A stretch of DNA of 61,982 nt from Thermoplasmata archaeon. Its GTDB lineage: Archaea; Thermoplasmatota; Thermoplasmata; Lutacidiplasmatales; UBA184. Location of the stretch: positions 1 through 61,982 of the forward strand of contig JAGWLG010000019.1 in assembly GCA_028864975.1 (NCBI GenBank), read 5' to 3'. Made by a program: the position numbers and the translations under genes. The notes under the pieces were generated by a model that searched no databases, was not told the origin of the DNA, and saw only the letters and a program-made list of their open reading frames with translations. Below are positions 1 to 61,982 of this stretch, piece by piece; the stretch's first letter is position 1; every line of letters begins with the position of its first letter.

Positions 1-122
1 AGTTATGCTATCGTGTTAGGGAGTTCTCGGGCAGACTCGGTCAACACAATAGGGAATGGGGGTGAGGCGGGAGGGTGGGTGAATTTTCAACGACGCACTA
101 CACACTGGACCCCCGACCCTAC

Positions 123-914
123 TCAGGTTGACCCAAACTCCTCCAAGAACCAATCCACCCATGTCTTCGGCACCCTCTGGCCAAGAGGGGTGTTCATCAC
201 CCTCACGCCGACCAAGGAGAGGAACATGATTGGGATCGCCTTTCCGATGGGCATCCGGGTCTCCGGGTCGTGCTCCCAGGTGACCGGGAGTTCCCGGATT
301 GAGCGGCCCTGCTTGCGGATGTGGTAGAGTACGTCCACGTCGAACGCTCGGTTCGTGAGCGCCACGGCCCGCAGGGCGGGCAAGAGGACCGAGCGGCGCA
401 TGAACTTCGCCCCGCACTGCGTGTCCTTCAACGGGAGGAAGAGGACCCCCTGGACCAGAACATTCCACAGGCGCCCGGCGACCCGGTTGAACAGGGGCTC
501 GTGGCGGAGGACGCGCGCTCCCCGAGCCCACCGCGAGGCCACGACGCAATCGACTTCCTTCAGGTGGTCCACTATTCGGTGCATCTCGCTGGGAGGGATA
601 GGGCCATCGGCGTCGAGGTAGCCAACGTACTCGTACCGCGCCTCACGGAACCCCGCGAGGATCGCCCCCCCCTTGCCGAGCTTGTGGTGAAACTCCAAGA
701 CGCGCACGCCCCGCGCGGCGTAGGCCCGGGCGACCTCGGCGGTCCGGTCCCGGACCCCGTCCACGACGACGAGGACCTCGAAGGGATCACTCCTGGACTC
801 GAGCGCTGGTAGGAAGCGCTCGAGGGTCCGGCCCAGCCGGCTCTCTTCATTCCATGCGGGGATGATCACGCTCAGGCCGGACAGCGAGAGTTCCCCCTGA
901 AAGCAGGATTCCAT
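123..914 (-). CDS. Glycosyltransferase family 2 (dolichyl-phosphate glycosyltransferase-like)
   Basis: C-terminal part of ORF 123..1529: SVIIPAWNEE, VVVDG, GKGGA, YLDADG (DxD), DTQCGAK motifs. Start trimmed to ATG at 914; the upstream part of the ORF is antisense to the next gene. Confidence 0.9.
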   Translation of the reverse strand: MESCFQGELSLSGLSVIIPAWNEESRLGRTLERFLPALESRSDPFEVLVVVDGVRDRTAEVARAYAARGVRVLEFHHKLGKGGAILAGFREARYEYVGYLDADGPIPPSEMHRIVDHLKEVDCVVASRWARGARVLRHEPLFNRVAGRLWNVLVQGVLFLPLKDTQCGAKFMRRSVLLPALRAVALTNRAFDVDVLYHIRKQGRSIRELPVTWEHDPETRMPIGKAIPIMFLSLVGVRVMNTPLGQRVPKTWVDWFLEEFGST

Positions 915-1037
915 GCACGGACTGTCTATAAGCACCTTTCCCAGACCCGGGCCCCGCTGGCTTGCCAGGGCTTTGATCTGCGGGTCGCCGGAGGGGCCCC
1001 CGGGACGTTCTTCTACCCTTGAACCTGACAGTTCGTT

Positions 1038-3251
1038 GTGCCCTTCCCAGCGCTCCTCCTGTTCGCAGAGATGCTGTTCCTCCCGGCCATGCTGGTCCCT
1101 TTCGGGGACCTCATGGTATGGATCGCGGAGAGGGCCCTCGGGGTCCGCCCCACGCTCTCCCTGCTCGAACGGGTCCTGGTCTCCTTCTACGCCGCGGGTG
1201 GCATCCTCTTCACCCTCTCCTACGTCCCCATGGAACTGTTCCTGCGGGCCCGGCTCCCCTTCCTCCTGGTCGGCCTCGGAGCGGTGGGGTGGGCGGCATG
1301 GGGAGCCCGGGGGATTCTCCGGCGAGGGGACCCGGGCGCGGCTCGGGCCCCGTTGCTCGCCTCGGGTCGATGGATCTTGGGTAAGAAGGATCGCGTGCCG
1401 GTCCTCCTGGTAGGTCTCCTCTTCTTGTTCCTCTTGGGATTCGAGATTCTGTTGGTGGGGAGCCGCCTCCTCCCGAACAGCTTCGACGGCAGCGTCCAAA
1501 CGGATTTTGTCTCTCTTCTGCTCTCTCAAGGGAACTCCCCCCGAACGCTCGAACCCATCGCCCCGATGGGGGTGGTCTATCCCCAGGGATCCGCGGTCTG
1601 GTTCGGCAGCGCGACCGCCCTATTCGGCTGGTCGGTGCCACAGTCGCCGGTGCTCCTTCCCCCGCTGTTCATGGCGCTCTCGGTGCCCGCGTTCTACGGC
1701 TGGGGCGCCCGCCTGTTCGGTCCCGGAACCGCCTCCGGCAGGGAGGGGGGATTGATCTTCGCGGCCGGGGGAGCTCTTCTCCTGTCCTGGCCACGTTTCC
1801 TGGTCGGCGGTTCGTACGATTTTCTTTTCGCGATTCCCCTCTTCCTGGTGATGCTCGGATGGTACATGGATCCTACCTCGCGGTCCGTCCTCGGCTGGCG
1901 GGCCGTGGCCCTGCTGGGCCTCGGAGTGGGGGTCATGGCCTCCCTCTCACCCGTCCCAGCGGAGTTCCTGGTGGCGTTCGTAGCCGTCTCCGGGCTCGCT
2001 CGACACCCCGCGTCCCTGCCCAGGGGCCTATGGGCGGCCACCCAAGCGCTCCCTCTGGCGGGGTTTGGGCTCCTGTTCTCGGCCCCCTCGCTTGGGGGAA
2101 TGGCCCGATGGTGGAACTACCCGGGACATATCCTCGCGCCAGGTGGGGGGCCATCGCCTCCCACCCCGCCGGCCCCCAGCGCGACCGGGACGTTCATCGG
2201 GCTCACCGATCCCTTCCTCTTCCGCCCCCAGGACGTGTGGCTCTCGCCATTCCCCCTCGTCAAGGTGGAGATCGCCGTGCTGCTCTTCGGCGGACTCCTG
2301 CTCGTCCTGCACGCGATGACTCGCCGGGAACCCCGAGGGTTCCCTCCTCGAGCCGTGTCGGTCCAGGTCTCCCTGGGCATGGGGGTCGGCATCGCCCTCA
2401 TCGGGCTGGGGACGCTCGGCGGGGTCTCCTCTCCCATAGTTGGCGCGGCGTCAGCGGTGACCTCCGTGGGGGAGATCTCGATCATTCTCTTTCTCATGTA
2501 CGGTGCTCTGGCGCTCCTTCCCATGATCGCTGCGTGGAAGGCCGTGATGCGTTTGACCGCCCCAACGCGTCCTTCCCCTGTCGCGGACGGTTCCAACCCT
2601 GTAAGGGAGAGGGGCGCCGCCAGGATCGTCCCTGGACGGCGAGGGAGAAAGGGGAGGCCGCTCGGACCGGGGATGACCGGTCGGCTCTCTACTCTGACCC
2701 TGGCCCTCATCCTGGTCGTACCCATGGTGACGGCGGGCGCGGAGACGCTGGTAGGGGCCCAGGCCTTCTACGGGGACGGTATCCTCCACCCCCTGTCTAA
2801 CGATTCGGACGCGGACATTTCCATGCTGCAGTGGGCCGCGGCGAGCCTCCCTGTCTGCTCGGGCGTCCTTGTGGCCCCGGGCTCCGCGGGGCAGTTCCTT
2901 CCAGGGTATGCCCCCGATCTCAGGGTCGTGTTCCCGATGAACCCTGGTCCGCAGGGCAACTTCTCCTATGAGCGGGCCGTATCGTACCTCTCGAGCGGAA
3001 ACTACACGGCGGCGGTCAGGGCCGATCTCGTTGCGCTCGGGGTCACCGAAGTGATGGTGACGCCCCGGACCAACATCCTCTGGAGGGCCTTCGCTCCTGA
3101 GTCCTTCACCAACTCGTCCCTTGCGCTTCAGGACTTCACGCTGGTCTATTTCGGAGGGTCCACAGGACCGGGTCCTTCAGACATGGTGTTCGCATTTGGA
3201 CCCGGAGGGGTGGCTCGGAGCTGCCCTTTGCCGCCGGCCGCTCCAGCGTAG
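1038..3251 (+). CDS. Polytopic membrane protein, probable GT-C-type glycosyltransferase
   Basis: 737 aa with many hydrophobic segments, an acidic loop (SFDGSVQTD) followed by YPQG, and a soluble C-terminal domain; lies between GT2 and an epimerase. Confidence 0.6.
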   Translation: MPFPALLLFAEMLFLPAMLVPFGDLMVWIAERALGVRPTLSLLERVLVSFYAAGGILFTLSYVPMELFLRARLPFLLVGLGAVGWAAWGARGILRRGDPGAARAPLLASGRWILGKKDRVPVLLVGLLFLFLLGFEILLVGSRLLPNSFDGSVQTDFVSLLLSQGNSPRTLEPIAPMGVVYPQGSAVWFGSATALFGWSVPQSPVLLPPLFMALSVPAFYGWGARLFGPGTASGREGGLIFAAGGALLLSWPRFLVGGSYDFLFAIPLFLVMLGWYMDPTSRSVLGWRAVALLGLGVGVMASLSPVPAEFLVAFVAVSGLARHPASLPRGLWAATQALPLAGFGLLFSAPSLGGMARWWNYPGHILAPGGGPSPPTPPAPSATGTFIGLTDPFLFRPQDVWLSPFPLVKVEIAVLLFGGLLLVLHAMTRREPRGFPPRAVSVQVSLGMGVGIALIGLGTLGGVSSPIVGAASAVTSVGEISIILFLMYGALALLPMIAAWKAVMRLTAPTRPSPVADGSNPVRERGAARIVPGRRGRKGRPLGPGMTGRLSTLTLALILVVPMVTAGAETLVGAQAFYGDGILHPLSNDSDADISMLQWAAASLPVCSGVLVAPGSAGQFLPGYAPDLRVVFPMNPGPQGNFSYERAVSYLSSGNYTAAVRADLVALGVTEVMVTPRTNILWRAFAPESFTNSSLALQDFTLVYFGGSTGPGPSDMVFAFGPGGVARSCPLPPAAPA

Positions 3252-3300
3252 GGCGCCCTCGTTCGGCCGGCCCGTCGTGTCGGCCGAGCGCGTACCAAGC

Positions 3301-4368
3301 TCAGTTCGCCTGATCGACGACGCTCGTCGCGAGGTTCGGCGTCTCGGGATGCGCTCGCTCGGAAGGGGCCACCATCCGGATCGCGGTGCGCTGGTGGAGG
3401 ATCTCCGGATGGTCCACCAAGAAGCGCACCGTCCTGCGGATCCCCTGCTCGAGAGGAACCGTGGGCCTCCACCCGAGGCCCTCGATGCGCGTGGTGTCGA
3501 GGAGGACCAACGGACTGTCCCCGGGCCACCCCCTCCGACCACCGGTGAACCGGTACCGGGTCCCCTCCAGGCCAAGCTCAGCGCAGACGAGGTCGGCCAC
3601 GCCACGGGCCTCCAAGGTCTCCTTGTGGCCCAGGTTGTAGGTATGGACCGTTCCTCCATCGAGGGCCCTCGCGGCCTCCCAGGCACGCAGCATCGCCTGG
3701 ACCGCGTCGCCGACGTAGAGGTAGGACTTCCTCTGTCGGCCGTCGCCTAGGACCTCGAGCTCCTTCGGGTTGGTCTGCAACTTGTTCACGAAATCGAAGA
3801 CCACTCCATGAGTGTACCGTTCTCCAATGAGGGAGACGAAGCGAAAGATCTGTGCGCGACCACCATCGTAGTGGGCATAGGCCTCGATCGCCGACTCGGC
3901 TGCGAGCTTGCTGGCCCCGTAGAGACTGGTCTGCGTCCCACGGTAGGTCTCCGGCGTCGGGAAGACGTCCGGCTCTCCATAGACGACTGCAGAACTCGTG
4001 AACACCAGGTCAAGGATGCGGTTGGCATGCATGGCCTCGAGCACGTTCTGGGTACCCACTGTGTTCTGCTCGAAGTCCACCCTCCGTCGGTGGATCCCCC
4101 CACGCACGTCCGCGTTCGCCGCCAGATGGAAGACCGAGTCGTGGCCGGCCATGGCGCGCTGGAGGAGCGACTCGTCTAGGATGTCCCCTCTCACCAAGCG
4201 GAGGTGCGGGTCTTGGGGTGCTCCGTTGAGACCGAGCGGTCCCTCCAAGAACTGGGTCGAACCGGTGACGAGGCTGTCATAGACAGTGACCTCGTGGCCT
4301 TTGGCGAGCAGGGCATCTACGAGGTGGCTGCCGATGAACCCCGCACCCCCCGTGACGAATGCCCTCAA
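3301..4368 (-). CDS. NAD-dependent epimerase/dehydratase (UDP-glucose 4-epimerase-like)
   Basis: GGAGFIGSH Rossmann motif, SSAVVYG, YGASK catalytic motif. Confidence 0.92.
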   Translation of the reverse strand: MRAFVTGGAGFIGSHLVDALLAKGHEVTVYDSLVTGSTQFLEGPLGLNGAPQDPHLRLVRGDILDESLLQRAMAGHDSVFHLAANADVRGGIHRRRVDFEQNTVGTQNVLEAMHANRILDLVFTSSAVVYGEPDVFPTPETYRGTQTSLYGASKLAAESAIEAYAHYDGGRAQIFRFVSLIGERYTHGVVFDFVNKLQTNPKELEVLGDGRQRKSYLYVGDAVQAMLRAWEAARALDGGTVHTYNLGHKETLEARGVADLVCAELGLEGTRYRFTGGRRGWPGDSPLVLLDTTRIEGLGWRPTVPLEQGIRRTVRFLVDHPEILHQRTAIRMVAPSERAHPETPNLATSVVDQAN

Positions 4369-4734
4369 GACCGGACCTCAGAGAAGCCGGGGGTAGGAGG
4401 TCTTCGAGGAGGAGCGCAAGAACCCCTGGTCCCACGAGGAGCAAGGGGCGATTACCGGGGGACTGGCGTGCGACGGCTCTGCGTGCTCAACGACCAAAGA
4501 ATGCATGTCGGGCTCCCAAGAGGGAGACCTCTATTCGAGACCCGGTATATGTTTGCTTCGCCGAATTTCTCTTAACGACAAAATGAACGGATTTGTGCAT
4601 CGGAATCTCTGTTCCGCCAACAGAACCCATCGTTTCCTGTCCCCCGCTCCGCGTCGTGCTGCGACGAAGCAAGGGGAGGCGCGCGGAACCTCAAGAAGAG
4701 CGGTCGGCGCCCGCTCGGCTCCTCCCCCCGAACC

Positions 4735-4973
4735 CCTCTGGGATCGTAGAACAGCTCACTGTGGCGCTGCGCATGGTTCGTGATCGGTCCCCTCCGTCGC
4801 TCGACCAGGGGGAAGGCGAGGAACGCCGGGTTGCGGGGAGCTACGCGGTCGTGGAGCGGACGCTCACTTAGCGCGACGCGGACCCACTCTTGGATCGTCT
4901 TCCCCTCCGCTCGGGCCTTCCGTCGGAGAAGCTCGTACTCGGCCTCGGTAAGGCGGGCTTGGGGCAGCTTCTT
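4735..4973 (-). pseudogene. Orphan copy of the CopG/RHH-like antitoxin; start codon lost
   Basis: KLPQARLTEAEYELLRRKARAEGKTIQEWVRVAL closely matches 19233..19475, but AAG (4971-4973) occupies the ATG position and no VapC follows. Confidence 0.75.
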
Positions 4974-5038
4974 GAAAGCTCCATGATCCAGTCGCCTACC
5001 TGAGTCCTTTCGGTCCCGCCGAGTCCCCCCTTGCGTGT

Positions 5039-6073
5039 TCACGGGCTCGTGGGCCAAGGGAACGCCTCCCCGTAGCTCTCGAGGGCCCGTCGCTGTCGAC
5101 GAGGGTTGGACTCGAGGTACTTCATCGTCGTGGCGAGGTTCTCGTGCCGCAGGAACTCCTGGACCGTGCGGTAGACCCCGTCGCGCGAGGCGCTGGGGCT
5201 CTCCAGGAGGCTCTCTTCCAGCATGGTCGCCCCTGAGCGGCGCAGCATGTGAGAGGAGAGGTGGAGGGGGCGCCCCCTCGCGGCCACCCTCACCTCGATG
5301 GCGTGGACCGCTGCGTCGAGAGCGGTTTCGGAGTACGGACGGAGCCCGTGAGCTCTCTTCGAGACCATGACGAGCGCCTCGGGGGGCACGGGACACTCGG
5401 GGTAGAGGAGACGTCCCTCCTCCACGACCGCCTCCCGGTGCACGAGGTACCGGGCGAAGACCGAAGCGAAGGACGGGTGCAACGGCGAATAGGCCAGCTT
5501 GGGCGACCCGCGTCCCTTCCCCCGGATCAGGAGTCGCCCCTGGGCGAGGTCCACGTCCTCCACGCGCAGCCGACGCCATTCGACCCGGCGCATTCCCTGG
5601 CCCAGTCCGAGCATCGCGAGGAAGGCGAGGAGTGGGTCCTCCTGGACCGCTTCGAGGACGGCCCTCGCCTCCTCCCGGGAGAGCCAGCGGACGTTGCGCC
5701 GGGGAAGGGGCGGAGGGATGCCGGCTTCCTCGAAGATCGCGCTCCCCGCGAACCGAGCGAAGTCGGAGATGATCCACAGGCTCCACGTGTCGTGGCCCCG
5801 GAACGCCTTGATCCTCGCCGCATCCTCGAGCGTCCAACGGGCAGGGTCCAGGGGTCGGCCCTCGGACCTGAGGAGGAGAAGGAGCTGGACGACGACCCGG
5901 TGGTAGGACTGGATCGTCCTCTCCACGCAACCCTTCCTCCTCTTGCTCGCGATCCATCTCGTGAAGACCTCCGGGATAGGCACGCCGGGGGCCACGACGC
6001 AACGGTCGGTGGGGCCGGTTCCTGGCGGCGCCGCAGGGCGGTCCTCGGCTTGAGGGAGCGACGGGTTCGACAT
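5039..6073 (-). CDS. Tyrosine recombinase/integrase (array copy 1)
   Basis: Catalytic residues present: GMRRVEW (R), RGKG (K), SHMLRR (H-x-x-R), FLRHENLATTMKYL (H, Y). Confidence 0.92.
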   Translation of the reverse strand: MSNPSLPQAEDRPAAPPGTGPTDRCVVAPGVPIPEVFTRWIASKRRKGCVERTIQSYHRVVVQLLLLLRSEGRPLDPARWTLEDAARIKAFRGHDTWSLWIISDFARFAGSAIFEEAGIPPPLPRRNVRWLSREEARAVLEAVQEDPLLAFLAMLGLGQGMRRVEWRRLRVEDVDLAQGRLLIRGKGRGSPKLAYSPLHPSFASVFARYLVHREAVVEEGRLLYPECPVPPEALVMVSKRAHGLRPYSETALDAAVHAIEVRVAARGRPLHLSSHMLRRSGATMLEESLLESPSASRDGVYRTVQEFLRHENLATTMKYLESNPRRQRRALESYGEAFPWPTSP

Positions 6074-6099
6074 GCCCCACCGGCGTACGCGACGACGGT

Positions 6100-6136
6100 A
6101 TCAAGCTCGAGGGGTGACGGGGGACCTCGACGGTGC
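6100..6136. repeat. Conserved integrase-upstream motif, copy 1 (ATCAAG-N20-CTCGACGGTGC)
   Basis: 26 nt from the integrase start codon at 6073. Confidence 0.85.
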
Positions 6137-6215
6137 CCCCCCAGCTCGACGGAAGGGCGGGCGCGGGCCATGGGGACGCCCGAAAGTGCACGTCGGTGCC
6201 CGTCGTCACGACGGG

Positions 6216-7643
6216 TCAGTCCCCCGGCCTGCCATCGGTCACCGGACGCGTATCGACCCCCGTACCGCGCGCGGCGAGGCTCCCGAGCGCCTCCAGATCC
6301 AGAACGAACCCACCCCTCTGGGCGACGAGGGCGCAGGCCTCTCGCGTAGCACCCCCGCGAGCCACGATGAAAGGACGAACAGGCCGCCGGTCGGTCCGCT
6401 CCATCAGGGAGGACTTTCGCACAAGGTCCCGGACGAGCCCCTCCCCGACGGGACGAGCGCTCCACTTGACCTCGCCACACCAGATCTCCTCCGGGCCCGA
6501 GACCACGAGGTCGATCTCCTCCCCCACGCGATTCCACCATCGACCGATCCGATCGAAGCGTAGCGGATGCCCTTCGACCTCGCTCCCCTGCCGCGACTCG
6601 AGCACGTCGCGGACCACCGCTTCGAAAGCTCGTCCGACGTGGTCCTCCAGGTCGCGCTGAACTCGGGATAGGACCACCGCCTGGCCGTGCTGCTCCAGCA
6701 GGTGACGGTTCGGTCGGACGAAACGGAAGTAGAAACTGAAGAACGGGTCGGAGAGCTCGTAGCGGGTCCGCCGTTCCAGACCACAGACCGGGGATTCGGG
6801 GCGGATCAGGTCGAGGTCCTTCCCGAGGGCCTCGAGATACGGCGTGAGACCCCCTGCACGGACCCCGGTCCGATGCTCGAGCTCGGAGAGCGAGGTGGAC
6901 CCCTGTCCGAGCGCGGCAAGGATGGAGCTGTACCGGTCCAGCGTTCGGAGTTCGGTCAGCAGCAGTTCGTAAGGTTCGTCACGAAAGCGCGCGTCCTTGG
7001 AAAGATAGCAATCCAAGATCGCCTCGTCGAGCCCCTTGCCCACGCTCGGCTCATGGTAGGCGGGAGTCCGTCCGAAGACCGCGAAGCGTCGGACACGGGC
7101 GTCCTCGGGTTCGTGGGGGTAGAGCAACCTGACGCCCGGGTAGCTGAAGGGCCGAAGGTGAAGGTCGTGGGTGAAACGGCCGTAGAGGGGGCCCGTGCGA
7201 TATCGGGTGAGGCGCAGCATCATTCCGATGCTGCTACCGCACAGGACCAGGTGGGGCCCATGCTCCTTCCACCCGAGGTCCCACGTTCGTTGCAAGACCC
7301 CCGCCACGTGCAGATCGCGGTCGGTGAGGTTCTGGAACTCATCGATGACGATCACGCTGGGGTCGGCCCGCTCCAGCGCGTGGAAGAACTCCGGCCAGGT
7401 GGAGAAGGGACCCACGGGACCCCTCACCTGGTCGGCCAGTTGGGTCGTGAGGTCCGTGATCTGGGGGAGCGTGTCACCGGGGGCGGCGGACAGGTAGAGC
7501 CCGCGGGTGGAGCGTAGGATGCGCTGGAGGAGCTCGGTCTTGCCTACCCGACGCCGCCCATACACTCGAATGAGCTGCGGTCGGGGCGCCCGGAGCGCAT
7601 GTTCCAGGAGGGCAAGGTCCTCCGTGCGGTTGTAAAATTCCAT
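6216..7643 (-). CDS. Archaeal ATPase (ATPase_2/COG1672-type) with wHTH and C-terminal PD-(D/E)XK (DUF234-like) domain, copy A
   Basis: FYNRTEDL, GRRRVGKT, IDEFQ, LCGSS, FGRTPAY, DPFFSFYFRFV, RWW..GEEIDLV..GEVKW. Confidence 0.9.
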   Translation of the reverse strand: MEFYNRTEDLALLEHALRAPRPQLIRVYGRRRVGKTELLQRILRSTRGLYLSAAPGDTLPQITDLTTQLADQVRGPVGPFSTWPEFFHALERADPSVIVIDEFQNLTDRDLHVAGVLQRTWDLGWKEHGPHLVLCGSSIGMMLRLTRYRTGPLYGRFTHDLHLRPFSYPGVRLLYPHEPEDARVRRFAVFGRTPAYHEPSVGKGLDEAILDCYLSKDARFRDEPYELLLTELRTLDRYSSILAALGQGSTSLSELEHRTGVRAGGLTPYLEALGKDLDLIRPESPVCGLERRTRYELSDPFFSFYFRFVRPNRHLLEQHGQAVVLSRVQRDLEDHVGRAFEAVVRDVLESRQGSEVEGHPLRFDRIGRWWNRVGEEIDLVVSGPEEIWCGEVKWSARPVGEGLVRDLVRKSSLMERTDRRPVRPFIVARGGATREACALVAQRGGFVLDLEALGSLAARGTGVDTRPVTDGRPGD

Positions 7644-7703
7644 AACTTAGATTATAATGCACCATATTCTAAATAATGTTGCCTAACGGCCCGCCCTGAC
7701 CGC

Positions 7704-8714
7704 TCAGCAGGGGTTGGGCCATGGGAACACCTGCCCGTACCGTTCCAGCGCACTCCTCTGCCTCCGTGGGTTCGATTCGAGGTACCTCATCGTCGTGGCG
7801 AGGTTCTCGTGGCGGAGGAACTCCTGCACCGCTCGATAGACCCCGTCGCGGGAGGCCTCCGGGCTCTCGAGCAGCGCTTCCTCGAGCATGGTCGCCCCCG
7901 ACCGTCGGAACATGTGGGAGGAGAGATGGACGGGCCGTCCCCGGGCCGCGGTTCGCTCCTCGATCGCGTGCACCAACTGGTCCAGGGCCGTGTCCGAGTA
8001 GGCCCGCAGCCCCTGGGCCACCTTCGAGAGCATCACGAGGGCTTCCGGAGGGACCGGGCTCCCCGGATAGCGTAGGAGCGCCTCGTTGACGAGCTCCTGC
8101 CGATAGGCGAGGTACCGCTCGAAGATGGCCGGGAACGCCGGATGGAGCGGAGAGGAGACGATCTTGGGGGTCGCCCTCCCCTTCCCCCGGATGAGGAGCC
8201 GCCCGTTCGGAAGGTCCACGTCCTCCAGGCGGAGACGCCTCCACTCGACCCGGCGCATCCCGTGCCCCAGCCCGAGCATCGCAACGAAGGACAGAAGAGG
8301 GTCGTCCGAGACGGCTTCCAGGACGGCGCGCACCTCGTCGCGGGTCAGCCATCGTACGTTCTTCCGCGCGGGGGCCGGAGGGATCCCGGCTTCATCCAGG
8401 ACCCTGCTGCCGGCGAACCGGGCGAAATCGGCGACAACCTGCAAGCTCCGGCTGTCCTCACGCCGGGACTGTTTGATGCGCTCGGCGTCTTCCAAGGTCC
8501 AATCGGTGGGGTCGAGCGGACGTCCTTGGGCCCGAAGGAAGAGCAGGGCGTGAACCACCACCCGTTGGTACTCACGGACCGTGGAGGGAACACAACCCTT
8601 CCGCCGCTTGCTCTCCAGCCACCGTAGGAGGGTCGGAGGGACCGGGGCGGAGGAGCACGGCGCGGAGGGCGCAAAGGGTTGCGTGGCGGCGGAAGGAGGG
8701 GTGGGGTCGGACAT
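7704..8714 (-). CDS. Tyrosine recombinase/integrase (array copy 2)
   Basis: Same R-K-HxxR-H-Y set. Start moved to ATG 8714 (MSDP), matching the 25-26 nt motif spacing of the other copies. Confidence 0.92.
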   Translation of the reverse strand: MSDPTPPSAATQPFAPSAPCSSAPVPPTLLRWLESKRRKGCVPSTVREYQRVVVHALLFLRAQGRPLDPTDWTLEDAERIKQSRREDSRSLQVVADFARFAGSRVLDEAGIPPAPARKNVRWLTRDEVRAVLEAVSDDPLLSFVAMLGLGHGMRRVEWRRLRLEDVDLPNGRLLIRGKGRATPKIVSSPLHPAFPAIFERYLAYRQELVNEALLRYPGSPVPPEALVMLSKVAQGLRAYSDTALDQLVHAIEERTAARGRPVHLSSHMFRRSGATMLEEALLESPEASRDGVYRAVQEFLRHENLATTMRYLESNPRRQRSALERYGQVFPWPNPC

Positions 8715-8739
8715 GCCCCCGCTTGGTACGGCCGCAGGT

Positions 8740-8775
8740 ATGAAGGTCGACACGACGCGTCGTACTCGACGGTGC
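8740..8775. repeat. Conserved motif, copy 2 (ATGAAG-N19-CTCGACGGTGC)
   Basis: 25 nt from the integrase 2 start codon. Confidence 0.85.
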
Positions 8776-8907
8776 TCCTATTTCGTGAGGGAGGGACGGA
8801 GAAGGTCTTGGAGCGCCCCGGCGTTCGCCGCGACCCGTGATGACGTTCGCCGACACCGCCAAGACGGCGCCAGGGGCCCCGTGGGCCGGTCTTCTCCCCC
8901 TTCCCTC

Positions 8908-9128
8908 TCACGGCGGAGCCGGCCAGGGGAACACCCTGGCGTACGGATCGAAGGCCTTCCTCTGTCGCCGAGGGTTCGACTCGAGGTACCTCATCGTCGT
9001 CGCCAGGTCCTCGTGGCGGAGGAACGTCTGCACCGTCCGATAAACCCCGTCGCACGAGGCCTCAGGGCTCTCGAGGAGCGTCTCCTCGAGCAGGGTCGCG
9101 CTCGAGCTGCGGAACATGAGGGAGGAGG
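8908..9128 (-). pseudogene. Integrase C-terminal remnant
   Basis: MFRSSSATLLEETLLESPEASCDGVYRTVQTFLRHEDLATTMRYLESNPRRQRKAF, with no N-terminal half. Confidence 0.85.
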
Positions 9129-9271
9129 GCGCCAGGCACCGCCCCGGAGCGGCGACGTTCTCCTCGAGGCATGCCCCCACTGGTCCCGCGTGCGGTCCGA
9201 GCGGGTCCGTGGCCCCTGCGCCCTCCGGGACGGCATCGCGAGCGGTGCGGCGAGGATGCTCGTTCCGGACC

Positions 9272-10669
9272 TCAAGACCTGCCCGCTCGCTCTCTCCTCC
9301 TCTGCTCCGCCATCAGGCGTTGCAGCCCCACAAGGTCCAGCCAGAAGCCCCCCTTCCTCTCCAGAAGGGCTTGGGCCGCCCTGGAGAGCTCGCCCCGGGA
9401 GACGATGAAGGGCCTCCACGCCTGGGGGGAAGGGATAGGCAGAAGCCGCGCCTTCGCCAGCAACCGTTGGACGAGGTCCTCCCCCAGGTCCCTGTCGCTC
9501 CACTTGACCTCACCCACCCAGACCTCGCTCGGTCCGGCCGAGACCACGTCGATCTCCTCGCCCCGGCGGTCCCACCAGCGCCCGATCTGGTCGAACCGGT
9601 GCACGTGCCCGTTCACCTCTCGGGCCTGGGCGAGGATCTGGAGGACGACGTCCTCGAAGACCCTCCCCACGTAACTCTCGAGCCCTTCTTCGATCAACTC
9701 CCAGAGGCGGTCCTCCCGACCTAGCTCGACCAGGTCGAACCGTTCCGAGACGAACCGGTAGTAGAACCGGAAGAACGGGTCCAAGAGCTGGTAGCGCCCC
9801 AGCCGCTTCTTGCCGAGAACGGGTTGCTCGTGCCGCACCAGGTCCACGTCTCGCGTCAGCGAAGCGAGGTACCAGCCCAGCCCCCCTTTCGGGACCCGAA
9901 GGCTCGTTTCGAGGTCTCCCAGCCCCTGGGGGTTCTGGGCGAGCCGTTGGAGGATGCCGTGATACCGAGCGGGCTCCCGGAACTCCTGCGTCAGGATCCT
10001 CTCCGGTTCCTCCACGAGCGCGCCCTGAGGGCGGAGCAGGGTCCGGCGTACCGCCTGCTCCAGCGTTCCGCCGACCGAGAGCGACTGGTAGTACGGAACT
10101 CCGCCGAAGACGGCGTAGCGGCGGATCCGGTCCTCCTCGGAAAGCCCCTCATGGAACTCTCTGGCGTGAGCGTAGGGGAGTGGCCGGAGATGCAGATGGT
10201 GCAGCACTCTTCCGAACAGGGGGGCCCTCCCTCGAACGAGGCGCTGCATCATCCCTATGCTGCTGCCGCAAAGGATGAGGTTCGGTCCATGCTCCTTCCA
10301 CCTGCGGTCCCATCGAAGCTGGATCTCGCTCTCGACCCCGACCCCGAGCTCCATCGCGTGCTGGAACTCGTCAAGGACGACCAGTCGAGGAACTCGGGTC
10401 TCGAGGTCGTCGAACAGGTCCGAGAAGGACCGGTACGGGCCCACGTTCTGTCGGAGTTGGGCCGAGAGCTGCGCCGCGAGGGTTTCGAGAGCGGTGGCCT
10501 GGTCGGTCTCGGGGACCACCAGGAGAAGGCCGGGTGTGCCCCTCAGCAGCTGGTGCAAGAGTTCGCTCTTGCCCACTCGGCGCCGACCCAGGATGCGGAC
10601 GAGCTGAGGGCGGTCCTTCGAGAGGTCCTCCTGGAGGGACCGGAGCTCGGCCTCCCTCCCAATGAACAT
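9272..10669 (-). CDS. ATPase-wHTH-PD-(D/E)XK (DUF234-like) protein, copy B
   Basis: MFIGREAEL, GRRRVGKS, LDEFQ, FGGVPYY, RWWDRRGEEIDVV..GEVKW. Start at ATG 10669. Confidence 0.9.
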   Translation of the reverse strand: MFIGREAELRSLQEDLSKDRPQLVRILGRRRVGKSELLHQLLRGTPGLLLVVPETDQATALETLAAQLSAQLRQNVGPYRSFSDLFDDLETRVPRLVVLDEFQHAMELGVGVESEIQLRWDRRWKEHGPNLILCGSSIGMMQRLVRGRAPLFGRVLHHLHLRPLPYAHAREFHEGLSEEDRIRRYAVFGGVPYYQSLSVGGTLEQAVRRTLLRPQGALVEEPERILTQEFREPARYHGILQRLAQNPQGLGDLETSLRVPKGGLGWYLASLTRDVDLVRHEQPVLGKKRLGRYQLLDPFFRFYYRFVSERFDLVELGREDRLWELIEEGLESYVGRVFEDVVLQILAQAREVNGHVHRFDQIGRWWDRRGEEIDVVSAGPSEVWVGEVKWSDRDLGEDLVQRLLAKARLLPIPSPQAWRPFIVSRGELSRAAQALLERKGGFWLDLVGLQRLMAEQRRRERAGRS

Positions 10670-10703
10670 ATGTAAACAACTCCAGTAGGATATTTTAGAA
10701 TAT

Positions 10704-10970
10704 CTAATATCCCCGCGGGGCCGTTCCAGGTTGCTCCTCCGGCGCTGACGGGGACGCCGGCCAAGGGAACGCCTCCCCGTAGCTCTCGAGGGCACGTCGC
10801 GGTCGACGAAGGTTCGACTCGAGGTACCTCATCGTCGTGGCCAGGTTCTCGTGGCGGAGGAACTCCTGCACCGTCTGGTAGACCCGTCGCGCGAGGCTGG
10901 GGGCTCTCGCGGAGCGTCTCCTCCAGGAACGGGGCCCCTGAGCGCCGGAACACGTGCGAGGTGAACTGCG
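10704..10970 (-). pseudogene. Frameshifted integrase C-terminal remnant
   Basis: VFRRSGA..LEETLRESP in one frame and VYQTVQEFLRHENLATTMRYLESN in another. Confidence 0.85.
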
Positions 10971-11065
10971 AGGGCCGCTCCCAGGAGACGACTGCCTCCC
11001 CTTCGACTCAGGCCGAGGGAAAGGACGAGAAGTGGAAGGTCTTCGCGACGGAGATCGCGGGCCTC

Positions 11066-11470
11066 TCACTGGAGGTTGCGGCGGGCCCACTCAAGGACCC
11101 TCGAGGCCTGGGCGACGGTCTTCGCGGCCTGCCCGGAGGTGAGCCGACGGGACTCGTACTCCACGATGTTCTTGAGCGTAAGAACCTCGTGTACCTGGAT
11201 CACCTTGACGCTCCAATCTGGGAGCTTGGCCTGGTCGAGGAGAAGGACGACCTCGTGATGGTCCTGCCCTCGCGACCGGCGTCCAAGGTGATAGACACAG
11301 AGCGCATCACAAGATGAGATCACACAGTGCACGGCGTTGAGCGCCGCCGAATCGTAGGCTCCCTCGCTGAGAGCCCGGTCCATCCATCGCCCGAACTCCT
11401 CGGCCTTCGCGAGGTGGGCCCGGAAGTTCTCGCGGGGCACGCTCGCCCAGCGAAGGGTCCCTCGGGTCAC
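11066..11470 (-). CDS. HEPN-domain protein (MNT-HEPN pair)
   Basis: YDSAALNAVHCVISSCDAL..GQDH..KNIVEY pattern; 4-nt GTGA overlap with the upstream MNT gene. Confidence 0.8.
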   Translation of the reverse strand: MTRGTLRWASVPRENFRAHLAKAEEFGRWMDRALSEGAYDSAALNAVHCVISSCDALCVYHLGRRSRGQDHHEVVLLLDQAKLPDWSVKVIQVHEVLTLKNIVEYESRRLTSGQAAKTVAQASRVLEWARRNLQ

Positions 11471-12060
11471 GCAGCCCTCCGGACCAGGACCCCGTCGCGC
11501 TCGATCTCGGACAGGAGCGCGGGGTTGGGGGGCCTTCGCAGCTGGGACGGGCCATAGACCAGGGAGGTGAGCGTGTTCCCGTACCTTCGGGCAACTTCCA
11601 ACGACAACCCACCGAGCCGGGAAGAGACCTCGTCCACGGCAGCGTCCGAGCGGGCCTCGACGTAGAAGTCGATGTCGCTGCCCTCCCGATCTTCCCCTCT
11701 CGCCACGGAACCGAAGAGGACCGCGCGGGTCACGAGACCCCAGGGGACCCTGCCTCCGAGGAACCGACAGAGCTCTTCACGCGAAGAGCTCTCCTCCTCG
11801 AAGAGCTTGCGGAGCCGAGAGGTCCACACATGCGAGGGTGAGAGGCTCCAGACCTGGGCGCGTCCGACCACCTTGGCGCGCACGATCCCGGTTTCCTCAA
11901 GGTCCCGAAGAGAACGGCTCAGGGCTGGTCCGGTCACGCCGGAGGCTCGAGAGAGCTCGCGCCCGGTGAACTCGCGCCTCGAGGATCGAAGGAGGACGCG
12001 CAGGAGTTTCACTTTGGACGGCGGGGAGAGAAGGGTGTCCAGACCCAGATGGAACCTCAT
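11467..12060 (-). CDS. HTH-fused minimal nucleotidyltransferase (MNT)
   Basis: N-terminal HTH (FTGRELSRASGV) and LFGSVARGEDREGSDIDFYV (GS-x10-DxD). Confidence 0.88.
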   Translation of the reverse strand: MRFHLGLDTLLSPPSKVKLLRVLLRSSRREFTGRELSRASGVTGPALSRSLRDLEETGIVRAKVVGRAQVWSLSPSHVWTSRLRKLFEEESSSREELCRFLGGRVPWGLVTRAVLFGSVARGEDREGSDIDFYVEARSDAAVDEVSSRLGGLSLEVARRYGNTLTSLVYGPSQLRRPPNPALLSEIERDGVLVRRAA

Positions 12061-12086
12061 GATACACAGACATTCCACATGACATA

Positions 12087-13142
12087 TTAATATTCACCTA
12101 ACGGCTCCGGGGTCGAGGGCCACGGCAACGCCTGGCCAAACTGGTCGAGAGCGCGTCGCTGACGACGGGGATTGGACGCCAAGTACCTCATCGTTGTGGC
12201 CAGGTTCTCGTGGCGGAGGAACTCCTGCACCGTTCGATAGACCCCGTCGCGCGAGGCTTGCGGGCTGTCGAGCAGGGCCTCCTCCAGAAGGGTCGCCCCC
12301 GACCTTCGGAACATGTGGGAGGAGAGGCGGACAGGTCGCCCGCGGTCAGCGACCCTCTCCTCGATGGCGTGCACCAGTTCGTCCAGAGTGGTGTCCGAGT
12401 AGGCCCGGAGCCCTTGCGCCACGTTGGACAGGAGAACGAGCGCCTCGGGGGGCACCGTGCTCCCGGGGTACCGCAGGAGCGATTCCTGGACCAACCGTTG
12501 ACGATAGGCAAGGTACCGCTCGTAGATCGCGGGGAAGGCGGGGTGGAGAGGCGACCATGCGAGCTTGGGCGTGGCACGGCCCTTTCCCCGGATGAGGAGG
12601 CGTCCTTGGGCAAGGTCCACGTCCTCCAGGCGGAGCCGCTTCCACTCGACCCGTCGCATCCCCTGTCCAAGCCCGAGGATGCCGACGAACGAGAGCAGGG
12701 GGTCGTCCCGGACCGCCTCGAGGACGGCTCGTGCCTCGTCCTGGGTCCGCCATCGGACGTTCCGGGGGGCAGGGGGCGGCGGGTTTCCGACCTCCAGAAA
12801 GACCCGGCTCCCCGCGAACTGGGCGAAGTTCCCGAGGATCTGCAGGCTCCAGTTGCTGTTGCCACAGAACCGCTTGATCCGCTCGGCATCTTCCAGGGTC
12901 CAACCTGCAGGATCGAGAGGACGAGCTTCGGCTCGAAGGAAGAGCAGGACCCGGACCACCACCTGTCGGCACTCACGGACCGCGGAGGGAACACAACCCT
13001 TCCGCCGCTTGCGCTCCAGCCATCGGTGGAGAACCTCAGGGGGAGGACCAGGAGGCGGGACCTTGCCCGGACCCGCGAGGGCGACCGCCGAGGACGGCTT
13101 CGGGGGTGGCGTTACGGTCGTGAGTGGGGCTGGGTCGGACAC
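12087..13142 (-). CDS. Tyrosine recombinase/integrase (array copy 3)
   Basis: GMRRVEW, RGKG, SHMFRR, FLRHENLATTMRYL; GTG start. Confidence 0.92.
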   Translation of the reverse strand: MSDPAPLTTVTPPPKPSSAVALAGPGKVPPPGPPPEVLHRWLERKRRKGCVPSAVRECRQVVVRVLLFLRAEARPLDPAGWTLEDAERIKRFCGNSNWSLQILGNFAQFAGSRVFLEVGNPPPPAPRNVRWRTQDEARAVLEAVRDDPLLSFVGILGLGQGMRRVEWKRLRLEDVDLAQGRLLIRGKGRATPKLAWSPLHPAFPAIYERYLAYRQRLVQESLLRYPGSTVPPEALVLLSNVAQGLRAYSDTTLDELVHAIEERVADRGRPVRLSSHMFRRSGATLLEEALLDSPQASRDGVYRTVQEFLRHENLATTMRYLASNPRRQRRALDQFGQALPWPSTPEPLGEY

Positions 13143-13168
13143 GCCCCCACAAGGTACGCCCTCAGGCT

Positions 13169-13204
13169 ATGAAGGTCGACACGAAGCGCCGTACTCGACG
13201 GTGC
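13169..13204. repeat. Conserved motif, copy 3
   Basis: ATGAAG-N19-CTCGACGGTGC, 26 nt from the integrase 3 start codon. Confidence 0.85.
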
Positions 13205-13336
13205 TCCTCCTCCGTGAGGGAGGGGCGGAGCGGGTCTTGGACCACCGCGACGTTCGCCGCGACCCGCAATCACGTTCGCCGACACCGCCAAGTGGGCGCC
13301 CGAGGCCCCGTGGGTCGCTCTTCTCCCCCTTCCCTC

Positions 13337-14317
13337 TCAGGGCGGAGCCGGCCAGGGGAACACCCTGGCGTACTGATCGAAGGCCTTCCTCTGCCTCCGG
13401 GGGCTCGACTCGAGGTACTTCATCGTCGTCGCCAGGTTCTCGTGCCGAAGGAACTCCTGGACCGTCCGGTACACGCCGTCGCGGGACGCCTGGGGACTGT
13501 TGAGCAGCGTTTCCTCCAGCAGGGTCGCCCCCGAGCGGCGGAACATGTGCGTCGAAAGGTGGACCTCCCGTCCGCCCTCCCGTACCTTCCGCTCGATCGA
13601 GCGGACCAAACGGTCGATCCCCGCGTTGGTGTAAGCGTGCAGCCCGTGCGCGAGCTTGGAAGGCATCAGCAGGGCCTCCGGGGGGACGTTCGAGCCCGGG
13701 AAGCGGAGCTGGGCGTCCCGGATGACCTGGTCTCGGTAGGCGAGGAACCGGGAGAAGACCGAAGGGAACGCGGGATGGAGCGGAGCGAAGGCGAGCTTCG
13801 GCGTCGCCCGCCCCTTCCCTCGGATCAGCAGGCGCCGGTGGACCAGGTCGACGTCCTCGACCCTGAGGCGTTTCCACTCCACCCGTCGCATCCCCTGTCC
13901 AAGGCCCAGGAGGGCCACGAAGGAGAGCAACGGGTCGTCCCGGGTCGCCTCCAGGATCGCCGCGACCTCTTCCCGGGAGAGCCAGCGCACGTGGCGGCGT
14001 GGGGGGACCGGAGGGATCCCCACCTCCTCGAACACGCGGCTCCCCGCGAACCGGGTGAAGTCGGCGATGATCGAGAGGGACCAAGGATCCTGATGACGGA
14101 TCTCCCGGATGCGGAGAGCATCCTCCACGGTCCACCGGGTCGGGTCCGCGACCCTTCCCTCCCCCCTCAGCGCGATCAGGACCCGGTCGACCTCCCGCTC
14201 GTACCGTCGGAGGGTCGTCGGGACGCATGCTTTCCTCTGCTTGGACTCGAGCCATCGTCGGAGCAGGGAGAGCTCCGGGGGTAGCGCTGGGACCGAGAGT
14301 GGGGGTGGATCGGACAT
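13337..14317 (-). CDS. Tyrosine recombinase/integrase (array copy 4)
   Basis: GMRRVEW, RGKG, THMFRR, FLRHENLATTMKYL. Confidence 0.92.
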   Translation of the reverse strand: MSDPPPLSVPALPPELSLLRRWLESKQRKACVPTTLRRYEREVDRVLIALRGEGRVADPTRWTVEDALRIREIRHQDPWSLSIIADFTRFAGSRVFEEVGIPPVPPRRHVRWLSREEVAAILEATRDDPLLSFVALLGLGQGMRRVEWKRLRVEDVDLVHRRLLIRGKGRATPKLAFAPLHPAFPSVFSRFLAYRDQVIRDAQLRFPGSNVPPEALLMPSKLAHGLHAYTNAGIDRLVRSIERKVREGGREVHLSTHMFRRSGATLLEETLLNSPQASRDGVYRTVQEFLRHENLATTMKYLESSPRRQRKAFDQYARVFPWPAPP

Positions 14318-14343
14318 GCCCCCGCATGGAACGCTGACGGGCC

Positions 14344-14379
14344 ATCAAGGTCGTCGCGGCCCGAAGTACTCGACGGTGC
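14344..14379. repeat. Conserved motif, copy 4
   Basis: ATCAAG-N19-CTCGACGGTGC, 26 nt from the integrase 4 start codon. Confidence 0.85.
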
Positions 14380-14479
14380 CTCTCGGCTTCGGATACTCGG
14401 GAAGCGCTGCGGCCTCTTCCTCCCGGCCCCCGTCCGGCTCATCGGCTGGAGAGGTCCAAGACAGGTGGAACGGTCCTGG

Positions 14480-15850
14480 TCAGGCGGGCGCCCCCGGTGG
14501 GAACCGCCGACCGAGCTCCCGGGATATCCTCTGAGGGTCGAACAGGACGACCTCCGCCGCGCCCCGAAAGTTGAACCCGCTCTTGGAGAAGAGGACGAAC
14601 CGGAGCGGCTTGCGATGGGGCAAGGCCTCCGAGGTCTCCTGGAGGCGGCCGAGGTCCCGAGGGCCCATCGGCGCCCTTGACCACTTGCACTCACCCACGT
14701 ACAGCGCCTCCTCCGTCTCGACCACCAGGTCGACCTCGCGAGGCTCCACCTTCCCAGAGGGGAGGCGGACCCTCCCCCACCATCTCCCTGACGACACCAC
14801 CCCGGAGGCCCGGAGGTGGTCCAGGAGGAACTCCCTGCAGAACTGCTCGAAGCGCCGGCTCACGAACTCCTCCACCAGCTCCGCGCGGGGAGGTTCGACC
14901 CGACCGTAGACATGGGCGAACCAGAAGGCGAGAAGGTTGTCGTGGATCGCGTACAACCCCTTCTTGCTTCGTGCGGGACGCTCGCCGAACGGCACGTGCC
15001 GGTCGACCAGCTTGAAGTCGTGCCGGAGCGCGATCAGGTACTTCGAGAGCGTCGTCTGGGCGACGCCCAGGCGACCCGCGAGCTCGCTCGGGGCCACCAA
15101 CCCACCGCTGATCGCCTCCAAGATCGCGAAGTACTTGTGGTAGGCCGCCCCGAACTCCTGACGAAGCACGTTCTGCCCCTCCTCTCTGAGGGGCGCAGCG
15201 ACATCGAAGAAGAGCTCACGGACGATGTCCTGTCGAGGGAGGCGCTCCAACAGCTCGTAGTAGTACGGTATACCGCCGAGGAGGCAGGCGTGGCGGATCC
15301 GGGCGTCGGGGTCGGCGATCCCCAGGTCGCGCTGGATCTCCCAGACGACCGACAGGGGCAAGGGCTCGACGACCAGAGCGGCCTGGGCCCTGCCGAAGAG
15401 GGGCGCCTTCTGCCTCGTGAAGATGCGGTCCATCATCCGGACGTAGGACCCGGAGAGCAGGACGATCTTGTTCGAGGACTCCCGGTGCCTCTCCCACGCC
15501 CGCTGGAACTCGTAGGGGAGCGACGCGTGGACCTCCAAGAGGTTCGGGAACTCGTCGACGAAGAGGAAGCGCGATCGGCTTTTCGTAAAGAAGTGGTCCA
15601 GCGCCTCCCGAAGGTGCTGGAACGATGGAGCGGGTACCTCGTGCAGCGCCTCCGCGAAGTCTTGGGCGACCTGGCGTTCCTCGTTGGGGACCACCAGCAC
15701 GCTGACGGCGTCCCGTCCCTGGAGGAACTGACCCACGAGACGGCTCTTCCCCACGCGCCGGCGCCCGGTGAGGACCACGAGGGACGCCCCATGGTGGGAA
15801 GCGATGCGTTCAAGGGCCTCCAGCTCCTTCTCACGGTCGTAGAATCGCAT
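14480..15850 (-). CDS. ATPase-wHTH-PD-(D/E)XK (DUF234-like) protein, copy C
   Basis: MRFYDREKEL, GRRRVGKS, VDEFP, LGGIPYY, RWWG..EVDLV..GECKW. Confidence 0.9.
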   Translation of the reverse strand: MRFYDREKELEALERIASHHGASLVVLTGRRRVGKSRLVGQFLQGRDAVSVLVVPNEERQVAQDFAEALHEVPAPSFQHLREALDHFFTKSRSRFLFVDEFPNLLEVHASLPYEFQRAWERHRESSNKIVLLSGSYVRMMDRIFTRQKAPLFGRAQAALVVEPLPLSVVWEIQRDLGIADPDARIRHACLLGGIPYYYELLERLPRQDIVRELFFDVAAPLREEGQNVLRQEFGAAYHKYFAILEAISGGLVAPSELAGRLGVAQTTLSKYLIALRHDFKLVDRHVPFGERPARSKKGLYAIHDNLLAFWFAHVYGRVEPPRAELVEEFVSRRFEQFCREFLLDHLRASGVVSSGRWWGRVRLPSGKVEPREVDLVVETEEALYVGECKWSRAPMGPRDLGRLQETSEALPHRKPLRFVLFSKSGFNFRGAAEVVLFDPQRISRELGRRFPPGAPA

Positions 15851-15921
15851 ATTATCCATTTATTGGATAATCCTTGTACTGGATAACTCTTGTGGAGAGC
15901 CCCAAGGGGAGGGCCGGGCGC

Positions 15922-16095
15922 TCACGTGGTGGTGACCCACGGGAAGGCCTTCCCGTGCTGCTCTAGGGCCTTCTTCTGCCGCCGGGGGCTGGCCTCGAGG
16001 TGCTTCAGCGTCGTGGCCAGGCTCTCGTGGCGGAGGAACTCCTGGACCGTGCGGTAGACCTCGTCGCGCAAGGAGCTGGGGCTCTCCAGGAGGGC
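15922..16095 (-). pseudogene. Integrase C-terminal remnant (catalytic Tyr replaced by His)
   Basis: Manual translation: ALLESPSSLRDEVYRTVQEFLRHESLATTLKHLEASPRRQKKALEQHGKAFPW. Confidence 0.8.
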
Positions 16096-16096
16096 T

Positions 16097-16275
16097 CTGG
16101 TCAGGCCGAGGCCCTCGGTGGGAACCGCCGACCGAGCTCCTGGGAGATCCTCTGAGAGTCGAACAGGAGGACCCCCGGCGCGCCCCGAAAGTCGAACCCG
16201 CTCTTGGAGAAGAGGACGAACCGGGGCGGCTTGCGATGGGGCAAGGCCTCCGGGATCTTCTGGAGGCGGCGGAGG
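16097..16275 (-). pseudogene. Duplicated 3' end of ATPase copy C
   Basis: Close DNA match to about 14476-14655 (ctggtcaggc...gtgggaaccgccgaccgagctcc...gcttgcgatggggcaaggcctccg). Confidence 0.85.
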
Positions 16276-16355
16276 GAGGATGGACTTGTGTACCTAGGAC
16301 ACGGGCCCGTACAGACGGGTCCACGGGCCCCCGCTCGGTGAGCGGGTCTGCGCTA

Positions 16356-17489
16356 TCACCTTGGCGACGACAGGCGGCGTCGTAGCTCGTGGAAGTAGGC
16401 GATGACGGGGGCCTTCCGGAGCTCATAGCGGGCGGGACCGACCTTGGCGATGACGCTGAGCCGCACGAGACGCCCCACGTAGGCGTAGTTCACCCCAAGC
16501 TCCAGGATGTCCTTCGTCCGGAAGGTGGTCTTCCCCGAACGTGCCAGACGAACGAAGGCGGCCACGTCCCCGTCGGAGGCATTTTGGAGCTCGCGCTCGA
16601 ACCACGCGGCCCCCACAGAGAGCGCGTTCGGGACGGCAGCGTCCACGTCGGGCGCACGCAACGCCCTTCCCTCCTGCCAAGCGGCGTAGGCGAGGCATTT
16701 CACCAGGTACGGATACCCATGCGAGAGCTCGTGGATCCGCTGGATGGACTCCGCGGTCCACGGGTCCGCGCCCCGCCTCCCCTTGAGAGGGGTCTCGAGG
16801 GCTTCCCGCGTCTCCCCCGCCGAGAAGGACTCCATGTCGAAGACCGCCCCCGAAAAGATCCGGGCCACCGGCGAATAGTCGTGGCTCGCCAGCCGATGCA
16901 GGAGCTCGGGTCCGGCGCCCACCGCCAGCAGGATGGGCACCGGGCTGTCCTCTTCCACGATGGACTTGAGCGTCCGTACGGCGTCGGGGCTCAGCCGTTC
17001 GGCATCGTCGATGGTCACCAGAAGGAGCGGCACCCCCGCGAGCGCGCTGAGGGTCTCCCGAAGGAGCGTCAGCGGATTGGTGGGGCTGCCGGCGGGCGCC
17101 TTCCCGACGCTCACCGAGGTACCCAGGACCGAGACCTGGACCCTGGTCAAACGGTCCCAGACCTTGTGCCAACGAGAACCTTCCAGCTTCTTCCTTCGCA
17201 CGAAGCTACGGGCCTCTTCCGCGACCGCCTCGAGCAACCGGTCCCCCGAGAGCGACTCCTGCAACGGCACCTCGACCACGATGGAGCCCGGCAGAGCTCC
17301 CTCGGAGAGGGATCGGATCTTCTTCAGGGCCGAGGTCTTTCCGCTTCCCCTGTGGCCGTGGACCAGGATGGCCGTACCTCGCCGATACCTGCTCGCGGCA
17401 TCGAGAGCCTCTCTCGTCCGCTGGATCAGGAGGGCGCGCCCAGCGAACTGGTCCGGAGGTGTCGGGTGCTGAGGATCGTAGGGGTTCAC
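16356..17489 (-). CDS. P-loop NTPase (AAA_16/STAND-like) with C-terminal wHTH
   Basis: NPY..P..FAGR, GHRGSGKT, TIDDAE, SHGYPYLV; no nuclease motif seen. Confidence 0.8.
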   Translation of the reverse strand: MNPYDPQHPTPPDQFAGRALLIQRTREALDAASRYRRGTAILVHGHRGSGKTSALKKIRSLSEGALPGSIVVEVPLQESLSGDRLLEAVAEEARSFVRRKKLEGSRWHKVWDRLTRVQVSVLGTSVSVGKAPAGSPTNPLTLLRETLSALAGVPLLLVTIDDAERLSPDAVRTLKSIVEEDSPVPILLAVGAGPELLHRLASHDYSPVARIFSGAVFDMESFSAGETREALETPLKGRRGADPWTAESIQRIHELSHGYPYLVKCLAYAAWQEGRALRAPDVDAAVPNALSVGAAWFERELQNASDGDVAAFVRLARSGKTTFRTKDILELGVNYAYVGRLVRLSVIAKVGPARYELRKAPVIAYFHELRRRLSSPR

Positions 17490-17579
17490 GGGTCCGGGAC
17501 GGTCAAGTCGTTATATAATCTTATATGACAATTTGACGCGAACGAAGAAAGATCGCCCTGCCCCCGCAGGTCCCAGAGC

Positions 17580-17684
17580 GGTCGTCGGGACGCACGCCTT
17601 CCTCTGCTTGGACTCGAGCCATCGTTGGAGCAGGGAGAGCTCCGGGGGTAGCGCTGGGACCGAGAGTAGGGGTGGGGCGGACAC
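17580..17684 (-). pseudogene. Integrase N-terminal remnant (copy-4-like)
   Basis: SVPALPPELSLLQRWLESKQRKACVPTT, truncated after about 35 codons. Confidence 0.85.
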
Positions 17685-17710
17685 GCCCCCGCAAGGTACG
17701 CGTGTCGGGT

Positions 17711-17746
17711 ATCAAGGTCGTCGCGGTGAGAGGTACTCGACGGTGC
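17711..17746. repeat. Conserved motif, copy 5
   Basis: ATCAAG-N19-CTCGACGGTGC, 26 nt from the remnant GTG start. Confidence 0.85.
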
Positions 17747-17885
17747 TCCCTCGGCCTTGCCCGGCGGCTCCCTGCTTCCTCTCGGCGTTCTTGTGCCGCC
17801 ATCCTGAACGCGAACTCCGCGGGCGGGTGCCCCGCACGGGCCCGACCCTTCCCCCTGCCGCCGGGGGATGGTCCGCGACGGTCGC

Positions 17886-18560
17886 CTACTTCCGACGGAT
17901 CGGCCGGGTCCCCGACGACGACCGGGCCACCTTCTCCATGCTCTTGGCCAGCCGGAGCAGCGCCGCGGTCTGCTGGACGGTGGCCCTCGTCTGGGCGCGC
18001 GGGTCCTTCTCGATGAGCCCGAGCCTCTTCCCGATCATGCCGTAGGCCACGCTCATCTCGTCGAAGCGATGGATGGTGTCCCGGTGCAGGAGGAGGGTGG
18101 CCTGGTTGCCCTTCTCGACACTGGCCCCGACCTTCTCGACTTTTGCTCCTAGGGACTCGAACCCCCGCTTCGTCTCGCTGGAGAGATGCTTCGTCTCCTG
18201 CGTGAGCACGTCCAGCGCTACTCCCGCGTACTCCATCCGCTCCAGCGTCTCGAGGTGGACCTCCCCGCGCTTCACTCGGAAGTCCGCGAGCTTCTCCTCC
18301 GCCGGGAGCTCGTCTCCCTCCCGGGTCACCGCCGTCGGGACGCTGCGGCCCTCGGGCTTCGTGATGGCCTGCCGGAACTCCTCGAGCGTGTCCGCGGGCC
18401 CCTGGACTTCGATAAGGACCCGGTCCTCGTTCGTCTCGTCATTCAGAACGCGTCCCGACAGCCCACGCAGGTCGGCCTCCCGCTTCACTCGCTGCCGATA
18501 GCCCACCAACTGGACGGTGCCGGTGGCCACCAGCTTCCAGCGCACCACGGGCTCGCTCAT
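17886..18560 (-). CDS. Acylphosphatase-domain protein with C-terminal coiled coil
   Basis: GTVQLVGYR and G.V.N resemble the AcyP motifs; helical C-terminal half; SD-like AAGGAGG upstream. Confidence 0.75.
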   Translation of the reverse strand: MSEPVVRWKLVATGTVQLVGYRQRVKREADLRGLSGRVLNDETNEDRVLIEVQGPADTLEEFRQAITKPEGRSVPTAVTREGDELPAEEKLADFRVKRGEVHLETLERMEYAGVALDVLTQETKHLSSETKRGFESLGAKVEKVGASVEKGNQATLLLHRDTIHRFDEMSVAYGMIGKRLGLIEKDPRAQTRATVQQTAALLRLAKSMEKVARSSSGTRPIRRK

Positions 18561-18650
18561 GCTCCCTCCTTCGACCGCGGACCGAGGTTATAACCGTTCA
18601 TCCCCAGCGCGGCACCGCTAGATGCCATCGGTGAGACCCGATCGCCCCGG

Positions 18651-18687
18651 ATGAAGTTCACGGGGAGGCGAGGGACCTCGACGGTGC
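18651..18687. repeat. Conserved motif, copy 6 (no integrase behind it)
   Basis: ATGAAG-N20-CTCGACGGTGC. Confidence 0.8.
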
Positions 18688-18804
18688 CCCCCCTGTCCCG
18701 GGACTGGATCGGACCCAGAGCGGCCAGGGAGGAGGACCGGTGACGAGGGCCCGAGGGAGGCCCACAACTTCAGGAGGGTGGGGCAGCCTGCGCGGCGTGT
18801 TCGG

Positions 18805-19236
18805 CTACCGAACTCCCGCAGCTCCCGCCAGATGCGGCAGTCCGTTGAGCCCCGCCTGCGCGAAGTTCCGGTCCAGGGTCAGGGCATCCGAGATGCCCAG
18901 GTCGCGCATCACGAGAAAGCTGGTGCAGTCCGTCAGGCTCCACCGACGGTCCTGGTGCGCGAGCATGAGATCGAGGGCGCGCTCGAAGTGGTCGTCCGAG
19001 ACCTTCACCACCTCGTAGTTCCGGGAGGTGCGGAGCTGCTCCCGGAGACGATGGACCGCGTCAAGCCCCACCTTCATTCGGAGCAGGGTGTACGTCTCGT
19101 CCAGCACGTAGTCGGTGGTCAGGACCCGTCCGAACTCGCCGGCCAGGATCCTTCGGGAGAACCGGAGAAGCTCGCGATGCCATTGCTCCCGCGGGTCGGC
19201 CAGTGCGACCCACGCGCTGGTGTCGCAGAAGATCAA
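18805..19236 (-). CDS. vapC: VapC-family PIN-domain toxin
   Basis: DTSAW, DYVLDET, SLTDC, TLDRNF acidic tetrad; overlaps the antitoxin stop. Confidence 0.9.
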   Translation of the reverse strand: MIFCDTSAWVALADPREQWHRELLRFSRRILAGEFGRVLTTDYVLDETYTLLRMKVGLDAVHRLREQLRTSRNYEVVKVSDDHFERALDLMLAHQDRRWSLTDCTSFLVMRDLGISDALTLDRNFAQAGLNGLPHLAGAAGVR

Positions 19237-19475
19237 GTCGCCCCCCCATAGAGGAGATCGTCGTGGTGCTGCGCATGATTGGTCGCCGCGCCCCTCCGCC
19301 GCTCGACGAGAGGGAACGCGAGGAACGCGGGGTCACCGGGAGCTACACGGTCGTGGAGCAGACGCTCCCTTAGCGCGACGCGGACCCACTCCTGGATCGT
19401 CTTCCCTTCCGCTCGGGCCTTGCGTCGGAGAAGCTCGTACTCGGCCTCGGGAAGACGGGCTTGGAGCAGCTTCAT
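19233..19475 (-). CDS. CopG/RHH-type antitoxin (VapB-like)
   Basis: MKLLQARLPEAEYELLRRKARAEGKTIQEWVRVAL...HDDLLYG, directly upstream of VapC. Confidence 0.82.
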   Translation of the reverse strand: MKLLQARLPEAEYELLRRKARAEGKTIQEWVRVALRERLLHDRVAPGDPAFLAFPLVERRRGAATNHAQHHDDLLYGGAT

Positions 19476-19509
19476 ACAACATACAAAATGAAGTCGCGTA
19501 TATGAGCCC

Positions 19510-19673
19510 CTCCCGTCCCCCCTCAGCGAGATCCGGACCCGGTGGACCTCCCGCCCGTACCGTCGGAGGGTCGTCGGGACGCACGCCTTCCTCTGCTTGG
19601 ACTCGAGCCATCGTTGGAGCAGGGAGAGCTCCGGGGGCAGCGCTGGGACCGAGGGTGGGGGTGGGTCGGACAC
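19510..19673 (-). pseudogene. Integrase N-terminal remnant (copy-4-like), in frame with the antitoxin
   Basis: SDPPPPSVPALPPELSLLQRWLESKQRKACVPTTLRRYGREVHRV within ORF 19233..19688. Confidence 0.85.
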
Positions 19674-19699
19674 GCCCACCGAGCGCACGCGTGGGGGGT

Positions 19700-19735
19700 A
19701 TCAAGCTCGACGCGATGCGAGGTTCTCGACGGTGC
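19700..19735. repeat. Conserved motif, copy 7
   Basis: ATCAAG-N19-CTCGACGGTGC, 26 nt from the remnant GTG start. Confidence 0.85.
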
Positions 19736-19778
19736 ATCGTGGGCGGCCTCCTCCCCCCCTCCTCGGCGGTCCTGCGGG

Positions 19779-21161
19779 TCACCCCGGAAGCAGGTCCGCC
19801 AGCGAGAACGCCGCGCCCCCCTCTCGTTCCAGGAAGTCGCGAATTCGGGGAGAGGGTTCGCCACGGACCACGACGAAAGGCCGGACCCGTCGACGCCCCC
19901 GCTCTTCGATGAGACCTCCTTTCCACACCAACCGACGCACATCGTCCTCCGTGACCCCGCGGGGCGACCATTTCACCTCTCCGACCAGGAGTTCCTCTTC
20001 CCCGACGGCGACCACGTCGATCTCCTCGCCCGTGCGGCTCCACCAGGACCCGATGTCGTGGAAGTCGAGCTTGAACGGTCCCAGCGTGCTCCCCCGCTTC
20101 TCGAGGAGGAGCTCCCGGACGACGGTCTCGAACACCCGGCCCACATGGCCTTCCAGGTCCTTCGCGAGGCTCGCCCAGGCCCCGTCGATGTCGCCAAGCT
20201 CCAGGCGGCGTTCCTGGGGCACGATCAACCGATAGTGGAATCCCAGCGATGGGTCCGCGAACTCGTACCGGGCGCGTCGTGCCCGCCCCGCGATCGGACC
20301 GACCCGCCGGATCATGTCCAGGTCCTCCTCAAGGACCCGAAGAGAGCGGGAGAGCGTGCCCTGACGGACGCCGAGCGCATGCTCGAGGTCCGGGAGCGAG
20401 CGAGCCCCCCTTCCGATCGCCTGGAGGACGGAGGCGTAGCGCTCGGGAGCGCTCACCCCCTCTCGAAGAAGGGTACGCGGCTCGTCCCGAAGACGAGCGC
20501 TGTCCGAAAGGTACGCCGCGGTGACCGCCTCTTGGAGGCTCGGCCGCTCCCGCGTCAGCCGGTGGTTGAAGGGACTCCGCCCGAAGACCGCGAACCGGGC
20601 GACCCGGTCCTGCTCCGGAAGGCCGGGATAGAACTGTCGCACCGCGGGGTACGTCAACCCGCGGACCCGAAGGTCCGCCGTCAATCGACCGAAGAGCGGC
20701 CCGGTGCGACCTCCCACCAGTTGCCGCATCATTCGAATGCTGCTCCCGCATAGGACGAGGTGGGTTCCAAGGCGCCCGTGCTTGGCATCCCAGCGATGCT
20801 GGAGGCGGGTACCGACGGAGTGGTCCCCAGCCCATAGGAACGGGAACTCGTCCAGGACGGTCACCTCGGGGGAGAGCCGCTCGATCTCGTCGAGGAGGTC
20901 GTCCCAGCTACGGAGGACCGGCGCGCCCCGACCGGTGAACTGGGCGATCTGGGCGGCCAGCAGTTCCCGCTGGACGGGGGGCTCGCCCTCGTCCGCCACA
21001 AGGTAGAGGCCGTCCCGTCCCCGCAACGTCTCTCGCAGGAGGGCGGTCTTTCCGACCCGACGGCGTCCATAGACCCGCACCAACTGGGGCTCCCGGGAGC
21101 CCAGCACTCGGCGGAGTTCGCCGAGCTCACGTTCCCGGTCGACGAATGGAAATTCTTTCAT
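19779..21161 (-). CDS. ATPase-wHTH-PD-(D/E)XK (DUF234-like) protein, copy D
   Basis: FVDREREL, GRRRVGKT, LDEFP, LCGSS, SWWSRTGEEIDVV..GEVKW. Start at ATG 21161. Confidence 0.9.
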   Translation of the reverse strand: MKEFPFVDRERELGELRRVLGSREPQLVRVYGRRRVGKTALLRETLRGRDGLYLVADEGEPPVQRELLAAQIAQFTGRGAPVLRSWDDLLDEIERLSPEVTVLDEFPFLWAGDHSVGTRLQHRWDAKHGRLGTHLVLCGSSIRMMRQLVGGRTGPLFGRLTADLRVRGLTYPAVRQFYPGLPEQDRVARFAVFGRSPFNHRLTRERPSLQEAVTAAYLSDSARLRDEPRTLLREGVSAPERYASVLQAIGRGARSLPDLEHALGVRQGTLSRSLRVLEEDLDMIRRVGPIAGRARRARYEFADPSLGFHYRLIVPQERRLELGDIDGAWASLAKDLEGHVGRVFETVVRELLLEKRGSTLGPFKLDFHDIGSWWSRTGEEIDVVAVGEEELLVGEVKWSPRGVTEDDVRRLVWKGGLIEERGRRRVRPFVVVRGEPSPRIRDFLEREGGAAFSLADLLPG

Positions 21162-21284
21162 GACCCTAACTAAATGTTCTCGTGCATTTAAATTCGACCG
21201 AGCCCGTGGACCATCGGGCGCTGAGGGCCCCACGGCATGCGGAGGTCCGCGACACGACCCCGTCGGCCCGTCAGCACCGAGGCC

Positions 21285-21470
21285 TCACGAAGTCCTTGAG
21301 GGCGGGAAGGGCCACGCGAACGCCGGAGCGCATGGGTCCAACGCCTTGCGTCGGCGACGCGGGTTCGATTCGAGGTACTTCACGTCGTGGCCAGGTTCTC
21401 GTGGCGGAGGAACTCCTGGGCCGTTCAATGGACGCCCTTGCGGGAGAGCTGGAGCTCTCGAGGAGGGCGT
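21285..21470 (-). pseudogene. Degraded integrase C-terminal remnant
   Basis: DALLESSSSP, then after a frameshift KYLESNPRRRRKALDP..AFAWP; DNA gaggaactcc/ccaggttctcgtggcgg matches the other copies. Confidence 0.75.
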
Positions 21471-21871
21471 CGCGGGCGCAGGCGGGGACCGGCCGTACGC
21501 GTCCATCGAGGGCACACCGCCGGGACACCAAGATCATCCCGGCGCGAAGCATCCCTGGGTGCTCCTGCCCGACGGGAGCAGGAAGGCTCGGCGGGACACC
21601 GCCGAACTTGGAGGTCTACGGTTCGAACTCGACACCCTGGCCAAGGATGTGGTGATCCCCCTCTACCCCGCGGACAGCGCCGCGAGGGCACGGGAGGAGC
21701 GGACGGTCAGGGAGCCCAAGGGAACGGCCGGGCGAGGGACATCCTGAGCCACGGCCCGAATCTGGGACAGAACCGTCCCCCTCAAAGTTAATGTTTACCC
21801 CCCCTCCTTCTCGACATAGGCATGCAAAGGCTGGTGGTCCGGGGAGCCCCGGTTGCCTGGTGGCCTAGAAC

Positions 21872-22813
21872 ATGACGCGAGCGCACCGCCGACAGACGAC
21901 CACCCGCCACGCAGTTCGAGCGCTAGAGGTCCTGCCGCACGTGTTGAAAGTGGCGGTGGATGAACTCTCTCGCTCAGCCGAAGGGCGGGCCGGGGGTCTC
22001 AAGTTCAACAAGCTGGTCTTCGCCTTGTCCAAAAAGCTGAACGCTGCCCAGAACCAAGAGTACCACTTCTCTCTCCCCTACCGGTGGTACCTGCACGGCG
22101 CAGTCGTGGACTCGAGGGCAGTCTCGCCTTGGGTCAAGTTTCAGCGGGACGACGACGAAACGAAGATGGACGCTGAGTGGTCGGGAGCGGTCCTCCGTGC
22201 AACAGCACCGGACGGACTGGAGGAGGAGGCCCGCTCCATCTCCCGGGAGTTCATATCCAAGTACGAGGGCTCCGAAGGCATCGACCGAATGCTGCAGGAT
22301 CACTACCAAGACGCCCCATTGCCCTTCCAGCGCGCGTTCCTCTCCTGGACGCAGTTGGTGGACGGCATCCTCTACGGTAGGGTCGACGACTCGCCCCGAG
22401 AGACCTGGGCAGCCTTCGAACGATTGGCGAAGGAGTTCAGGGCCGAGCCCGACGCCAGGCTTGACCCGCTCTTCCATACCCTGATTTTGTACCTCGAGCC
22501 ACTGGTAAAGGAGCGGAAGCTGGGCGACCGCTGGACCTTGGAGCGGGCGCAATCCGCGCTCTGGGAGTTCTGGTCGGTCTACTGTCTCTTCCTCTCGGTC
22601 CGCGAGAACAAGGGACTTTCCCGGGAACGCATTTCCTACTACCGAGTCCGAGCCGAGGAGGAGCTCCCGGCGTATCAACGCCGCCTCGCAGCTTACACGG
22701 AAACCGGCTATCTTCGCGAGGCTCGCGCTGCGTTCCAGCAGGGTGAGGGTTTGCGCGAGGTAGCCGCCTACCTGTCACGCGAAGCTCACGCCGCCCTGGA
22801 TGGGGATGCCTAG
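21872..22813 (+). CDS. Panacea/SocA (DUF4065)-like antitoxin-type protein
   Basis: KFNKLVF...PYRWYLHGAVV resembles the Panacea KLxKLxY...WxxGPV pattern; long helical extension. Confidence 0.5.
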   Translation: MTRAHRRQTTTRHAVRALEVLPHVLKVAVDELSRSAEGRAGGLKFNKLVFALSKKLNAAQNQEYHFSLPYRWYLHGAVVDSRAVSPWVKFQRDDDETKMDAEWSGAVLRATAPDGLEEEARSISREFISKYEGSEGIDRMLQDHYQDAPLPFQRAFLSWTQLVDGILYGRVDDSPRETWAAFERLAKEFRAEPDARLDPLFHTLILYLEPLVKERKLGDRWTLERAQSALWEFWSVYCLFLSVRENKGLSRERISYYRVRAEEELPAYQRRLAAYTETGYLREARAAFQQGEGLREVAAYLSREAHAALDGDA

Positions 22814-22815
22814 CT

Positions 22816-23502
22816 GTGCCCTTTGCCCTCGACACGCACGTCGTGTGCACAGCGCTCATTGACGGGGGCGACCTATTCTGGAACGAGTGGGTTGCCTTCG
22901 ACGAGGCCGAGACTGCTCCCAGGTTCGTGCCCCGCGCAGCTTACGACGAGCTCCAACGAGTCGTCGAAGGGCTCGGGCAGTCAACCTCTGGGCGCCTACG
23001 TGAGATCCTGACCGACACAGCACGAGCGATCTGGAGGAGCGACCCTGCTCGCCCGGACTCGGCGATGGTGAGCCGGCTCGGGCCGACGCACAACAGGGCT
23101 GGTCGTGTCGAGAGGATGCTCTCCTTTCTGGATCAAGCTCTCGGAGAGAACTGGGACTCCGGGCGAGCGCGTTCACTGTTGCGACAGATGGAGCTGGACT
23201 ATACCGTGAGGAAGAAGTCCTTCTTCGACAAGCACGAGGTGTTCGAACCGGTCGACCCGGTCCAGGTGGAGAAGATCGCAGCCTCCCTCGCCACGGTGGT
23301 GCCCTCCAGCAGCCCCAACGGTTCTTGGGCCGAGGACTGCCTCATCATCTCACAATCCGCGGCCTATGGCATCGAGCGAGGATGTGGAGTCGAACTCGTC
23401 ACTCAGGATGACCGTCACATCCACGCGAACGCCGTCGAGATCCTGAAGCGTTCGGGGCTTGATTCAATCCGAGACCTCAGCGGGAAGAAGCGGACCCCAT
23501 AG
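22816..23502 (+). CDS. Divergent PIN-fold protein
   Basis: ALDTHVV, YDELQ, EDCLII, LVTQDD fit the PIN acidic tetrad; starts 2 nt after the previous stop. Confidence 0.55.
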   Translation: MPFALDTHVVCTALIDGGDLFWNEWVAFDEAETAPRFVPRAAYDELQRVVEGLGQSTSGRLREILTDTARAIWRSDPARPDSAMVSRLGPTHNRAGRVERMLSFLDQALGENWDSGRARSLLRQMELDYTVRKKSFFDKHEVFEPVDPVQVEKIAASLATVVPSSSPNGSWAEDCLIISQSAAYGIERGCGVELVTQDDRHIHANAVEILKRSGLDSIRDLSGKKRTP

Positions 23503-23683
23503 AGAGTACCACCCCGGACCGGACCGCGTCAAGGTCGCGAAGTTCGACCGGGTTCACCGATTTCCCTGTCTGGTGGGATGCCTACCTTTCGTCCCCAGGG
23601 CGGAGCTTAAGGTAGACCTCGCGGGAACCGTGACGTGTACCTCTCCGGAATGCACACCTAGGGAGAGGGGGGATGCGGGACCG

Positions 23684-23878
23684 ATGGTCCCAACGGGGGG
23701 GGCCATCCCGATGCAAGGGTGCGTCAGCCTCCGCCCCCTCAAGGCCGTCGCCGAGACCTTCGGAGCCGCCCACCCGCTCCGGACCCTCCTGATGGGCGAG
23801 CCCGACGAGATCCCCGCCATGGAGTACGCGGCGAAGGTGGCGGGCTGGTTCCGTCTGATGCGGACCCACCGTCCATGA
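23684..23878 (+). CDS. Small hypothetical protein
   Basis: 3' part of ORF 23459..23878; ATG 23684 follows a G-rich SD-like tract; HPLRTLLMGEPDEIPAMEYAAKVAGW looks protein-like. Confidence 0.45.
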   Translation: MVPTGGAIPMQGCVSLRPLKAVAETFGAAHPLRTLLMGEPDEIPAMEYAAKVAGWFRLMRTHRP

Positions 23879-24057
23879 CAACCGAGAACTCGTGGGGCCT
23901 TCTGGGACTCGGGCCGAGGGGGACAGATTTGCCAGCGCTTGAAAACGGAGGCTTAATCCCATCGTCTGACCTATTTCCGTTGCATAGAACGCAATTCTAA
24001 GCGCTGTTTTCTCTGTTTTCTCAGCGGATTTGGGGTGAATTTGAACGTGAAGGGGAA

Positions 24058-24132
24058 TGGGGCCGTCCGAATTTGAATCGGAGTCTCTTGCACCCCAAGC
24101 AAGAAGGATGGTCCAAGCTACCCCACGGCCCC
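24058..24132 (-). tRNA. tRNA-Pro (anticodon GGG)
   Basis: GGGGCCG acceptor stem, anticodon arm CTTGC-TTGGGGT-GCAAG, T-loop TTCAAAT; CCA not encoded. Confidence 0.95.
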
Positions 24133-24346
24133 ATCGGGGTGCGGCAGGCACCTCGGGGACGTTCTTAATGGTAATCCCTCCGAGGGTCTTCGGTCGCGAG
24201 CGATACCGCTCGGAGCAGGTACTGTTCGACCGAACGGTAGGTCGAGGACGGCCGGTAGGCGGGAGGGGCCAGCGCTCCCTTGCCTGTTCTGTCGGGCCCG
24301 CACGGCGACCGAAGTCGGGGGGGGGACTGGCCCGCTCCTTCGATCG

Positions 24347-25666
24347 TCATGGTCTGTGGAGGGGCAGAGGGGCGCTTCCGAGCGAGGGGGTCCCTGGGGG
24401 AGGGGCGAAGAAGAATATGTGGCCCGGGACCACGTGGATCGTGCCCTCCGCGACCTTCCGGTCCCCTTCCTCGGTCAACGAGACGACCCATCCCTCCCGA
24501 ACTCCGAAGCGACGCATGAAGGACTGCAGGCCACCGGTCTCGACCCGCCCGGACTTGACCTCCACGGGGGCCACGGGAGGTCCAGCGAGCACGACGTCGA
24601 CCTCGTGCTGGGCCGGGTCGCGCCAGAAGAACTGGGCCCGGAGGGCGTTCGCCGTGTAGCTCTCTAGGACCTTGGCTCGCGCCTCCGGGTCGGAACGGAA
24701 GACCAGGTCCACCGAGGGCACGGTGGGGTAGTAGCGCTTGAGCTTGCGCTCGGAACGTCTTCGGTTCTTGGAGAAGTTGTAGAGCTTCCGGATCAGGAAC
24801 GTTGCTTCCAAGTACCAAAGGTAGTTCGCCAGCGTGGGTCGGGAGACGCCGATATCTCGGCTCAGGCTCGTGAGCTCGAGGACCTGCCCTGGCTCCTCCC
24901 AGACGAGATTCACCAGCGTCTGGAGCACATCCAGATCGACCGAACCCACGATCTGCTGCAGGTCCCGGTAGAGCGCCCGATCTCTCACCCATTCCTCGAC
25001 GACGCTCCGGACGACAGTCTTCCCCGGTTCCTCTGGTAGGGCCAGCTCTGGGAACCCGAGGGATCGAAGGTAGGAGGGCCACCGCCGCTCCACGTCCCGC
25101 TGGTGGATCGCAAGGGGTTCGTAACGCACCCCGAGGAAGTCCAGGTATTCGCGATAAGAGAGCGGGTCGACCCGGAGCTCGACGAGCCGGCCGGCCAGAG
25201 ATTCCCGCATGCCCTTTCGCAGCCAAAGCGACTCCGAGCCCGAGGCGAGGAACTGCACCTTCCCATTCTGGGTACGATACCGATCGTAGAGCGCCTTGAG
25301 CTGGTCCTCCCAGCCTTCGGCCTTCTGAACCTCATCGAAAATGATGATGAACTTCCCGTCCAAGAGGTGGGTTCCTTTGAGCTTCTCGTACTCTCGCAGC
25401 ACCTCCCCGAGTTCCGCATGGCGATGACGGTCGAACGAGAAGTAGACCACACGGGACGGGTCGAGGCCAGCCTCGATCGCGTCCTTGGCCACCTTGAGGA
25501 GGAGCGTGGTCTTCCCGACCCGCCGCAGCCCGGTGAGAGCTACGGCCCAGCGCATCTTCAGGGCGGAGAGGATCTCCGGGTAGAGCTGCCGGGGTCGATA
25601 GTCGAGTTGGAACGCTCCATGCCACCAGGGGTTGAGGTCCTCGAGCGTGCTCGCAATCGATGGCAT
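24347..25666 (-). CDS. AAA_14/DUF4143 (COG1373-type) ATPase with C-terminal PD-(D/E)XK domain
   Basis: NPWW, GLRRVGKT, FDEVQ, ASGSES, GFPE, EVDVV..VEVKSG. Confidence 0.88.
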   Translation of the reverse strand: MPSIASTLEDLNPWWHGAFQLDYRPRQLYPEILSALKMRWAVALTGLRRVGKTTLLLKVAKDAIEAGLDPSRVVYFSFDRHRHAELGEVLREYEKLKGTHLLDGKFIIIFDEVQKAEGWEDQLKALYDRYRTQNGKVQFLASGSESLWLRKGMRESLAGRLVELRVDPLSYREYLDFLGVRYEPLAIHQRDVERRWPSYLRSLGFPELALPEEPGKTVVRSVVEEWVRDRALYRDLQQIVGSVDLDVLQTLVNLVWEEPGQVLELTSLSRDIGVSRPTLANYLWYLEATFLIRKLYNFSKNRRRSERKLKRYYPTVPSVDLVFRSDPEARAKVLESYTANALRAQFFWRDPAQHEVDVVLAGPPVAPVEVKSGRVETGGLQSFMRRFGVREGWVVSLTEEGDRKVAEGTIHVVPGHIFFFAPPPGTPSLGSAPLPLHRP

Positions 25667-25718
25667 GCGCAGTTAATGCTAAATGCATTCTACGATAAAT
25701 ACACTTCGCGTTAACTAA

Positions 25719-25791
25719 AGCCAAGGGAGGGAATCGAACCCCCAAGAAACGGATCTGCAGTCCGTCGCATTAACCATTCTGCCACCTTGGC
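25719..25791 (-). tRNA. tRNA-Cys (anticodon GCA)
   Basis: GCCAAGG acceptor stem, ACGGA-CTGCAGA-TCCGT anticodon arm, GGTTCGATTCC T-arm. Confidence 0.95.
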
Positions 25792-25863
25792 GCAGGCCCG
25801 GCGGAGGGAGGTTCCCCCTTAAAGGTGGGAGGGCCGCGCGATCTCGGCGGCCCCCCCTCGTCG

Positions 25864-26541
25864 TCAGACCCTCGACAACCCGCGGAGCAGGCGCTTCCCC
25901 GCGTTCTTGAGGGAGATCCGCACGCGTCCCTCGAGCCCCTGGCTGCGCCCCTCGCCTTGGGTGTGGCCATGTCGCAGGAGCTCCAGCAGGTCTTCCGCGT
26001 TCCTGACCTCGCCGGAAAAGCGCGTGAAGCACCGACCGATGCTCCCGCGTTCATGGGCGTCGCTTCCCCCGGTCGCCGCGACCTGGCGCGAGGCCGCGAC
26101 GACCCCGGCCTTCGCGTTCGGCACTTCGGAGTTGCGACCGTTCATGGTCTCGATCCCGAGCACGCGCGAGGTGCGGGCGAGCTCCTTCCCCACCCCGTGA
26201 GCCCAGCGGTACGGGTGCGCGAGGACGGGAACCCCGCCCAACCGAGCCACCTCGTCCAAGGTCTCGGCCAGGGGACGGTGGGCGGCGGGGGCCTTCTCGA
26301 TGCCGTAGACCAGGAGGTGGCCCTCCCGGGTCGAGACCTCGACCCCGGGGAGCAGGAGGAAACCGGGGGCGCTCTCGAACGCCTTGCGCGCGGAAGGGAG
26401 GGCCGCGACGGAGTTGTGGTCCGTGATCGCCACCCCCTGGAGGCCCTGGACGAGGGCGTCTCGGAGCACGTCCTCGACGCTGAGGGAAGAGTCCTTCGAG
26501 GCGCGCGTGTGGACGTGAAGGTCGAACCGACCCCCCTGCAT
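25864..26541 (-). CDS. PHP-domain metal-dependent phosphoesterase
   Basis: DLHVHT, AITDHN, GVEVST..GHLL, LAHPY, GGSDAH. Start at ATG 26541. Confidence 0.9.
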   Translation of the reverse strand: MQGGRFDLHVHTRASKDSSLSVEDVLRDALVQGLQGVAITDHNSVAALPSARKAFESAPGFLLLPGVEVSTREGHLLVYGIEKAPAAHRPLAETLDEVARLGGVPVLAHPYRWAHGVGKELARTSRVLGIETMNGRNSEVPNAKAGVVAASRQVAATGGSDAHERGSIGRCFTRFSGEVRNAEDLLELLRHGHTQGEGRSQGLEGRVRISLKNAGKRLLRGLSRV

Positions 26542-26561
26542 GGAAGACGCGACCCTCCGGA

Positions 26562-28835
26562 CTATCGGACCTTGCCCCCGGGCGGCAGCGGTCGGTCGGG
26601 GGTGAGACAACCTCCCGTCGCAAGGACGAGTGCCTCGGAGCTGCCGGGGGTCGTACGGTCGAGCCAGGCGATCAAGAGGGGCGGTGCCCCGGGAGGGAGC
26701 TCGGCCGCGACCAGCCCCGCGCCGACGTCGAGCTCTCGGCCGTCCTTCGTCGCGGCCACAACGAGCCGAGCGCGTGCAAAGTCGTCGTACCGGATCGTCG
26801 GGAGCGCCGAGGCGATGCCGCGAAGGGGGGTCCCCGGCGGGGTCCCGCTCGGCGCCGTCAGCACGGCCACCGTGGCCCCGGCCTCCGCGGCCAGGATCAT
26901 CCCCTGGGAGGTGACCCCGCGCAGCGGCCGAGGCTCCAGGTTCGAGAGGACCGCGACGAGCTTGCCGCGAAGCTCCTCCGGCTTGTAGAACGGCTTGATG
27001 CCGGCGACGAGGATCCGAGGGTTGCCCTCCCCCAGGTCGACCTTGAGGACGTAGAGCTTGTCGGCCTTCGGGTGGTCGGCCACCTCGACGACCGAGCCGA
27101 CGCGGATGTCGAGCGCCGGGGCTCCGGCCGGCGAGGTCGCTCCCGACGTCGGGCGGGAGGGCATAGCAGCGGCCGTGGGCTTGGAGGCGGCCTTGGCCGT
27201 GAGGAGCTTCGGGAAGAGCGGGGCGACCTCCCCCAGGGTCGTCCCTGGGGTCGGAGGGGAGAGCGCGCGCGACCAGGCCCCCGGGCCCAGGAGCTCCGGG
27301 GCTCCCAGCATCTGGGAGATCCTCTCGGAGGAGAAGGGCAGGAAGGGCGCCAGGAGCACGCTCGCCGTTCGCAGGAGCCAGAGCGTCTCGTAGATGGCGA
27401 GGTCCCGCTCCGTGCCCTGGAGGCTCCACGGCTTGCTCTCGTGGAAGTACTGGTTCCCCTGCCGCACGAGCTCGAGGGCCCGGTCGAGCGCCTCCTTGAG
27501 CTCCACTTTTTCGAAGTGTTCCGTGCACTCGGCGTGAGCCGTGCGGATCTTCTTCCCCAGCTCGCTCTGGTCGCTCGACCACCCCGGAGGGGGTGAAGGG
27601 ACCTTCCCCCCGTATCGGTCGCGGGTGAAGGTCAGGCAGCGTTGCACCAGGTTCCCCCACTGGTCCGCGAGGATCTGGTCGTGGTCCTGCGAGAGGTCCT
27701 TGGGGTCGAACTCGGTGTCGTGGTTCTGGGGGGCATGGTAGGCGGCATAGAACCTGATGGTCTCCGGAGAGAACCGCGCCAGCAGGTCGGGCAGGAAGAC
27801 CGAGGTCGAGGGGTCGGTCTCCGACTTCGAGAGCTTCTCCCCCCCGATGTTCAGGAACTCGTTGGCGGGGACATCGTAGGGGAGCTGGAGCCCACCCACC
27901 CCCAGCAGGATCGCCGGCCAGATGATCGTGTGGAAGGTGATGTTGTCCTTGCCCATGAACTGGTAGACCCGGACGGCCTCCTTCGCATCCCAGAAGAGCT
28001 TCCACTGCTCGGGGTCTCCCTGCCGCAGCGCCCACTCCTTGGTCGCCGAGAGGTACCCGATCACGGCCTCGAACCAGACGTAGAGGCGCTTCTCGTCGTA
28101 CCCGTCCAGGGGGATGGGCACGCCCCAGGAGATGTCGCGGGTGATCGGTCGTGGGCGCAGCCCCTCCTTGACGTAATTCTCGGTGAACGAGCGCACCGAG
28201 GGGCGCCATCGGTCACGGACCCCGGCGTGGTAGTGCTGGAGCTGCTCCGTGAGCTTGGGGAGCAAGAGGTAGAAGTGCTCGGTCGGACGGAACTCCGCCG
28301 TCGTCCCGCAAAGCTTGCACCGCGGTCCCTGGAGCTCCTGCGGCTCGAGCACCCGGGAGCACTTCGGGCATTCGTCGCCTCGGGCCGAGGGGTTCGAGCA
28401 GTGGGGACAGGTGCCGGTCACGTACCGGTCGGGGAGGAAGCGCCGGTGCTTCGGACAGAAGGCCCCCTGGGAGGTCCTCTTCTCGACGTATCCTTCCTGG
28501 AGGAGGGTCAGGAAGACCTCCTGGGCGGTGCGCTCGTGGAGGGCCGTATGGGTGCTGGTGTAGGTGTCGAAGGAGAGACCGAGGGCACGGAAGGCCGCCA
28601 CGTTGACCTGGTGGTAGCGCTCCGCGATGACCTGGGGGGAGACCCCTTCCTGCTCAGCCCGGACGGTCGTCGGGGTACCATGCATGTCGGAGCCCGAGAC
28701 CATGACGACCTCGTCTCCGGTAAGCCGGTGGTAGCGCGCGAAGATGTCGGCGGGAAGCAGGTTCCCGGCGAGGTGGCCCAGGTGCTGGGGCCCGTTGGAA
28801 TAGGGCCATGCGACCCCGACGAGGATCCGGGACAT
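26562..28835 (-). CDS. metG: Methionyl-tRNA synthetase
   Basis: PYSNGPQHLGH, SGSDMHG, Zn-knuckle cysteines, YVWFEA, KLSKS, C-terminal tRNA-binding OB domain. Confidence 0.97.
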   Translation of the reverse strand: MSRILVGVAWPYSNGPQHLGHLAGNLLPADIFARYHRLTGDEVVMVSGSDMHGTPTTVRAEQEGVSPQVIAERYHQVNVAAFRALGLSFDTYTSTHTALHERTAQEVFLTLLQEGYVEKRTSQGAFCPKHRRFLPDRYVTGTCPHCSNPSARGDECPKCSRVLEPQELQGPRCKLCGTTAEFRPTEHFYLLLPKLTEQLQHYHAGVRDRWRPSVRSFTENYVKEGLRPRPITRDISWGVPIPLDGYDEKRLYVWFEAVIGYLSATKEWALRQGDPEQWKLFWDAKEAVRVYQFMGKDNITFHTIIWPAILLGVGGLQLPYDVPANEFLNIGGEKLSKSETDPSTSVFLPDLLARFSPETIRFYAAYHAPQNHDTEFDPKDLSQDHDQILADQWGNLVQRCLTFTRDRYGGKVPSPPPGWSSDQSELGKKIRTAHAECTEHFEKVELKEALDRALELVRQGNQYFHESKPWSLQGTERDLAIYETLWLLRTASVLLAPFLPFSSERISQMLGAPELLGPGAWSRALSPPTPGTTLGEVAPLFPKLLTAKAASKPTAAAMPSRPTSGATSPAGAPALDIRVGSVVEVADHPKADKLYVLKVDLGEGNPRILVAGIKPFYKPEELRGKLVAVLSNLEPRPLRGVTSQGMILAAEAGATVAVLTAPSGTPPGTPLRGIASALPTIRYDDFARARLVVAATKDGRELDVGAGLVAAELPPGAPPLLIAWLDRTTPGSSEALVLATGGCLTPDRPLPPGGKVR

Positions 28836-28932
28836 GGAAGCCTAACGAGAAGATGCGAGGAGAAAAAGGGCACCGGCCACGGGAGAGCCGGGAGCATCGG
28901 CCGTGGGGCTTGACGACCCTCACGTCCGAGCG

Positions 28933-29748
28933 TCAGGCCCCGGCGCCAACCCATCCCCAAGTGATCTCGAGCGAGTGACCGGTCCCGTACTTCTGCAGGA
29001 AGCAGGGCGGGACCGTCTGGGAGGTCCCGTACGAGGAGAGCTCGTAGTTCAGGACCTGCGCGGACCCCGTCGCCGCGACCTGCCCGTCGACCCATAGCCG
29101 CACGACCTGTCGAGCGTTCGAGGTGTAGTTGAAGATCTGAGCGCCGGTGTAGGAGACCGGTTCGGCGTTCCCGTTCACGCTCACGGTACTGTACGATTCA
29201 TGCCAGAGGTCGAAGAGATCTCTCAGCGTGTAGGTGAAGTTCCACGGTGAGGCGATGGTGAAAATCCCCCCGGGGTCCGACCCCGTACCGGTCGAGTTGT
29301 CTGTGAAGACCGGCATGTTGCAGCCGTTCGTGAACCCCCAGTCGCGGGCGGCCCGTGCCGGGCTGATCTCTCCGATGCCCCCAGGGAGGGTCACCGAGAC
29401 GCCTCCGATGACGATCGAGAGATGGATGTAGAGACGTTCGACCAATGCGTCCGACGCGTTGATGCACCAGGTGGGGGCGGACTCGTCCGGTACTCCTGAG
29501 CTCACCGGCGGCGGGCCGATCGAGAGGCAAGGGGGTGAGAACCCCCCCGAAGGCCCTGAGGAACACCCGGCTTTCTGGAACGGGCCGCATCCCGCCCCGC
29601 TCGCGAGGATCAGTACGAGGGCGATCACCGCGGCCACCACGACCGCCCCCGCGGCGATGACGAAGGGGGTTCTGCGACGCGGCCGCGGTGGAGGGGGCGG
29701 GAATGTGAAGGGGGGAGGAGGTGGAGGGAAGGTCGGCGGAACGCTCAT
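28933..29748 (-). CDS. Membrane-anchored exported hypothetical protein
   Basis: Pro-rich N-terminus, one TM segment, Cys-containing extracellular domain. Confidence 0.7.
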   Translation of the reverse strand: MSVPPTFPPPPPPFTFPPPPPRPRRRTPFVIAAGAVVVAAVIALVLILASGAGCGPFQKAGCSSGPSGGFSPPCLSIGPPPVSSGVPDESAPTWCINASDALVERLYIHLSIVIGGVSVTLPGGIGEISPARAARDWGFTNGCNMPVFTDNSTGTGSDPGGIFTIASPWNFTYTLRDLFDLWHESYSTVSVNGNAEPVSYTGAQIFNYTSNARQVVRLWVDGQVAATGSAQVLNYELSSYGTSQTVPPCFLQKYGTGHSLEITWGWVGAGA

Positions 29749-30072
29749 CCCGGTTCGGATGGGTCAGCCACGGGGAGCATCTTGAATCCAGCGGGGGAGC
29801 ACCATGGACGGCGGCCGCGGAAGGGGTTCGGGACCGCGGGAGTTCCGCGGTCCCTTCGGTTCAGGGCCGGAGCCCTAACGCTTCCCCTTCTTTCCCTTGG
29901 CCTTCTTCGCCATTTCTTTCTCGACCGACCTGCGCCGGTCCTGAGTGACCCACGGCGCTTCTCCTTCACATTCTTCTGTTCCTATGTGAACTCGGACCGT
30001 GTCGCTTGTCCCGTGGGGGACGGACACGGACCGACGCCAACCATTTTCAAGGTACGAAGGGTCGAGGTGGCC

Positions 30073-30321
30073 GTGAGCGTTGCCTTCGCCATCTGTCCGC
30101 GTTGCTCGAAGGTCCTCCAGGTCGAGGTGATCGACTGGCCGGGCGTGCCGGCGGAGATGGCGAGGCATCTCTCCGAGCACCTCGAAAAGGAAGAGGCGAG
30201 CTCGTCGAAGAGCGGAGCCCCCCTCAGCGGCGCAAGCGCCCTCGAGAGCGATCGGCGCCTTCCGCATAGCCTTCCGTCCCATCGGCCATCGCCCGACCGC
30301 CCCCACGGTCGCTCGCACTAG
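30073..30321 (+). CDS. Small zinc-finger-like protein (CPRC...HLSEH)
   Basis: GTG start after GAGGTGG; CxxC-x21-HxxxH. Confidence 0.5.
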   Translation: MSVAFAICPRCSKVLQVEVIDWPGVPAEMARHLSEHLEKEEASSSKSGAPLSGASALESDRRLPHSLPSHRPSPDRPHGRSH

Positions 30322-30570
30322 TACTGCCCCGAGACCTGCTCTAAGGGCAGGCCCTCCCTCCGAGGAACCCCGTGTCGAGAGGTCTCGGAGTAGTACCTTG
30401 CTGCACTCCGCAAGGGCGGCTGACCGGAGCTGCGCGGGCGGCGAGGTCGGACGTGGGTGAGACCGCGGAAGCGTAGGGCCGCGTGCCGCGCTTTCGCGTG
30501 GTGGTCGAAGGCCCCATGTTTGGCCGCCGCGAGTACGTATAAGAGCACGTTTCCCCCTATCGAAACCGGC

Positions 30571-33500
30571 ATGCGCCGACCGTTCCCCGGCCCTCTCGGT
30601 CCCACCTTTGGGGCAAGGTCCACCAGGGCCGGGGGAGGGCGCCGGCGGCGTGTGGCATCGGGCCGCAACAAGTTGAGCCCCACGGTCCGGGGCGTCCTCG
30701 TGCTCGGGGTGATGGGCTTGCTGGCTGTCTCGACCGCGCCGTGGGCCCTCCGCATCGGACCCGTCATTCCAGCCGCCACGCCACGTGCCGGACCTTCGCC
30801 GGTGCCCTCGATGGCCCGCCTCACGTCGGTCGCGGGCTCCGAGGTCGGGTCGTTCCTGCTCCCCTCATCGGCCTGTACGGCGGGGTACAACGGGACCTGC
30901 CCGCATCTCACCCCCTCGATCACTTCGAGCTCCCCGGTCATCTGTCGGGGTGGCTCCGCCTCCTGCCCTGGGGGGGCCCCCGACAATAGCCGTGTGACCC
31001 TCTGGGTGAACGCCACGGGCCACGAGTCGCTGGTCCCCCCCGTGATCCAGGTCGTGTTCGTCGTCGAGACCACCCCGTACGACGGGGTGTACGATGCGTC
31101 GGCGGGGGACCCCGGGACCGGGTGGTGCGGAGCACCCTGCAACGAGTCGAACGCGGTGCCCTTCTTTGTGGCGAACTCCGGACAGATCGCAACGGCGATC
31201 GCGAGCTCCTTCGGCGCGAGCACCAGCAGTTGCACCCCGGGGAGCCAAGAGGTGGTCTGTTTCGCGATGGTCGACTACTTCTCCACCGTCGGTGCGGACC
31301 ACGACGACGGGGACGGCTCGGAGTACAACCCCGACGTGACCACGTTCGTCCCCGCGGGGAGCTTCCAGTCGGCCGTCGCGGGCACGTTCCAGGCGCAGGT
31401 CCTGCAGGGCGGCTGGGTCCTACCCGACTCCGACCTCTCGGACAACATCCTCTCCAGTTCCTCGATCACCGCGCTCTACGGTGCACAGCGCGGCAGCGGT
31501 CTGGGGTGGGACTCGTCGGCCGACCACGTGCTGGTGCTCATCTCCTCCACCGCGCCGCGCGACAGCAACTACCTCGTGAACTATGCCGCGAGCTCTTCAG
31601 ACTATCCCAGCGGCATGAGCAGCGGATGCGAACCGGCCTACTTCTCTGGACAGCCGAACTGCTACAGCTGGGACAACGGGACGAGCTCGGTCGCCGGCTA
31701 CGCTCGGGCCAACAACATGGCCATCGACGTGATCGACCCCGCCAACGGGGTCACCAACGCGAGCTCGGGAGACTACCGGCACGTCGCGTCCGCCCAGACC
31801 GACGTCACGACGATCCTGCAGGCGGGCTGCGACCTGGCCACGGCGACCGGGGGAAGCTGGGAGGGACCGCACGGGAACTTCACCTGCGCCGCCTCCGCGA
31901 CCGGGACAGGGCACGGCAACCTGACCTGCATCACGGGCGGCTCCTGCATCACGAAGGGCACCGGGACGAACCCTGCGCGCGGGTGGTCGACCAACACCCC
32001 CTTAGGCTGGGCGCTGACCCACTTCAACCTGCCCGCGGGAGGACGCTCTTCGAACCTCACGGCCTCGGGCACGTCTCACGCCCCGTTCCAGTTCCTGCCG
32101 GCCGCCGGGCTCGTGATCAACGCCACGAACCCCGGCTACCAGGTCGTCGCCTGTTCGCGTACCGCGTCGAACCCACCCCTTCCGGGTCCCTGCAATGCCC
32201 TCCCCCTCGTGACCGGCCTCGGGCCTCAGCACAACGGGGTGGGGTGGGCCTGGCCGGACAACGCGATGTACCTCAACGACAGCTGGGCGATCTCCTTCAA
32301 CCTCGCGGCGAACGCTTCGTTCCCGACCTCGAAGCTCGGCCAAGCCCTCCCGCTCGACAGCTGTCAGAACCAGAGCTGGTGGCGAGGCTGCGCCCCCTAC
32401 TCCACGACCAGCTATTCGCAGCTCGACTACAATGCCTCGAACGGCGCCCCGGTGTCGCCGCCCCCCTCCTTCCCTCCGGCGTGGGTGAGCGTGGTCGCCA
32501 CCGTCGTACCGCTGGCGGCGACGGCCAGCTTCGTGTCGGGATCCGCCACCCCGCCGGACCCCGTCCAGTTCACAGGGACCGTCAGCGGGGGTCAACCCCC
32601 GTACACCTACCTCTGGAGCTTTGGCGACGGCTCGATCGGCTCCGCCGCCCTCGATCCGTCGCACACCTACAACGCCACCGGGACCTACCCCGCGCACTTC
32701 CTGGTCACGGACGCCGGGGGCGGACGAGCGGGCGCGTTCCTCAATGTTTCCGTGGGGACCGTTCCTCCCCTCACGGCCTCGGCCCAAGCCAACCCGACCG
32801 CGGGCGTTGCGCCTCTCGCCGTCCTGTTCTCCTCCTCGGCAGCTGGAGGTCGACCTCCCTACGCTTGGAGCTGGTCCTTCGGTGACGGCGGATCCGCCGC
32901 CACCCAGAACGCGACCCACACGTACTCGACCGTGGGCCAGTACGCCGTCGCCCTGACCGTGAGAGATGCCGCGGGGAGCGCCCTCACCCGTGGGCTGAAC
33001 GTGTCGGTCGAGCCCAACGCGCTCACGGCCTCGCTCCTGGCCACGCCCTCCAGCGGCACGCTCCCGCTCACCGTGGTCTTCAACGGTACGGCCGCCGGAG
33101 GGACCCCTGGCTACACGTTCTTGTGGGGGCTCGGGGACGGTTCCACCGGCTCGTTCGCTCGCAACCCGGTGCATGAGTACAACACCACCGGGACGTTCCA
33201 GGTGGACCTCACGGTCGCCGACCGTGCGGGCGCTTGGGTCCGCGTCTGGACGAACATTTCGGTCTCGACCTCGAGGGCCCCGTTGACGCTCTCGATCTCC
33301 GGGAGCCCGGTGAACGGGACGCCGCCGCTCCCCGTGCAGTTCCAGGCGAGCCCTCATGGCGGAGCCACACCGTACCTTCTCTCCTGGCGCTTTGCCGACG
33401 GGAGCCCGAGCGCGACCGGTCTCTCGCCGGCCCACACGTTCCAGATCGTGGGGACGTTCATCGTCAGAGCGTGGGCGAACGACTCATCGGTCCCCTCGCT

Positions 33501-34029
33501 CTCCGCGAACGCGACGCTCTGGATCACGGTGGGGGCGGGGGGTGGCGGGAGCTCGCCTTCGGTCACCCTCTCGGCGGTGCCCGACCCTGTGGCGGTCGGA
33601 GCCCCGCTGAACCTGAGCTCAGTGGCGAGCGGCGGTACCGCTCCCTACGCGTTCGCCTGGACGAACCTCCTCCCCGGCTGCCCGAGCGGGAGCCGTGCCG
33701 CGACTCTCCTCTGCGTGCCCACGCAGGCGGGCAACTTCTACGTCACCGTCATCGTGACCGACGCGGACGGGAAGACGGTCACCGCGACGACGGGTGTCGT
33801 GGTCGAAGCGCCCGCCCCCCCCGGGCCTCCGAACGGCCACACCATCGGACGGATCCTCGGCCAGGATCCTTGGATCGTTCTGACGGTCGTGGCGTTGCTC
33901 GTCTTGGCCACGGCCCTGATAGTCCTGTTCGCGCGAGGCAGGAAGAGGAAGGCCCTCACCGCACCCCAGGAAGGCCCGCTGCCGAGCCCTACGACGGCCC
34001 AGGGGAGCCCGACCTCCCCCAGCCCCTGA
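30571..34029 (+). CDS. Large surface protein: degenerate vWA-like domain, PKD repeats, C-terminal TM anchor
   Basis: Signal-like hydrophobic segment; four PPY/TPY..W.F(G/A)DG PKD-type repeats; TM followed by RGRKRK; TATAAG about 30 nt upstream of ATG 30571. Confidence 0.8.
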   Translation: MRRPFPGPLGPTFGARSTRAGGGRRRRVASGRNKLSPTVRGVLVLGVMGLLAVSTAPWALRIGPVIPAATPRAGPSPVPSMARLTSVAGSEVGSFLLPSSACTAGYNGTCPHLTPSITSSSPVICRGGSASCPGGAPDNSRVTLWVNATGHESLVPPVIQVVFVVETTPYDGVYDASAGDPGTGWCGAPCNESNAVPFFVANSGQIATAIASSFGASTSSCTPGSQEVVCFAMVDYFSTVGADHDDGDGSEYNPDVTTFVPAGSFQSAVAGTFQAQVLQGGWVLPDSDLSDNILSSSSITALYGAQRGSGLGWDSSADHVLVLISSTAPRDSNYLVNYAASSSDYPSGMSSGCEPAYFSGQPNCYSWDNGTSSVAGYARANNMAIDVIDPANGVTNASSGDYRHVASAQTDVTTILQAGCDLATATGGSWEGPHGNFTCAASATGTGHGNLTCITGGSCITKGTGTNPARGWSTNTPLGWALTHFNLPAGGRSSNLTASGTSHAPFQFLPAAGLVINATNPGYQVVACSRTASNPPLPGPCNALPLVTGLGPQHNGVGWAWPDNAMYLNDSWAISFNLAANASFPTSKLGQALPLDSCQNQSWWRGCAPYSTTSYSQLDYNASNGAPVSPPPSFPPAWVSVVATVVPLAATASFVSGSATPPDPVQFTGTVSGGQPPYTYLWSFGDGSIGSAALDPSHTYNATGTYPAHFLVTDAGGGRAGAFLNVSVGTVPPLTASAQANPTAGVAPLAVLFSSSAAGGRPPYAWSWSFGDGGSAATQNATHTYSTVGQYAVALTVRDAAGSALTRGLNVSVEPNALTASLLATPSSGTLPLTVVFNGTAAGGTPGYTFLWGLGDGSTGSFARNPVHEYNTTGTFQVDLTVADRAGAWVRVWTNISVSTSRAPLTLSISGSPVNGTPPLPVQFQASPHGGATPYLLSWRFADGSPSATGLSPAHTFQIVGTFIVRAWANDSSVPSLSANATLWITVGAGGGGSSPSVTLSAVPDPVAVGAPLNLSSVASGGTAPYAFAWTNLLPGCPSGSRAATLLCVPTQAGNFYVTVIVTDADGKTVTATTGVVVEAPAPPGPPNGHTIGRILGQDPWIVLTVVALLVLATALIVLFARGRKRKALTAPQEGPLPSPTTAQGSPTSPSP

Positions 34030-34238
34030 GCCGGCACGACCGCGATGGCGCACCCGCGCACGACGAGGGCGAAGGTCCGACCGGCCGGCGAGCGACCGCG
34101 GAGGGAGGTTGGTCCACACGGGGGACGGACCAACAGCTCACGGCGTGCTGAGGAGCCCCTGGCTCCGCGGTGCGCGTCCACGGCTCACGACCCACTCCGT
34201 GGGTCGAGGACGCGGCCGTGCCGCGGGCAGGGACGAGA

Positions 34239-34547
34239 TCACCGAGAGCCGTTCGGGAGGTGGTAGTACACCTTGTTCGCGCCGTCCCGCGTGCGGAGCA
34301 CGAGTCCGGTGCGGTTCAGCTCCTCCAGCGAGGCGGCGAGGTTGAACGTCCGATAGCCCATCAAGAGCGGGTTCCATGGCATGATCGCTTGGGTCCCCCG
34401 GACCGTGACCAGCTGGTCCGCGATCTCGTTGAACGTGTAGGCCTTCCCCGGAGAGTCGCGGAGGAAGTTCACGATCTCGCGTTGGGCATGGGGGAGTTCG
34501 TTCGTCGCAGGGGCGCGCTCGCGGAGGTCCTTGACGTCGATGGGCAT
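34239..34547 (-). CDS. Small winged-helix DNA-binding protein
   Basis: EIVNFLR..KAYTFNEIA..LEELNRTGLV..KVYY. Confidence 0.65.
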   Translation of the reverse strand: MPIDVKDLRERAPATNELPHAQREIVNFLRDSPGKAYTFNEIADQLVTVRGTQAIMPWNPLLMGYRTFNLAASLEELNRTGLVLRTRDGANKVYYHLPNGSR

Positions 34548-34836
34548 AGCTCACATTCTGGCCTTCTGGCCGTACTGGCCAGGTACCTGGCCATGCTAGA
34601 AGAACTTGCTGGCCAGGAGGATGAACGGAGCCTTGGCGACGTGCTGGCACGACGCTCTGCATGGGCACACACGGCTCCGCGGAAGAGCGCCAGGCCGAAC
34701 GTACCTTCGTGCTCCTCCTGGCGGATCGAGCGGGGGGTGGGACGCGGACCCTGACGGGTCAGGCACGGGTCGCGCTCTCCTGCGCCGGACCCGCGCCAAT
34801 CTCAAGACCTCCCTGGCGCTGAATACGGATGAGGGG

Positions 34837-35460
34837 GTGCCTTCGACGGCCGGTCCTAGCGTGATCCGCGCTCCGGGAACCGCCACCACTTCGGGTCCGG
34901 CGCTCCATGGTACCCTGGAGCCGAGGCCCTATCGGGTGCTCGTGGTGGACGACGACCTGGACCTTCGGGCCTTCCTCGGACAGGCGCTCACGTTCCAGAG
35001 CCCGTTCGACTGCTCCGCCGCGACCGAAGAGTCCCCGGCCCGCGCCTTCGAGGAGCTCTCCCGCGGCCACGTTGACATCGTGCTCTCCGACTGGCAGATG
35101 CCCGAGGAGGACGGCGTGAGCTTCCTGACGCGGGTCAAGGAGGCCCATCCTTCGGTCCTCCGACTGCTCATCACGGCGCACAGGGACCTCAAGGCGCTCT
35201 TGGGTGCGGTGACCGAAGCGGAAGTCGACGGGTACCTCGAGAAACCGATCAACGCGCAGCTCGCGCGCGACATGCTCTACGACGCGCTTCTCCGCCGTCA
35301 GCTCCGGACGAGGTCGGGTGGCGCTGAGACTTCGCCCAAGGAACGACCGTCCACGACGGAGGCGGTCCTCAAGGGCCTGCGAGCGCGAACGTCCCCCGGC
35401 GAGCCTCGGAAGACGCTCGGGCGCGTCAAGCGCCCGCTGGCGAGCCACGACTCGAGTTGA
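34837..35460 (+). CDS. Response regulator receiver-domain protein
   Basis: VLVVDDD, DIVLSDWQMP.EDG, LITA, YLEKP; start uncertain. Confidence 0.85.
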   Translation: MPSTAGPSVIRAPGTATTSGPALHGTLEPRPYRVLVVDDDLDLRAFLGQALTFQSPFDCSAATEESPARAFEELSRGHVDIVLSDWQMPEEDGVSFLTRVKEAHPSVLRLLITAHRDLKALLGAVTEAEVDGYLEKPINAQLARDMLYDALLRRQLRTRSGGAETSPKERPSTTEAVLKGLRARTSPGEPRKTLGRVKRPLASHDSS

Positions 35461-35524
35461 GGCCAGCCTTTCGGGGGATCTGCACCGCGGCCGCGCGACG
35501 CCCGACCCTCTTGACTAGGGCACT

Positions 35525-36481
35525 TCAGTACGTCGGCTGGGCCCGTCGGTAAGCGTCCTGGAGCGCCCCCGTGTCCACGTGGGTGTAGATCTGGGTGGTC
35601 GCGACGCTCGCATGGCCCAACTGCTTCTGGATGAACCTCAGGTCGAGGCCGCGCTTGAGCAAGGTCGTCGCGAGCGTGTGCCGAAGGGTGTGGGGCGTGA
35701 CCTTCTTTCCGATGCCCGCGTCGCGGGCCCGCGCCCGGACCATCCGCTCCACGGACTCTCGACAGATCGGGAAGACCCGGGGATCCCCCTGCTCGCCCCG
35801 AACGGCGAGCCACTGACGGACCGCCTCGCACGTGGTCCCGTCGATGACCACCATCCGGTCCTTGTCACCCTTCCCCGACCGCACCCGGAGGAGCCCACCT
35901 TCCAGGTCCAGGTCCTCCACGCTCAGACGGCAGACCTCCCCGACCCGTAGACCGCCGTAGCCCAAGACGTGGAGGAGCGCGAAATCCCTCGGTTCTCCTT
36001 CCGACGAAGTCAGGAGGCGGTGAGCCTCCTCTTCGGTCAAGAAGCCCGGAAGGCGCGCAGGGCGACGGGGCACCTCGACCCCGTCGGCGGCCCGCGAGCC
36101 GAAGGCCCGCAAGAGGAAGGTGATCGCTCGCAGCGCTCCGTAGACCGAGGTCTTCGAACAGTGCTTGGTCAGGACCAGATGTTCCCTCCAGGCCTCGAGG
36201 TCGGAGGGGTTGGTCTCTCGCAGCGGCTTCTTCAGGAAGACCAGGAAGTGCCGCGCCCAGAACACGTACTGCTTGACCGTCCATGGGCTCTTGCCCTCGC
36301 CTTCCATCAAGCGCTGGAAGCGCTCGAGGAGCTCCACGGGGTCATCAGGGACCTCCCGGCCGAACGGTGCGGAGGACGGCGCCGAGGGGCGCACGCCCCC
36401 TCTTGCGACCTTTCCGCGGGTCGGCGGTGGGGACGTTGGGAGCGAGGGCGGGGAGAGGGAGGCTCCGCTATCCACGCTCAA
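35525..36481 (-). CDS. xerA: XerA-like chromosomal tyrosine recombinase
   Basis: GLRVGEV, GKGDKDR, TPHTLRHTLAT, LGHASVATTQIYTH. Confidence 0.85.
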   Translation of the reverse strand: MSVDSGASLSPPSLPTSPPPTRGKVARGGVRPSAPSSAPFGREVPDDPVELLERFQRLMEGEGKSPWTVKQYVFWARHFLVFLKKPLRETNPSDLEAWREHLVLTKHCSKTSVYGALRAITFLLRAFGSRAADGVEVPRRPARLPGFLTEEEAHRLLTSSEGEPRDFALLHVLGYGGLRVGEVCRLSVEDLDLEGGLLRVRSGKGDKDRMVVIDGTTCEAVRQWLAVRGEQGDPRVFPICRESVERMVRARARDAGIGKKVTPHTLRHTLATTLLKRGLDLRFIQKQLGHASVATTQIYTHVDTGALQDAYRRAQPTY

Positions 36482-36573
36482 GGGAACTGCGGGAGGAGGG
36501 CCATTTAAGGGCGGGTTGGACTCGCAAGGGGGGTCGGAGCCGTCAACGTGCCGGCCCCGGAAGGAGCTTCGCG

Positions 36574-37539
36574 ATGGAGTGTACCCAGAAGGGCTGCGGT
36601 GGGCGGGCGCTCATCGACCAGCCCTACGCCGGCGCGCACCTGTGCGCGGCGCACTTCCGCGCCTCGGTGGTCGAGAGGGCGCGGCGCGAGCTCCACCATC
36701 AGGCCCCGAGGCTGAAGGGCGGGACCCTCGCGCTCGCTTTGTCGGGAGGGAAGGACTCCGCGGTGATGACGACGCTCGTCCATCGCATCCTTGGAGGCCG
36801 CCAGGGACTTCAGCTGGTGGCCCTCACCGTCGACGAAGGGATCGAGGGGTACCGGGCCGAGACGATCGCCCCCGCCCGGAAGCTCTGCCGAACCCTGGGG
36901 ATCGAGCATGTGGTCCGTTCCTTCGAGCAGGTGGTGGGGACCACCACCGATGCCACCAGCGCTGCGCTACCGGAGGAGATCCCCTGCTCGTTCTGCGGGG
37001 TGTGGAGGCGGCGCGCGCTCAACCAGATGGCACGCGAGGTGGGCGCGGTCCGGCTCTCCATGGGGTTCAACTTGGACGACCTTGCCCAGACCGTGCTCAT
37101 GAACCTCGCCCGTGGTGAGCCCCATCGATTGAGGCAGATGGCCCCCCACGTCGAGCCGCAGGCGGGGCTCGTCCCGCGCATCGCGCCCTTGGCGATGGTG
37201 CCCGAGCGCGAGGTCTACCTCTACGCCAGGCTCGAGGGGCTCCCGTTCGATCATGCGGTCTGTCCTCACGCCTCCCGCGCGGGACGCAATGTCTTCCGGG
37301 AGGTCCTCTGGCGCCTCGAGGAGGCGGTGCCGGGCACCCGACATGCTTTGCTCCGTACCCGCGAGAAGCTCCTGCCGCTCCTGCTGAGCGACGAAGGGGG
37401 GGCAGGTTCCCCGCATCGGTGTCGGACCTGCGGGGAGCCCTCTTCTGGGGAGGTCTGTCGTCCTTGCGCGTATCGGGAGGCGCTCTCTGGCCTCACTGCG
37501 AGCGATTTTATCTCTGCGCCAGGCTCGGGCCGGACGTGA
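36574..37539 (+). CDS. tRNA 2-thiolation protein (TtuA/Ncs6 family)
   Basis: N- and C-terminal Zn fingers, ALSGGKDS PP-loop, CSFCGVWRR, NLDD. Confidence 0.9.
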   Translation: MECTQKGCGGRALIDQPYAGAHLCAAHFRASVVERARRELHHQAPRLKGGTLALALSGGKDSAVMTTLVHRILGGRQGLQLVALTVDEGIEGYRAETIAPARKLCRTLGIEHVVRSFEQVVGTTTDATSAALPEEIPCSFCGVWRRRALNQMAREVGAVRLSMGFNLDDLAQTVLMNLARGEPHRLRQMAPHVEPQAGLVPRIAPLAMVPEREVYLYARLEGLPFDHAVCPHASRAGRNVFREVLWRLEEAVPGTRHALLRTREKLLPLLLSDEGGAGSPHRCRTCGEPSSGEVCRPCAYREALSGLTASDFISAPGSGRT

Positions 37540-38483
37540 CGACCTCTGCTCCCGCCACCACCATCGCAGCTTCCCCCTCGGCCCCGTCGGGTGGCGGGTC
37601 CCTGCCGGCCTCCCGCCTCTTCGTTGCGGGGGCCGGGATCATGGGGGCGGGCATCGCGGCGCAAGCCGCGCTCGTCGGATGGGAGGTCGACCTCTACGAC
37701 GTCCAGCAGTCCTTCCTCGATCGAGGTCTGGGGGCCGTCCGCAAGGACTTCGAACGCCTGGCCCGCAAGGGGAAGCTCACCGCCGAGCAGGGTGCGCTCG
37801 CGGGGAAGCGCGTGCGGGGGACGCTCTCCCTCGACGCTGCGGGCGAGGCCTCGGTGGTCATGGAGGCGGCCCCGGAACGTCTGGAGCTCAAGCGCGAGCT
37901 CTTCCAGAAGTTGGACAAGGTGTGTCGCCCCGAGGCGCTCCTAGGCACGAACACCTCCTCGCTCTCGGTCACCGCGATCGCGGCCACTGTGAAGGACCCT
38001 GGACGGATGGTGGGGATCCACTTCTTCAACCCCGTCCTGGCGATGGAGCTCGTCGAGGTCATCCCGGGCTTCCGCACCCGGGAGACGGAGGTCGCACGGG
38101 CGAAGGCCTTCGCCCGAGCGCTCGGCAAGACGGTCACCTCGAGCAAGGACGCCCCCGGGTTCGTCACGACCCGGGCCATGGCCGTGCTGGCGAACGAGGC
38201 GATCTGGATGCTCCACGACGGCGTCGCGACGCGGGAGGACATCGACACCGCCCACAAGCTCGGCTTCCACCACCCGATGGGACCGCTCGAGCTCGCGGAC
38301 CTCGTCGGGCTGGACACGATGCTCTCGGTCCTGGAACGTCTCTACACCGGCTTCCGCGACCCCAAGTACCGCGCCTGCCCCCTTCTCGTGAGCATGGTCG
38401 AGGCCGGGCTCTTCGGACGTAAGAGCGGGGAAGGGTTCTACCGCTACGACGTGCCGCGGCCGGGGGGAACTTCCACCTCATGA
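37536..38483 (+). CDS. 3-hydroxyacyl-CoA dehydrogenase
   Basis: GAGIMGAGIA, EAAPE, NTSSLS, HFFNP, HPMGPL. Confidence 0.93.
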   Translation: MTTSAPATTIAASPSAPSGGGSLPASRLFVAGAGIMGAGIAAQAALVGWEVDLYDVQQSFLDRGLGAVRKDFERLARKGKLTAEQGALAGKRVRGTLSLDAAGEASVVMEAAPERLELKRELFQKLDKVCRPEALLGTNTSSLSVTAIAATVKDPGRMVGIHFFNPVLAMELVEVIPGFRTRETEVARAKAFARALGKTVTSSKDAPGFVTTRAMAVLANEAIWMLHDGVATREDIDTAHKLGFHHPMGPLELADLVGLDTMLSVLERLYTGFRDPKYRACPLLVSMVEAGLFGRKSGEGFYRYDVPRPGGTSTS

Positions 38484-39334
38484 ACGGGACGGACGTCCTG
38501 GTCCTGGTCGTCCTCCTCGTCCTCTTCTCGCTCATCGCCCCGCTCGCCTACCTTTCCTGGGTCCGCAAGACCGAGCGCTACAACACCGAGGCCTGGGGGC
38601 CGCTCTTGCGGGCCTTCGGGTACGGGGCTTTCATCGGAACGTTCGTCTCCGCGATCCTCGAGGCGATCTTCCTCGCGGTCTACGCCCAGGTGCTGCAGCC
38701 GGACCTGGGGCTGCCTTCGGGGAGCACGGGGAACGTCGTCTCGCTCCTCGTCCTTGCCGTGGTCATCGCCCCCTTCATCGAGGAGGGGATGAAGGGCGCG
38801 GGGGTCTACGGCATGCGCTCGCGCATCCGCTACGTCGCGGACGGGCTCGTCTTCGGTGCCGCCGTGGGGTTCGGCTTTTCTTTCATCGAGAACCTGCTCT
38901 ACGGCGTCTCCGCCTACGGGCAAGCGGGGCTCGCGGGGTTCTTGGCCACGATCATCGTCCGTTCCTTCTCCAGCAGCCTCCTCCACGGTAGCGCGACGGC
39001 CATGACCGGGCTCGGGGTGGCGGAGAGCGAGCTCCGGAAGGGGAAGGGGCATCTTCTCGCGGGGTACTACCTGCTCGCCGTCACGATGCACGGGACGTTC
39101 AACGCGCTGGCCTCGCTGCCGTTGATCCTCTCGCTCTACTACCCAAGCCTCCCCGCCTCCACGCAGAACGAGCTGAGCGTGGTCGCCCTGCTGGCGGCCA
39201 TCATCTTCGCCGTGAGCGTCTTCAGCCATGTCCGGACCCGGATCACCGAGATGCAGTACCAAGGCGTGCACGGACTTCCGATACCGACTGCGGGTTACGC
39301 TTACCCTTCGATGCGGACCTCCGGGCGTCGGTGA
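38480..39334 (+). CDS. PrsW-family intramembrane metalloprotease
   Basis: APFIEEGMK, GFSFIEN, LLH, MHGTFN. Confidence 0.88.
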   Translation: MNGTDVLVLVVLLVLFSLIAPLAYLSWVRKTERYNTEAWGPLLRAFGYGAFIGTFVSAILEAIFLAVYAQVLQPDLGLPSGSTGNVVSLLVLAVVIAPFIEEGMKGAGVYGMRSRIRYVADGLVFGAAVGFGFSFIENLLYGVSAYGQAGLAGFLATIIVRSFSSSLLHGSATAMTGLGVAESELRKGKGHLLAGYYLLAVTMHGTFNALASLPLILSLYYPSLPASTQNELSVVALLAAIIFAVSVFSHVRTRITEMQYQGVHGLPIPTAGYAYPSMRTSGRR

Positions 39335-39407
39335 ACTTCCGCGGGGGGGTTATTCTTCGCTGGTCCGGCACAAGCGGCTAAGTCCAGGTCCCGTAGCCCC
39401 GGGGGAG

Positions 39408-40340
39408 ATGTCCGTCCCTGTTGCCCCTGAGCTGCGCGCAAAGTACTCTCGCATCGTGCGAGAGGCGCTCCCCGGTTACAGTCCGCGACGGATCGCGCTC
39501 AACGCTCAGGGAGCTCTGAACATCGTCTTCGATGTCGATGGGCGGTTCATCTTCCGCTTCCCCCGTGCGGAGCGAGGGGCGAAGCTCCTCGCGATGGAGT
39601 GCAGGCTGCTCCCTCGTCTCGCCCGACACCTCCCCCTCGCGATCCCCGAGCCCTTCGTCGTAGGTAGCCTCCCCGGCCGCCATGAGTGGCCATTCATGGG
39701 ATACGAAAGGATCCCCGGTCGTCAGCTTCAGTGGGCACGTCTCTCCGAGCCGCGCTTCCGGGCGCTCGTTCGAGGCCTGGCTCCTACGTTCCAACGACTG
39801 GCGACCTTCCCGGTCCGGGAGGCGACGCGACTCGGCGTCCCCGGCGGCGATCCCCCGACCTTCCGCCAGGAGATGACGGACCTCTACGAGAGCCTGAAGA
39901 AGCACGGCTATCCGGCGATCCCGGACGAGCTGCGGTCTCAGCTTGACGGACGCTTCAGGGCCTATCTCGACGCCCCGGACAACTTCCGATTCCGACCTAC
40001 CCTCCTCCACGGGGAGGTCCACTCCTCCCATGTGCTCTGGAAGACCGAGCGCGTGAGCGGACTCATCGACTGGGGGTTCGCCTCCATCGGGGACCCGGCA
40101 CGGGATTTCGCACCCTGGGTGGCCCACTTCGGTACCCGGGGGATCCCCCAACTGATGGAGGGAAGGACAGGCCCGCACGACCGGACCTTTCTCGAGAGGC
40201 TGGAGTTCTACCGCCTGTTGATCCCGATCTGGCAGATCCGCAATCGAGCGTGGGAGGGGAACCTCAAGGGGGCGAAGGAGGCCGTCGGGTGGCTCCGGAG
40301 GGCCCTGAAGCTCCCGGCGACGGAAGGCTGGAGCCGCTAA
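39408..40340 (+). CDS. Aminoglycoside phosphotransferase-family (APH-like) kinase
   Basis: FIFRFPR, LLHGEVHSSHVL, GLIDWG..GDPARD. Confidence 0.82.
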   Translation: MSVPVAPELRAKYSRIVREALPGYSPRRIALNAQGALNIVFDVDGRFIFRFPRAERGAKLLAMECRLLPRLARHLPLAIPEPFVVGSLPGRHEWPFMGYERIPGRQLQWARLSEPRFRALVRGLAPTFQRLATFPVREATRLGVPGGDPPTFRQEMTDLYESLKKHGYPAIPDELRSQLDGRFRAYLDAPDNFRFRPTLLHGEVHSSHVLWKTERVSGLIDWGFASIGDPARDFAPWVAHFGTRGIPQLMEGRTGPHDRTFLERLEFYRLLIPIWQIRNRAWEGNLKGAKEAVGWLRRALKLPATEGWSR

Positions 40341-40534
40341 CCGCGCCAGAATCGCACTCGACGACGGCGCGCGGGCCTGGCGGGCTTCTCCGGCTCCACG
40401 TCACCGAGACACGCGCCCGCGGTCCCTCCCTCCCCTCCTTCCACCCACGGCTCGATCGGGTGGATGCGGCAGAACGCCTGCCCGCACCTGCCTGCGTGCG
40501 CCTGTCTATGACAGGCGACGGGCGCGAGAGCGCT

Positions 40535-40960
40535 CTATGACGGGGGAGCCGCCTGGCGCGAGGAAGGGTCGGAGGACTCGCCTTCGCCACGATGGCTCCA
40601 CTGGTCCGCGCTCACCTTGGCGTAGAGCTCGCCGGCTTCGTCCTTCTGCGGAGGGGGAGGGGGGTGCGCCGCGGCACCGATCGAGGCCTTGCGCAAGAGC
40701 CAGTAATGGATCCTCCAGGTCTTGCCCTTCGCGACCTGAGCGTCCTCCTCTTCGCTCGTGAGGAGGCCTTCCTCCTCCAGCTGGTAGAACATGTCGCGGT
40801 CCTCGTTCGAGAGGACGTTGTCCAGGACCATCTCCTCCGGTCCGAAGTAGTTCAGGACCTGCGTGGCCATCGCCTCCGCGCTCTCGGAGGGGAGCTTTCC
40901 ATGGGCCACCAAGGTGTTGCGGATCGCCTCGGTGAGCTCTTCTACCGTAACTACGGCCAC
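40535..40960 (-). CDS. DUF6015-like conserved Thermoplasmata protein
   Basis: VLNYFG...DNVL..EDRDMFYQLEEEGLL...WRIHYW; GTG start at 40960. Confidence 0.7.
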   Translation of the reverse strand: MAVVTVEELTEAIRNTLVAHGKLPSESAEAMATQVLNYFGPEEMVLDNVLSNEDRDMFYQLEEEGLLTSEEEDAQVAKGKTWRIHYWLLRKASIGAAAHPPPPPQKDEAGELYAKVSADQWSHRGEGESSDPSSRQAAPPS

Positions 40961-41093
40961 GTCACGCGGATTGGTGGGGAGGTAAAAAGGCCGAGGTCGA
41001 GGACATGCCACGGCCTTACCTTCCTGCCCCTGGCGCCTCGGAGGGGGACCGCACGGGGGCAACCTTCTTGGGGAACGGGGATGGGCCCCCCCC

Positions 41094-42377
41094 GTGAGCT
41101 CCGGACCTCCCGCGACCCCCGCCTCTCCCGCCCCCGGGTTCCTCTCGGAGGAGGGGGCAGCGTCGGTGGCCTCGAAGCTCCTCGCCCGATCCGAGCGCCT
41201 CTGCCCGGAGTGCCGGGGGCGAACCCTGGGCAGGCTGGGCCACGGCTACTCCAATCCAGAGCGGTTGCGCGCCGCGACATCCGAGTTGGGCGCTCCCCTT
41301 CCGACCCCTCTCGAGAACCCGGAGGATTGCGAGCTCTGCGCGGGGGCCTTCGACCGCATCCCGAGGTGGGTCGAGCGTTGCCGAGCGGCGGCCGAAGGGT
41401 GGGAGTGGGCCACCTTCCGCTGCGGCTCGCGTTGGGACCCCGAGCGCCTCGCCCGCGAGGAGGCCCTCTGGGCCGAGGTCGGGTCGTCCTGGGGGGAGAG
41501 CGTCCGCACGGCGTTCAACCGCGAGCTCGGCAAGGCCCTCTCCTCCGCCACCGGGAAGCCGGGGAACGTCGACCCACCGGACCTGGTGTTCCTGGCCGAC
41601 GTCCCTGCCGGGCTCGCGTCCATCACGGTCTCTCCTATCTTCTATTATGGTAGGTACCGGAAGTTGGACCGTACCCTCCCCCAGACCCGATGGCCCTGTC
41701 GGGCGTGCCACGGGAAGGGGTGTACCCGGTGCGAGGGGACCGGGAAGATGTACCGCGAGAGCGTCGAGGAGCTCGTGGGGGGGCCCTTGTTGTCCCTCGC
41801 CCAAGGCGAGGGCCATGCCTTCCATGGGATGGGGAGGGAGGACATCGACGCGCGGATGCTTGGGCGCGGTCGGCCCTTCGTCCTGGAGATCTCCCGGCCC
41901 CGAAAGAGGACCCTCCCGCTCGAGGAAGGGCTCCGACGCATCTCCGAGGGGGCCCAAGGGAGGGTGGAGGTCGAGGGGCTCGCCCCCTGCACGGGAGGGG
42001 AGGTGGAGCGGGTCAAGGCCGCCCGGCCCGACAAGACCTACCGGGTGGTGGTCCGGCCCTCCGTCCTCGAAGAGAAGCTTAATGAAGTTCGGCTCGTGCT
42101 CGAGGGCCGCCCTCTGGAGCAGAGGACCCCGACGCGCGTCGCGCACCGACGCGCCGATCTCCGACGGCTCCGGACGGTCAAGAGCGTGAGGTACGTGACG
42201 TCGGACGCGGAGAGCTCCACCCTGGAGGTCCGGGCCGAGGCGGGAACGTACATCAAGGAGTTCGTCGACGGGGACGGCGGGCGCACGCGACCCAGCCTCT
42301 CCGAGCTCTTGGGAGTCGCCTTGAAGGTCCAGGCGCTGGACGTGCTCGAGGTCCACGACGGCGCGGAGGTGGCGTAG
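41094..42377 (+). CDS. pus10: tRNA pseudouridine 54/55 synthase Pus10
   Basis: YGRYRKLDR.LPQTRWPC, FHGMGREDIDARMLG.GRPF, AGTYIKEF. Confidence 0.95.
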   Translation: MSSGPPATPASPAPGFLSEEGAASVASKLLARSERLCPECRGRTLGRLGHGYSNPERLRAATSELGAPLPTPLENPEDCELCAGAFDRIPRWVERCRAAAEGWEWATFRCGSRWDPERLAREEALWAEVGSSWGESVRTAFNRELGKALSSATGKPGNVDPPDLVFLADVPAGLASITVSPIFYYGRYRKLDRTLPQTRWPCRACHGKGCTRCEGTGKMYRESVEELVGGPLLSLAQGEGHAFHGMGREDIDARMLGRGRPFVLEISRPRKRTLPLEEGLRRISEGAQGRVEVEGLAPCTGGEVERVKAARPDKTYRVVVRPSVLEEKLNEVRLVLEGRPLEQRTPTRVAHRRADLRRLRTVKSVRYVTSDAESSTLEVRAEAGTYIKEFVDGDGGRTRPSLSELLGVALKVQALDVLEVHDGAEVA

Positions 42378-42677
42378 ATGGTGAAGAGCTCGAAGGGCTT
42401 CCGCTCGCGCACCCGAGGCGTCCTGACCAAGCACGTCCGCGAGCGCGGGATGCCCGCCCCCACGCGCTACCTGACGGTCTTCGAGCCCGGCTCGAAGGTC
42501 CTGGTCCGGCTCGAGCCCTCCGACCCGCACGGGATGCCGCACCCCCGCTACCAGGGGAAGGTCTGCACCGTGATCGGGCGGCGCGGACGCAGCTTCGAGG
42601 TCGAGTTCCTGGACGGGGGGAAGCGCAAGGTCTTGATCTCCAATCCGGTCCACCTTGTCCCCATGGAGTCGGCATGA
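42378..42677 (+). CDS. rpl21e: 50S ribosomal protein L21e
   Basis: SKGFRSRTR, GMPHPRYQG, PVHL. Confidence 0.96.
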   Translation: MVKSSKGFRSRTRGVLTKHVRERGMPAPTRYLTVFEPGSKVLVRLEPSDPHGMPHPRYQGKVCTVIGRRGRSFEVEFLDGGKRKVLISNPVHLVPMESA

Positions 42678-42988
42678 CCGAGACCATCCCGCTCTCCCGG
42701 GTGAAGGACCTCCTGTCGGAGGAGGCCGGGAAGCGCACGCTCTCCCGCGAGGCGCAGCTCGCGCTCGCCCATGCCGAGGCCTCCCTCAAGCTCACGCCGA
42801 AGGACACGGAGAAGATCCTGGAGGACCTGAAGGCCTTCTCGTACCTCGACCCCATCCTCGCCACCAAGATCGCGGACATCCTTCCGCAGTGGCCCGAGGA
42901 GGTCCGTCTCCTCGCCTCCAAGGACCGGACGCTGCTCGACGAGGAGCAGGTGAAGGCCATCCTGGACCTCACCGCCAAGTACCGATGA
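42674..42988 (+). CDS. rpoF: RNA polymerase subunit Rpo4 (RpoF)
   Basis: KIADILPQ..EEVR; conserved position after rpl21e. Confidence 0.9.
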   Translation: MTETIPLSRVKDLLSEEAGKRTLSREAQLALAHAEASLKLTPKDTEKILEDLKAFSYLDPILATKIADILPQWPEEVRLLASKDRTLLDEEQVKAILDLTAKYR

Positions 42989-43003
42989 CCCACCGAGGTT
43001 ACC

Positions 43004-43558
43004 GTGGAGCGCTACGCCTGGGTCCTCGACTTCCTGCCCGCAGGTCGGTCCACCGACCGCGTGCCGCATAAGGAACCGATCGCGATCGCCGTCGGCCAGG
43101 ACGAGCTCAAGCTGCTCGAGGTCGTGCTGCGGCCCGGGACGACGCTCGAGCCGCTGACCCGGCTCGACCTCACGCCCCCGGAAGGTTCGCAGGTCCCTCC
43201 GCCTCCCGTCGACCATGTCCGCCGCCGCATCGGGTTCCCGGAGCTCACGACCGCCTCCCGCTCGGAGCTTCCCCACGCGCTCGAGGGGATCGTCCGGGCG
43301 TCGCCCGAGCGCTTCCTTAAGTTCTTCAACGAGGCCCCCGCGCTCTCCCGCCGCTTCCACATGCTGGAGCTCCTCCCGGGGATCGGCAAGAAGACGATGT
43401 GGGAGGTCATCGAGGAGCGGCGGAAGAAGCCGTTCGCGAGCTTCGAGGAGATCGAGACCCGCACGAGGCTCAGGACGCCCATCCTCTCCGTGGTCGAACG
43501 CATCGAGAAGGAGCTGTCGGGTGAGGACGAGAAGTACCGGCTCTTCGTCCCGCGCTGA
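43004..43558 (+). CDS. DUF655-family predicted RNA-binding protein
   Basis: AWVLDFLP.G, LELLPGIGKK, PF.SFEEI; conserved synteny. Confidence 0.9.
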   Translation: MERYAWVLDFLPAGRSTDRVPHKEPIAIAVGQDELKLLEVVLRPGTTLEPLTRLDLTPPEGSQVPPPPVDHVRRRIGFPELTTASRSELPHALEGIVRASPERFLKFFNEAPALSRRFHMLELLPGIGKKTMWEVIEERRKKPFASFEEIETRTRLRTPILSVVERIEKELSGEDEKYRLFVPR

Positions 43559-43592
43559 GCGGCCCGGAGGTCGACGGCGATCCTCCCGCGGC

Positions 43593-44459
43593 GTGCGCGG
43601 GGCCGTCCCGTCCACGCCCGAGGAGGTCGCCTCGGTCCTGGAGCTCCTCGGCATCGCCCCCTCGCGCGGACTGGGGCAGAGCTTTCTCATCGACCCGTCG
43701 GTGGCCGCCCGAGAAGCGGCGCTCCTCGACCTTCCCCCCGGCAGCGAGGTCGTCGAGGTGGGGGGCGGTCTGGGACAGCTCACGCACGCGCTGGTCGAGC
43801 GCGGGTTCCGCGTAACGGTCATCGAGCGAGACCCCAAGCTCGCAGCGTACCTCTCGGTCAACTTCGGCGAGCGCGTGAAGGTCGTGGAGGGCGACGCGCG
43901 CACCGCACAGCTTCCCCGGACCGACGCTTTCGTGGGCAACCTTCCCTTCTCGGCGGGGCACGAGATCCTCGGACGGCTGATCGACGCAGGGATGGAGCAC
44001 GGAGCCTTCCTGCTGCAGAAGGAGGTCGCCGAGCGTCTCAGCTCCCCCCCGGGTTCTCGCAGCTACGGGCGCCCGACGATCCTTTTCCGGACCCAGGGGG
44101 AGTTCCTGATGGCCGGTACGGTCCCTTCGAGCGCCTTCCATCCCATGCCCGCGGTCCAGGGTGCGCTCGTCGTCTGGGGACGCGACCCCATCGAGCCGCC
44201 GGTGAAGGACCGCGCGCGTCTCGAGCTCCTGCTGGACGCCTCCTTCGCGCAGCGGAGGAAGGTCCTGGCGAGGACACTTCCCGCCGCTCTCGCCTACCGC
44301 TTCCGCCTCTCGGTGGACGAGGTGCCCTCGCTCCTCGAGAAGGCAGCGTGGAGGACCGGCTGGGCCCGCCGGAGGGCGGAGGAGATCACGCCACAGGAGT
44401 ACGTGGCGCTCGCGAACCTTCTCCCGGCCCCGAGGACCGCGACGCCGCGGGCGAGGTAG
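43593..44459 (+). CDS. rsmA: 16S rRNA adenine dimethyltransferase (RsmA/KsgA/Dim1)
   Basis: LGQSFLID, EVGGGLG, NLPF, QKEVAERL, F.P.P.V; start approximate. Confidence 0.92.
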   Translation: MRGAVPSTPEEVASVLELLGIAPSRGLGQSFLIDPSVAAREAALLDLPPGSEVVEVGGGLGQLTHALVERGFRVTVIERDPKLAAYLSVNFGERVKVVEGDARTAQLPRTDAFVGNLPFSAGHEILGRLIDAGMEHGAFLLQKEVAERLSSPPGSRSYGRPTILFRTQGEFLMAGTVPSSAFHPMPAVQGALVVWGRDPIEPPVKDRARLELLLDASFAQRRKVLARTLPAALAYRFRLSVDEVPSLLEKAAWRTGWARRRAEEITPQEYVALANLLPAPRTATPRAR

Positions 44460-44575
44460 GGCCACCCCGATTCCCGACCGCGGAACACGTTCGTGCCCCG
44501 TGGACCGCTCGCCGTATGCTACGCCGACGCAAGCTCTGATATACCGACCGGGTCTCGGGACGGTGGGAGCGGCTC

Positions 44576-45496
44576 ATGCGAGAGGGAATCGTTTACGTAG
44601 ATGGCAAATGGTCCACCCCCGAGCACGCGAAGATCTCCGTTTTCGACCACGGATTGCTCTACGGCGACGGGGTCTTCGAAGGGATCCGGTTCTACAATGG
44701 TCGGGTCTTCAAGCTGGACCGACACATCGACCGGATGTTCGAGTCGGCTCGCCTGATCGGGCTCACGCCTTCGGTCACGAAGGAGGAGTTCCGCGACATC
44801 ATCCTCGAGACCTGCCGAAGGAGCGGGCTCACCGACGGATACCTTCGTCCCGTGTTCACGCGGGGCGAGGGGGACCTAGGCCTTGACCCGCGAAAGGCGA
44901 AGCGCTCGAGCACCGTGGTCATCTGCTCGACCATCTCCCTATATGGTGACAAGCACCGGACGGGGCTCACGGCCATCGTCGCGCAGGTGCGGCGCCCGCC
45001 CCGTGTCTGCCTGAACCCGAACGTCAAGTCGCTGAACTACCTCAACAACATCCTGGCGAAGAGCGAGGCGAACGCCCGGGGCGCGGACGAGGCGCTCATG
45101 CTCGACCTTGAGGGGAACGTCGCGGAGATGAGCGCGGACAACCTCTTCGTGGTGAAGGGCCGCACCGTCTACACTCCTCAGACCTCGAACTGCCTGGTCG
45201 GGATCACCCGGGAAACGATCCTCGAGCTCTGCGAGGGCCGTTACCCGGTGCGCACGGAGATGTTCAAGCTCGACTTCGCGCTCCAGGCGGAGGAGGTCTT
45301 CCTGACCGGGACCGGCGGCGAAGTCGCCCCGGTCATCAGCGTCGAGGGTCACCCCATCGGGAACGGGAAGCCCGGACCCGTCACCGTGGAGCTCCAGCAG
45401 CGCTACTTCGACCTCGTCCGGAGCACCGGCACCCCGATCCCGAGCGGCAACGGCGGCTCGGTCTCGACGAAGGCCGCGGCCTCCTCGCCCGCGTAG
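44576..45496 (+). CDS. ilvE: Branched-chain amino acid aminotransferase
   Basis: DHGLLYGDGVFEG, KSLNY, E.SADN, GITR, GTGGE. Confidence 0.95.
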   Translation: MREGIVYVDGKWSTPEHAKISVFDHGLLYGDGVFEGIRFYNGRVFKLDRHIDRMFESARLIGLTPSVTKEEFRDIILETCRRSGLTDGYLRPVFTRGEGDLGLDPRKAKRSSTVVICSTISLYGDKHRTGLTAIVAQVRRPPRVCLNPNVKSLNYLNNILAKSEANARGADEALMLDLEGNVAEMSADNLFVVKGRTVYTPQTSNCLVGITRETILELCEGRYPVRTEMFKLDFALQAEEVFLTGTGGEVAPVISVEGHPIGNGKPGPVTVELQQRYFDLVRSTGTPIPSGNGGSVSTKAAASSPA

Positions 45497-45625
45497 CGCT
45501 CCTCCCTCCGACCGTCCCTATCGGAGATCCACAGACCCTCGTGCAGTACCAAGTACTTCCTGTACACCACCCACTGCTGCCCCGGGCAACAACGCTATGG
45601 TCCGGCAGCGCCCCGGAAGAGGAAC

Positions 45626-45955
45626 ATGGCCCGAGCACCATCCCCCGTCGACCCGGTGGTCGGGGCGCTGATCGTCTACCGAACGTCATGGGAGAGCCCG
45701 ACGCGGGCGAATCAGTTCTGTCAACGGATGTTCGGTCAATCCACCTCGAGCGGAGGGTACCGTTACCGACGCCGAGGCGTGATGGAAGGGATCGCGCACT
45801 GGCGTCCGGCAAGGAACGTCATCGTGGTGAAGGGCGAGGACCGGGACCGGGTCCTCCGGGCGCTAGGCGAGTGGACGCGAGAGATCCACTGCTGGTCGAT
45901 CGTGCTGAAACCGGAGCAGCTCCGGAAGCTGAGCAAGCTCACGGAAGAGCGTTAG
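45626..45955 (+). CDS. Small hypothetical protein, possibly Cas2/VapD-like ferredoxin fold
   Basis: LIVY...F.QRMFG...YRYRRRGVM...NVIVV; fold assignment is inference. Confidence 0.5.
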   Translation: MARAPSPVDPVVGALIVYRTSWESPTRANQFCQRMFGQSTSSGGYRYRRRGVMEGIAHWRPARNVIVVKGEDRDRVLRALGEWTREIHCWSIVLKPEQLRKLSKLTEER

Positions 45956-46122
45956 GCCGACCTATCGGGAACGTCGATCTCCGTCAGAGAGCGGCCGGGA
46001 GAGAGGCGGTGGCTCGAGGTGAAACGGAAATACGTCCCACAGCCGGCGGGGAAGTTGCATTTATATACAAGTGCTCCCTCACTCCGGTTGGATATCGAGG
46101 GAACTCCCTCGAGATGTGACCC

Positions 46123-47742
46123 ATGTTGGCAGGAACCCCCATCTTGGTGCTGAAGGAAGGAGCCGAACGAGAGAAGGGCAAGGGCGCGGTGTCGAACAAC
46201 ATCGCGGCCGCTCGAGCGCTGGCGGATGCGGTCCGTTCGACGCTCGGTCCCCGCGGGATGGACAAGATGCTTGTCGATTCCATGGGCGACATCACGATCA
46301 CGAACGACGGCGTGACCATCCTCAAGGAGGTCGACGTCGAGCACCCCACCGCGAAGATGCTGGTGGAGGTCGCCAAGACGCAGGACCAGCAGTGCGGCGA
46401 CGGCACGACCACGGCGGTCGTGCTCTCCGGAGAGCTCCTGCGCCGCGCGGAGACCCTCATCGAACAGAACGTCCACCCCACGGTCATCACCCGTGGGTTC
46501 TCCATCGCCCGGGAAGAGGCCGAGCGCCTTCTCAAGGCCGAGGTCGGCCACAAGGTGAACCCCCAGGAGGAGCAGACCCTGATCGACGTGGCCGCGACGG
46601 CCATGGGAAGCAAGGGCGTCTACGGCTCGCGCGATGAGCTCGCGAAGCTCACGGTGAAGGCCGTGAAGGCGATCACGGAGCAGCGCGACGGGAAGCCCCT
46701 CGCGGACGTGAGCCTGATCCAGATCGAGAAGAAGCACGGCGGGACCATCGCCGACACCGAGCTGGTCCAGGGCATCCTCCTGGACAAGGAGCGCGGGCAT
46801 CCCCGGATGAACAAGCTGACGAAGGGAGCGAAGATCGCCCTCCTCAACAGCGCCCTCGAGATCAAGAAGACCGAGTTCGAGAGCAAGATCAGCATCAAGG
46901 CCCCCGGCCAGATCCAGAACTTCCTCGACCAGGAGGACAAGACCTTCCGCGAGATGGTCGACGCGATCAAGGCCTCCGGGGCCAACGTCGTCATCTGCCA
47001 GAAGGGCATCGACGATGTCGTCCTCCACTACCTCGCAAAGGCGGGGATCTTCGCCGTGAAGCAGGTGAAGGAGTCCGACATGCAGAAGCTCTCCCGCGCG
47101 ACCGGCGGAAAGGTCATCACCGGCTGGAAGGAGCTGAGCGCGAAGGACCTCGGGAACGCGGGGCAGGTCGAGGAGCGGCAGGTGGGGGATTCCCACATGA
47201 CGTTCGTCACCGACTGCCAGGGCGCGCGCAGCGTCTCGATCCTCATCCGGGGCGGGACGGAGCACGTGACCCAGGAGGTCGAGCGCTCGCTCCACGACTC
47301 GCTCAAGGTCGTCTCCTCCACCATCGAGGACGGGGTCGTCTGTCCCGGTGGCGGCGCGACGGAGATGGAGCTCGCGGTCCGACTGCGCAAGTTCGCCCCC
47401 ACCGTGGGCGGACGTGAGCAGCTCGCCGTGGAGGCCTTCGCTCAGGCGCTCGAGGTCGTCCCGTGGTCCCTCGCCGAGAACGGCGGGTATGACGCGATCA
47501 ACACGATCATCGACCTGCGGAAGGCCCACGAGGGCTCCGGCAAGAACCAGGGGATCAACTTCAAGGAGAACGGCCACCCCTCGGACATGATCACGCAGAA
47601 GGTCGTTGAACCCCTGCGCGTGAAGGCCCAGGCCATCAACTCCGCGACCGAAGTGGCGAACATGGTCCTACGCATCGACGACATTATCGCGTCGAAGAAG
47701 TCCTCCCCGTCGCCGCCCGGCGCGGGCGGCCACGGCCACTGA
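46123..47742 (+). CDS. ths: Thermosome subunit (group II chaperonin)
   Basis: TLGPRGMDKM, TNDG, GDGTTT, GGGA. Confidence 0.97.
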   Translation: MLAGTPILVLKEGAEREKGKGAVSNNIAAARALADAVRSTLGPRGMDKMLVDSMGDITITNDGVTILKEVDVEHPTAKMLVEVAKTQDQQCGDGTTTAVVLSGELLRRAETLIEQNVHPTVITRGFSIAREEAERLLKAEVGHKVNPQEEQTLIDVAATAMGSKGVYGSRDELAKLTVKAVKAITEQRDGKPLADVSLIQIEKKHGGTIADTELVQGILLDKERGHPRMNKLTKGAKIALLNSALEIKKTEFESKISIKAPGQIQNFLDQEDKTFREMVDAIKASGANVVICQKGIDDVVLHYLAKAGIFAVKQVKESDMQKLSRATGGKVITGWKELSAKDLGNAGQVEERQVGDSHMTFVTDCQGARSVSILIRGGTEHVTQEVERSLHDSLKVVSSTIEDGVVCPGGGATEMELAVRLRKFAPTVGGREQLAVEAFAQALEVVPWSLAENGGYDAINTIIDLRKAHEGSGKNQGINFKENGHPSDMITQKVVEPLRVKAQAINSATEVANMVLRIDDIIASKKSSPSPPGAGGHGH

Positions 47743-47839
47743 GCGGCGACCCGACCCTCCCCCCCGGGTCCCTCGCGGGGCCCGGGCGGGGAACCCCTTC
47801 CATCAACCTTTTGTCCACCTCTCTCTGAGGCCCCTCCCC

Positions 47840-48232
47840 ATGCGAACCAAGAAGGCCGAGCGGGTCACCCGCTTCGACGTGATCGGTCTCGAGCCGAAGC
47901 CTGCCCTCTACATCTCCTACGACGGGTTGGGGAAGCTCTCGGAGCGCTCGCTTCTGCGGGATGTCTTGGAGGAGCTCCAGCGAAAGGGGGCCCCGGCGTA
48001 CACCGAGTTCCTGAAGTCCCTGCGTTCCCACCGTTCCGCCTACGTCCACGTCTACTTCTCCGATTACGTGAGCTATGGGATCGGAGGGGGCGATGCGACG
48101 GCCGAGTTCTTCTTCGGCACCTACCTCCTGCTCCACGACGCGGCCACGGGTGGGGAATCCGGCTCGCGCGAAGCGCTCACGCTCGTCCACCCCGCGGTCC
48201 GTCCCGAGCGCGTCGAGCTCGCCGAAGCGTAG
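47840..48232 (+). CDS. Hypothetical protein
   Basis: 130-aa ORF with typical codon usage; AT-richer promoter-like tract upstream (ccttttg). Confidence 0.6.
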   Translation: MRTKKAERVTRFDVIGLEPKPALYISYDGLGKLSERSLLRDVLEELQRKGAPAYTEFLKSLRSHRSAYVHVYFSDYVSYGIGGGDATAEFFFGTYLLLHDAATGGESGSREALTLVHPAVRPERVELAEA

Positions 48233-48481
48233 GGCCGGTTTTACCTCGAGAAAACGCGTCGTGGGACGCGTCCGCGGTCTCGAACGGCATCACGTTTATA
48301 TCATGCCGTGTGGTGGCGTGCCATACCTGGCGCTGACGGCGGTACCCTCGGAGGGAAGCGTCCTCTGGGAGCACTACCCGGGCGGCGCACGGGAGCGCAC
48401 ATCCCCGTGAAGGAGCTTCGGAGCCGAAGGTCAGAAAGTGCCGCCGTCGTGGGCGGCCTGACCCGTGGTGCCCGGGAGCTC

Positions 48482-50707
48482 GTGGAGCTTTCGAAGAAGG
48501 CTTTGCGTACGCTCGGCGTGCTCCTCCTGTTCGCGGCGGTGCTCTTCCTTGCGGTCCCCTCGGTCTCGGGCTCGCTCACCCATCCGAGCGCGGCCCTCCC
48601 CCATGAGGCCCCTGCCACCCTGGCGAAGGTGCTCTCCGAGAGGACCCCGACGCCCAAGGGCGTCCCAGCGGGCATGGTCAAGATGACCGCGGCCAACCAC
48701 CCCTGCTGGCCGATCAACAAGAACCAGACCGCCTGTATCCAGGTCGATGTGGCGAACTTCTCCCAGCCTGACGTGATCCCGGACCCCCGCTCGGGCGCGC
48801 TGAACACGAGCTGGAGGCTCTACCCTGCCGCGGACCAGGACATCCACTTCCAGGTCCTCTCGACCTACGACCTCGCGAACTGCAACATCTACAACCCCCC
48901 CGCCTGGATGGGCGGCTGCACGCCGGGGGCCAACGGGGGACCGGCGACAGGGCCGCAGGCGATGTACTCCGGGTGGGACGCCTACCTTTACCTGACCGTG
49001 GTCGACGTGATGTGGCAGGACGTCTGTTGGTTCTGCGACAACGACGGCACCCAGTGGCACGCGAACGCCGGTCAGACCTGGTCGCCCCAGGCGATGCACC
49101 CCTACAGCGGCGACGCGACGCACCGCTGGGTCGCGGACCTGAACATCTCCGCCTTCGGAGGTAATGGGGCCGAGAACTTCCCGAACGGCACGTGGGTGAT
49201 GTGGAACGTCTCGACGAACTACTGGAACGGGACCTCCTCGGGGGGACCGCTCAACATCATCCGGCAGTGCGCTCCGTCGTGCAGCGGTGGGGTCACGGCC
49301 GCACCGCAGATGTTCTACTACTTCACCCGGAACTTCTGGTACTACGACAGCGCCCCGCTCGGCGTGACGCCTCCGTACGGTCCCAACTACGCCAACATGG
49401 TCACGGGGGGCGGGCCGAACGCCTTCGCGGCCAATGTCAACTTATCCTACTTCCCGGTCGTACCGGCCATCGGCGACCAGGTCTTCGTGGACCTGAAGAC
49501 CCAGTCGGTCGAGAACTTCTCCGGCGGGGCGATCAACATCCGCGCGACGTTGATCGTGCTGAACGCTTGGTACCCCAACGGGACGTTCTGGAGGACGTGG
49601 GCGAGCGGCTTCACCCCTCTCGCCTATCCGTACAACAATACCTGGCACGCGAGGGTGACGTTACCCCTAGACTTCTTCGCCCATAGCGGGACGAGGGTCC
49701 AGTGGTTCATTCAGGCGTACGACTCGTACGGCCACATGGTGCAATCGCGGAACTTTACCCAGATCGTCTCGAAGATCGGGGAGTGTCCCAACGGCAATTT
49801 CACGGCTTGTCTCAACGTCACGACCGTCCCGCCGGCGATCGAGACCGAGGGATGGAAGGGCTGGCTCAATACGACACCCCCGAGCATCCCCGGGGTCGGG
49901 ATCAACCAGGACGTGAACGTCACGATCACGACCTTCAACCGTTCCGTCGACATCCAGGCGGCCTACATCATCATCCATGTCACCTACGCGACCACCGGGG
50001 GGTCGGGAGCCGCGTTATACACGATGCATCGGATCACGTTCAATCAGTACTACTTCGACATCCCCGGGCTGCCCGAAGGGAGCAACGTCACGTTCGTGAT
50101 CAAGGCCTACGACTTCAACCTGACCAACGTGCTCTCGCACCCGTACAAGTTCTTCGTCCCGTTCGAGGTCTTCCCCCCGGCCGCGTACTGCTTCTTCTAC
50201 ATCTTCGTTTACAACGCGGCGACGGACCAGCCGGTGAACGGGGCGAACGTCACGATCATCGGTCTCGCGGGGACGATCCATATCGCGACGGTCACTTCGC
50301 TCAATGGGGCGGCCTACCCCAACGTGACCGGGCAGCCTTGGACGCCGCGCTTCCTGCCCGCGAACAACTCCTTCACGATCCGGGTCCAGATCCGCGGGTT
50401 CGTGGGGGTGGGTCTGGCGCCGCCGGATACCATCCGAACCAACTTGTTCTGCACCCACGTGATGAACAAGACCCAGGTCCTGGCCCAGACCTCGAACTAC
50501 CAGGCCGTGCTCAAGAACAGCGTGCTCAACATCACGATCAACTCGCCCCCTCCGCCCCCGATCTTCTCCGCGGCGGTGTTCCCGGGCATCGGGGTGGGCG
50601 TCGCGGGAGGGATGATCGCGACCGGGGTCATCCTGATCCCGGTGTACCTCTACTGGCGGAAGCTCCGTGAGGTCGCGGAGGCCGAGGAGAAGCGGATCAC
50701 GCTATGA
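48482..50707 (+). CDS. Surface protein 1 with signal peptide, C-terminal TM and AEEKRITL tail
   Basis: MELSKKALRTLGVLLLF signal (GTG 48482), many N-x-S/T sequons, Ig-like segments, TM followed by WRKLREVAEAEEKRITL. Confidence 0.82.
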   Translation: MELSKKALRTLGVLLLFAAVLFLAVPSVSGSLTHPSAALPHEAPATLAKVLSERTPTPKGVPAGMVKMTAANHPCWPINKNQTACIQVDVANFSQPDVIPDPRSGALNTSWRLYPAADQDIHFQVLSTYDLANCNIYNPPAWMGGCTPGANGGPATGPQAMYSGWDAYLYLTVVDVMWQDVCWFCDNDGTQWHANAGQTWSPQAMHPYSGDATHRWVADLNISAFGGNGAENFPNGTWVMWNVSTNYWNGTSSGGPLNIIRQCAPSCSGGVTAAPQMFYYFTRNFWYYDSAPLGVTPPYGPNYANMVTGGGPNAFAANVNLSYFPVVPAIGDQVFVDLKTQSVENFSGGAINIRATLIVLNAWYPNGTFWRTWASGFTPLAYPYNNTWHARVTLPLDFFAHSGTRVQWFIQAYDSYGHMVQSRNFTQIVSKIGECPNGNFTACLNVTTVPPAIETEGWKGWLNTTPPSIPGVGINQDVNVTITTFNRSVDIQAAYIIIHVTYATTGGSGAALYTMHRITFNQYYFDIPGLPEGSNVTFVIKAYDFNLTNVLSHPYKFFVPFEVFPPAAYCFFYIFVYNAATDQPVNGANVTIIGLAGTIHIATVTSLNGAAYPNVTGQPWTPRFLPANNSFTIRVQIRGFVGVGLAPPDTIRTNLFCTHVMNKTQVLAQTSNYQAVLKNSVLNITINSPPPPPIFSAAVFPGIGVGVAGGMIATGVILIPVYLYWRKLREVAEAEEKRITL

Positions 50708-53394
50708 GCGAGAACATCCGACGGCTCCTGGGTCTGTCGCTCTTCCTCCTGATGGCGTTGCTGATCCTCGTTCCGACGGGGGCGGGCCTTGCGGTCTTCC
50801 AGGCGCCCACCTCCGACGCGTCCCCCACCGCGGGCGCTGCCGCTCAGCCGACGATGGTGACCCTGCCCTCTCATCACCTTCGGTCGGACCCTTCGTCACC
50901 CACGACCTCCTCTACGACGGGCCCGGCTCCCCGCTCGACCCCCACCGGTCCCTGCGCCCCGAGCAGTCCCTCCGCCATCGCCTGGGCCAACAACGTCACG
51001 ACCACGATCAGCTTGTTCGGCGCTTCCCAGGTCGTCCCCTACGTGAACTCCGTGAGCGGTTACGCCCGCTCGGTCCAGGTCACCATCCAGACCCCGGCGA
51101 ACGTGCCCATTGAGCAGGCCGAGATCACGGTCTGGGCGGTGGGCTGGAACAACCAGTCGCTCAATTCGACCCTCCCCAACGCCCCGGGCGTCTTCTCCAT
51201 GACGGTGGACCAGAATGTTCCCACGAAGAACATCGCCACCGGTCAGCTGAACGATTTCAAGTTCTTCCCGCCGGGCTCGACCGTCTACTTCAACATGAGC
51301 CTGGTCCAGAACGTGACGGACCCGAGCAACTGGACCTCCCCCTGCTGGGCGGGCGCCTTCAACGCCCCCTGGAACCCGGCCCCCGCCGCGCCGGCGCCGC
51401 AACCCACCTGGGCCTACCGCATCGGGAACGGCTGGCCGAGCCCGGTCTTCGAGAACGACATCCAGATCACCGCGACGCCCAACGTCATGAACGGCGTCCA
51501 ACCGGACCCCTTCCAGTCCGTCTATTTCTACCTCAACTCCAGCAAGATCAACATGAACATCGGGGGTCCGCTCGGGGGAGCCCGGCTCTACTACTTCCTC
51601 CACAATCGCACATGCGACAACAAGAACGCCCAAGGCTGCCCGGGTGGGGCCTCGTTCTGCAGCGCGAACGCGACCTTCGAGGTCTCCTGCTACGGCGGGG
51701 TCCCCACGGGGGTGGGGCCGTTCTATGAGGCGGGGGACGTCATCGACTTCTATTTCGAGGCCTTCATCTCGAACGACGTCGGGGTCTACAACAAGATCTT
51801 CTCAAGGTCGTACTCCTACACCGTAAGCGCCGGAGGCACTTGGTGTCAACCCGATAGCGGGTACAACTTCTATGGGTGGTCCGGGAGCGCGCTCCCACCC
51901 TACAACGTTCCCGACCCGACGAACCATCCCACGTGGGTGAACAACGGGAACTACTCCGGCCGCGCGGACCCGGTCACGCTGAACCTCTCCGGCCCGGTGA
52001 CCGAGATCGCGGTGTACAACGCGGTGGGCTCGGCTCCCGCCTTTGCCTCCGCTTCGCTCGTGGACCCGAGCCAGGTCGTTGCGCCTCACCCCGGTATCCT
52101 CCTGCCTGCCCCCCCCGCCGCTCCGGTCGTGCCCAACATCGCTGGGAACACCCTGGTCACGTTCACCGAGACCGGCCTTCCCGCGGGGACGGTCTGGTCC
52201 GTCCTCTTCGGGACGCAGAACGTCTCCTCACCGACGGCCTCGATCTCGTTCAGCGTGGCGGCGGGCCAGAACTACTCCTACACCGTCACGACCCCGATCT
52301 CCGCGGGGAAGGTCTTCGTCCGGTACGTGGCCTCCCCCTTCGCCGGGTGGTTCTACGTCGGAGGCTCTCCGGTCTCCCAGGGCATCAACTTCACCGCGCA
52401 GGTCTACCTGGACATCATCCAGAGCCCGTGGAACGCGGGGAACGTCTCGACGAACCCCACGGCCTACGGCCGCAACTCGGGGTGGTACGACAACAACTCG
52501 GAAGTGACGCTCACCGCGATCGGGTACTTCGGCTTCCCCTACTTCCTGATCCTGAGCGCGGGGCACTCCGTGCCCTTCCCGATGACCTACGTCATCTCTT
52601 CGAGCACGAACGACTCCGTCATCCCCGCCTTCGGAGGCATCCTGAACCTGACGATCTCCAGCCGAAACACGACGACGGCGATCGCCTACGCCTACGTCTT
52701 CTTCAACGAGACCTACAACGGCCAGGCGCTCTCCGGCGTCGTGCTGATGAACGAAGAGAACTCGACGGTCTTCTACACCGGGGACGGAACCCAGATCAAC
52801 GACCCCTCCGACATCGGGCCCTTCCCTCCCGGGGTGAACATCACGCTCTTCGTGCTCGCCTACGACGAGCTGGGGTGTCCGCTGCGGTCGGACACCTACC
52901 ACTTCCACACCGAGACCGGCACGCCACCCACCGTCGACTCCCGGACGTTCTTCTACGTCGTGGTGTACGACGAGGCGAAGAACCAGTACATCCCCAACGT
53001 GCCGGTGAACATGTCCAACGCGACCTGGTGGGACATCTGCTTCACCAACACGTTCGGGTTCTGCTACCCGAACGCCACCTACTCGTCGACGCCGCTCTAC
53101 CTCTCCTACGGGTGGTACAACGTCACCGTGCAGTACGACGGGCAGGTCCAGAGCGTCTCGTACTACCTCAATCCGACCTCGAACAAGACGCTGACGTTCA
53201 TCTTCAATTCGGCGGAACACCATCCGCCAATCTACTCGGAGCCGACGCAGGGGTTCTCGCCGTACCCGCCGTACGCCCCGTTACCGCTGCTCTTAGGGCT
53301 CATCCTAGCGGGAGCGCTCGGCATTCCGATCGTGCTCATGTGGCTCGAGCAGCGGCGCAAGGCGGCCGCCGAGGAGAAGCGCATCACCCTGTAG
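50704..53394 (+). CDS. Surface protein 2 with signal peptide, thermopsin-type repeat, C-terminal TM and AEEKRITL tail
   Basis: Signal peptide, VTFTETGLPAGTVWSV repeat, TM followed by WLEQRRKAAAEEKRITL; ATGA overlap with the previous gene. Confidence 0.85.
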   Translation: MSENIRRLLGLSLFLLMALLILVPTGAGLAVFQAPTSDASPTAGAAAQPTMVTLPSHHLRSDPSSPTTSSTTGPAPRSTPTGPCAPSSPSAIAWANNVTTTISLFGASQVVPYVNSVSGYARSVQVTIQTPANVPIEQAEITVWAVGWNNQSLNSTLPNAPGVFSMTVDQNVPTKNIATGQLNDFKFFPPGSTVYFNMSLVQNVTDPSNWTSPCWAGAFNAPWNPAPAAPAPQPTWAYRIGNGWPSPVFENDIQITATPNVMNGVQPDPFQSVYFYLNSSKINMNIGGPLGGARLYYFLHNRTCDNKNAQGCPGGASFCSANATFEVSCYGGVPTGVGPFYEAGDVIDFYFEAFISNDVGVYNKIFSRSYSYTVSAGGTWCQPDSGYNFYGWSGSALPPYNVPDPTNHPTWVNNGNYSGRADPVTLNLSGPVTEIAVYNAVGSAPAFASASLVDPSQVVAPHPGILLPAPPAAPVVPNIAGNTLVTFTETGLPAGTVWSVLFGTQNVSSPTASISFSVAAGQNYSYTVTTPISAGKVFVRYVASPFAGWFYVGGSPVSQGINFTAQVYLDIIQSPWNAGNVSTNPTAYGRNSGWYDNNSEVTLTAIGYFGFPYFLILSAGHSVPFPMTYVISSSTNDSVIPAFGGILNLTISSRNTTTAIAYAYVFFNETYNGQALSGVVLMNEENSTVFYTGDGTQINDPSDIGPFPPGVNITLFVLAYDELGCPLRSDTYHFHTETGTPPTVDSRTFFYVVVYDEAKNQYIPNVPVNMSNATWWDICFTNTFGFCYPNATYSSTPLYLSYGWYNVTVQYDGQVQSVSYYLNPTSNKTLTFIFNSAEHHPPIYSEPTQGFSPYPPYAPLPLLLGLILAGALGIPIVLMWLEQRRKAAAEEKRITL

Positions 53395-53434
53395 CGGAGC
53401 GCATCAGGATTCACCCCAAAGGAAGGAGACGAAC

Positions 53435-56400
53435 ATGGCCTACGGAGGACAAGGAACGCCGCCGAACCAGTACCGACCGCGACCCCAGGGACAGGTGGGG
53501 AACCCCTACGACGTGATGGGGGGCTTCTTCCCGGTCTCCGCGCCCGGGGCCCGCCCACCTCCGCCCCAGGGTTCTCCATACGCCCCCGTCCCGGCCCGTC
53601 CTGGCTATCCTCCCCAGTACCGGCCGGTGCCCGTGCGGCCCCCGGTCCAGCCGTACCCCGCGGGAGGGCGACCCCCGCCGGGGGCGCTGGCGGTCCCGCC
53701 GAGGGGAGGGCCCCCTCAGGCCGGGCGGCCTCCCGCGCCGAAGAAGAAGAAGGGCTACTCGAAGGAGGAGATGGTCTTCATCGCGCTCGGGATCGGACTC
53801 ATCCTGGTCGGGGGGTTCCTGATCCCGACGTTCAACCTTCTGATGAACGTCCAGTCGGCCGGACAGTTCATCGCCAACACGAACGCGGGCTACCTGCCGA
53901 ACTCGGGCACGCAGGCCATCCAGCTGACCGCGGGGACGGTCCAACCTGGTCAGACGATCATGATCATGGACCAGATTGCCACGATCAAGTACCTTCCCGT
54001 CCAGCAGATCACGACCATCAATTACACCAGCATCTCTCCGCAGGACAACCAGCACCTGGACATCGCGCAGAAGCTCTTTGGGGTCTTCAGCGGGAACCTC
54101 CAGAACCAGTACAACTTCCAGGTCGGGCAGTATGTCCTGCTCACCTTCAAGGTCGTCTCGGCGACGGTCCCCGGGAACCCCAACGGCTCGTCCTACCTGA
54201 CCCTGGACGCGGCGTGGCAGGCCAGCTGGAACGCCTTCGACAACAGCTTCACGGGGCTCAAGGCCTTCTCGCTCGACCCTGCGGTCATCCAGCCGTACCC
54301 CGCCCCGCTGTACGATGGCCTCTTCGTGGCCATGATCGTCGCGGGGGCCGGGCTGCTCCTGGTCGCGATGATGTGGCCGAAGCGGCTCAAGCTCTTCTTC
54401 AAGATCTCGACCAAGGACCCGCAGCACCTCGTTCCCGTGGTGATGTTCTTCCTTTCGATCCTCTGCATGGTCTTCCTGCCGTTCTACCCGTGGTGGATGG
54501 TCCTGATCTTCTCCGTCCTGCTCGCTTTCACGGCCCACAAGATGCCGCAGCTGGCGGTCATCCTGTTAGGGATGCTCATGCTGGCCGAAGTGGGCTACCA
54601 GGCCCCCGAGCTGGCGCTCATCTTCGTCTTCGGGCTTCTGCCGCTCTTGGGCGCGACCCTGGTGGACTGGCGGATCGGCCTGGGGGGCATGTTCGTCATC
54701 GCGCTCGCGCCCTACGGGCTCTCGTTCATCGTGCCGATCATGATGGCGATGATCTTCTCGCTCATGCTCGGCGTGGCCGTCGCGGCCGCTGGGGGGCTCG
54801 TCCTCTCCATCTTCGTGACCCTCGGGAACTTCCCGGTGCTGGGCTGGATGGTCGGGAACGCCCACTCGGGGCTTCCCACGTACGTGAACGGGCATCCCCA
54901 GGACCTGGCCCCCGTTCGGTGGAACTGGTCCTTCGCGGACCTCTGGAACGCCTACGCGAACGTCGCGAGCCCGAACGGCGTGGTCCTATCCACGGGATCC
55001 CAGGGCATCGAGGCGTTCTGGTCCCCCCTCACCATGATCGCGGTCTGGTGCGTCGCCGCCTGGCTCGCGCACCTCCTGATCCTGGACCGCACCAAGATGA
55101 CCCCTGCCCGCTGGGCGAAGCACTCCTTGGTCGGGGGCGGCATGATCACGGGGGTCGCCTTCGGCGAGCTGGTGGCCTTCAGCCAGTTCCAGGGCGCGGC
55201 CGGCATCCTGGTCATCGGGATCATCCCCGCGATGCTTTGCGCGACGGCCGCCGGGATGGTGCTGCGCGAGACGTTCCAGGCCTACTTCACGAGCAAGCTG
55301 GGCGGGACCGCGGTCGGTACACGTATCGCCGAGATGGCCACCCTCCACAAGGTCTCTTTCGAGATGGTGGGCGGACTGGGCGACGTGAAGGCCGACATCA
55401 AGGAGTCGATGATCATCCCGCTGATGAGGAAGGACGTGACCAGCAAGTTCGGGCTCGAGCCCCCGAAGGGGATCCTGCTGTTCGGGCCACCCGGCTGCGG
55501 GAAGACCATGCTCATGAAGGCGCTCGCGAACGAGCTGGGCGTCGAGATGATCTCGGTCAAGTGCTCGGACCTGATGAGCAAGTGGTACGGTGAGTCCGAA
55601 GGGAAGGTCGCCGAGCTGTTCAAGACGGCCAAGGAGCGGGCACCCTGCATCCTGTTCATGGATGAGGTCGACGCGCTCGCCAAGCGTCGCGACATGTACA
55701 GCGCGGACGATGTGTCGCCCCGTCTGTTGTCCATCATGCTGAGCGAGATGGACGGCATGGACAAGACCGGCGGGGTCATCATCGTGGCCACCACGAACAA
55801 GCCCGAGATGATCGACCCGGCCATGATGCGTCCTGGGCGTCTGGACAAGATCATCTACGTGCCGCCGCCCGACTTCAACGAGCGGGCCGACGTCATCAAG
55901 GTCCACCTGTTCGGTAAGCCGGTCTCGCCCGACATCGACCTGACCGAGATCGCGAAGAAGACCGAGCGGTTCTCGGGCGCCGACCTGGCGAACCTCGTGC
56001 GTGAGGCCGCGACGATCGCGATGAAGCGCTCGATGATGACCGGGGTCGCCTCGATCATCTCGATGGAGGACTTCCGGACCGTCATGCCCCGCATCAAGCC
56101 CTCGATCTCGCTGAGGATGATCGAGGAGTACGAGCGGCTCAAGATGGACTTCGAGCGTAAGATGCACCAGGTCCAGCGGGCCGAGCGCAAGGTCGTCGTG
56201 AAGTGGGACGACGTGGGCGGGCTCGAGGACATCAAGAAGGCGCTCAAGGAGTACGTCGAGCTGCCGCTGACCAAGCCCGAGCTGATGGAGGAGTACAAGC
56301 TCAAGACCGGACGCGGGATCCTGCTGTTCGGTCCGCCGGGATGCGGGAAGACCCACATCATGCGGGCCGCGTCCAACGAGCTCAACGTGCCCATCCAGAT

Positions 56401-57100
56401 CGTGAACGGTCCCGAGCTCGTGAGCGCTCTCGCCGGTCAGAGCGAGGCCGCCGTGCGCGACATCCTCTACCGGGCGCGTGAGAACTCGCCGTCGATCGTC
56501 TTCTTCGATGAGATCGATGCGCTCGCGAGCAAGGAGTCGATGAAGACCCCCGAGGTCTCGCGTGCTGTGAGCCAGTTCCTGACGGAGATGGACGGGATCA
56601 AGCCCAAGGACCGGGTCATCATCGTCGCGACGACGAACCGGCCGCAGATCCTGGACCCTGCCCTGCTGCGTCCGGGACGCTTCGACAAGATCTTCTACGT
56701 GCCCCCGCCGGACCTGAAGGCCCGCTCGGACATCTTCAAGATCCATCTGAAGGGCGTTCCGACGGACGGCGAGGTCGACTACGACCTCCTGGCTCTTGGG
56801 ACCGAAGGGTACTCCGGCGCCGACATCGCTTCGATCGTCGACGAGGCGAAGCTCATCGCGCTACGCGAGCAGCTCCGCAACGAGATGGGCGGCCACGGAG
56901 CTCCTCTGGGCTCTGGACCCCAGATGCAGCTGCAGCAGTTCCTGGAGCGCGGCGCGGGAGCCGGAGCGGCGAGCCGCCGGGTCATCGGGGTCAAGATGGC
57001 GAACCTGCTCGAGGCCATCGGGAAGACCAAGAGCTCGGTCACGCCCGAGACGCTGGAGTGGGCGCAGTCCTTCATCCAGACCTACGGAACGCGGCAGTAA
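53435..57100 (+). CDS. Polytopic membrane protein fused to tandem CDC48-like AAA+ domains
   Basis: About 12 hydrophobic segments, then two modules with GPPGCGKT, Walker B (FMDEVD, FFDEID) and SRH (RPGRLD, RPGRFD). Confidence 0.9.
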   Translation: MAYGGQGTPPNQYRPRPQGQVGNPYDVMGGFFPVSAPGARPPPPQGSPYAPVPARPGYPPQYRPVPVRPPVQPYPAGGRPPPGALAVPPRGGPPQAGRPPAPKKKKGYSKEEMVFIALGIGLILVGGFLIPTFNLLMNVQSAGQFIANTNAGYLPNSGTQAIQLTAGTVQPGQTIMIMDQIATIKYLPVQQITTINYTSISPQDNQHLDIAQKLFGVFSGNLQNQYNFQVGQYVLLTFKVVSATVPGNPNGSSYLTLDAAWQASWNAFDNSFTGLKAFSLDPAVIQPYPAPLYDGLFVAMIVAGAGLLLVAMMWPKRLKLFFKISTKDPQHLVPVVMFFLSILCMVFLPFYPWWMVLIFSVLLAFTAHKMPQLAVILLGMLMLAEVGYQAPELALIFVFGLLPLLGATLVDWRIGLGGMFVIALAPYGLSFIVPIMMAMIFSLMLGVAVAAAGGLVLSIFVTLGNFPVLGWMVGNAHSGLPTYVNGHPQDLAPVRWNWSFADLWNAYANVASPNGVVLSTGSQGIEAFWSPLTMIAVWCVAAWLAHLLILDRTKMTPARWAKHSLVGGGMITGVAFGELVAFSQFQGAAGILVIGIIPAMLCATAAGMVLRETFQAYFTSKLGGTAVGTRIAEMATLHKVSFEMVGGLGDVKADIKESMIIPLMRKDVTSKFGLEPPKGILLFGPPGCGKTMLMKALANELGVEMISVKCSDLMSKWYGESEGKVAELFKTAKERAPCILFMDEVDALAKRRDMYSADDVSPRLLSIMLSEMDGMDKTGGVIIVATTNKPEMIDPAMMRPGRLDKIIYVPPPDFNERADVIKVHLFGKPVSPDIDLTEIAKKTERFSGADLANLVREAATIAMKRSMMTGVASIISMEDFRTVMPRIKPSISLRMIEEYERLKMDFERKMHQVQRAERKVVVKWDDVGGLEDIKKALKEYVELPLTKPELMEEYKLKTGRGILLFGPPGCGKTHIMRAASNELNVPIQIVNGPELVSALAGQSEAAVRDILYRARENSPSIVFFDEIDALASKESMKTPEVSRAVSQFLTEMDGIKPKDRVIIVATTNRPQILDPALLRPGRFDKIFYVPPPDLKARSDIFKIHLKGVPTDGEVDYDLLALGTEGYSGADIASIVDEAKLIALREQLRNEMGGHGAPLGSGPQMQLQQFLERGAGAGAASRRVIGVKMANLLEAIGKTKSSVTPETLEWAQSFIQTYGTRQ

Positions 57101-57157
57101 GCTGGCGAGAAGAGCGGAGGCCGGGCGCGAGACAGGACAGAGGGAGGAGGAAGCACC

Positions 57158-57628
57158 ATGGATATCCCTCTGTTCGGCCTCGCGCTGCTCACCTTCGCCA
57201 TCCTCTACCTGGGGCTCTCGGTCTTCCTGCTCTGGACCCTGGTGATCACAGGTTTCATCCTGATGGCCTGGCTCGCCATCCGGTGGAGGGCTGTGGGGGA
57301 GAACTACCCCCACGGTCTCGGCGACTCGCTGACGCTCTTGGTCCTGGTCTCGATCACCTGGATCCTTTTCGTCTTCCTGGGGCCGAAGGAGTGTAGCTAC
57401 TACACGTGCAACGGGAGCAACGACGGGGTCCCGTTCATGGGGAACGGCCTGACCTATATCGACCCCCCTTGGCACGTGATCACGGAGATCTTGATCTTCT
57501 TCATCTTCCTGATCCTGATCCTCTTCGCCGTCATCATCCCCGTGCTCCAGCACCGCATGACGCTCGGCGGCGGTGGGGGCGGCGATGAGGGTGGCGGCAA
57601 GGGCAAGGTCGGCGTGGGGGCCGGCTGA
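57158..57628 (+). CDS. Small multi-pass membrane protein with Gly-rich tail
   Basis: 3-4 hydrophobic segments; strong GGAGGAGG SD; follows the AAA+ gene. Confidence 0.8.
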   Translation: MDIPLFGLALLTFAILYLGLSVFLLWTLVITGFILMAWLAIRWRAVGENYPHGLGDSLTLLVLVSITWILFVFLGPKECSYYTCNGSNDGVPFMGNGLTYIDPPWHVITEILIFFIFLILILFAVIIPVLQHRMTLGGGGGGDEGGGKGKVGVGAG

Positions 57629-57681
57629 ACGCGTCTGCCCTCGGTCCTCCCTGCGCGCGAATCCTTTAACACGGGTCCGCG

Positions 57682-59226
57682 GTGGGTCCCGTCGTGCCTA
57701 GCGGGGAGACGCTCACCGAGGAACGTCGGTCCAAGCGCGACCGCCTGAAGGCCTCGGGGGGCCTCGCTTACCCCTACGGTTTCCCCGGCCGCGTGCCGCT
57801 CGCCTCCGTGCGGAGCGAGCTCGCGACCCAGCCACCGGGGAGCGAGCTCGCGGGCGTCTCGCGACGGGTCGCGGGACGTGTCCAAACGATACGGCAGCAC
57901 GGGAAGACCGCCTTCGTGCCGCTGCGGGACCAGAGCGGGGAGCTCCAGCTCTTCCTCCGCGTGGACGACCTCGGCGAGAAGGGCTACCAGACCGCGCTGG
58001 ACACCCTCGACCCGGGAGACCTCGTCGGCGCCGAAGGGGTCCCGGTGGTCACGCGACGAGGGGAGCCCTCGATCCGCGCCACCTCGGTCGTCCTTCTGGC
58101 CAAGGCGCTGCGTCCCCCGCCGGAGAAGTGGCACGGACTGCAGGACCCGGAGGCCCGGCTTCGGCAACGCTACGTCGACCTCCTCTCATCCCCCGAGGTC
58201 GTCCGCACGTTCGAGGGCCGCTCGGCCCTCGTCGCGGAGATGCGGCGCTATCTCTCCGCCCAGGGCTTTCAGGAGGTCGAGACCCCGGTCCTGGGCCGGG
58301 TCGCCTCGGGGGGGTTGGCGCATCCGTTCGTGACCCACTATCGCTTCCTCGAGGAGGACTTCCGCCTCCGGGTCGCGCTGGAGCTCCCCCTCAAGCGGCT
58401 CCTCGTCGGGGGTATGGAGCGGGTCTTCGAGATCGGGAAGGTCTTCCGGAACGAGGACTTGGACGCGGACCACAGTCCCGAGTTCACGATGATGGAGCTC
58501 TACTGGGCCTACGCGGACTACACCGACGTCCGCAAGCTCGTGGAGGGCCTGACCCAGGACCTCGCGAAAGCGGCCGCCCCCTTCCTCCCGAAGGAAGAAG
58601 CGGAGGCCCGCGTCCGCGACTTCACGCCCCCCTACCCCACGGTGGACTACGTCGAGGCGCTCGAGAAGGAGAGTGGTATCTCCGGCATCGTCGAGCTCCC
58701 CCGGGAGCGCCTGGTCGAGCTCGCCCGCGCTGCGGGGGCGAAGGTCCCGGAGTCGATGAGCCACGGGGGCGCGCTGGACAAGCTCTTCGGCCACTACGTG
58801 GAGTCGCGCCTGGTCCACCCGACCTTCGTCCTCGACTACCCGCTCGAGACCACGCCGCTCGCGAAGCGCCACCGCTCTAAGCCCGGTCGTGTCGAGCGGT
58901 TCGAGCTCTTCTATCGAGGAATGGAGCTCGGGAACGCCTACAGCGAGCTCAACGACCCCGACGACCAGGAGGAGCGGTTCCGCGCCCAGCTCCCACCGCC
59001 GGCCGCCGGTGGCGGTGAGGGGGAGGAGAGCTACGCCTACGACGAGGATTTTGTCGAAGCCCTTCGATATGGCATGCCGCCGGCGGGGGGATTGGGCATG
59101 GGGGTCGACCGTCTTGCCATGGCGTTCTTGGGACGTCCCTCGATCAAGGACGTGATCCTGTTCCCGCCCACCCGCTCGCTCAAGAGCTCGGGACCGACAC
59201 CCGCCCCAGGGGCCGGGGCGTCGTAG
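57682..59226 (+). CDS. lysS: Lysyl-tRNA synthetase, class II
   Basis: OB anticodon-binding domain, RQRYVDL, FRNE..D..HSPEFTMME, GMPPAGGLGMGVDRL. Confidence 0.95.
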   Translation: MGPVVPSGETLTEERRSKRDRLKASGGLAYPYGFPGRVPLASVRSELATQPPGSELAGVSRRVAGRVQTIRQHGKTAFVPLRDQSGELQLFLRVDDLGEKGYQTALDTLDPGDLVGAEGVPVVTRRGEPSIRATSVVLLAKALRPPPEKWHGLQDPEARLRQRYVDLLSSPEVVRTFEGRSALVAEMRRYLSAQGFQEVETPVLGRVASGGLAHPFVTHYRFLEEDFRLRVALELPLKRLLVGGMERVFEIGKVFRNEDLDADHSPEFTMMELYWAYADYTDVRKLVEGLTQDLAKAAAPFLPKEEAEARVRDFTPPYPTVDYVEALEKESGISGIVELPRERLVELARAAGAKVPESMSHGGALDKLFGHYVESRLVHPTFVLDYPLETTPLAKRHRSKPGRVERFELFYRGMELGNAYSELNDPDDQEERFRAQLPPPAAGGGEGEESYAYDEDFVEALRYGMPPAGGLGMGVDRLAMAFLGRPSIKDVILFPPTRSLKSSGPTPAPGAGAS

Positions 59227-59240
59227 CCAGGTGCCCGGTC

Positions 59241-59999
59241 ATGGACACCTTCGACCACCCGCTCGAAGTGCGGCTCATGCGGAGCCTGGGCCTGCCGTTC
59301 CTCCTCCTCATCGAGGAGGTCACCCTGGTCGACCGCTACCGGTGGGTGCGGGACCACCTGCTCGGGGGTCCGCTGCGGACGCTTGACGCGGGGTGCGGAC
59401 TTGGGCTGATGGTGCTCGCGGCCGCCCAGAAGGACCGGGAGGTGGTGGGGATCTCCTACGATGACCGGGAGAACCGGCACGCGGCGTACCGTGCAGAGCT
59501 CATGGGGATCCACAACGTCCGCTTCGTGACGGGGGACTTGAGGAAGCTCGACGCGATGGAGCTAGGTTCCTACGACCAGGTCATCTGCGCCGAGACGATC
59601 GAGCATATCCTCGACGACGAGAAGCTCGTGCGGGACCTGGCCCAACGGCTGAAGGTCGGGGGGAGGCTCCTCCTGACGACGCCCTTCAAGGGCGCTTACG
59701 AGGGCGAGAAGCTCTCGGAGCAGGAGGATGGAGGCCACGTCAGGCCGGGGTACACGCGGGAGGAGCTTCAGCGCCTCTTCGCGCGGAACGGTCTCCGATT
59801 GCTCTCTTGCGACTTCATCTCCGGGAGGGCGTCGCGGGCCGTCCAGCGCGTGCGTCAACGCCTTTCGGACCGGCTCAATCCCTCGGCGGCCGCCTACGCC
59901 ACAGCGCCGCTCAAGGTCCTGTGCATCCTCGACCCTCTTCTCACCCGCGCGCGGGGCCGCCCCTACCTCTCGATCGCCGTGATCGCGCAACGCACGTGA
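59241..59999 (+). CDS. Class I SAM-dependent methyltransferase
   Basis: LDAGCGLG, YDQVICAETIEH, LKVGGRL, GHVR.GY. Confidence 0.88.
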   Translation: MDTFDHPLEVRLMRSLGLPFLLLIEEVTLVDRYRWVRDHLLGGPLRTLDAGCGLGLMVLAAAQKDREVVGISYDDRENRHAAYRAELMGIHNVRFVTGDLRKLDAMELGSYDQVICAETIEHILDDEKLVRDLAQRLKVGGRLLLTTPFKGAYEGEKLSEQEDGGHVRPGYTREELQRLFARNGLRLLSCDFISGRASRAVQRVRQRLSDRLNPSAAAYATAPLKVLCILDPLLTRARGRPYLSIAVIAQRT

Positions 60000-60098
60000 G
60001 CCTCGCAGGGGTGCGGCGTTGCTGGCCCAGCTCTCCGACGCGCTTATAAAGGTCCGAGAATGCAAAATCCTGGCCGAGAGGCCAAGAGTGAACGACCG

Positions 60099-60317
60099 AT
60101 GGCGATGGACAAGATCAGCCTGACCGACGCGCGGAAGATCGCCGACAAGAAAGGGCTCAAGCCGGGCCGTGTGAAGGGAACCAAGGGGATCCAGTTCACG
60201 CGCGGCAAGAACAACCGCATCGAGCCCATCGCGTGGGACGAGTTCGAGGTCACGCTCAAGAAGCGCAAGCTCGCCGTCTACGAGTCCGGCGGCTACATGA
60301 AAGTCATGAAGGCGTAG
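60099..60317 (+). CDS. Small basic hypothetical protein
   Basis: Lys-rich 72-aa ORF; TTATAAA box at about 60044-60050. Confidence 0.7.
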   Translation: MAMDKISLTDARKIADKKGLKPGRVKGTKGIQFTRGKNNRIEPIAWDEFEVTLKKRKLAVYESGGYMKVMKA

Positions 60318-60569
60318 GCGAGAAGCCTACCTGGGCGGCAGGTCAGTTCCTGCACGCCCACCTTCATGGCATCATCGGGAGAACACCGATGAGAACGCAC
60401 GCCTTGAAAGCTATCGCCGAGCGACGAACGACCGGGGCCCCCGGGAGCGGGGGCTCCGCGGCTCCCAACAGGACTTGCCCTGATGGCGGGTACGACCGTG
60501 GCCCCACGACTTCGGCGGCGTCATGAAAGGACCGGACCAACGGTATCGGTGACGGCCAGGGACGGTAGG

Positions 60570-61499
60570 ATGAGCAAGCGAAAGAAGCTGGGCCCGCGAG
60601 GCGATGTTCCCCAGCTGTTGCCGGACACTTCGCCCCCACCTCTCCCTGGGAGCGTCCCGGGAGGGCTTCCTAACGCTTCCGGGCGCCCAATCCCGTTCCT
60701 CACCCGCATCGCCCAACTGATGGCTGTGGACGACACCATCTACGCCCCGGGCGGCATCCTGAGCCACGTGATGGCCCACCCGCAGAGGGAAGCGTTGGTG
60801 AAGGAGGCGAGGGAGCATGCAGGGACCGGTTTCGAGGTGCGAGAGACGCTGCTCGCGATCGGTGTACGGGAGTTCGGGATGAAACCCTTCGACCTTGGCA
60901 AGGCGGTCCCGCTGATGCTGTCGCCGATGACAGAGCCCGGGCTCTCTGACTCCTTCTACCTGGAGGACATCGCCCCGCAGCTTCGCAACGGCCACGCCCT
61001 CCTCCTCTCCGACCCGCATGCGCTAACCCTGGTGGAGTTGCTCTTGAACGACAGGAAGGGAGATGGTGCGGCGGCGGTGGTGGGCATTCTCGTGGGCGTC
61101 GTCCCCTGGACCTACGCGCTCCTGGTGAGGAAGACCGAGGCCCTTCGCCGGGTGCTCCAACTGAACGAGGGGGACCCAAGCTGGGAGCGGGGCATCGCCT
61201 TCGAGCCCCACTTGGACGCGAAGGCGCCATTCGTCCGCACGGTGAGGCTGCCCCATGAGCCCGAACAGGCTGCTAAACTGCTCCGATGGCTCTTGCTGGG
61301 GGTGGTGCACGCAAAGCTCACGGTTCCTCCCGACGCGCGAGGGGGACGGAAGCGCAGGCACGCCGCCAACAGCGAGTGGCTTGGTCCCGTACCACCGGGA
61401 GACGAGGGGGGAGGCGAGGCCAAGCAGGGCGAACGCGCGTCGGGACGGGCCGAGCGTCACCCGACACCCAGAGGTCGTGAGGCCGACCCCCCGGGCTGA
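60570..61499 (+). CDS. Hypothetical protein
   Basis: Long ORF with globular-looking core; start trimmed to ATG 60570. Confidence 0.6.
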   Translation: MSKRKKLGPRGDVPQLLPDTSPPPLPGSVPGGLPNASGRPIPFLTRIAQLMAVDDTIYAPGGILSHVMAHPQREALVKEAREHAGTGFEVRETLLAIGVREFGMKPFDLGKAVPLMLSPMTEPGLSDSFYLEDIAPQLRNGHALLLSDPHALTLVELLLNDRKGDGAAAVVGILVGVVPWTYALLVRKTEALRRVLQLNEGDPSWERGIAFEPHLDAKAPFVRTVRLPHEPEQAAKLLRWLLLGVVHAKLTVPPDARGGRKRRHAANSEWLGPVPPGDEGGGEAKQGERASGRAERHPTPRGREADPPG

Positions 61500-61595
61500 A
61501 CCGCGAACCGAAGGTGACCCCGACGACCTTGCGAGCAAGACTTGGGAACGAGCCCCGCTCGTCGCTGGGGAAGGAGAAGGGGTCCTCGAGGCGCG

Positions 61596-61856
61596 TCAGA
61601 CCGGCGCGCGTACCTCCACCGTTTCCCCGACCTTCTTGCCGATGAAGAACATCAAGCAATCTCCCAGCTGACGCTCCTCGGACCCGTAGGCTGTGCCCAG
61701 GAGCTTCATGGTGGACCGTTCCAGTGTCCTCGCTCCCGGTCGGGCGAAGCCGTGGGCGAAGAGGATGAACGTCCCAGGTTGGTTAGCGATGATGCGGTGG
61801 TGCAGTTCTTTGGCGAGCGGAGCACCCGCGTGCCGCTCCTGCCCCAGGTTCGACAC
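61596..61856 (-). CDS. Small hypothetical protein
   Basis: 86-aa ORF with protein-like composition, convergent with the previous gene. Confidence 0.45.
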   Translation of the reverse strand: MSNLGQERHAGAPLAKELHHRIIANQPGTFILFAHGFARPGARTLERSTMKLLGTAYGSEERQLGDCLMFFIGKKVGETVEVRAPV

Positions 61857-61982
61857 GTAGGTAGGGCGATTCTCCGATAGCCGGCCGAGGGGGCCAAACC
61901 CCCCGAAAGTTTTCCTACACTCGAGAGAGGGGGGTCGGCCCTACAGGAGGCGGGACCAGCCCCCGAGGAATCGCTCCGTCTC

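Follow-up and report, generated by a model that had tools for sequence, protein, structure and literature searches.

A minus-strand array of about 17 kb (4.5-21.5 kb) in a Thermoplasmata archaeon (GCA_028864975.1 JAGWLG010000019.1) consists of some ten small modules. Each pairs an intact or decayed integrase gene with a candidate defence or toxin-antitoxin gene that follows it. The array has been remodelled by recombination between its integrase paralogs. It is probably a strain-variable island of mini integrase-cargo modules that were acquired serially and are now being reshuffled in this way, and the accretion itself would have proceeded by site-specific integration. The window, that is, the whole stretch of DNA analysed, is 61,982 nt long.

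Organization of the array

Each repeat unit is composed of motif/promoter, integrase and cargo, in that order, the cargo having a promoter of its own. Units are 0.9-2.7 kb in size and hold one integrase and none to two cargo genes, several being integrase-only. Self-comparison of the array agrees with an initial annotation, made from the sequence alone, in which such a unit was repeated about ten times on the minus strand. Its count of four intact integrases and six remnants is borne out by Pfam, catalytic residues and self-comparison, the last of which divides the remnants into four C-terminal and two N-terminal ones. It had also described all these integrases and cargo genes, within 4490-24057, as co-oriented; this is true of the array. 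Two plus-strand ORFs lie inside that range, and position 4490, given as the left end, falls within the promoter region of the flanking epimerase gene. In the direction of transcription, the features are as follows.

24057..24133, minus: tRNA-Pro(GGG), adjoining the array (ARAGORN)
21872..23502, plus: two unannotated ORFs, of 313 and 228 aa, separating the tRNA from the first integrase remnant
21299..21466, minus: integrase C-terminal remnant (self-comparison)
19779..21161, minus: ATPd4, ATPase_2+DUF234 (PDC-S27), with its own AT-rich promoter at 21142-21201 (Pfam, PADLOC)
19508..19738, minus: integrase N-terminal remnant, comprising motif (19722-19735), integrase promoter and first ~55 codons (self-comparison, motif scan)
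18805..19475, minus: RHH antitoxin and PIN toxin, VapBC-like (Pfam)
18651..18693, minus: solo motif stub (copy at 18674) with no integrase behind it (motif scan, self-comparison)
17886..18560, minus: acylphosphatase-like N-terminal domain with a C-terminal half of no assigned family (Pfam)
17580..17755, minus: motif (17733-17746) and first ~35 integrase codons, fused through 10 nt of microhomology to sequence upstream of AAA_16
16356..17489, minus: AAA_16 (STAND-like) ATPase (Pfam)
16097..16275, minus: duplicate (91%) of the ATPd3 3' end, abutting an integrase remnant (self-comparison)
15922..16098, minus: integrase C-terminal remnant (self-comparison)
14480..15859, minus: ATPd3, ATPase_2+DUF234 (PDC-S27) (Pfam, PADLOC)
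13337..14382, minus: motif (14366-14379) and int4 (13337-14317), intact, with no cargo behind it (Pfam, motif scan)
12087..13207, minus: motif (13191-13204) and int3 (12087-13142), intact (Pfam, motif scan)
11066..12078, minus: wHTH-MNT nucleotidyltransferase and HEPN pair (Pfam)
10745..10985, minus: integrase C-terminal remnant (self-comparison)
9272..10669, minus: ATPd2, ATPase_2+DUF234 (PDC-S27) (Pfam, PADLOC)
8908..9312, minus: integrase C-terminal remnant that recombined with int2 in a 1204-bp deletion variant (self-comparison)
7704..8778, minus: motif (8762-8775) and int2 (7704-8714), intact; missing from GCA_028866665.1 (Pfam, assembly comparison)
6216..7643, minus: ATPd1, ATPase_2+DUF234 (PDC-S27) (Pfam, PADLOC)
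5039..6142, minus: motif (6123-6136) and int1 (5039-6073), intact, the last integrase of the array (Pfam, motif scan)
4572..5036, minus: decayed RHH antitoxin copy without a PIN partner; 4761-5020 is 83% identical to 19263-19522
3301..4368, minus: NAD-dependent epimerase (Pfam)

The integrase paralogs are the sole long repeats in the array. The ATPd3 3'-end duplicate set against an integrase remnant (16097..16275) is a deletion scar.

Integrases and cargo genes

All four intact integrases match PF00589 above the gathering score (42-55 bits against a cut-off of 27.1), and the catalytic R, K, HxxR, H and Y are invariant in the alignment of int1, int2, int3 and int4. They are Xer-like tyrosine recombinases with pairwise identities of 63-74%, and the intact copies are under purifying selection (dN/dS 0.20-0.28). 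They fall into a clade of eight (SH-aLRT 99), of which the remaining members likewise come from arrays or tandem pairs. Neither the integrase family nor the array was found in three same-genus genomes (G001-G003). Archaeal XerA provides the closest named family (NF040815) and the closest solved structures (PDB 4a8e, 5hxy), although the array integrases score only 54 bits against its equivalog cut-off of 220. The true XerA of this genome is a separate gene (35525-36481; 228 bits), to which they are only about 30% identical over the N-terminal half. Against the integron-integrase model TIGR02249 they reach 39 bits, with a cut-off of 265.

The cargo comprises four ATPase_2+DUF234 genes, an AAA_16 ATPase, an MNT-HEPN pair, a VapBC pair and an acylphosphatase-like gene, all co-oriented (Pfam, PADLOC); the same list had been drawn up in the initial annotation. 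The four ATPase_2+DUF234 genes match the PADLOC candidate PDC-S27 (E-values 1e-28 to 1e-39), and the alignment of ATPd1-4 has an invariant Walker A, Walker B and D...ExK. DUF234 has been listed within the PD-(D/E)XK superfamily (PMC3424549), and PDC-S27 is an unvalidated candidate enriched in Archaea (PMC12988326). In the VapBC pair RHH_1 adjoins PIN, and in the MNT-HEPN pair NTP_transf_2 (with wHTH) adjoins HEPN (Pfam). Cargo genes are under purifying selection (dN/dS 0.07-0.23). They are candidate antiviral or toxin-antitoxin genes, and their description as a defence arsenal agrees with PADLOC, the antiviral function being a predicted one.

Comparison with other assemblies

The array is present in three independent assemblies and is therefore not an assembly artefact, the explanation that had been named beforehand as fatal to it. 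GCA_028867515.1 is 99.97% identical over 19.8 kb with unchanged order. GCA_028866665.1 (99.0-99.8% identical), in which the ORFs at 21872-23502 are also called as genes, lacks exactly 1204 bp holding a motif and int2, a difference whose crossover falls within 20 consecutive identical nt at the catalytic-Tyr codons. The ENA contig L055 shares int2, AAA_16, ATPd2, ATPd4, ATPd1 and int1 at 95-98% in a different order. Its AAA_16 copy (99% identical) lies behind a full integrase; it has an additional AAA_14+DUF4143 module and is devoid of VapBC, the acylphosphatase-like gene, MNT-HEPN and int3, while an ATPd3-int4-like module of the same sample is found on separate contigs. Unit content and order thus vary among relatives, by loss of int2 in one and by reordering in another, as a variable arsenal had been supposed to do. 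The acylphosphatase-like unit, bounded by motifs, was found in no other context: all six contigs encoding an identical protein have the same neighbours.

The host of L055 is a close relative, being 99.6% identical over 3.8 kb with contig C16 of the present genome. Shared modules of the two arrays show a synonymous divergence of 0.03 to 0.25 (an approximately 8-fold spread), and the epimerase gene one of 1.17. Such unevenness despite the closeness of the hosts indicates mosaic ancestry. Between-species horizontal transfer was considered, with 95-98% identical modules standing beside a 78% identical epimerase gene, and was dropped because the 3.8 kb further on is 99.6% identical to C16.

Remodelling and growth of the array

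Among the four array versions, all mapped breakpoints lie inside integrase sequence or at a microhomology of 10-13 nt, and no mapped rearrangement is bounded by the motif. The earlier proposal that motif-bounded units recombine is therefore not upheld by these breakpoints. Neither an excision circle nor an empty site nor an att duplication was observed, and contigs L064, L065, L066 and L068 have no matching ends, so that there are no circular mini-contigs among these.

Three crossovers cluster in the Tyr-codon region. Clustering there is a feature that could be expected of 'suicidal' integrases of the SSV type, whose site lies inside the integrase gene, so that integration splits the gene and its N and C halves flank the element; the order [C-fragment - cargo - motif - N-fragment], read in the transcription direction at 21466-19508, also fits. 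However, the N-terminal fragments stop at codons 35-55 and the C-terminal ones begin at codons ~220-280, so the halves are not complementary, and the integrase genes contain no tRNA sequence. The Tyr-codon region is moreover the longest run of nucleotide identity among the integrase paralogs, where homologous recombination is to be expected. Split genes of this type were rejected on the fragment coordinates, and the explanation is very improbable.

Part of the array has grown by internal duplication, as indicated by the monophyly of its integrases together with a 1431-nt segment, [integrase - spacer - partial integrase], which is duplicated at 78% (7716-9118 and 12117-13547; self-comparison). 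The whole array might then have arisen in situ from one resident integrase-ATPase pair by unequal crossing-over, of which the recombination between integrase copies is a directly observed instance, with the cargo swapped later by other routes and with no independent integrations. Yet the four ATPases are only 27-46% identical to one another, far more diverged than the integrases, which argues against simple whole-unit duplication. The cargo also derives from five unrelated families, synonymous divergence differs from module to module between the two related arrays as described above, and integrases of this family are also paired in tandem elsewhere, at different loci of other assemblies (contigs L049 and L056). 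This origin is quite improbable.

Motif and promoters

The motif, of 11-14 nt, occurs in seven copies in the array at up to 2 mismatches, against 0.75 expected. All copies except the solo one at 18674 lie ~45-60 nt upstream of an integrase start, and the motif stands ~20 nt upstream of a TATA-like box, itself at about -30 from the integrase start, which is probably leaderless. AT-rich blocks are concentrated here, 14 of the 17 in the window lying below 26 kb. Such a block precedes every cargo transcription unit except the acylphosphatase-like gene, for which the earlier claim of a separate promoter for all cargo does not hold.

Several observations would suit an active, integron-like exchange of cassettes, in which crossovers occur at the motif and motif-bounded units are excised and re-inserted as circles by any intact integrase, making the array a working platform with distributed recombinases. 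In alignments, homology between units ends abruptly at the 5' edge of the motif. Solo motif stubs precede integrase-less cargo (18651-18693 here; 2572 in L055), and the related array has two 100% identical copies of an 80-nt segment, made up of motif and promoter, with unrelated left flanks. A related motif is kept upstream of family members only 45-55% identical, and the purifying selection on the four integrases would point in the same direction. On the other hand, the breakpoints of the four array versions avoid the motif, and its position would fit a promoter or operator as well as a crossover site; single-integrase relatives carry it only once, upstream of the gene, and do not repeat it between their toxin-antitoxin cassettes. 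An inverted-repeat core with a 6-8 nt spacer was not evident at the motif in an inverted-repeat scan. Ongoing exchange of this kind is unlikely. A related possibility, rather doubtful as well, is that each unit is an autonomous mini-element of 1.2-2.7 kb, with either no cargo beyond its integrase or one defence gene in addition; such elements would excise as circles and re-insert by site-specific motif recombination beside any resident copy.

Flanks of the array

The initial annotation had placed the array downstream of tRNA-Pro. The adjacency is confirmed, but a part for the tRNA as recombination target, or as the source of an att site, was ruled out: no 3' fragment of tRNA-Pro is repeated in the window, where two 24-nt probes from the tRNA's 3' half, with up to 3 mismatches allowed, hit nothing apart from the gene. 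Nine of the ten related loci scanned have no adjoining tRNA, and tRNA-Pro is 91-95% conserved in same-genus genomes without the array. G001-G003 keep tRNA-Pro and tRNA-Cys, and both sides of tRNA-Pro differ; their array-side DNA is unrelated, so they provide no empty site and the left boundary is not fixed by comparison. The ORFs at 21872-23502 have no Pfam, PADLOC or NCBIfam match, and Rfam finds no RNA family besides tRNA-Cys in 3-26.5 kb.

At the opposite end, the epimerase gene is a conserved flank of other arrays and is also found beside distant members of the integrase family. In a search for an outer att, exact matches of at least 11 nt linking the regions upstream of integrases to the remainder of ten related loci occurred as often as expected by chance, as did 12-mers shared between the epimerase 5' region and the array. 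The array shares no direct repeat with the tRNA or with the epimerase flank.

Proposed assembly of the island

In the favoured reading, serial accretion followed by remodelling, each of the at least ten modules would originally have consisted of a short motif plus TATA-like promoter, an Xer-like tyrosine recombinase and, under a separate AT-rich promoter, one or two cargo genes. Modules presumably arrived singly as small circular integrase-plus-cargo elements. Each would have been inserted beside an integrase already in place, through recombination at the motif, close to it, or inside the integrase gene that both share; the anchor for this would probably be the region upstream of the epimerase gene and not the tRNA. 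Modules are deleted, reordered and fused through crossovers in the most conserved stretch of the integrases, and deletions at short microhomologies remove integrase bodies while cargo stays.

Relation to known elements

The array resembles integrons in its co-oriented small cassettes rich in toxin-antitoxin and defence genes, its short conserved junction site and its Xer/IntI-related recombinase. It differs in having many recombinase genes (four intact, six decayed) in place of a single IntI-type integrase, and cassettes with their own promoters in place of promoterless, attC-ended ones; the inverted-repeat scan detected no attC-like hairpin repeats and no recurrent inverted repeat between units. 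The earlier view is upheld, in that the array fits neither the classical integron nor an ICE or provirus. The accompanying remark, that no described system was recognised in it, goes too far, since tandem accretion and decayed and chimeric integrases are found in the literature (10.1101/2020.12.28.424599; PMC6563490; PMC8371274).

In tycheposons and cryptic elements of Prochlorococcus islands, tyrosine-recombinase elements with cargo likewise stack at one site, with newer arrivals displacing older ones inward; fragmented integrases remain and the islands are variable. Those elements are ~10-20 kb in size and have replication modules, and a partial copy of the target tRNA stands between one and the next (10.1101/2020.12.28.424599). 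The array, in contrast, has units of 0.9-2.7 kb, no replication genes, no repeated tRNA fragment and an archaeal host; the partial tRNA copy that flanks each tRNA-targeting element is absent from it.

Archaeal tyrosine-recombinase elements re-use one site and form arrays, and recombination of tandem elements has been proposed to yield module exchange and chimeric integrases; the tandem cases described are pairs or triplets of multi-gene proviruses, plasmids or casposons, and among thaumarchaeal cryptic elements the smallest has four genes in 2.6 kb (PMC6563490; PMC8371274). Recombination between related copies is seen directly in the present array, which differs in being composed of about ten units of an Xer-like clade, several of them integrase-only.

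Significance

To our knowledge, the assembly of archaeal defence islands is poorly understood. Here, four versions of one island with recent differences make the process visible at nucleotide resolution: through the portable homology of the integrase paralogs, single-gene defence modules are reordered and deleted, and microhomology deletions fix cargo and remove the recombinase. At this locus PDC-S27 and PDC-S01, both archaea-enriched candidates, are associated with a dedicated mobile context, which strengthens the case for testing them. Four intact integrases and seven motif copies provide a compact substrate set for asking whether an Xer-like enzyme mobilises one-gene cassettes. If the units are indeed autonomous, they would be the smallest self-mobilising integrative elements known, in effect an integron with its recombinase spread among the cassettes, and would exchange candidate defence genes within Thermoplasmata populations.

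Organization of the array

The gene order was obtained from Pfam, PADLOC and self-comparison, and is read downwards from tRNA-Pro.

Features of the array and its surroundings
24057-24133, minus: tRNA-Pro(GGG), called by ARAGORN with the anticodon at position 38
Item 1, 21872-23502, plus: two tightly spaced, unannotated ORFs (313 and 228 aa); no other opposite-strand gene separates tRNA and array
Item 2, minus: integrase C-fragment, ATPd4
Item 3, minus: motif, integrase N-fragment (55 codons), RHH-PIN
Item 4, minus: solo motif, acylphosphatase-like gene
Item 5, minus: motif, N-fragment (35 codons), AAA_16 ATPase
Item 6, minus: 179-nt copy of the ATPd3 3' end, C-fragment, ATPd3
Item 7, minus: motif, int4
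Item 8, minus: motif, int3, MNT-HEPN
Item 9, minus: C-fragment, ATPd2
Item 10, minus: C-fragment, motif, int2, ATPd1
Item 11, minus: motif, int1, decayed RHH copy
Item 12, 3301-4368, minus: NAD-dependent epimerase
35525-36481, minus: canonical XerA of the genome (NF040815, 228 bits against a cut-off of 220; SAM_4 and Phage_integrase domains)

The intact integrases int1-int4 are 63-74% identical to one another, and every catalytic residue is kept in their alignment. The ORFs of item 1 have no match in Pfam, PADLOC or NCBIfam. With the exception of the acylphosphatase-like gene, every cargo transcription unit has an AT-rich block (<=37% G+C against 67% for the genome) ahead of it; the window holds 17 blocks of this kind, 14 of them below 26 kb. 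The four ATPase_2+DUF234 proteins (ATPd1-ATPd4), with a mutual identity of 27-46%, all retain Walker A, Walker B and the D...ExK nuclease motif in alignment and match the PADLOC candidate PDC-S27, while an AAA_14+DUF4143 gene beyond tRNA-Pro matches PDC-S01. Both are Archaea-enriched, unvalidated candidates in which an ATPase is fused to PD-(D/E)XK (PMC12988326; PMC3424549). The array cargo would be antiviral.

Integrase family and its distribution

The window is the entire 62-kb contig C73 of a 3.6-Mb assembly (67% G+C, roughly 90% complete). The array integrases form an Xer-like yet distinct family; they reach 54 of the 220 bits required by the archaeal XerA model and 39 of the 265 required by the integron-integrase model, and XerA proteins are their nearest solved structures. 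The canonical XerA, 12 kb from the array, is about 30% identical to them over the N-terminal half. Relatives came exclusively from records titled 'Thermoplasmata archaeon'. The family is present in 11 of 61 related genomes (a tally that takes in the unpublished genome G028, on which nothing else here depends), all 11 of the same GTDB family, and is absent from the three same-genus genomes among the 61. A tree of 85 members places the four window integrases inside a clade of eight (SH-aLRT 99), whose four other members come from related arrays or, on a Logan contig, from a tandem pair. Elsewhere in the window's own genome, the family is represented only by a fragment of 45 C-terminal residues, 64% identical, on contig C79 (52356-52490).

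Variable content and its breakpoints

The array is not an assembly artefact, as it is present in two further NCBI assemblies (GCA_028867515.1 and GCA_028866665.1), the former 99.97% identical over 19.8 kb with the order unchanged. The longest identity run between integrase paralogs is 28 nt, and a k-mer assembler is an unlikely source of the mapped junctions because identity runs there are 20 nt or less. Nor is the content fixed among relatives. GCA_028866665.1, 99.8% identical to the window from the tRNA to 8921 and 99.0% from 8019 onward, is without exactly 1204 bp, consisting of a motif and most of int2, and ATPd1 therefore follows ATPd2 almost directly. A three-way alignment locates this crossover: it joins the 8.9-kb C-fragment to the C-terminus of int2 within a 20-nt identical run coding T-T-M-R-Y-L-E, the longest of these two 76%-identical repeats.

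A 22.7-kb ENA contig (L055) carries int2, AAA_16, ATPd2, ATPd4, ATPd1 and int1 at 95-98% nucleotide identity in a different order: int2, AAA_16, motif stub, AAA_14+DUF4143, ATPd2, ATPd4, ATPd1, int1, epimerase. Here too, as seen in alignments, the ATPd2/ATPd4 junction is a crossover within the Tyr-codon stretch; the L055 integrase ahead of ATPd1 lacks an internal segment, the remaining ends meeting at a 12-nt microhomology, and switches from int4-like to int2-like just past the Tyr codons. In the window, the N-fragment ahead of AAA_16 meets, at a 10-nt microhomology, AAA_16-side sequence whose L055 counterpart is found 300 nt downstream from a full integrase. Further short contigs read int1-like, ATPd3, motif, int4-like, and in one sample this int4-like copy passes into the region upstream of the epimerase, 57 nt ahead of the epimerase start, and so represents a second haplotype for the end of the array. 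The initial annotation implied that units rearrange between motif boundaries; the breakpoints of all mappable differences lie instead in integrase sequence or at microhomology, and none at the motif.

The motif and the repeated module

The motif core, GCACCGTCGAG, lies about 55 nt upstream of the integrase start codon, with a second GTCGA(G/C) 21 nt downstream of the first. The repeated module extends from the motif to a conserved PWP a few codons short of the integrase stop, and homology between modules ends sharply at both edges. This sharp break, the solo stubs and an 80-nt motif stub identical at two positions of a related array support the motif as a site where crossover could occur. Single-copy relatives have one copy of a related 9-nt motif about 60-80 nt before the integrase start, with no repeats of it between their neighbouring cassettes; an integrase promoter or operator would account just as well for the motif's position and for its single occurrence in these relatives. 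Because a TATA-like TTGATA/TTCATA lies about 30 nt ahead of the ATG, a leaderless integrase transcript is predicted.

Anchor and flanks

The array does adjoin tRNA-Pro, but the tRNA is not a repeated target, as no part of it is repeated in the window; at nine of ten related loci scanned, no tRNA is nearby. Its sequence is 91-95% conserved across same-genus genomes; against the Rfam tRNA model it falls short of the gathering score, which tRNA-Cys does reach. The tRNA-Pro to tRNA-Cys gap (24134-25718) is also variable, measuring 1.5 kb with one AAA_14+DUF4143 (PDC-S01) gene here, 1.9 kb in G003, and 9 and 15 kb in two other same-genus genomes (G001:C44 and G002:C9), with open frames of 2673 and 3176 aa. 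Elsewhere, a tRNA-Gly(GCC) (59083-59177, plus) was called at 95 nt, enough length for an intron.

At the other end, the final integrase has its 3' end towards an epimerase gene, not only in the window but also in L055, L002 and L061. The L002 and L061 integrases are distant relatives (46-49% identical), and the four loci represent three well-separated family branches; the L061 epimerase heads a glycosylation cluster. The NAD-dependent epimerase region is possibly a preferred target region. No outer att repeats were found between the epimerase 5' region and the array or in integrase-upstream regions of related loci, nor a usable empty site among same-genus genomes. Single-copy relatives (L061, L062 and L063) lie at the edge of toxin-antitoxin-rich stretches. 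In L062 (JGI Ga0669127_0000969, 1-11062), a distant integrase ends about 10 kb of almost solely toxin-antitoxin pairs (four RHH-PIN, a HicB-like gene and HepT-MNT), followed by a 947-aa PKD-domain protein.

Growth and selection

The modules would have come serially as small integrative elements. Serial arrival is favoured by the unrelated cargo families, the far greater divergence of the ATPases than of the integrases, the mosaic module ancestry, and tandem integrases of the same family at other loci (L049 and L056). Self-comparison also shows a 1.4-kb internal duplication, so the array grew partly in situ.

The host of L055 is closely related: past the island, a 3.8-kb stretch matches contig C16 at 99.6% identity. 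Between the two arrays, synonymous divergence comes to 0.03 for ATPd1 and ATPd2, 0.06 for AAA_16, 0.10 for ATPd4, 0.25 for ATPd3, 0.10 for int2, 0.13 for int1 and 1.17 for the epimerase, and thus there is no single shared module history. A Tn3-family transposase (L055 14195-16948) separates the epimerase-side flank from the stretch matching C16 and probably explains the left-edge end of C73. The dN/dS of intact integrases is 0.20-0.28, both paralog against paralog and array against array, and that of cargo 0.07-0.23; both are kept by selection.

Comparison with known systems

Tyrosine-recombinase elements stack at one site in Prochlorococcus islands, leaving fragmented integrases (10.1101/2020.12.28.424599), and archaeal and bacterial elements form arrays through re-use of one site (PMC6563490). 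A review (PMC8371274) covers homologous recombination between archaeal elements in tandem, which is proposed to give rise to chimeric integrases and to module exchange. Full-text literature searches found no such arrays described in Thermoplasmata and no integrase link for DUF234 or PDC-S27. The present array differs from these systems in its very small units (0.9-2.7 kb, some integrase-only), their number, the Xer-like clade, an anchor that is not a tRNA, and the direct snapshots of populations. Overall, integrase-cargo modules make up a variable island, which evolves via recombination between integrase paralogs and microhomology deletions, and in which selection keeps the cargo and the four integrases.

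What the first reader, a model, noticed from the sequence alone, without database searches (positions are those of the whole stretch)
6100..19735. Seven copies of ATSAAG-N19/20-CTCGACGGTGC with a sharp homology break: candidate att site plus integrase promoter
Copies are at 6100, 8740, 13169, 14344, 17711, 18651 and 19700. The 11-mer CTCGACGGTGC is invariant while the spacer varies. Six copies lie 25-26 nt from an integrase start codon. Several copies have inverted GTCGA...TCGAC arms around a 15-nt core. Similarity mostly ends right after GGTGC, where unrelated cargo 3' ends begin, as expected for a crossover point or element end. The CTT(C/G)AT half sits at TATA-box distance for a leaderless transcript, so the site may couple recombination with integrase autoregulation.
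Basis: partly seen in the sequence, partly recalled or inferred. Interest (0 to 1): 0.85.

Follow-up and report, generated by a model that had tools for sequence, protein, structure and literature searches.

The report
Integrase junction site overlapping its promoter
In an uncultured Thermoplasmata archaeon, seven small integrase-led gene units lie head to tail, and each starts with the same ~37-bp module: its downstream half sits where the integrase TATA box should be, and its invariant 11-mer is most likely the integrase attachment (junction) site, a layout already known from bacterial prophages.

Summary
GCACCGTCGAG-N19/20-CTTSAT (minus strand) occurs seven times in this 3.6-Mb genome, and all seven copies are in this 13.6-kb array. 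Among 186 genomes of the order, only one other genome has a true copy.

Four copies precede full integrase genes, two precede 5' integrase stubs, and one precedes an unrelated gene. Upstream of the 11-mer, identity between copies drops to the random level.

The promoter half is well supported in silico. In this genome AT-rich boxes peak at -31..-23 from start codons, so leaderless mRNAs are common, and CTTSAT lies at -31..-26.

An orthologous block in another genus is 83% identical in DNA. It has lost all similarity between the ATPase stop and integrase codon ~25, except the 11-mer, CTTSAT and their spacing.

The att half is supported only indirectly:
- Distant orthologues carry a homologous CAyCGTTCA box.
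- One integrase-only unit is present or absent between close relatives, and the empty site holds a motif-like 12-mer.
- At another locus the box precedes either an integrase or a toxin-antitoxin pair.

The site is not an integron attC, a dif site or an SSV-type site. I read it as an archaeal variant of the known overlap between attL and the integrase promoter.

The parts
6100..6139 (-). Composite site u6126: G-run, GCACCGTCGAG, N20, CTTGAT. ATG of integrase 5039-6073 lies 26 nt further on.
8740..8778 (-). Composite site u8765: GGA, GCACCGTCGAG, N19, CTTCAT. ATG of integrase 7704-8714 lies 25 nt further on.
13169..13207 (-). Composite site u13194. GTG of integrase 12087-13142 lies 26 nt further on.
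14344..14382 (-). Composite site u14369. ATG of integrase 13337-14317 lies 26 nt further on. This junction is orthologous to the one in G011.
17711..17749 (-). Composite site u17736, heading a 5' integrase stub.
18651..18690 (-). Composite site u18677 (G-run type) with no integrase. It is followed by a 21-codon ORF whose stop overlaps the start of the acylphosphatase-like gene 17886-18560.
19700..19738 (-). Composite site u19725, heading a 5' integrase stub.
5039..6073 (-). Integrase (344 aa, Phage_integrase family, Xer-like).
7704..8714 (-). Integrase (336 aa).
12087..13142 (-). Integrase (351 aa, GTG start).
13337..14317 (-). Integrase (326 aa). With its 133-nt 3' tail (13205-13336) it forms an integrase-only unit.
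17576..17684 (-). 5' integrase stub (~36 codons). It is followed by an AT-rich promoter and the AAA_16 ATPase gene 16356-17489.
19505..19673 (-). 5' integrase stub (~58 codons). It is followed by vapB (about 19254-19470) and the PIN/vapC gene 18805-19236.
8908..9312 (-). 3' integrase fragment plus the same 133-nt tail (8776-8907) as the integrase-only unit.
10746..11048 (-). 3' integrase fragment directly upstream of the DUF234 ATPase gene 9272-10795.
15922..16190 (-). 3' integrase fragment directly upstream of the DUF234 ATPase gene 14480-15859.
21296..21452 (-). 3' integrase fragment directly upstream of the DUF234 ATPase gene 19779-21233.
6216..7643 (-). Cargo: ATPase_2 + DUF234 ATPase. Its own TATA box lies about 25-30 nt before the ATG, 60 nt after the stop of integrase 7704.
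9272..10795 (-). Cargo: ATPase_2 + DUF234 ATPase.
14480..15859 (-). Cargo: ATPase_2 + DUF234 ATPase, 89% identical to the G011 orthologue.
19779..21233 (-). Cargo: ATPase_2 + DUF234 ATPase.
11467..12078 (-). Cargo: winged-helix HTH plus minimal nucleotidyltransferase.
4747..5020 (-). vapB-like remnant after integrase 5039. It is 82% identical to 19249-19522 and lacks that copy's promoter and start.

Best explanation
The array is a head-to-tail series of small units. Each unit is a site, an integrase and zero to two cargo genes (DUF234 ATPase, vapBC and others). Several units have decayed.

Each unit begins with a ~37-bp module that does two jobs:
- CTTSAT(A) is the weak TATA box of a leaderless integrase mRNA. 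The position is shown; the function is inferred.
- The invariant G-R-N-GCACCGTCGAG block, 20 bp upstream, is the core (att) sequence recognised by these Xer-like integrases. It marks the junction where one unit ends and the next begins. This is inferred.

Because the junction site lies just upstream of the promoter, integrase bound there would also affect its own transcription, as in the KplE1 IntS/attL module of E. coli. This too is inferred.

The identity of the core in all seven copies, despite 60-72% integrase identity, is what recombination through a shared core would maintain. The units with their cargo behave as mobile or exchangeable modules across genera.
For: 1. The site is restricted to the array: 7 of 7 composite sites in the genome are there, and only G011 among 186 genomes of the order has another.
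2. The 11-mer is 100% conserved. The next ~50 columns are about 30% invariant, and the upstream -40..-4 stretch is at the random level.
3. G011's contig is colinear with window 13349-16098 at 83% nucleotide identity (ATPase 89% and integrase 79% amino-acid identity). From the ATPase stop to integrase codon ~25, only the 11-mer, CTTSAT and the spacing survive (22/24 nt against 19/26 nt).
4. AT-rich hexamers peak at -31..-23 before 519 well-defined starts. CTTSAT lies at -31..-26, and TTSATA is 5/6 A/T in five copies.
5. A homologous box, yCAyCGTTCAsc, lies 40-50 nt before the ATG of most distant orthologues in different genomic contexts.
6. In G127 and G039, a box plus integrase sits between msrB and a methyltransferase gene. 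G183 and G160 lack it. There the empty site reads TC(A/G)TGTTCACC, which matches the box TCATCGTTCACC at 11 of 12 positions with one gap in G160, as does G039's right junction.
7. G138 and G089 share a locus. In G138 the box precedes an integrase; in G089 it precedes a toxin-antitoxin pair with weak ParE/RelE-like matches.
8. G054 has a deletion between the box and an identical 10-mer inside the integrase gene.
9. Unit phase: all four ATPases and both vapB copies follow an integrase 3' end. An integrase-vapBC unit recurs in G171.
10. Each integrase here has a closer relative outside the array than inside it.
11. A housekeeping protein is only 60-65% identical between the two genera, against 89% for the ATPase.
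Against: - No empty site, excised circle or strain polymorphism was found for this array.
- G011 shares the ATPase-site-integrase junction as one block, so that junction was inherited or moved whole.
- The two blocks of integrase 3' end, 133-nt tail, site and integrase are equally diverged on both sides of the site. That is compatible with an old segmental duplication.
- In the G127 comparison the left boundary cannot be placed to the base, because the intergenic DNA is too diverged.
- The site shows only a weak dyad (GTCGA arms 13 nt apart). It lacks the clean 11-6/8-11 layout of simple recombinase sites.
- CTTSAT is a poor TATA box, and it is not conserved in distant orthologues (for example G127).
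Confidence: 0.5

Rival explanations
1. Promoter plus operator only. The 11-mer is a binding site for a regulator (the integrase itself or a host factor) upstream of the TATA box, and no strand exchange happens there. The array arose by tandem duplication of an integrase-ATPase unit followed by decay and insertions. The homology break only reflects fast-diverging 3' tails of upstream genes.
For: - The module sits at a fixed distance from start codons, including at the integrase-less copy 18677.
- G011 shares the whole junction block.
- The duplicated blocks are equally diverged on both sides of the site.
- The site has no clean recombinase-type dyad and no fold.
Against: - Very different 3' tails abut the site at the same base. 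These are the integrase tail (twice), three unalignable ATPase tails, the vapC tail and the acylphosphatase-like tail.
- The homologous box marks present/absent and alternative-content boundaries in relatives.
- The integrase paralogues are old or independent lineages, yet the 11-mer is identical.
- A box at -61..-51 is an unusual place for an archaeal repressor.
Confidence: 0.3
2. Integron-like cassette platform. The sites are attC/attI-type sites, and cassettes are captured and shuffled by the integrases.
For: - It is a same-orientation array of defence-type and toxin-antitoxin genes separated by a repeated site.
- The integrases are Xer/IntI-like, with a short extra segment containing RYP where IntI carries its extra domain.
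Against: - The integron-integrase model scores 39 bits against a cut-off of 265, and only over residues 123-182.
- The sites do not fold as hairpins.
- Cassettes carry their own promoters.
- There are four or more integrase genes rather than one, and the site lies 5' of each integrase on the same strand.
Confidence: 0.07
3. SSV-type ('suicidal') integration. The att site lies inside the integrase gene, and the N- and C-terminal integrase pieces are the two halves left by integration.
For: The array contains both 5' stubs and 3' fragments of integrase genes.
Against: - The two 5' stubs end at different codons (~36 and ~58), and the 3' fragments start at different points.
- No tRNA gene adjoins them.
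- The invariant site lies outside the ORF.
Confidence: 0.02
4. The sites are dif-like targets of the host XerA, and the units are Xer-exploiting elements stacked at a dif-like site.
For: A true XerA gene lies 15 kb away, at 35549-36325. Stacked arrays of Xer-exploiting elements at dif are known in bacteria.
Against: - The units carry their own recombinases.
- The site lacks an 11-6-11 dyad.
- It occurs only beside this integrase family.
Confidence: 0.03

Closest known systems
KplE1 (E. coli) IntS/TorI module, in which attL overlaps the intS promoter and the integrase is negatively autoregulated (Panis et al. 2010, PMC2951348)
   Same: The integrase gene sits at the edge of the unit. The junction site lies within ~60 bp upstream of its start and adjoins or overlaps the promoter. 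This predicts coupling of recombination with integrase expression.
   Different: - It is an archaeal TATA-type promoter for a leaderless mRNA, not a sigma-70 promoter.
- There is no tRNA target and no recognisable directionality factor.
- The integrase is a Xer-like enzyme with no evident arm-binding domain.
- Units are 1.1-3 kb, not a prophage.
- Binding and repression are untested.
Archaeal integrated elements stacked in tandem at one locus (reviewed in Badel et al. 2021, PMC8371274)
   Same: Several related integrase-bearing elements lie in the same orientation at one locus, with module exchange and integrase decay.
   Different: - The known cases are plasmids or viruses of 10-40 kb at tRNA genes, often with SSV-type integrases.
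- Here the units are minimal (an integrase alone or with one or two genes), the junction core is not part of a tRNA gene, and seven junctions share one 11-mer.
Integrons, including the archaeal ones (Ghaly et al. 2022, PMC9668308)
   Same: A repeated recombination-type site separates same-orientation accessory genes. The cargo is rich in toxin-antitoxin and defence-like genes. The recombinase is Xer/IntI-related.
   Different: - There is no IntI-specific domain by the curated model.
- The sites do not fold.
- Cassettes have their own promoters.
- Each unit brings its own recombinase.
XerA/dif of archaea and Xer-exploiting element arrays at dif
   Same: The integrases' nearest solved and curated relatives are XerA of Pyrococcus and Thermoplasma. 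Stacking of elements at one short site is also shared.
   Different: - The array integrases score 54 bits against a cut-off of 220.
- The genome has a separate true XerA.
- The site is not a dif-type dyad.

Membership tests
Overlap of attL/attP with the integrase promoter (KplE1 IntS type) | The integrase gene is the first gene of the unit and is read away from the junction. | tested here: met
   Site, then 50 nt, then integrase, in all four full units and both stubs. Cargo always follows an integrase 3' end.
Overlap of attL/attP with the integrase promoter (KplE1 IntS type) | The recombination junction (core) lies within the promoter region of the integrase gene. | tested here: inconclusive
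   The homology break falls at -64 from the ATG. Boundaries in relatives fall at the homologous box. No crossover was mapped in this array.
Overlap of attL/attP with the integrase promoter (KplE1 IntS type) | The integrase binds the site and lowers its own transcription. | not testable with these tools
   This needs EMSA or footprinting and reporter assays.
Archaeal TATA promoter of a leaderless mRNA | An A/T-rich box centred about 26-27 nt upstream of the start, with the start at or next to the start codon. | tested here: met
   CTTSAT lies at -31..-26, and the genome-wide peak of AT-rich hexamers is at -31..-23. The box is weak: 4-5 of 6 A/T. The transcription start itself is unmapped.
Tandem accretion of site-specific integrative elements | The same core sequence occurs as a direct repeat at every junction. 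| tested here: met
   Seven identical 11-mers, all in one orientation.
Tandem accretion of site-specific integrative elements | Occupied and empty site alleles, or excised circles, joined in the core. | tested here: inconclusive
   Found for an orthologous integrase-only unit in relatives (G127/G039 against G183/G160). Not available for this array.
Integron | An integrase with the IntI-specific additional domain. | tested here: not met
   TIGR02249 scores 39 bits against a cut-off of 265, and PRK15417 scores 21 against 435. The PDB match to IntI4 covers only residues 119-183.
Integron | attC sites that fold as single-stranded hairpins. | tested here: not met
   Folding z-scores are -0.74 to +0.73 against shuffles for all seven sites.
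Integron | One intI with an adjacent attI, and promoterless cassettes. | tested here: not met
   There are four full and at least five partial integrase genes. The cargo genes have their own AT-rich boxes.
SSV-type (suicidal) integrase | The att site lies inside the integrase ORF, so integration splits the gene at one fixed point. | tested here: not met
   The stubs end at about codon 36 and codon 58, and the fragments begin at different points.
XerA (chromosome dimer resolvase) | Score over the curated equivalog cut-off of NF040815. | tested here: not met
   The array integrases score 54 bits or less against a cut-off of 220. A separate gene at 35549-36325 scores 228.

The most novel reading that the evidence does not exclude
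The array is a self-contained cassette platform of a kind not yet described. Each cassette brings its own Xer-like recombinase and a shared ~37-bp site that is at once the cassette junction and the recombinase promoter. Cassettes of defence, toxin-antitoxin and ATPase genes would then be stacked, swapped and passed between archaeal genera. It would be a functional analogue of integrons built on double-stranded sites and many recombinases. Integrase-only units of ~1.1 kb would be the minimal mobile form.
Probability: 0.25. Interest if true: 0.75.

Novelty: new variant of a known kind. Interest (0 to 1): 0.55.

Why it matters
If the 11-mer is the crossover site, these would be among the smallest self-mobilising units known in archaea: an integrase with or without one gene. 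They would show how Thermoplasmata stockpile and exchange DUF234/STAND ATPases and toxin-antitoxin genes.

The site is short (about 40 bp) and the recombinases are simple Xer-like enzymes. The system would therefore be easy to test in vitro and might serve as a recombination tool for GC-rich archaea.

It would also extend to archaeal TATA promoters the bacterial principle that attL overlaps the integrase promoter and gives autoregulation. If the site is only a promoter and operator, the finding is an ordinary paralogue family with a well-conserved regulatory box.

Tried and rejected
- Exact-pattern scans of all genome and metagenome contigs for the composite site.
- Viral contigs: no relative of the integrase.
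- The C121 look-alike (G-run, 11-mer, CATTAAGA). It lies in the variable C-terminal coding tail of a Nop10-like gene, upstream of an ArsR-family gene and aTrm56, and is not conserved in same-genus genomes. I rejected it as a unit or proven attB.
- attC-like hairpins: rejected.
- SSV-type split integrase: rejected.
- The 9-bp direct repeats GGCGAACGT as general arm-type sites. They occur only in the two copies of the 133-nt integrase tail.
- An empty site for this array in same-genus genomes: none found. Synteny is lost below the tRNA-Pro gene.
- Placing the G127 insertion boundaries to the base. The intergenic DNA is too diverged, and the local alignment scores outside the shared 50 nt are not significant.
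- Comparison of G149 with G175. It shows a block rearrangement around the integrase, but the breaks are not at the box.
I could therefore not look for joints in reads or fetch the contigs of the closest homologues (P0001, P0002, P0006).

Full report
**Setting**

The window is a whole 62-kb contig of a 3.6-Mb, 67% G+C MAG that is about 90% complete. A thermosome gene and the record titles of the nearest relatives (Thermoplasmata archaeon MAGs) show that it is an archaeon. All genes between 4.4 and 21.3 kb lie on the minus strand. The motif is therefore read below as GCACCGTCGAG-N19/20-CTTSAT, followed by the start codon.

**Observation**

The 11-mer occurs exactly seven times in the window, all in one orientation. 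The genome holds 20 copies of the bare 11-mer. The composite with CTTSAT occurs seven times, all in the array. Among 186 genomes of the order, only G011 has another true composite. The other hits lie in conserved coding sequence unrelated to integrases.

The spacings are 19-20 nt from the 11-mer to CTTSAT, and 25-26 nt from CTTSAT to the start in six copies. Four of those starts head full tyrosine-recombinase genes. Two head stubs of about 36 and 58 codons. The copy at 18677 heads a 21-codon ORF coupled to an acylphosphatase-like gene.

Upstream of the 11-mer, pairwise identity is 0.28, the same as random window pairs. The exception is the pair 8765/13194, where both copies follow the same 133-nt integrase tail. 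Position -3 is always G.

**Anatomy of the array**

Integrase 3' fragments lie at 8908, 10746, 15922 and 21296. With these, the array reads from high to low coordinates as follows:

- integrase 3' fragment, then a DUF234 ATPase;
- site 19725, integrase stub, vapBC;
- site 18677, acylphosphatase-like gene;
- site 17736, integrase stub, inserted AAA_16 ATPase, integrase 3' fragment, DUF234 ATPase;
- site 14369, integrase alone with a 133-nt tail;
- site 13194, integrase, HTH-nucleotidyltransferase, integrase 3' fragment, DUF234 ATPase, integrase 3' fragment with the 133-nt tail;
- site 8765, integrase, DUF234 ATPase;
- site 6126, integrase, vapB remnant;
- an epimerase gene.

Every ATPase and both vapB copies follow an integrase 3' end. 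The unit is therefore site, integrase, cargo, and the site is its first feature. An integrase-vapBC unit recurs in G171, and an integrase-only unit recurs in G127.

**Promoter half**

I took 519 genes whose first start codon is unambiguous. In these, hexamers with at least 5/6 A/T peak sharply at -31..-23 from the start codon, while Shine-Dalgarno-like words peak at -16..-10. Leaderless mRNAs with a TATA box near -27 are thus common in this genome. The cargo genes in the array show strong boxes at that distance.

CTTSAT occupies -31..-26. TTSATA is 5/6 A/T in five copies. The only G-rich run before the integrase start ends 1 nt before the ATG, which is too close to serve as a Shine-Dalgarno sequence. 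The box is weak, and the transcription start is unmapped.

**Selection on both boxes**

G011 belongs to another genus. It has a contig colinear with window 13349-16098 at 83% nucleotide identity, with the ATPase 89% and the integrase 79% identical in amino acids. A housekeeping ArsR-family protein is only 60-65% identical between the two genera. The block has therefore probably moved horizontally.

From the ATPase stop to about integrase codon 25 the two sequences cannot be aligned, apart from the 11-mer, CTTSAT and their spacing. Both boxes are under purifying selection.

**Att half**

Twenty-eight of 186 genomes of the order encode this integrase family. That tally, and two rows of the motif alignment (L018 and L030), include the unpublished genomes G161-G163.

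A Gibbs search finds yCAyCGTTCAsc 40-50 nt before the ATG of most orthologues in unrelated contexts. The window's 11-mer aligns with this box.

*G127 and relatives.* In G127 and G039, a box plus integrase lies between msrB and a methyltransferase gene. The close relatives G183 and G160 lack it. Their intergenic DNA holds TC(A/G)TGTTCACC at the position of the right junction in the occupied genomes. The left junction there is the box TCATCGTTCACC. G160's empty site and G039's right junction both match the box at 11 of 12 positions with one gap. The exact left boundary cannot be fixed, because the spacers have diverged.

*G054.* This genome carries a deletion between the box and an identical 10-mer inside the integrase gene.

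*G138 and G089.* Both genomes share a locus after the same glycosyltransferase gene. G138 has the box and an integrase. G089 has GCACCGTTCA, a G-run, an AT-rich promoter and a toxin-antitoxin pair with weak ParE/RelE-like matches.

*Other points.* Five genomes have two copies of the integrase on one contig in the same orientation. In a tree, each of the four integrases here has a closer relative outside the array than inside it. The paralogues are therefore old or separately acquired, yet they share an identical 11-mer.

**What speaks against a crossover site**

- No empty site exists for this array.
- The G011 junction is shared as a block.
- The two blocks of integrase 3' end, tail, site and integrase are equally diverged on both sides of the site.
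- The site has only a weak dyad, GTCGA arms 13 nt apart, and does not fold.

**Comparison with known systems**

The integrases are Xer-like. Their best PDB matches are XerA of Pyrococcus and Thermoplasma, followed by IntI4. They fall far below the XerA and integron-integrase cut-offs, and the genome has a separate true XerA at 35549-36325.

Integron membership fails on three defining features, as given in PMC9668308. SSV-type partition fails because the break points differ.

[quoted passage not shown] Tandem stacking of integrated elements is also documented in archaea (PMC8371274).

**Verdict**

The promoter reading is well supported: about 0.8 that CTTSAT acts as the TATA box. The att or junction reading is plausible, at about 0.5, but unproven. 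The combined reading is an archaeal variant of a known layout, and minimal integrase-led cassettes are its unusual feature.

Noticed in passing
window 35549-36325 (-): A canonical XerA gene lies 15 kb from the array (NF040815, 228 bits against a cut-off of 220). No dif site was sought.
   Followed up: partly
window 24057-24133 and 25719-25791 (-): tRNA-Pro and tRNA-Cys are 1.6 kb apart here, with an AAA_14/DUF4143 ATPase gene between them. They are about 15 kb apart in G013 and about 9 kb apart in G015 (same genus). The interval is a variable hotspot, and the integrase array starts below tRNA-Pro.
   Followed up: partly
window 18560-18625 (-): A 21-codon ORF starts 22 nt after the CTTCAT of site 18677. 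Its stop overlaps (ATGA) the start of the acylphosphatase-like gene, which has a GGAGG Shine-Dalgarno sequence. This may be a leaderless leader peptide with translational coupling.
   Followed up: no
L049 (G054:C2) about 2815-2824, against L046 (G127): The integrase gene in G054 has lost its first ~155 codons. The deletion runs between the upstream box CGCACCGTTC and an identical 10-mer in the codons for GKGRTVPK.
   Followed up: partly
L039 (G149) against L047 (G175): Around an orthologous integrase, three blocks (11100-12162, 15240-17395 and 17678-18327 of L039) stand in a different order in G175 without inversion. One break lies about 40 nt from an inverted copy of the box, at 17436.
   Followed up: partly
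G000 contig C121:39286-39296 (L294 about 6286): An exact 11-mer with a G-run and a CATTAAGA box lies in the C-terminal tail of a Nop10-like gene. The genes in order are L44e, eIF2-alpha, Nop10-like, an ArsR-family gene and aTrm56. I read it as chance, but a secondary target site is not excluded.
   Followed up: yes
window 3301-4377 (-) and L040 8867-9871: In both this genome and G171, an integrase unit of this family lies next to an NAD-dependent epimerase/dehydratase gene. This may be a recurrent insertion neighbourhood in glycosylation gene clusters.
   Followed up: no
window 21872-23502 (+): Two tightly coupled plus-strand genes (313 and 228 aa) with no significant Pfam family lie between the array and tRNA-Pro, in a region of lower G+C (0.63).
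   Followed up: no
window 8821-8851 and 13250-13280 (-): The 133-nt tail after integrase-only units carries two GGCGAACG(T/C) repeats 22 nt apart. They occur only in these two tails.
   Followed up: yes

Follow-up and report, generated by a model that had tools for sequence, protein, structure and literature searches.

Several AAA motors are known to work at membranes on short cytoplasmic segments of other proteins. In FtsH and in the m-AAA and i-AAA proteases, a hexameric AAA ring is tethered under the membrane with its pore turned to the bilayer, and it acts on cytoplasmic tails; to our knowledge, FtsH is generally absent from archaea. Pex1/Pex6 with Pex15 (Pex26), Msp1/ATAD1, and Cdc48-Hrd1 in ERAD are motors at membrane sites that grip short cytoplasmic segments, and of these, Pex1/Pex6 is of type II, with two rings, and owes its membrane location to a tail-anchored partner. 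The red-type Rubisco activase CbbX, an AAA hexamer, transiently pulls the conserved C-terminal tail of RbcL and in this way remodels a stable partner without degrading it. In archaea, a conserved gene neighbourhood associated with arCOG01314 has been predicted to be a "secretion system" (Makarova et al. 2015, PMC5898192); an AAA+ ATPase is encoded there together with VWA proteins, small membrane proteins, and surface proteins of Ig- or S-layer-like type. However, the ATPase of that system is a soluble protein of the MoxR/GvpN type, and both a polytopic AAA fusion and a described C-terminal tag are absent from it. Here we describe a four-gene unit (48482-57628, all on the + strand) of an uncultured soil archaeon of the Thermoplasmata, located in a window of 61,982 nucleotides, which is the whole stretch of DNA that was analysed (Table 1). 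An archaeal AAA motor that is built into the membrane was not described in the literature searched, and no publication on this unit was found, in agreement with the initial annotation, which knew of no described archaeal system with this layout.

Table 1. Features of the four-gene unit and their positions in the window
Feature	Position	Strand	Description
Candidate archaeal TATA box TTTATATC	48295..48302	+	No other AT-rich octamer from the thermosome gene to the g1 start
g1, 741 aa	48482..50707	+	Predicted exported type-I membrane glycoprotein; signal peptide, C-terminal TM helix, 17-aa cytoplasmic tail
g1 C-terminal module, common to g2	49925..50704	+	Two beta-sandwich domains, stalk, TM helix, tail
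g1 tail	50681..50704	+	Last eight codons, AEEKRITL; stop at 50705-50707; pattern match G000:C73:50684-50707
g2, 896 aa	50704..53394	+	Predicted exported type-I membrane glycoprotein, paralogous to g1; start overlaps g1 stop (ATGA)
g2 C-terminal module	52612..53391	+	AF2 model me808fb5410d7, mean pLDDT 86.8
g2 tail	53368..53391	+	Last eight codons, AEEKRITL; stop at 53392-53394; pattern match 53371-53394
g3, 1221 aa	53435..57100	+	Membrane-embedded double AAA+ ATPase; about ten hydrophobic segments, then two AAA domains
g3 membrane domain, residues 100-640	53732..55354	+	TM1, small beta-rich ectodomain, polytopic core (alignment A1)
g3 AAA ring 1 (D1)	55307..56149	+	Adjoins membrane; Walker A/B and arginine fingers intact; aromatic pore loop KWYGESE
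g3 AAA ring 2 (D2)	56150..57004	+	Walker motifs intact; pore loop non-aromatic
g4, 156 aa	57158..57628	+	Small membrane protein; 3-4 hydrophobic segments; Gly-rich C-terminus ending VGAG

The four genes are co-oriented and tightly spaced, as had been recognised at the outset, with the ATGA overlap between g1 and g2 followed by gaps of 40 nt (g2-g3) and 57 nt (g3-g4), each of which contains a GGAGG-like motif. The reading frame of g1 is open from 48308, and its start was placed at the GTG at 48482 because a normal signal peptide is found there and the resulting length agrees with that of the orthologue. Upstream of g1, in a region of 65% GC, the octamer TTTATATC is a candidate TATA box that may serve the whole unit. 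The genes that flank the unit in the window are housekeeping genes. They encode the thermosome and AspRS, and the same flank synteny was found in relatives down to about 48% identity; on these grounds a mobile element was rejected. A defence system was also rejected, since the similarity of g3 to IetA and TRIP13 is that of generic AAA proteins. For the anti-phage Iet system (IetA-IetS) in particular, only the generic AAA core resembles IetA, a protease partner is absent, and the flanks are housekeeping. A "third" upstream TM protein found at some loci was not accepted as a core part in the window, where it is non-adjacent and its family has 7 or more copies in the genome.

The best PDB sequence match of g3 is VAT of T. 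acidophilum (E 6e-135; 5g4g, 5vc7). Like VAT, Cdc48, and p97, g3 contains a tandem pair of classical AAA domains, each with its lid, as well as Walker A and B motifs, the arginines of the second region of homology (SRH), and a KW-aromatic-G pore loop; PF00004 matched twice (E 4.5e-85), as did the lid (AAA_lid_3), and Walker A/B, the sensor-1 Asn, the two SRH arginines, and pore loop 1 are present in both rings, which places g3 among the classical AAA proteins. The initial annotation had described a polytopic protein with two CDC48-type rings. The polytopic nature and the two classical AAA domains were borne out, but the term "CDC48-type" needs qualifying, since g3 scored 539.3 bits against the TIGR01243 cut-off of 802.65, with the D2 half of the profile best matched, and the double-psi-barrel/beta-clam N domain of VAT, Cdc48, and p97 is replaced by a membrane domain of about 540 aa. 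Furthermore, the aromatic pore loop, which is located in D2 in those proteins, is located in the first ring of g3, and both rings are D2-like: they share 46% identity with each other, and each resembles D2 of the genome's own Cdc48 most. Among the 26 family members compared, which include all types, none deviates in the pore loop or the catalytic motifs of ring 1, whereas ring 2 is intact in type A only and degenerate in types B and C.

Membership in the FtsH family (TIGR01241) was rejected on a score of 463 bits against a cut-off of 600 and on the absence of a Peptidase_M41 match; in contrast to FtsH, m-AAA, and i-AAA, g3 lacks the M41 domain, has two rings, and has about ten TM segments in place of two. 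Pex1/Pex6, Msp1, and Cdc48-Hrd1 are soluble or have a single membrane pass, depend on adaptors or ubiquitin, and serve clients that are broad in range or of another kind, whereas g3 is a polytopic protein and has as its candidate clients the two paralogues encoded beside it, whose tag is unique in the genome. CbbX differs in being soluble and single-ringed and in having a substrate unrelated to g1 and g2. g3 also differs from VAT, Cdc48, and p97 in being integral to the membrane and in having dedicated partners encoded next to it.

The membrane domain itself has few relatives. The approximately ten hydrophobic segments of g3 lie between residues 113 and 609, and the polytopic core contains invariant polar residues and is followed by a conserved linker to ring 1 (alignment A1). 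The AF2 model of the domain (ma63ada312b83, pLDDT 73.6) has disordered loops and gives a tentative topology. In Pfam, residues 1-640 had no match at E<=1 except for a chance match to TraT, and only 65 of 1.84 billion cluster representatives matched the domain at E<=1e-3. A Foldseek search of the PDB returned nothing at E<=1e-3, with weak OB-like matches limited to the small ectodomain, and the ESM Atlas returned nothing usable by features or shape. The top Z in a VIA wide search with the g3 core was 8.3 (146 residues, rmsd 5.2), which is below the noise level for helical bundles, and several S components of ECF transporters, whose fold is a six-helix bundle, were among the best rows. Homology of the ectodomain of g3 to the module of g1 and g2 was rejected (hhalign probability 2.7%).

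The two proteins encoded upstream of the ATPase have ordinary Sec signal peptides and one anchor each, and an orthologue of g1 was found in all type-A loci. N-glycosylation sequons number 24 in g1 and 27 in g2, about 3 per 100 aa in both, compared with 0.38 per 100 aa for the genome background and 0.25 in g3, and the two proteins are probably glycosylated, surface-exposed subunits. Neither had a match in sequence searches of Pfam, NCBIfam, or the PDB. They had been considered dissimilar apart from their ends, and this holds for the N-terminal halves, which could not be aligned, but homology is evident over the last approximately 260 residues (28% identity, E 1e-9 in BLASTP of g1 against g2; alignments A2 and A3). 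In the AF2 model of the g2 module, two beta-sandwiches are accompanied by one continuous helix (piece residues 224-257) that runs through the TM segment into the tail and leaves the final three residues free, and a Foldseek search with this model detected generic Ig/CnaB-type pilin and adhesin folds.

Both proteins finish with a TM helix, a tryptophan, a basic stretch, and AEEKRITL immediately before the stop codon, exactly as the initial annotation had reported. The tail codons of g1 and g2 have three synonymous differences among eight, and the tail is therefore not a recent copy. In a six-frame scan of the 3.6-Mb assembly (G000), no third ORF with an AEEKRITL ending was found, and the sole further match to the regular expression was the KRITV end of a 103-aa frame. 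The tail-coding pattern followed by a stop codon occurs exactly twice per genome in G000, G140, G290, G023, and G112, all of these matches being g1/g2 genes, while the reversed control gave none. Furthermore, the ending R-[IV]-T-L-COOH is near-invariant among 63 unique tails from related Thermoplasmata loci, with R(-3) retained in 62 and T(-1) and L(0) each in 61. Mean pairwise identity reaches 0.64 over the last eight columns, against 0.29 over the ectodomain and 0.28 over the TM helix, the distance of the tail from the membrane is ungapped across the aligned tails, and the g1/g2 paralogues end in a common tag despite a divergence to about 25-30% identity outside it. As judged from these counts and identities, the end-tag is under purifying selection and exclusive to the g1/g2 genes.

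The tail, which the initial annotation had regarded as the handle for the ATPase, is conserved in orthologues throughout the window's order-level clade, in which the AAA membrane domain goes down to about 36% identity, but not beyond it. In the g42 clade, a sister clade, layout and tail length are unchanged, but the tails end in ...SLVK and ...GLA-x-GG, and types B and C are without the R-[IV]-T-L tag. A segment of the ATPase that co-varies with the tail type was not found, and the linker from the TM segments to ring 1 is conserved in all types. In archaeosortase-type sorting signals, the motif is on the outer side of the TM segment and is followed by a basic cluster alone, and there are many substrates per genome. 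A signal of this or the exosortase type (PGF-CTERM etc.) was rejected for g1 and g2, in which the motif is the extreme cytoplasmic C-terminus and is restricted to 2 proteins per genome, and the NCBIfam CTERM models matched none.

Of the related Thermoplasmata loci, 36 extend far enough upstream to be judged, and in 34 of these the ATPase gene is immediately preceded by two tail-bearing paralogues, an adjacency that persists where the flanking genes differ. Co-occurrence was counted for the window's own family (f1) within one set of 301 genomes: both parts are present in 16 genomes and neither in 19, the ATPase only in 2, and the tail proteins only in 0. In both of the ATPase-only genomes, the ATPase is truncated at a contig end. 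Tail proteins without the ATPase were found neither in the sampled f1 genomes nor in the pattern scan of five whole genomes. Within one genus the unit is patchy (12/28 genomes), suggesting that it is dispensable and that its role is possibly niche-specific. In a distant branch, type B, the two-sandwich module with its anchor helix forms the N-terminus of the ATPase protein (hmmsearch E 6e-33), immediately before the polytopic core. These type-B relatives also have a VWA protein and a giant Ig protein. A MoxR-VWA AAA system was rejected as a description of the window, because the ATPase domains of g3 are classical AAA and a VWA partner is present in type-B relatives only.

Both in type-B loci and in the clades of the window and of g42, the gene that follows the ATPase encodes a homologue of g4 (hmmsearch E 1e-9 to 1e-18), and most Lutacidiplasmatales-like loci have in its place a protein of 115-125 aa with no detectable relatedness to it. 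Searches of Pfam, NCBIfam, and PDB sequences gave no match for g4. It is unlikely to be the receptor of the tail, since the tail is unchanged in clades with two unrelated small partners. The adjacency, the co-occurrence, the two tails per genome, and the fusion in relatives together bear out the proposal that the tail proteins, the membrane AAA protein, and the small membrane protein form one dedicated system.

As to how this system works, we infer the hexamer, the contact between tail and ring, the direction of the force, and the biological output as follows. g3 would assemble in the membrane as a hexamer, as is usual for classical AAA proteins, with both rings in the cytoplasm, and the anchor helices of g1 and g2 would pack onto its polytopic domain. 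Each anchor helix is predicted to continue as a rigid cytoplasmic helix of about 17 residues with a free R-I-T-L-carboxylate at its end, and the end-tag would thereby come to lie where ring 1 faces the membrane. There, the ring would dock or grip the tag, and ATP hydrolysis would pull on the anchors and pass work through the membrane to the ectodomains, with g4 as a probable accessory membrane subunit. We give an even chance to the reading that the unit is a dedicated transmembrane machine, in which the tag is the coupling element for ring 1 and the surface proteins are remodelled, switched, or assembled and not destroyed. Besides the evidence for one system, the selection on the tail, the invariance of ring 1, and the modelled helix with its free end speak for this reading. 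Against it stand the other endings of the g42 clade, the lack of the tag in types B and C, the failure to find a co-varying ATPase segment, the patchy occurrence of the unit, and the tentative topology of the membrane domain, on which access of the tails to the pore depends.

Alternatively, g3 could be a dislocase or turnover machine similar to FtsH, Msp1, or the ERAD motor, for which the tag would be a degron-like start, ring 1 would thread and extract g1 and g2, and the polytopic domain would serve as the exit channel, so that the surface coat is removed or replaced. The location of ring 1 next to the membrane and its invariant aromatic pore loop, comparable to FtsH and Cdc48 D2, are consistent with this, as are the two rings of type A, which are active as judged from their motifs, and the tag, which is a short, free, hydrophobic C-terminus on a tail of about 17 aa. 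Similar logic is known from ssrA-type C-terminal tags and from the tail-length requirement of FtsH. However, the covalent fusion of the module to the motor in type B points to a permanent subunit, a protease domain is absent from g3 and a conserved protease gene from its neighbourhood, and a machine for the destruction of exactly two co-encoded proteins would be unusual. It is also hard to picture how ectodomains with a length of about 700 aa and a sequon density of about 3 per 100 aa could be drawn whole through the membrane. Therefore, of the ERAD-like and motor-like modes considered in the initial annotation, ERAD-like extraction and turnover became the less likely one on account of the fusion and of these ectodomains. 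The fusion favours a stable complex of motor and surface subunits over ERAD-like disposal, and we regard a dislocase as unlikely.

It is conceivable, although quite unlikely, that the unit is a prokaryotic transmembrane actuator driven by ATP, in which the AAA+ hexamer would pull the rigid tails and so move or switch the surface glycoproteins from inside. Such a device would be similar in logic, although unrelated, to that of Mycoplasma mobile with its internal ATPase and surface legs. If true, Thermoplasmata would have a device, powered by an AAA protein, for adhesion, for remodelling of the surface, or for gliding.

The tail might also act apart from the rings, by pairing the anchors of g1 and g2, capping the helix, fixing the topology, or binding another cytoplasmic factor, while the ATPase has other targets, such as other surface proteins. 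The failure to find a co-varying segment in the ATPase and the equal layout with other tails in the g42 clade could be explained in this way, and class-II PDZ-type ligands also have hydrophobic-x-hydrophobic-COOH ends. In contrast, there are exactly two tails per genome, located solely beside the ATPase, no tail protein is found without the ATPase, g3 is the sole conserved cytoplasmic gene of the unit, and both paralogues have the tag in common despite about 25-30% identity elsewhere, which makes action apart from the rings very unlikely. AAA proteins are frequent assembly factors, and this, together with the tight spacing and the co-transcription predicted from the layout, could suggest that g3 is a biogenesis chaperone comparable to Bcs1 and assembly AAA proteins, which would transiently insert, fold, or oligomerise g1 and g2 and then let go. 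The related arCOG01314 "secretion" loci, in which surface proteins of the Ig and VWA kinds are paired with an AAA protein (PMC5898192), also point in that direction, but with Sec signal peptides and one anchor in each protein a special insertase is needless and the type-B fusion implies permanent association, so that a chaperone role is highly improbable.

With one motor, two candidate clients, and one accessory protein, the unit is a small, genetically closed test system, for which the natural fused and split forms are a guide to construct design. Its genome-unique end-tag of four residues could reveal how an AAA ring engages the tails of membrane proteins, and the unit could tell whether such a motor performs mechanical work on the cell surface or protein degradation. 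For the organisms that carry it, the unit is a marker of uncultured acid-soil and sediment Thermoplasmata.

The unit comprises four co-oriented genes located between a thermosome gene and an aspartyl-tRNA synthetase (AspRS) gene, encoding two surface glycoproteins (g1 and g2), a membrane double AAA ATPase (g3) and a small membrane protein (g4). The start of g1 was placed at a GTG codon because translation from there begins with a typical signal peptide and yields a protein as long as the closest orthologue, and the sole AT-rich octamer upstream is a plausible candidate TATA box. The 130-aa ORF preceding g1 has no Pfam match; the nearest relatives (L001, L002, 4368-4757) have it at the corresponding position, and it is missing from more distant loci. 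The tRNA-Gly(GCC) called by ARAGORN within the AspRS ORF would either contain an intron, with the end of the ORF overcalled, or be a spurious call.

Features of the four-gene unit and of related or neighbouring genes in the window
Feature	Position	Strand	Remark
1190-aa surface protein	30457-34029	+	PKD domains
Thermosome gene	46123-47742		5' flank of unit
130-aa ORF	47840-48232	+	between thermosome gene and g1
AT-rich octamer	48295-48302		5' of g1
g1	48482 (start, GTG)	+	ORF open from 48308
g2	50704-53394	+	start within g1 stop (ATGA)
g3	53435-57100	+	40 nt after g2; GGAGG-like motif ahead
g3 head, residues 1-105	53435-53750	+	ahead of TM1
g4	57158-57628	+	57 nt after g3; GGAGG-like motif ahead
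AspRS ORF	57682-59226		3' flank of unit
tRNA-Gly(GCC), 95 nt	59083-59177	+	within 3' end of AspRS ORF

The 28 proteins retrieved by a word-based search with the membrane domain of the ATPase all come from metagenome assemblies of Thermoplasmata or Thermoplasmatota, and on the relatives' contigs two large unannotated proteins are followed by the ATPase and a small protein, even with other flanking genes. Scanning one genome per species yielded 68 loci, including Candidatus Lutacidiplasma silvani and many acid-soil assemblies; 65 are titled Thermoplasmata, Thermoplasmatota or Lutacidiplasmatales, the exceptions being two titled Methanobacteriota archaeon and a 4-kb contig labelled 'bacterium' (L087). 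The tag, R-[IV]-T-L-COOH, ends the two ORFs directly upstream of the ATPase in 34 of the 36 loci with enough upstream DNA; the remaining two are a frameshifted locus and a distant member that lacks the tag. Among 63 unique tails, counted back from the last residue, R(-3) is found in 62, T(-1) and L(0) in 61, and E at -6 in 56, with I or V at -2 and K or R at -4; rare variants end in R-I-S-L or K-V-T-L, and one has an extra Gly. The tails align without gaps from the aromatic residue that closes the TM helix, and mean pairwise identity is 0.64 over the last eight columns, compared with 0.29 for the ectodomain and 0.28 for the TM helix. The expectation of the initial annotation that orthologues would keep the tail holds within one order-level clade and fails in the sister clade g42 (GC 0.45; L095-L098), in which the layout of four genes persists, together with the C-terminus of the ATPase and a partner of the g4 type, but whose glycoproteins end in ...SLVK and ...GLA-x-GG, with tail length kept and sequence changed. 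Because this clade keeps the layout with different tails, the tag is specific to one order-level clade, and no ATPase segment changing along with tail type was found. The second of these g42 endings is similar to the small partner's Gly-rich end.

Within the 3.6-Mb assembly, the tag occurs only on g1 and g2. Five genomes were scanned with a degenerate DNA pattern of tag plus stop codon, and each had exactly two true sites, in every case the two ATPase-adjoining genes; one false match ended in TGG, and the reversed control gave zero matches. Furthermore, both the membrane domain of the ATPase and the module of the tail proteins were searched for in the same 301 class-level genomes. Within the family of the window, both parts were present in 16 genomes and neither in 19 (these tallies include the unpublished G212, without which the count for both falls by one; no claim rests solely on it), and an ATPase fragment alone was found in two genomes, both times at a contig end. 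The tail module was alone in zero genomes of this family, as predicted if tail proteins do not occur without the ATPase. The unit is present in 12 of the 28 species of one genus, and it is therefore accessory.

Both g1 and g2 have a signal peptide and a large ectodomain, and a single TM helix at the C-terminal end leads into a short cytoplasmic tail; they carry 24 and 27 N-glycosylation sequons, respectively, or about 3 per 100 aa, compared with a genome background of 0.38 and 0.25 in g3. Both end in AEEKRITL, with the eight codons differing at three synonymous sites. Their likeness is not, as had been thought, limited to this tail: over the last ~260 residues the two proteins are homologous (28% identity, E 1e-9). 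An AF2 model of this module, built on a 58-sequence alignment (mean pLDDT 86.8), shows a pair of beta-sandwich domains, then a short stalk and a single helix that runs without a break through the TM segment and the tail, leaving just the final three residues free. Both sandwiches have generic Ig/CnaB-type folds, like those of pilins, adhesins and the SlaB stalk.

The ATPase begins with a cytoplasmic head of low complexity, rich in Pro, Gln and Tyr; TM1, a small beta-rich ectodomain, a polytopic core with invariant polar residues, a strongly conserved linker and the AAA domains follow. The head lies outside the conserved core, because several orthologues (e.g. P0011, P0018) lack it. The membrane domain matched no Pfam family and had no convincing relative in structure comparison. 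Few proteins carry it: among 1.84 billion cluster representatives, a profile search at E<=1e-3 picked up 65, many of which are fragments. Both AAA domains are classical, with VAT/p97 as the best solved match. Their 46% identity to each other, the closeness of both to D2 of the genome's own Cdc48, and scores below the cut-offs for the CDC48 and FtsH families indicate that g3 belongs to a separate lineage of double-ring AAA proteins and is no Cdc48 with an added membrane anchor. In 26/26 sequences of all types, ring 1 keeps its Walker motifs and arginine fingers intact and its aromatic pore loop unchanged, whereas ring 2 is intact only in type A, the layout of the window, and has lost Walker A/B and the pore loop in the distant types B and C. 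Since ring 1 is always intact and ring 2 decayed, the membrane-adjoining ring 1 is the universal engine, with a substrate-gripping loop under strict selection.

The same polytopic core with a double AAA is also found, in other layouts, among more distant genomes of the class. Type B combines a giant Ig-repeat surface protein, a VWA protein, an ATPase of ~1300 aa and a small membrane protein homologous to g4. The N-terminus of this ATPase contains a signal sequence, one extra sandwich domain and a complete g1/g2-type module including the anchor helix, after which the polytopic core follows at once (hmmsearch E 6e-33 to 9e-25). In type C, the gene immediately upstream of an ATPase of ~890 aa encodes a ~350-aa protein in which the first sandwich domain occurs twice. 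Of the evidence for g1 and g2 as physical partners of g3, with their anchors beside its membrane domain, the strongest is that the module is split off in the window's unit and fused in type B; this argues for permanent subunits. One type-B ATPase, from a 3.2-Mb genome (L010 11108-15262), has a C-terminal SAP motif (PF02037, E 8e-6), a nucleic-acid- or protein-binding module that is unexpected on a membrane AAA protein. Most Lutacidiplasmatales-like loci have, in place of the g4-type partner, an unrelated protein of 115-125 aa that contains a P-S-F-E-[IV]-Y motif, and after it comes a PKD-domain protein of ~1250 aa (for instance L006 13524-17617, L007 3629-7824 and many of L033-L094). The window also encodes a surface protein with PKD domains, one of at least seven paralogues in the genome; it belongs with a 'third' TM protein that some relatives carry upstream of the unit (L003 517-2805, L006 3896-6037) and whose C-terminus there, G-x-G-R-F-E-COOH, is conserved.

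Extraction or turnover of g1 and g2 by the ATPase is unlikely in view of the type-B fusion of module to ATPase, the lack of a conserved protease, and the size and sequon density of the ectodomains. We consider it improbable that the tail acts independently of the ATPase rings, and a transient role of the ATPase in g1/g2 biogenesis slightly more so. Full-text literature searching found no description of a four-gene membrane AAA and tail-glycoprotein system; the nearest published idea concerns a different archaeal neighbourhood, whose ATPase is a soluble MoxR-type (PMC5898192). The reading that we favour, at about even odds, is a stable complex with tail-to-ring-1 coupling: g1, g2 and g3 would remain associated, the rigid helical tails of g1 and g2 would bring their free ends up to the side of ring 1 that faces the membrane, and ATP-driven pulling would be passed on to the ectodomains.
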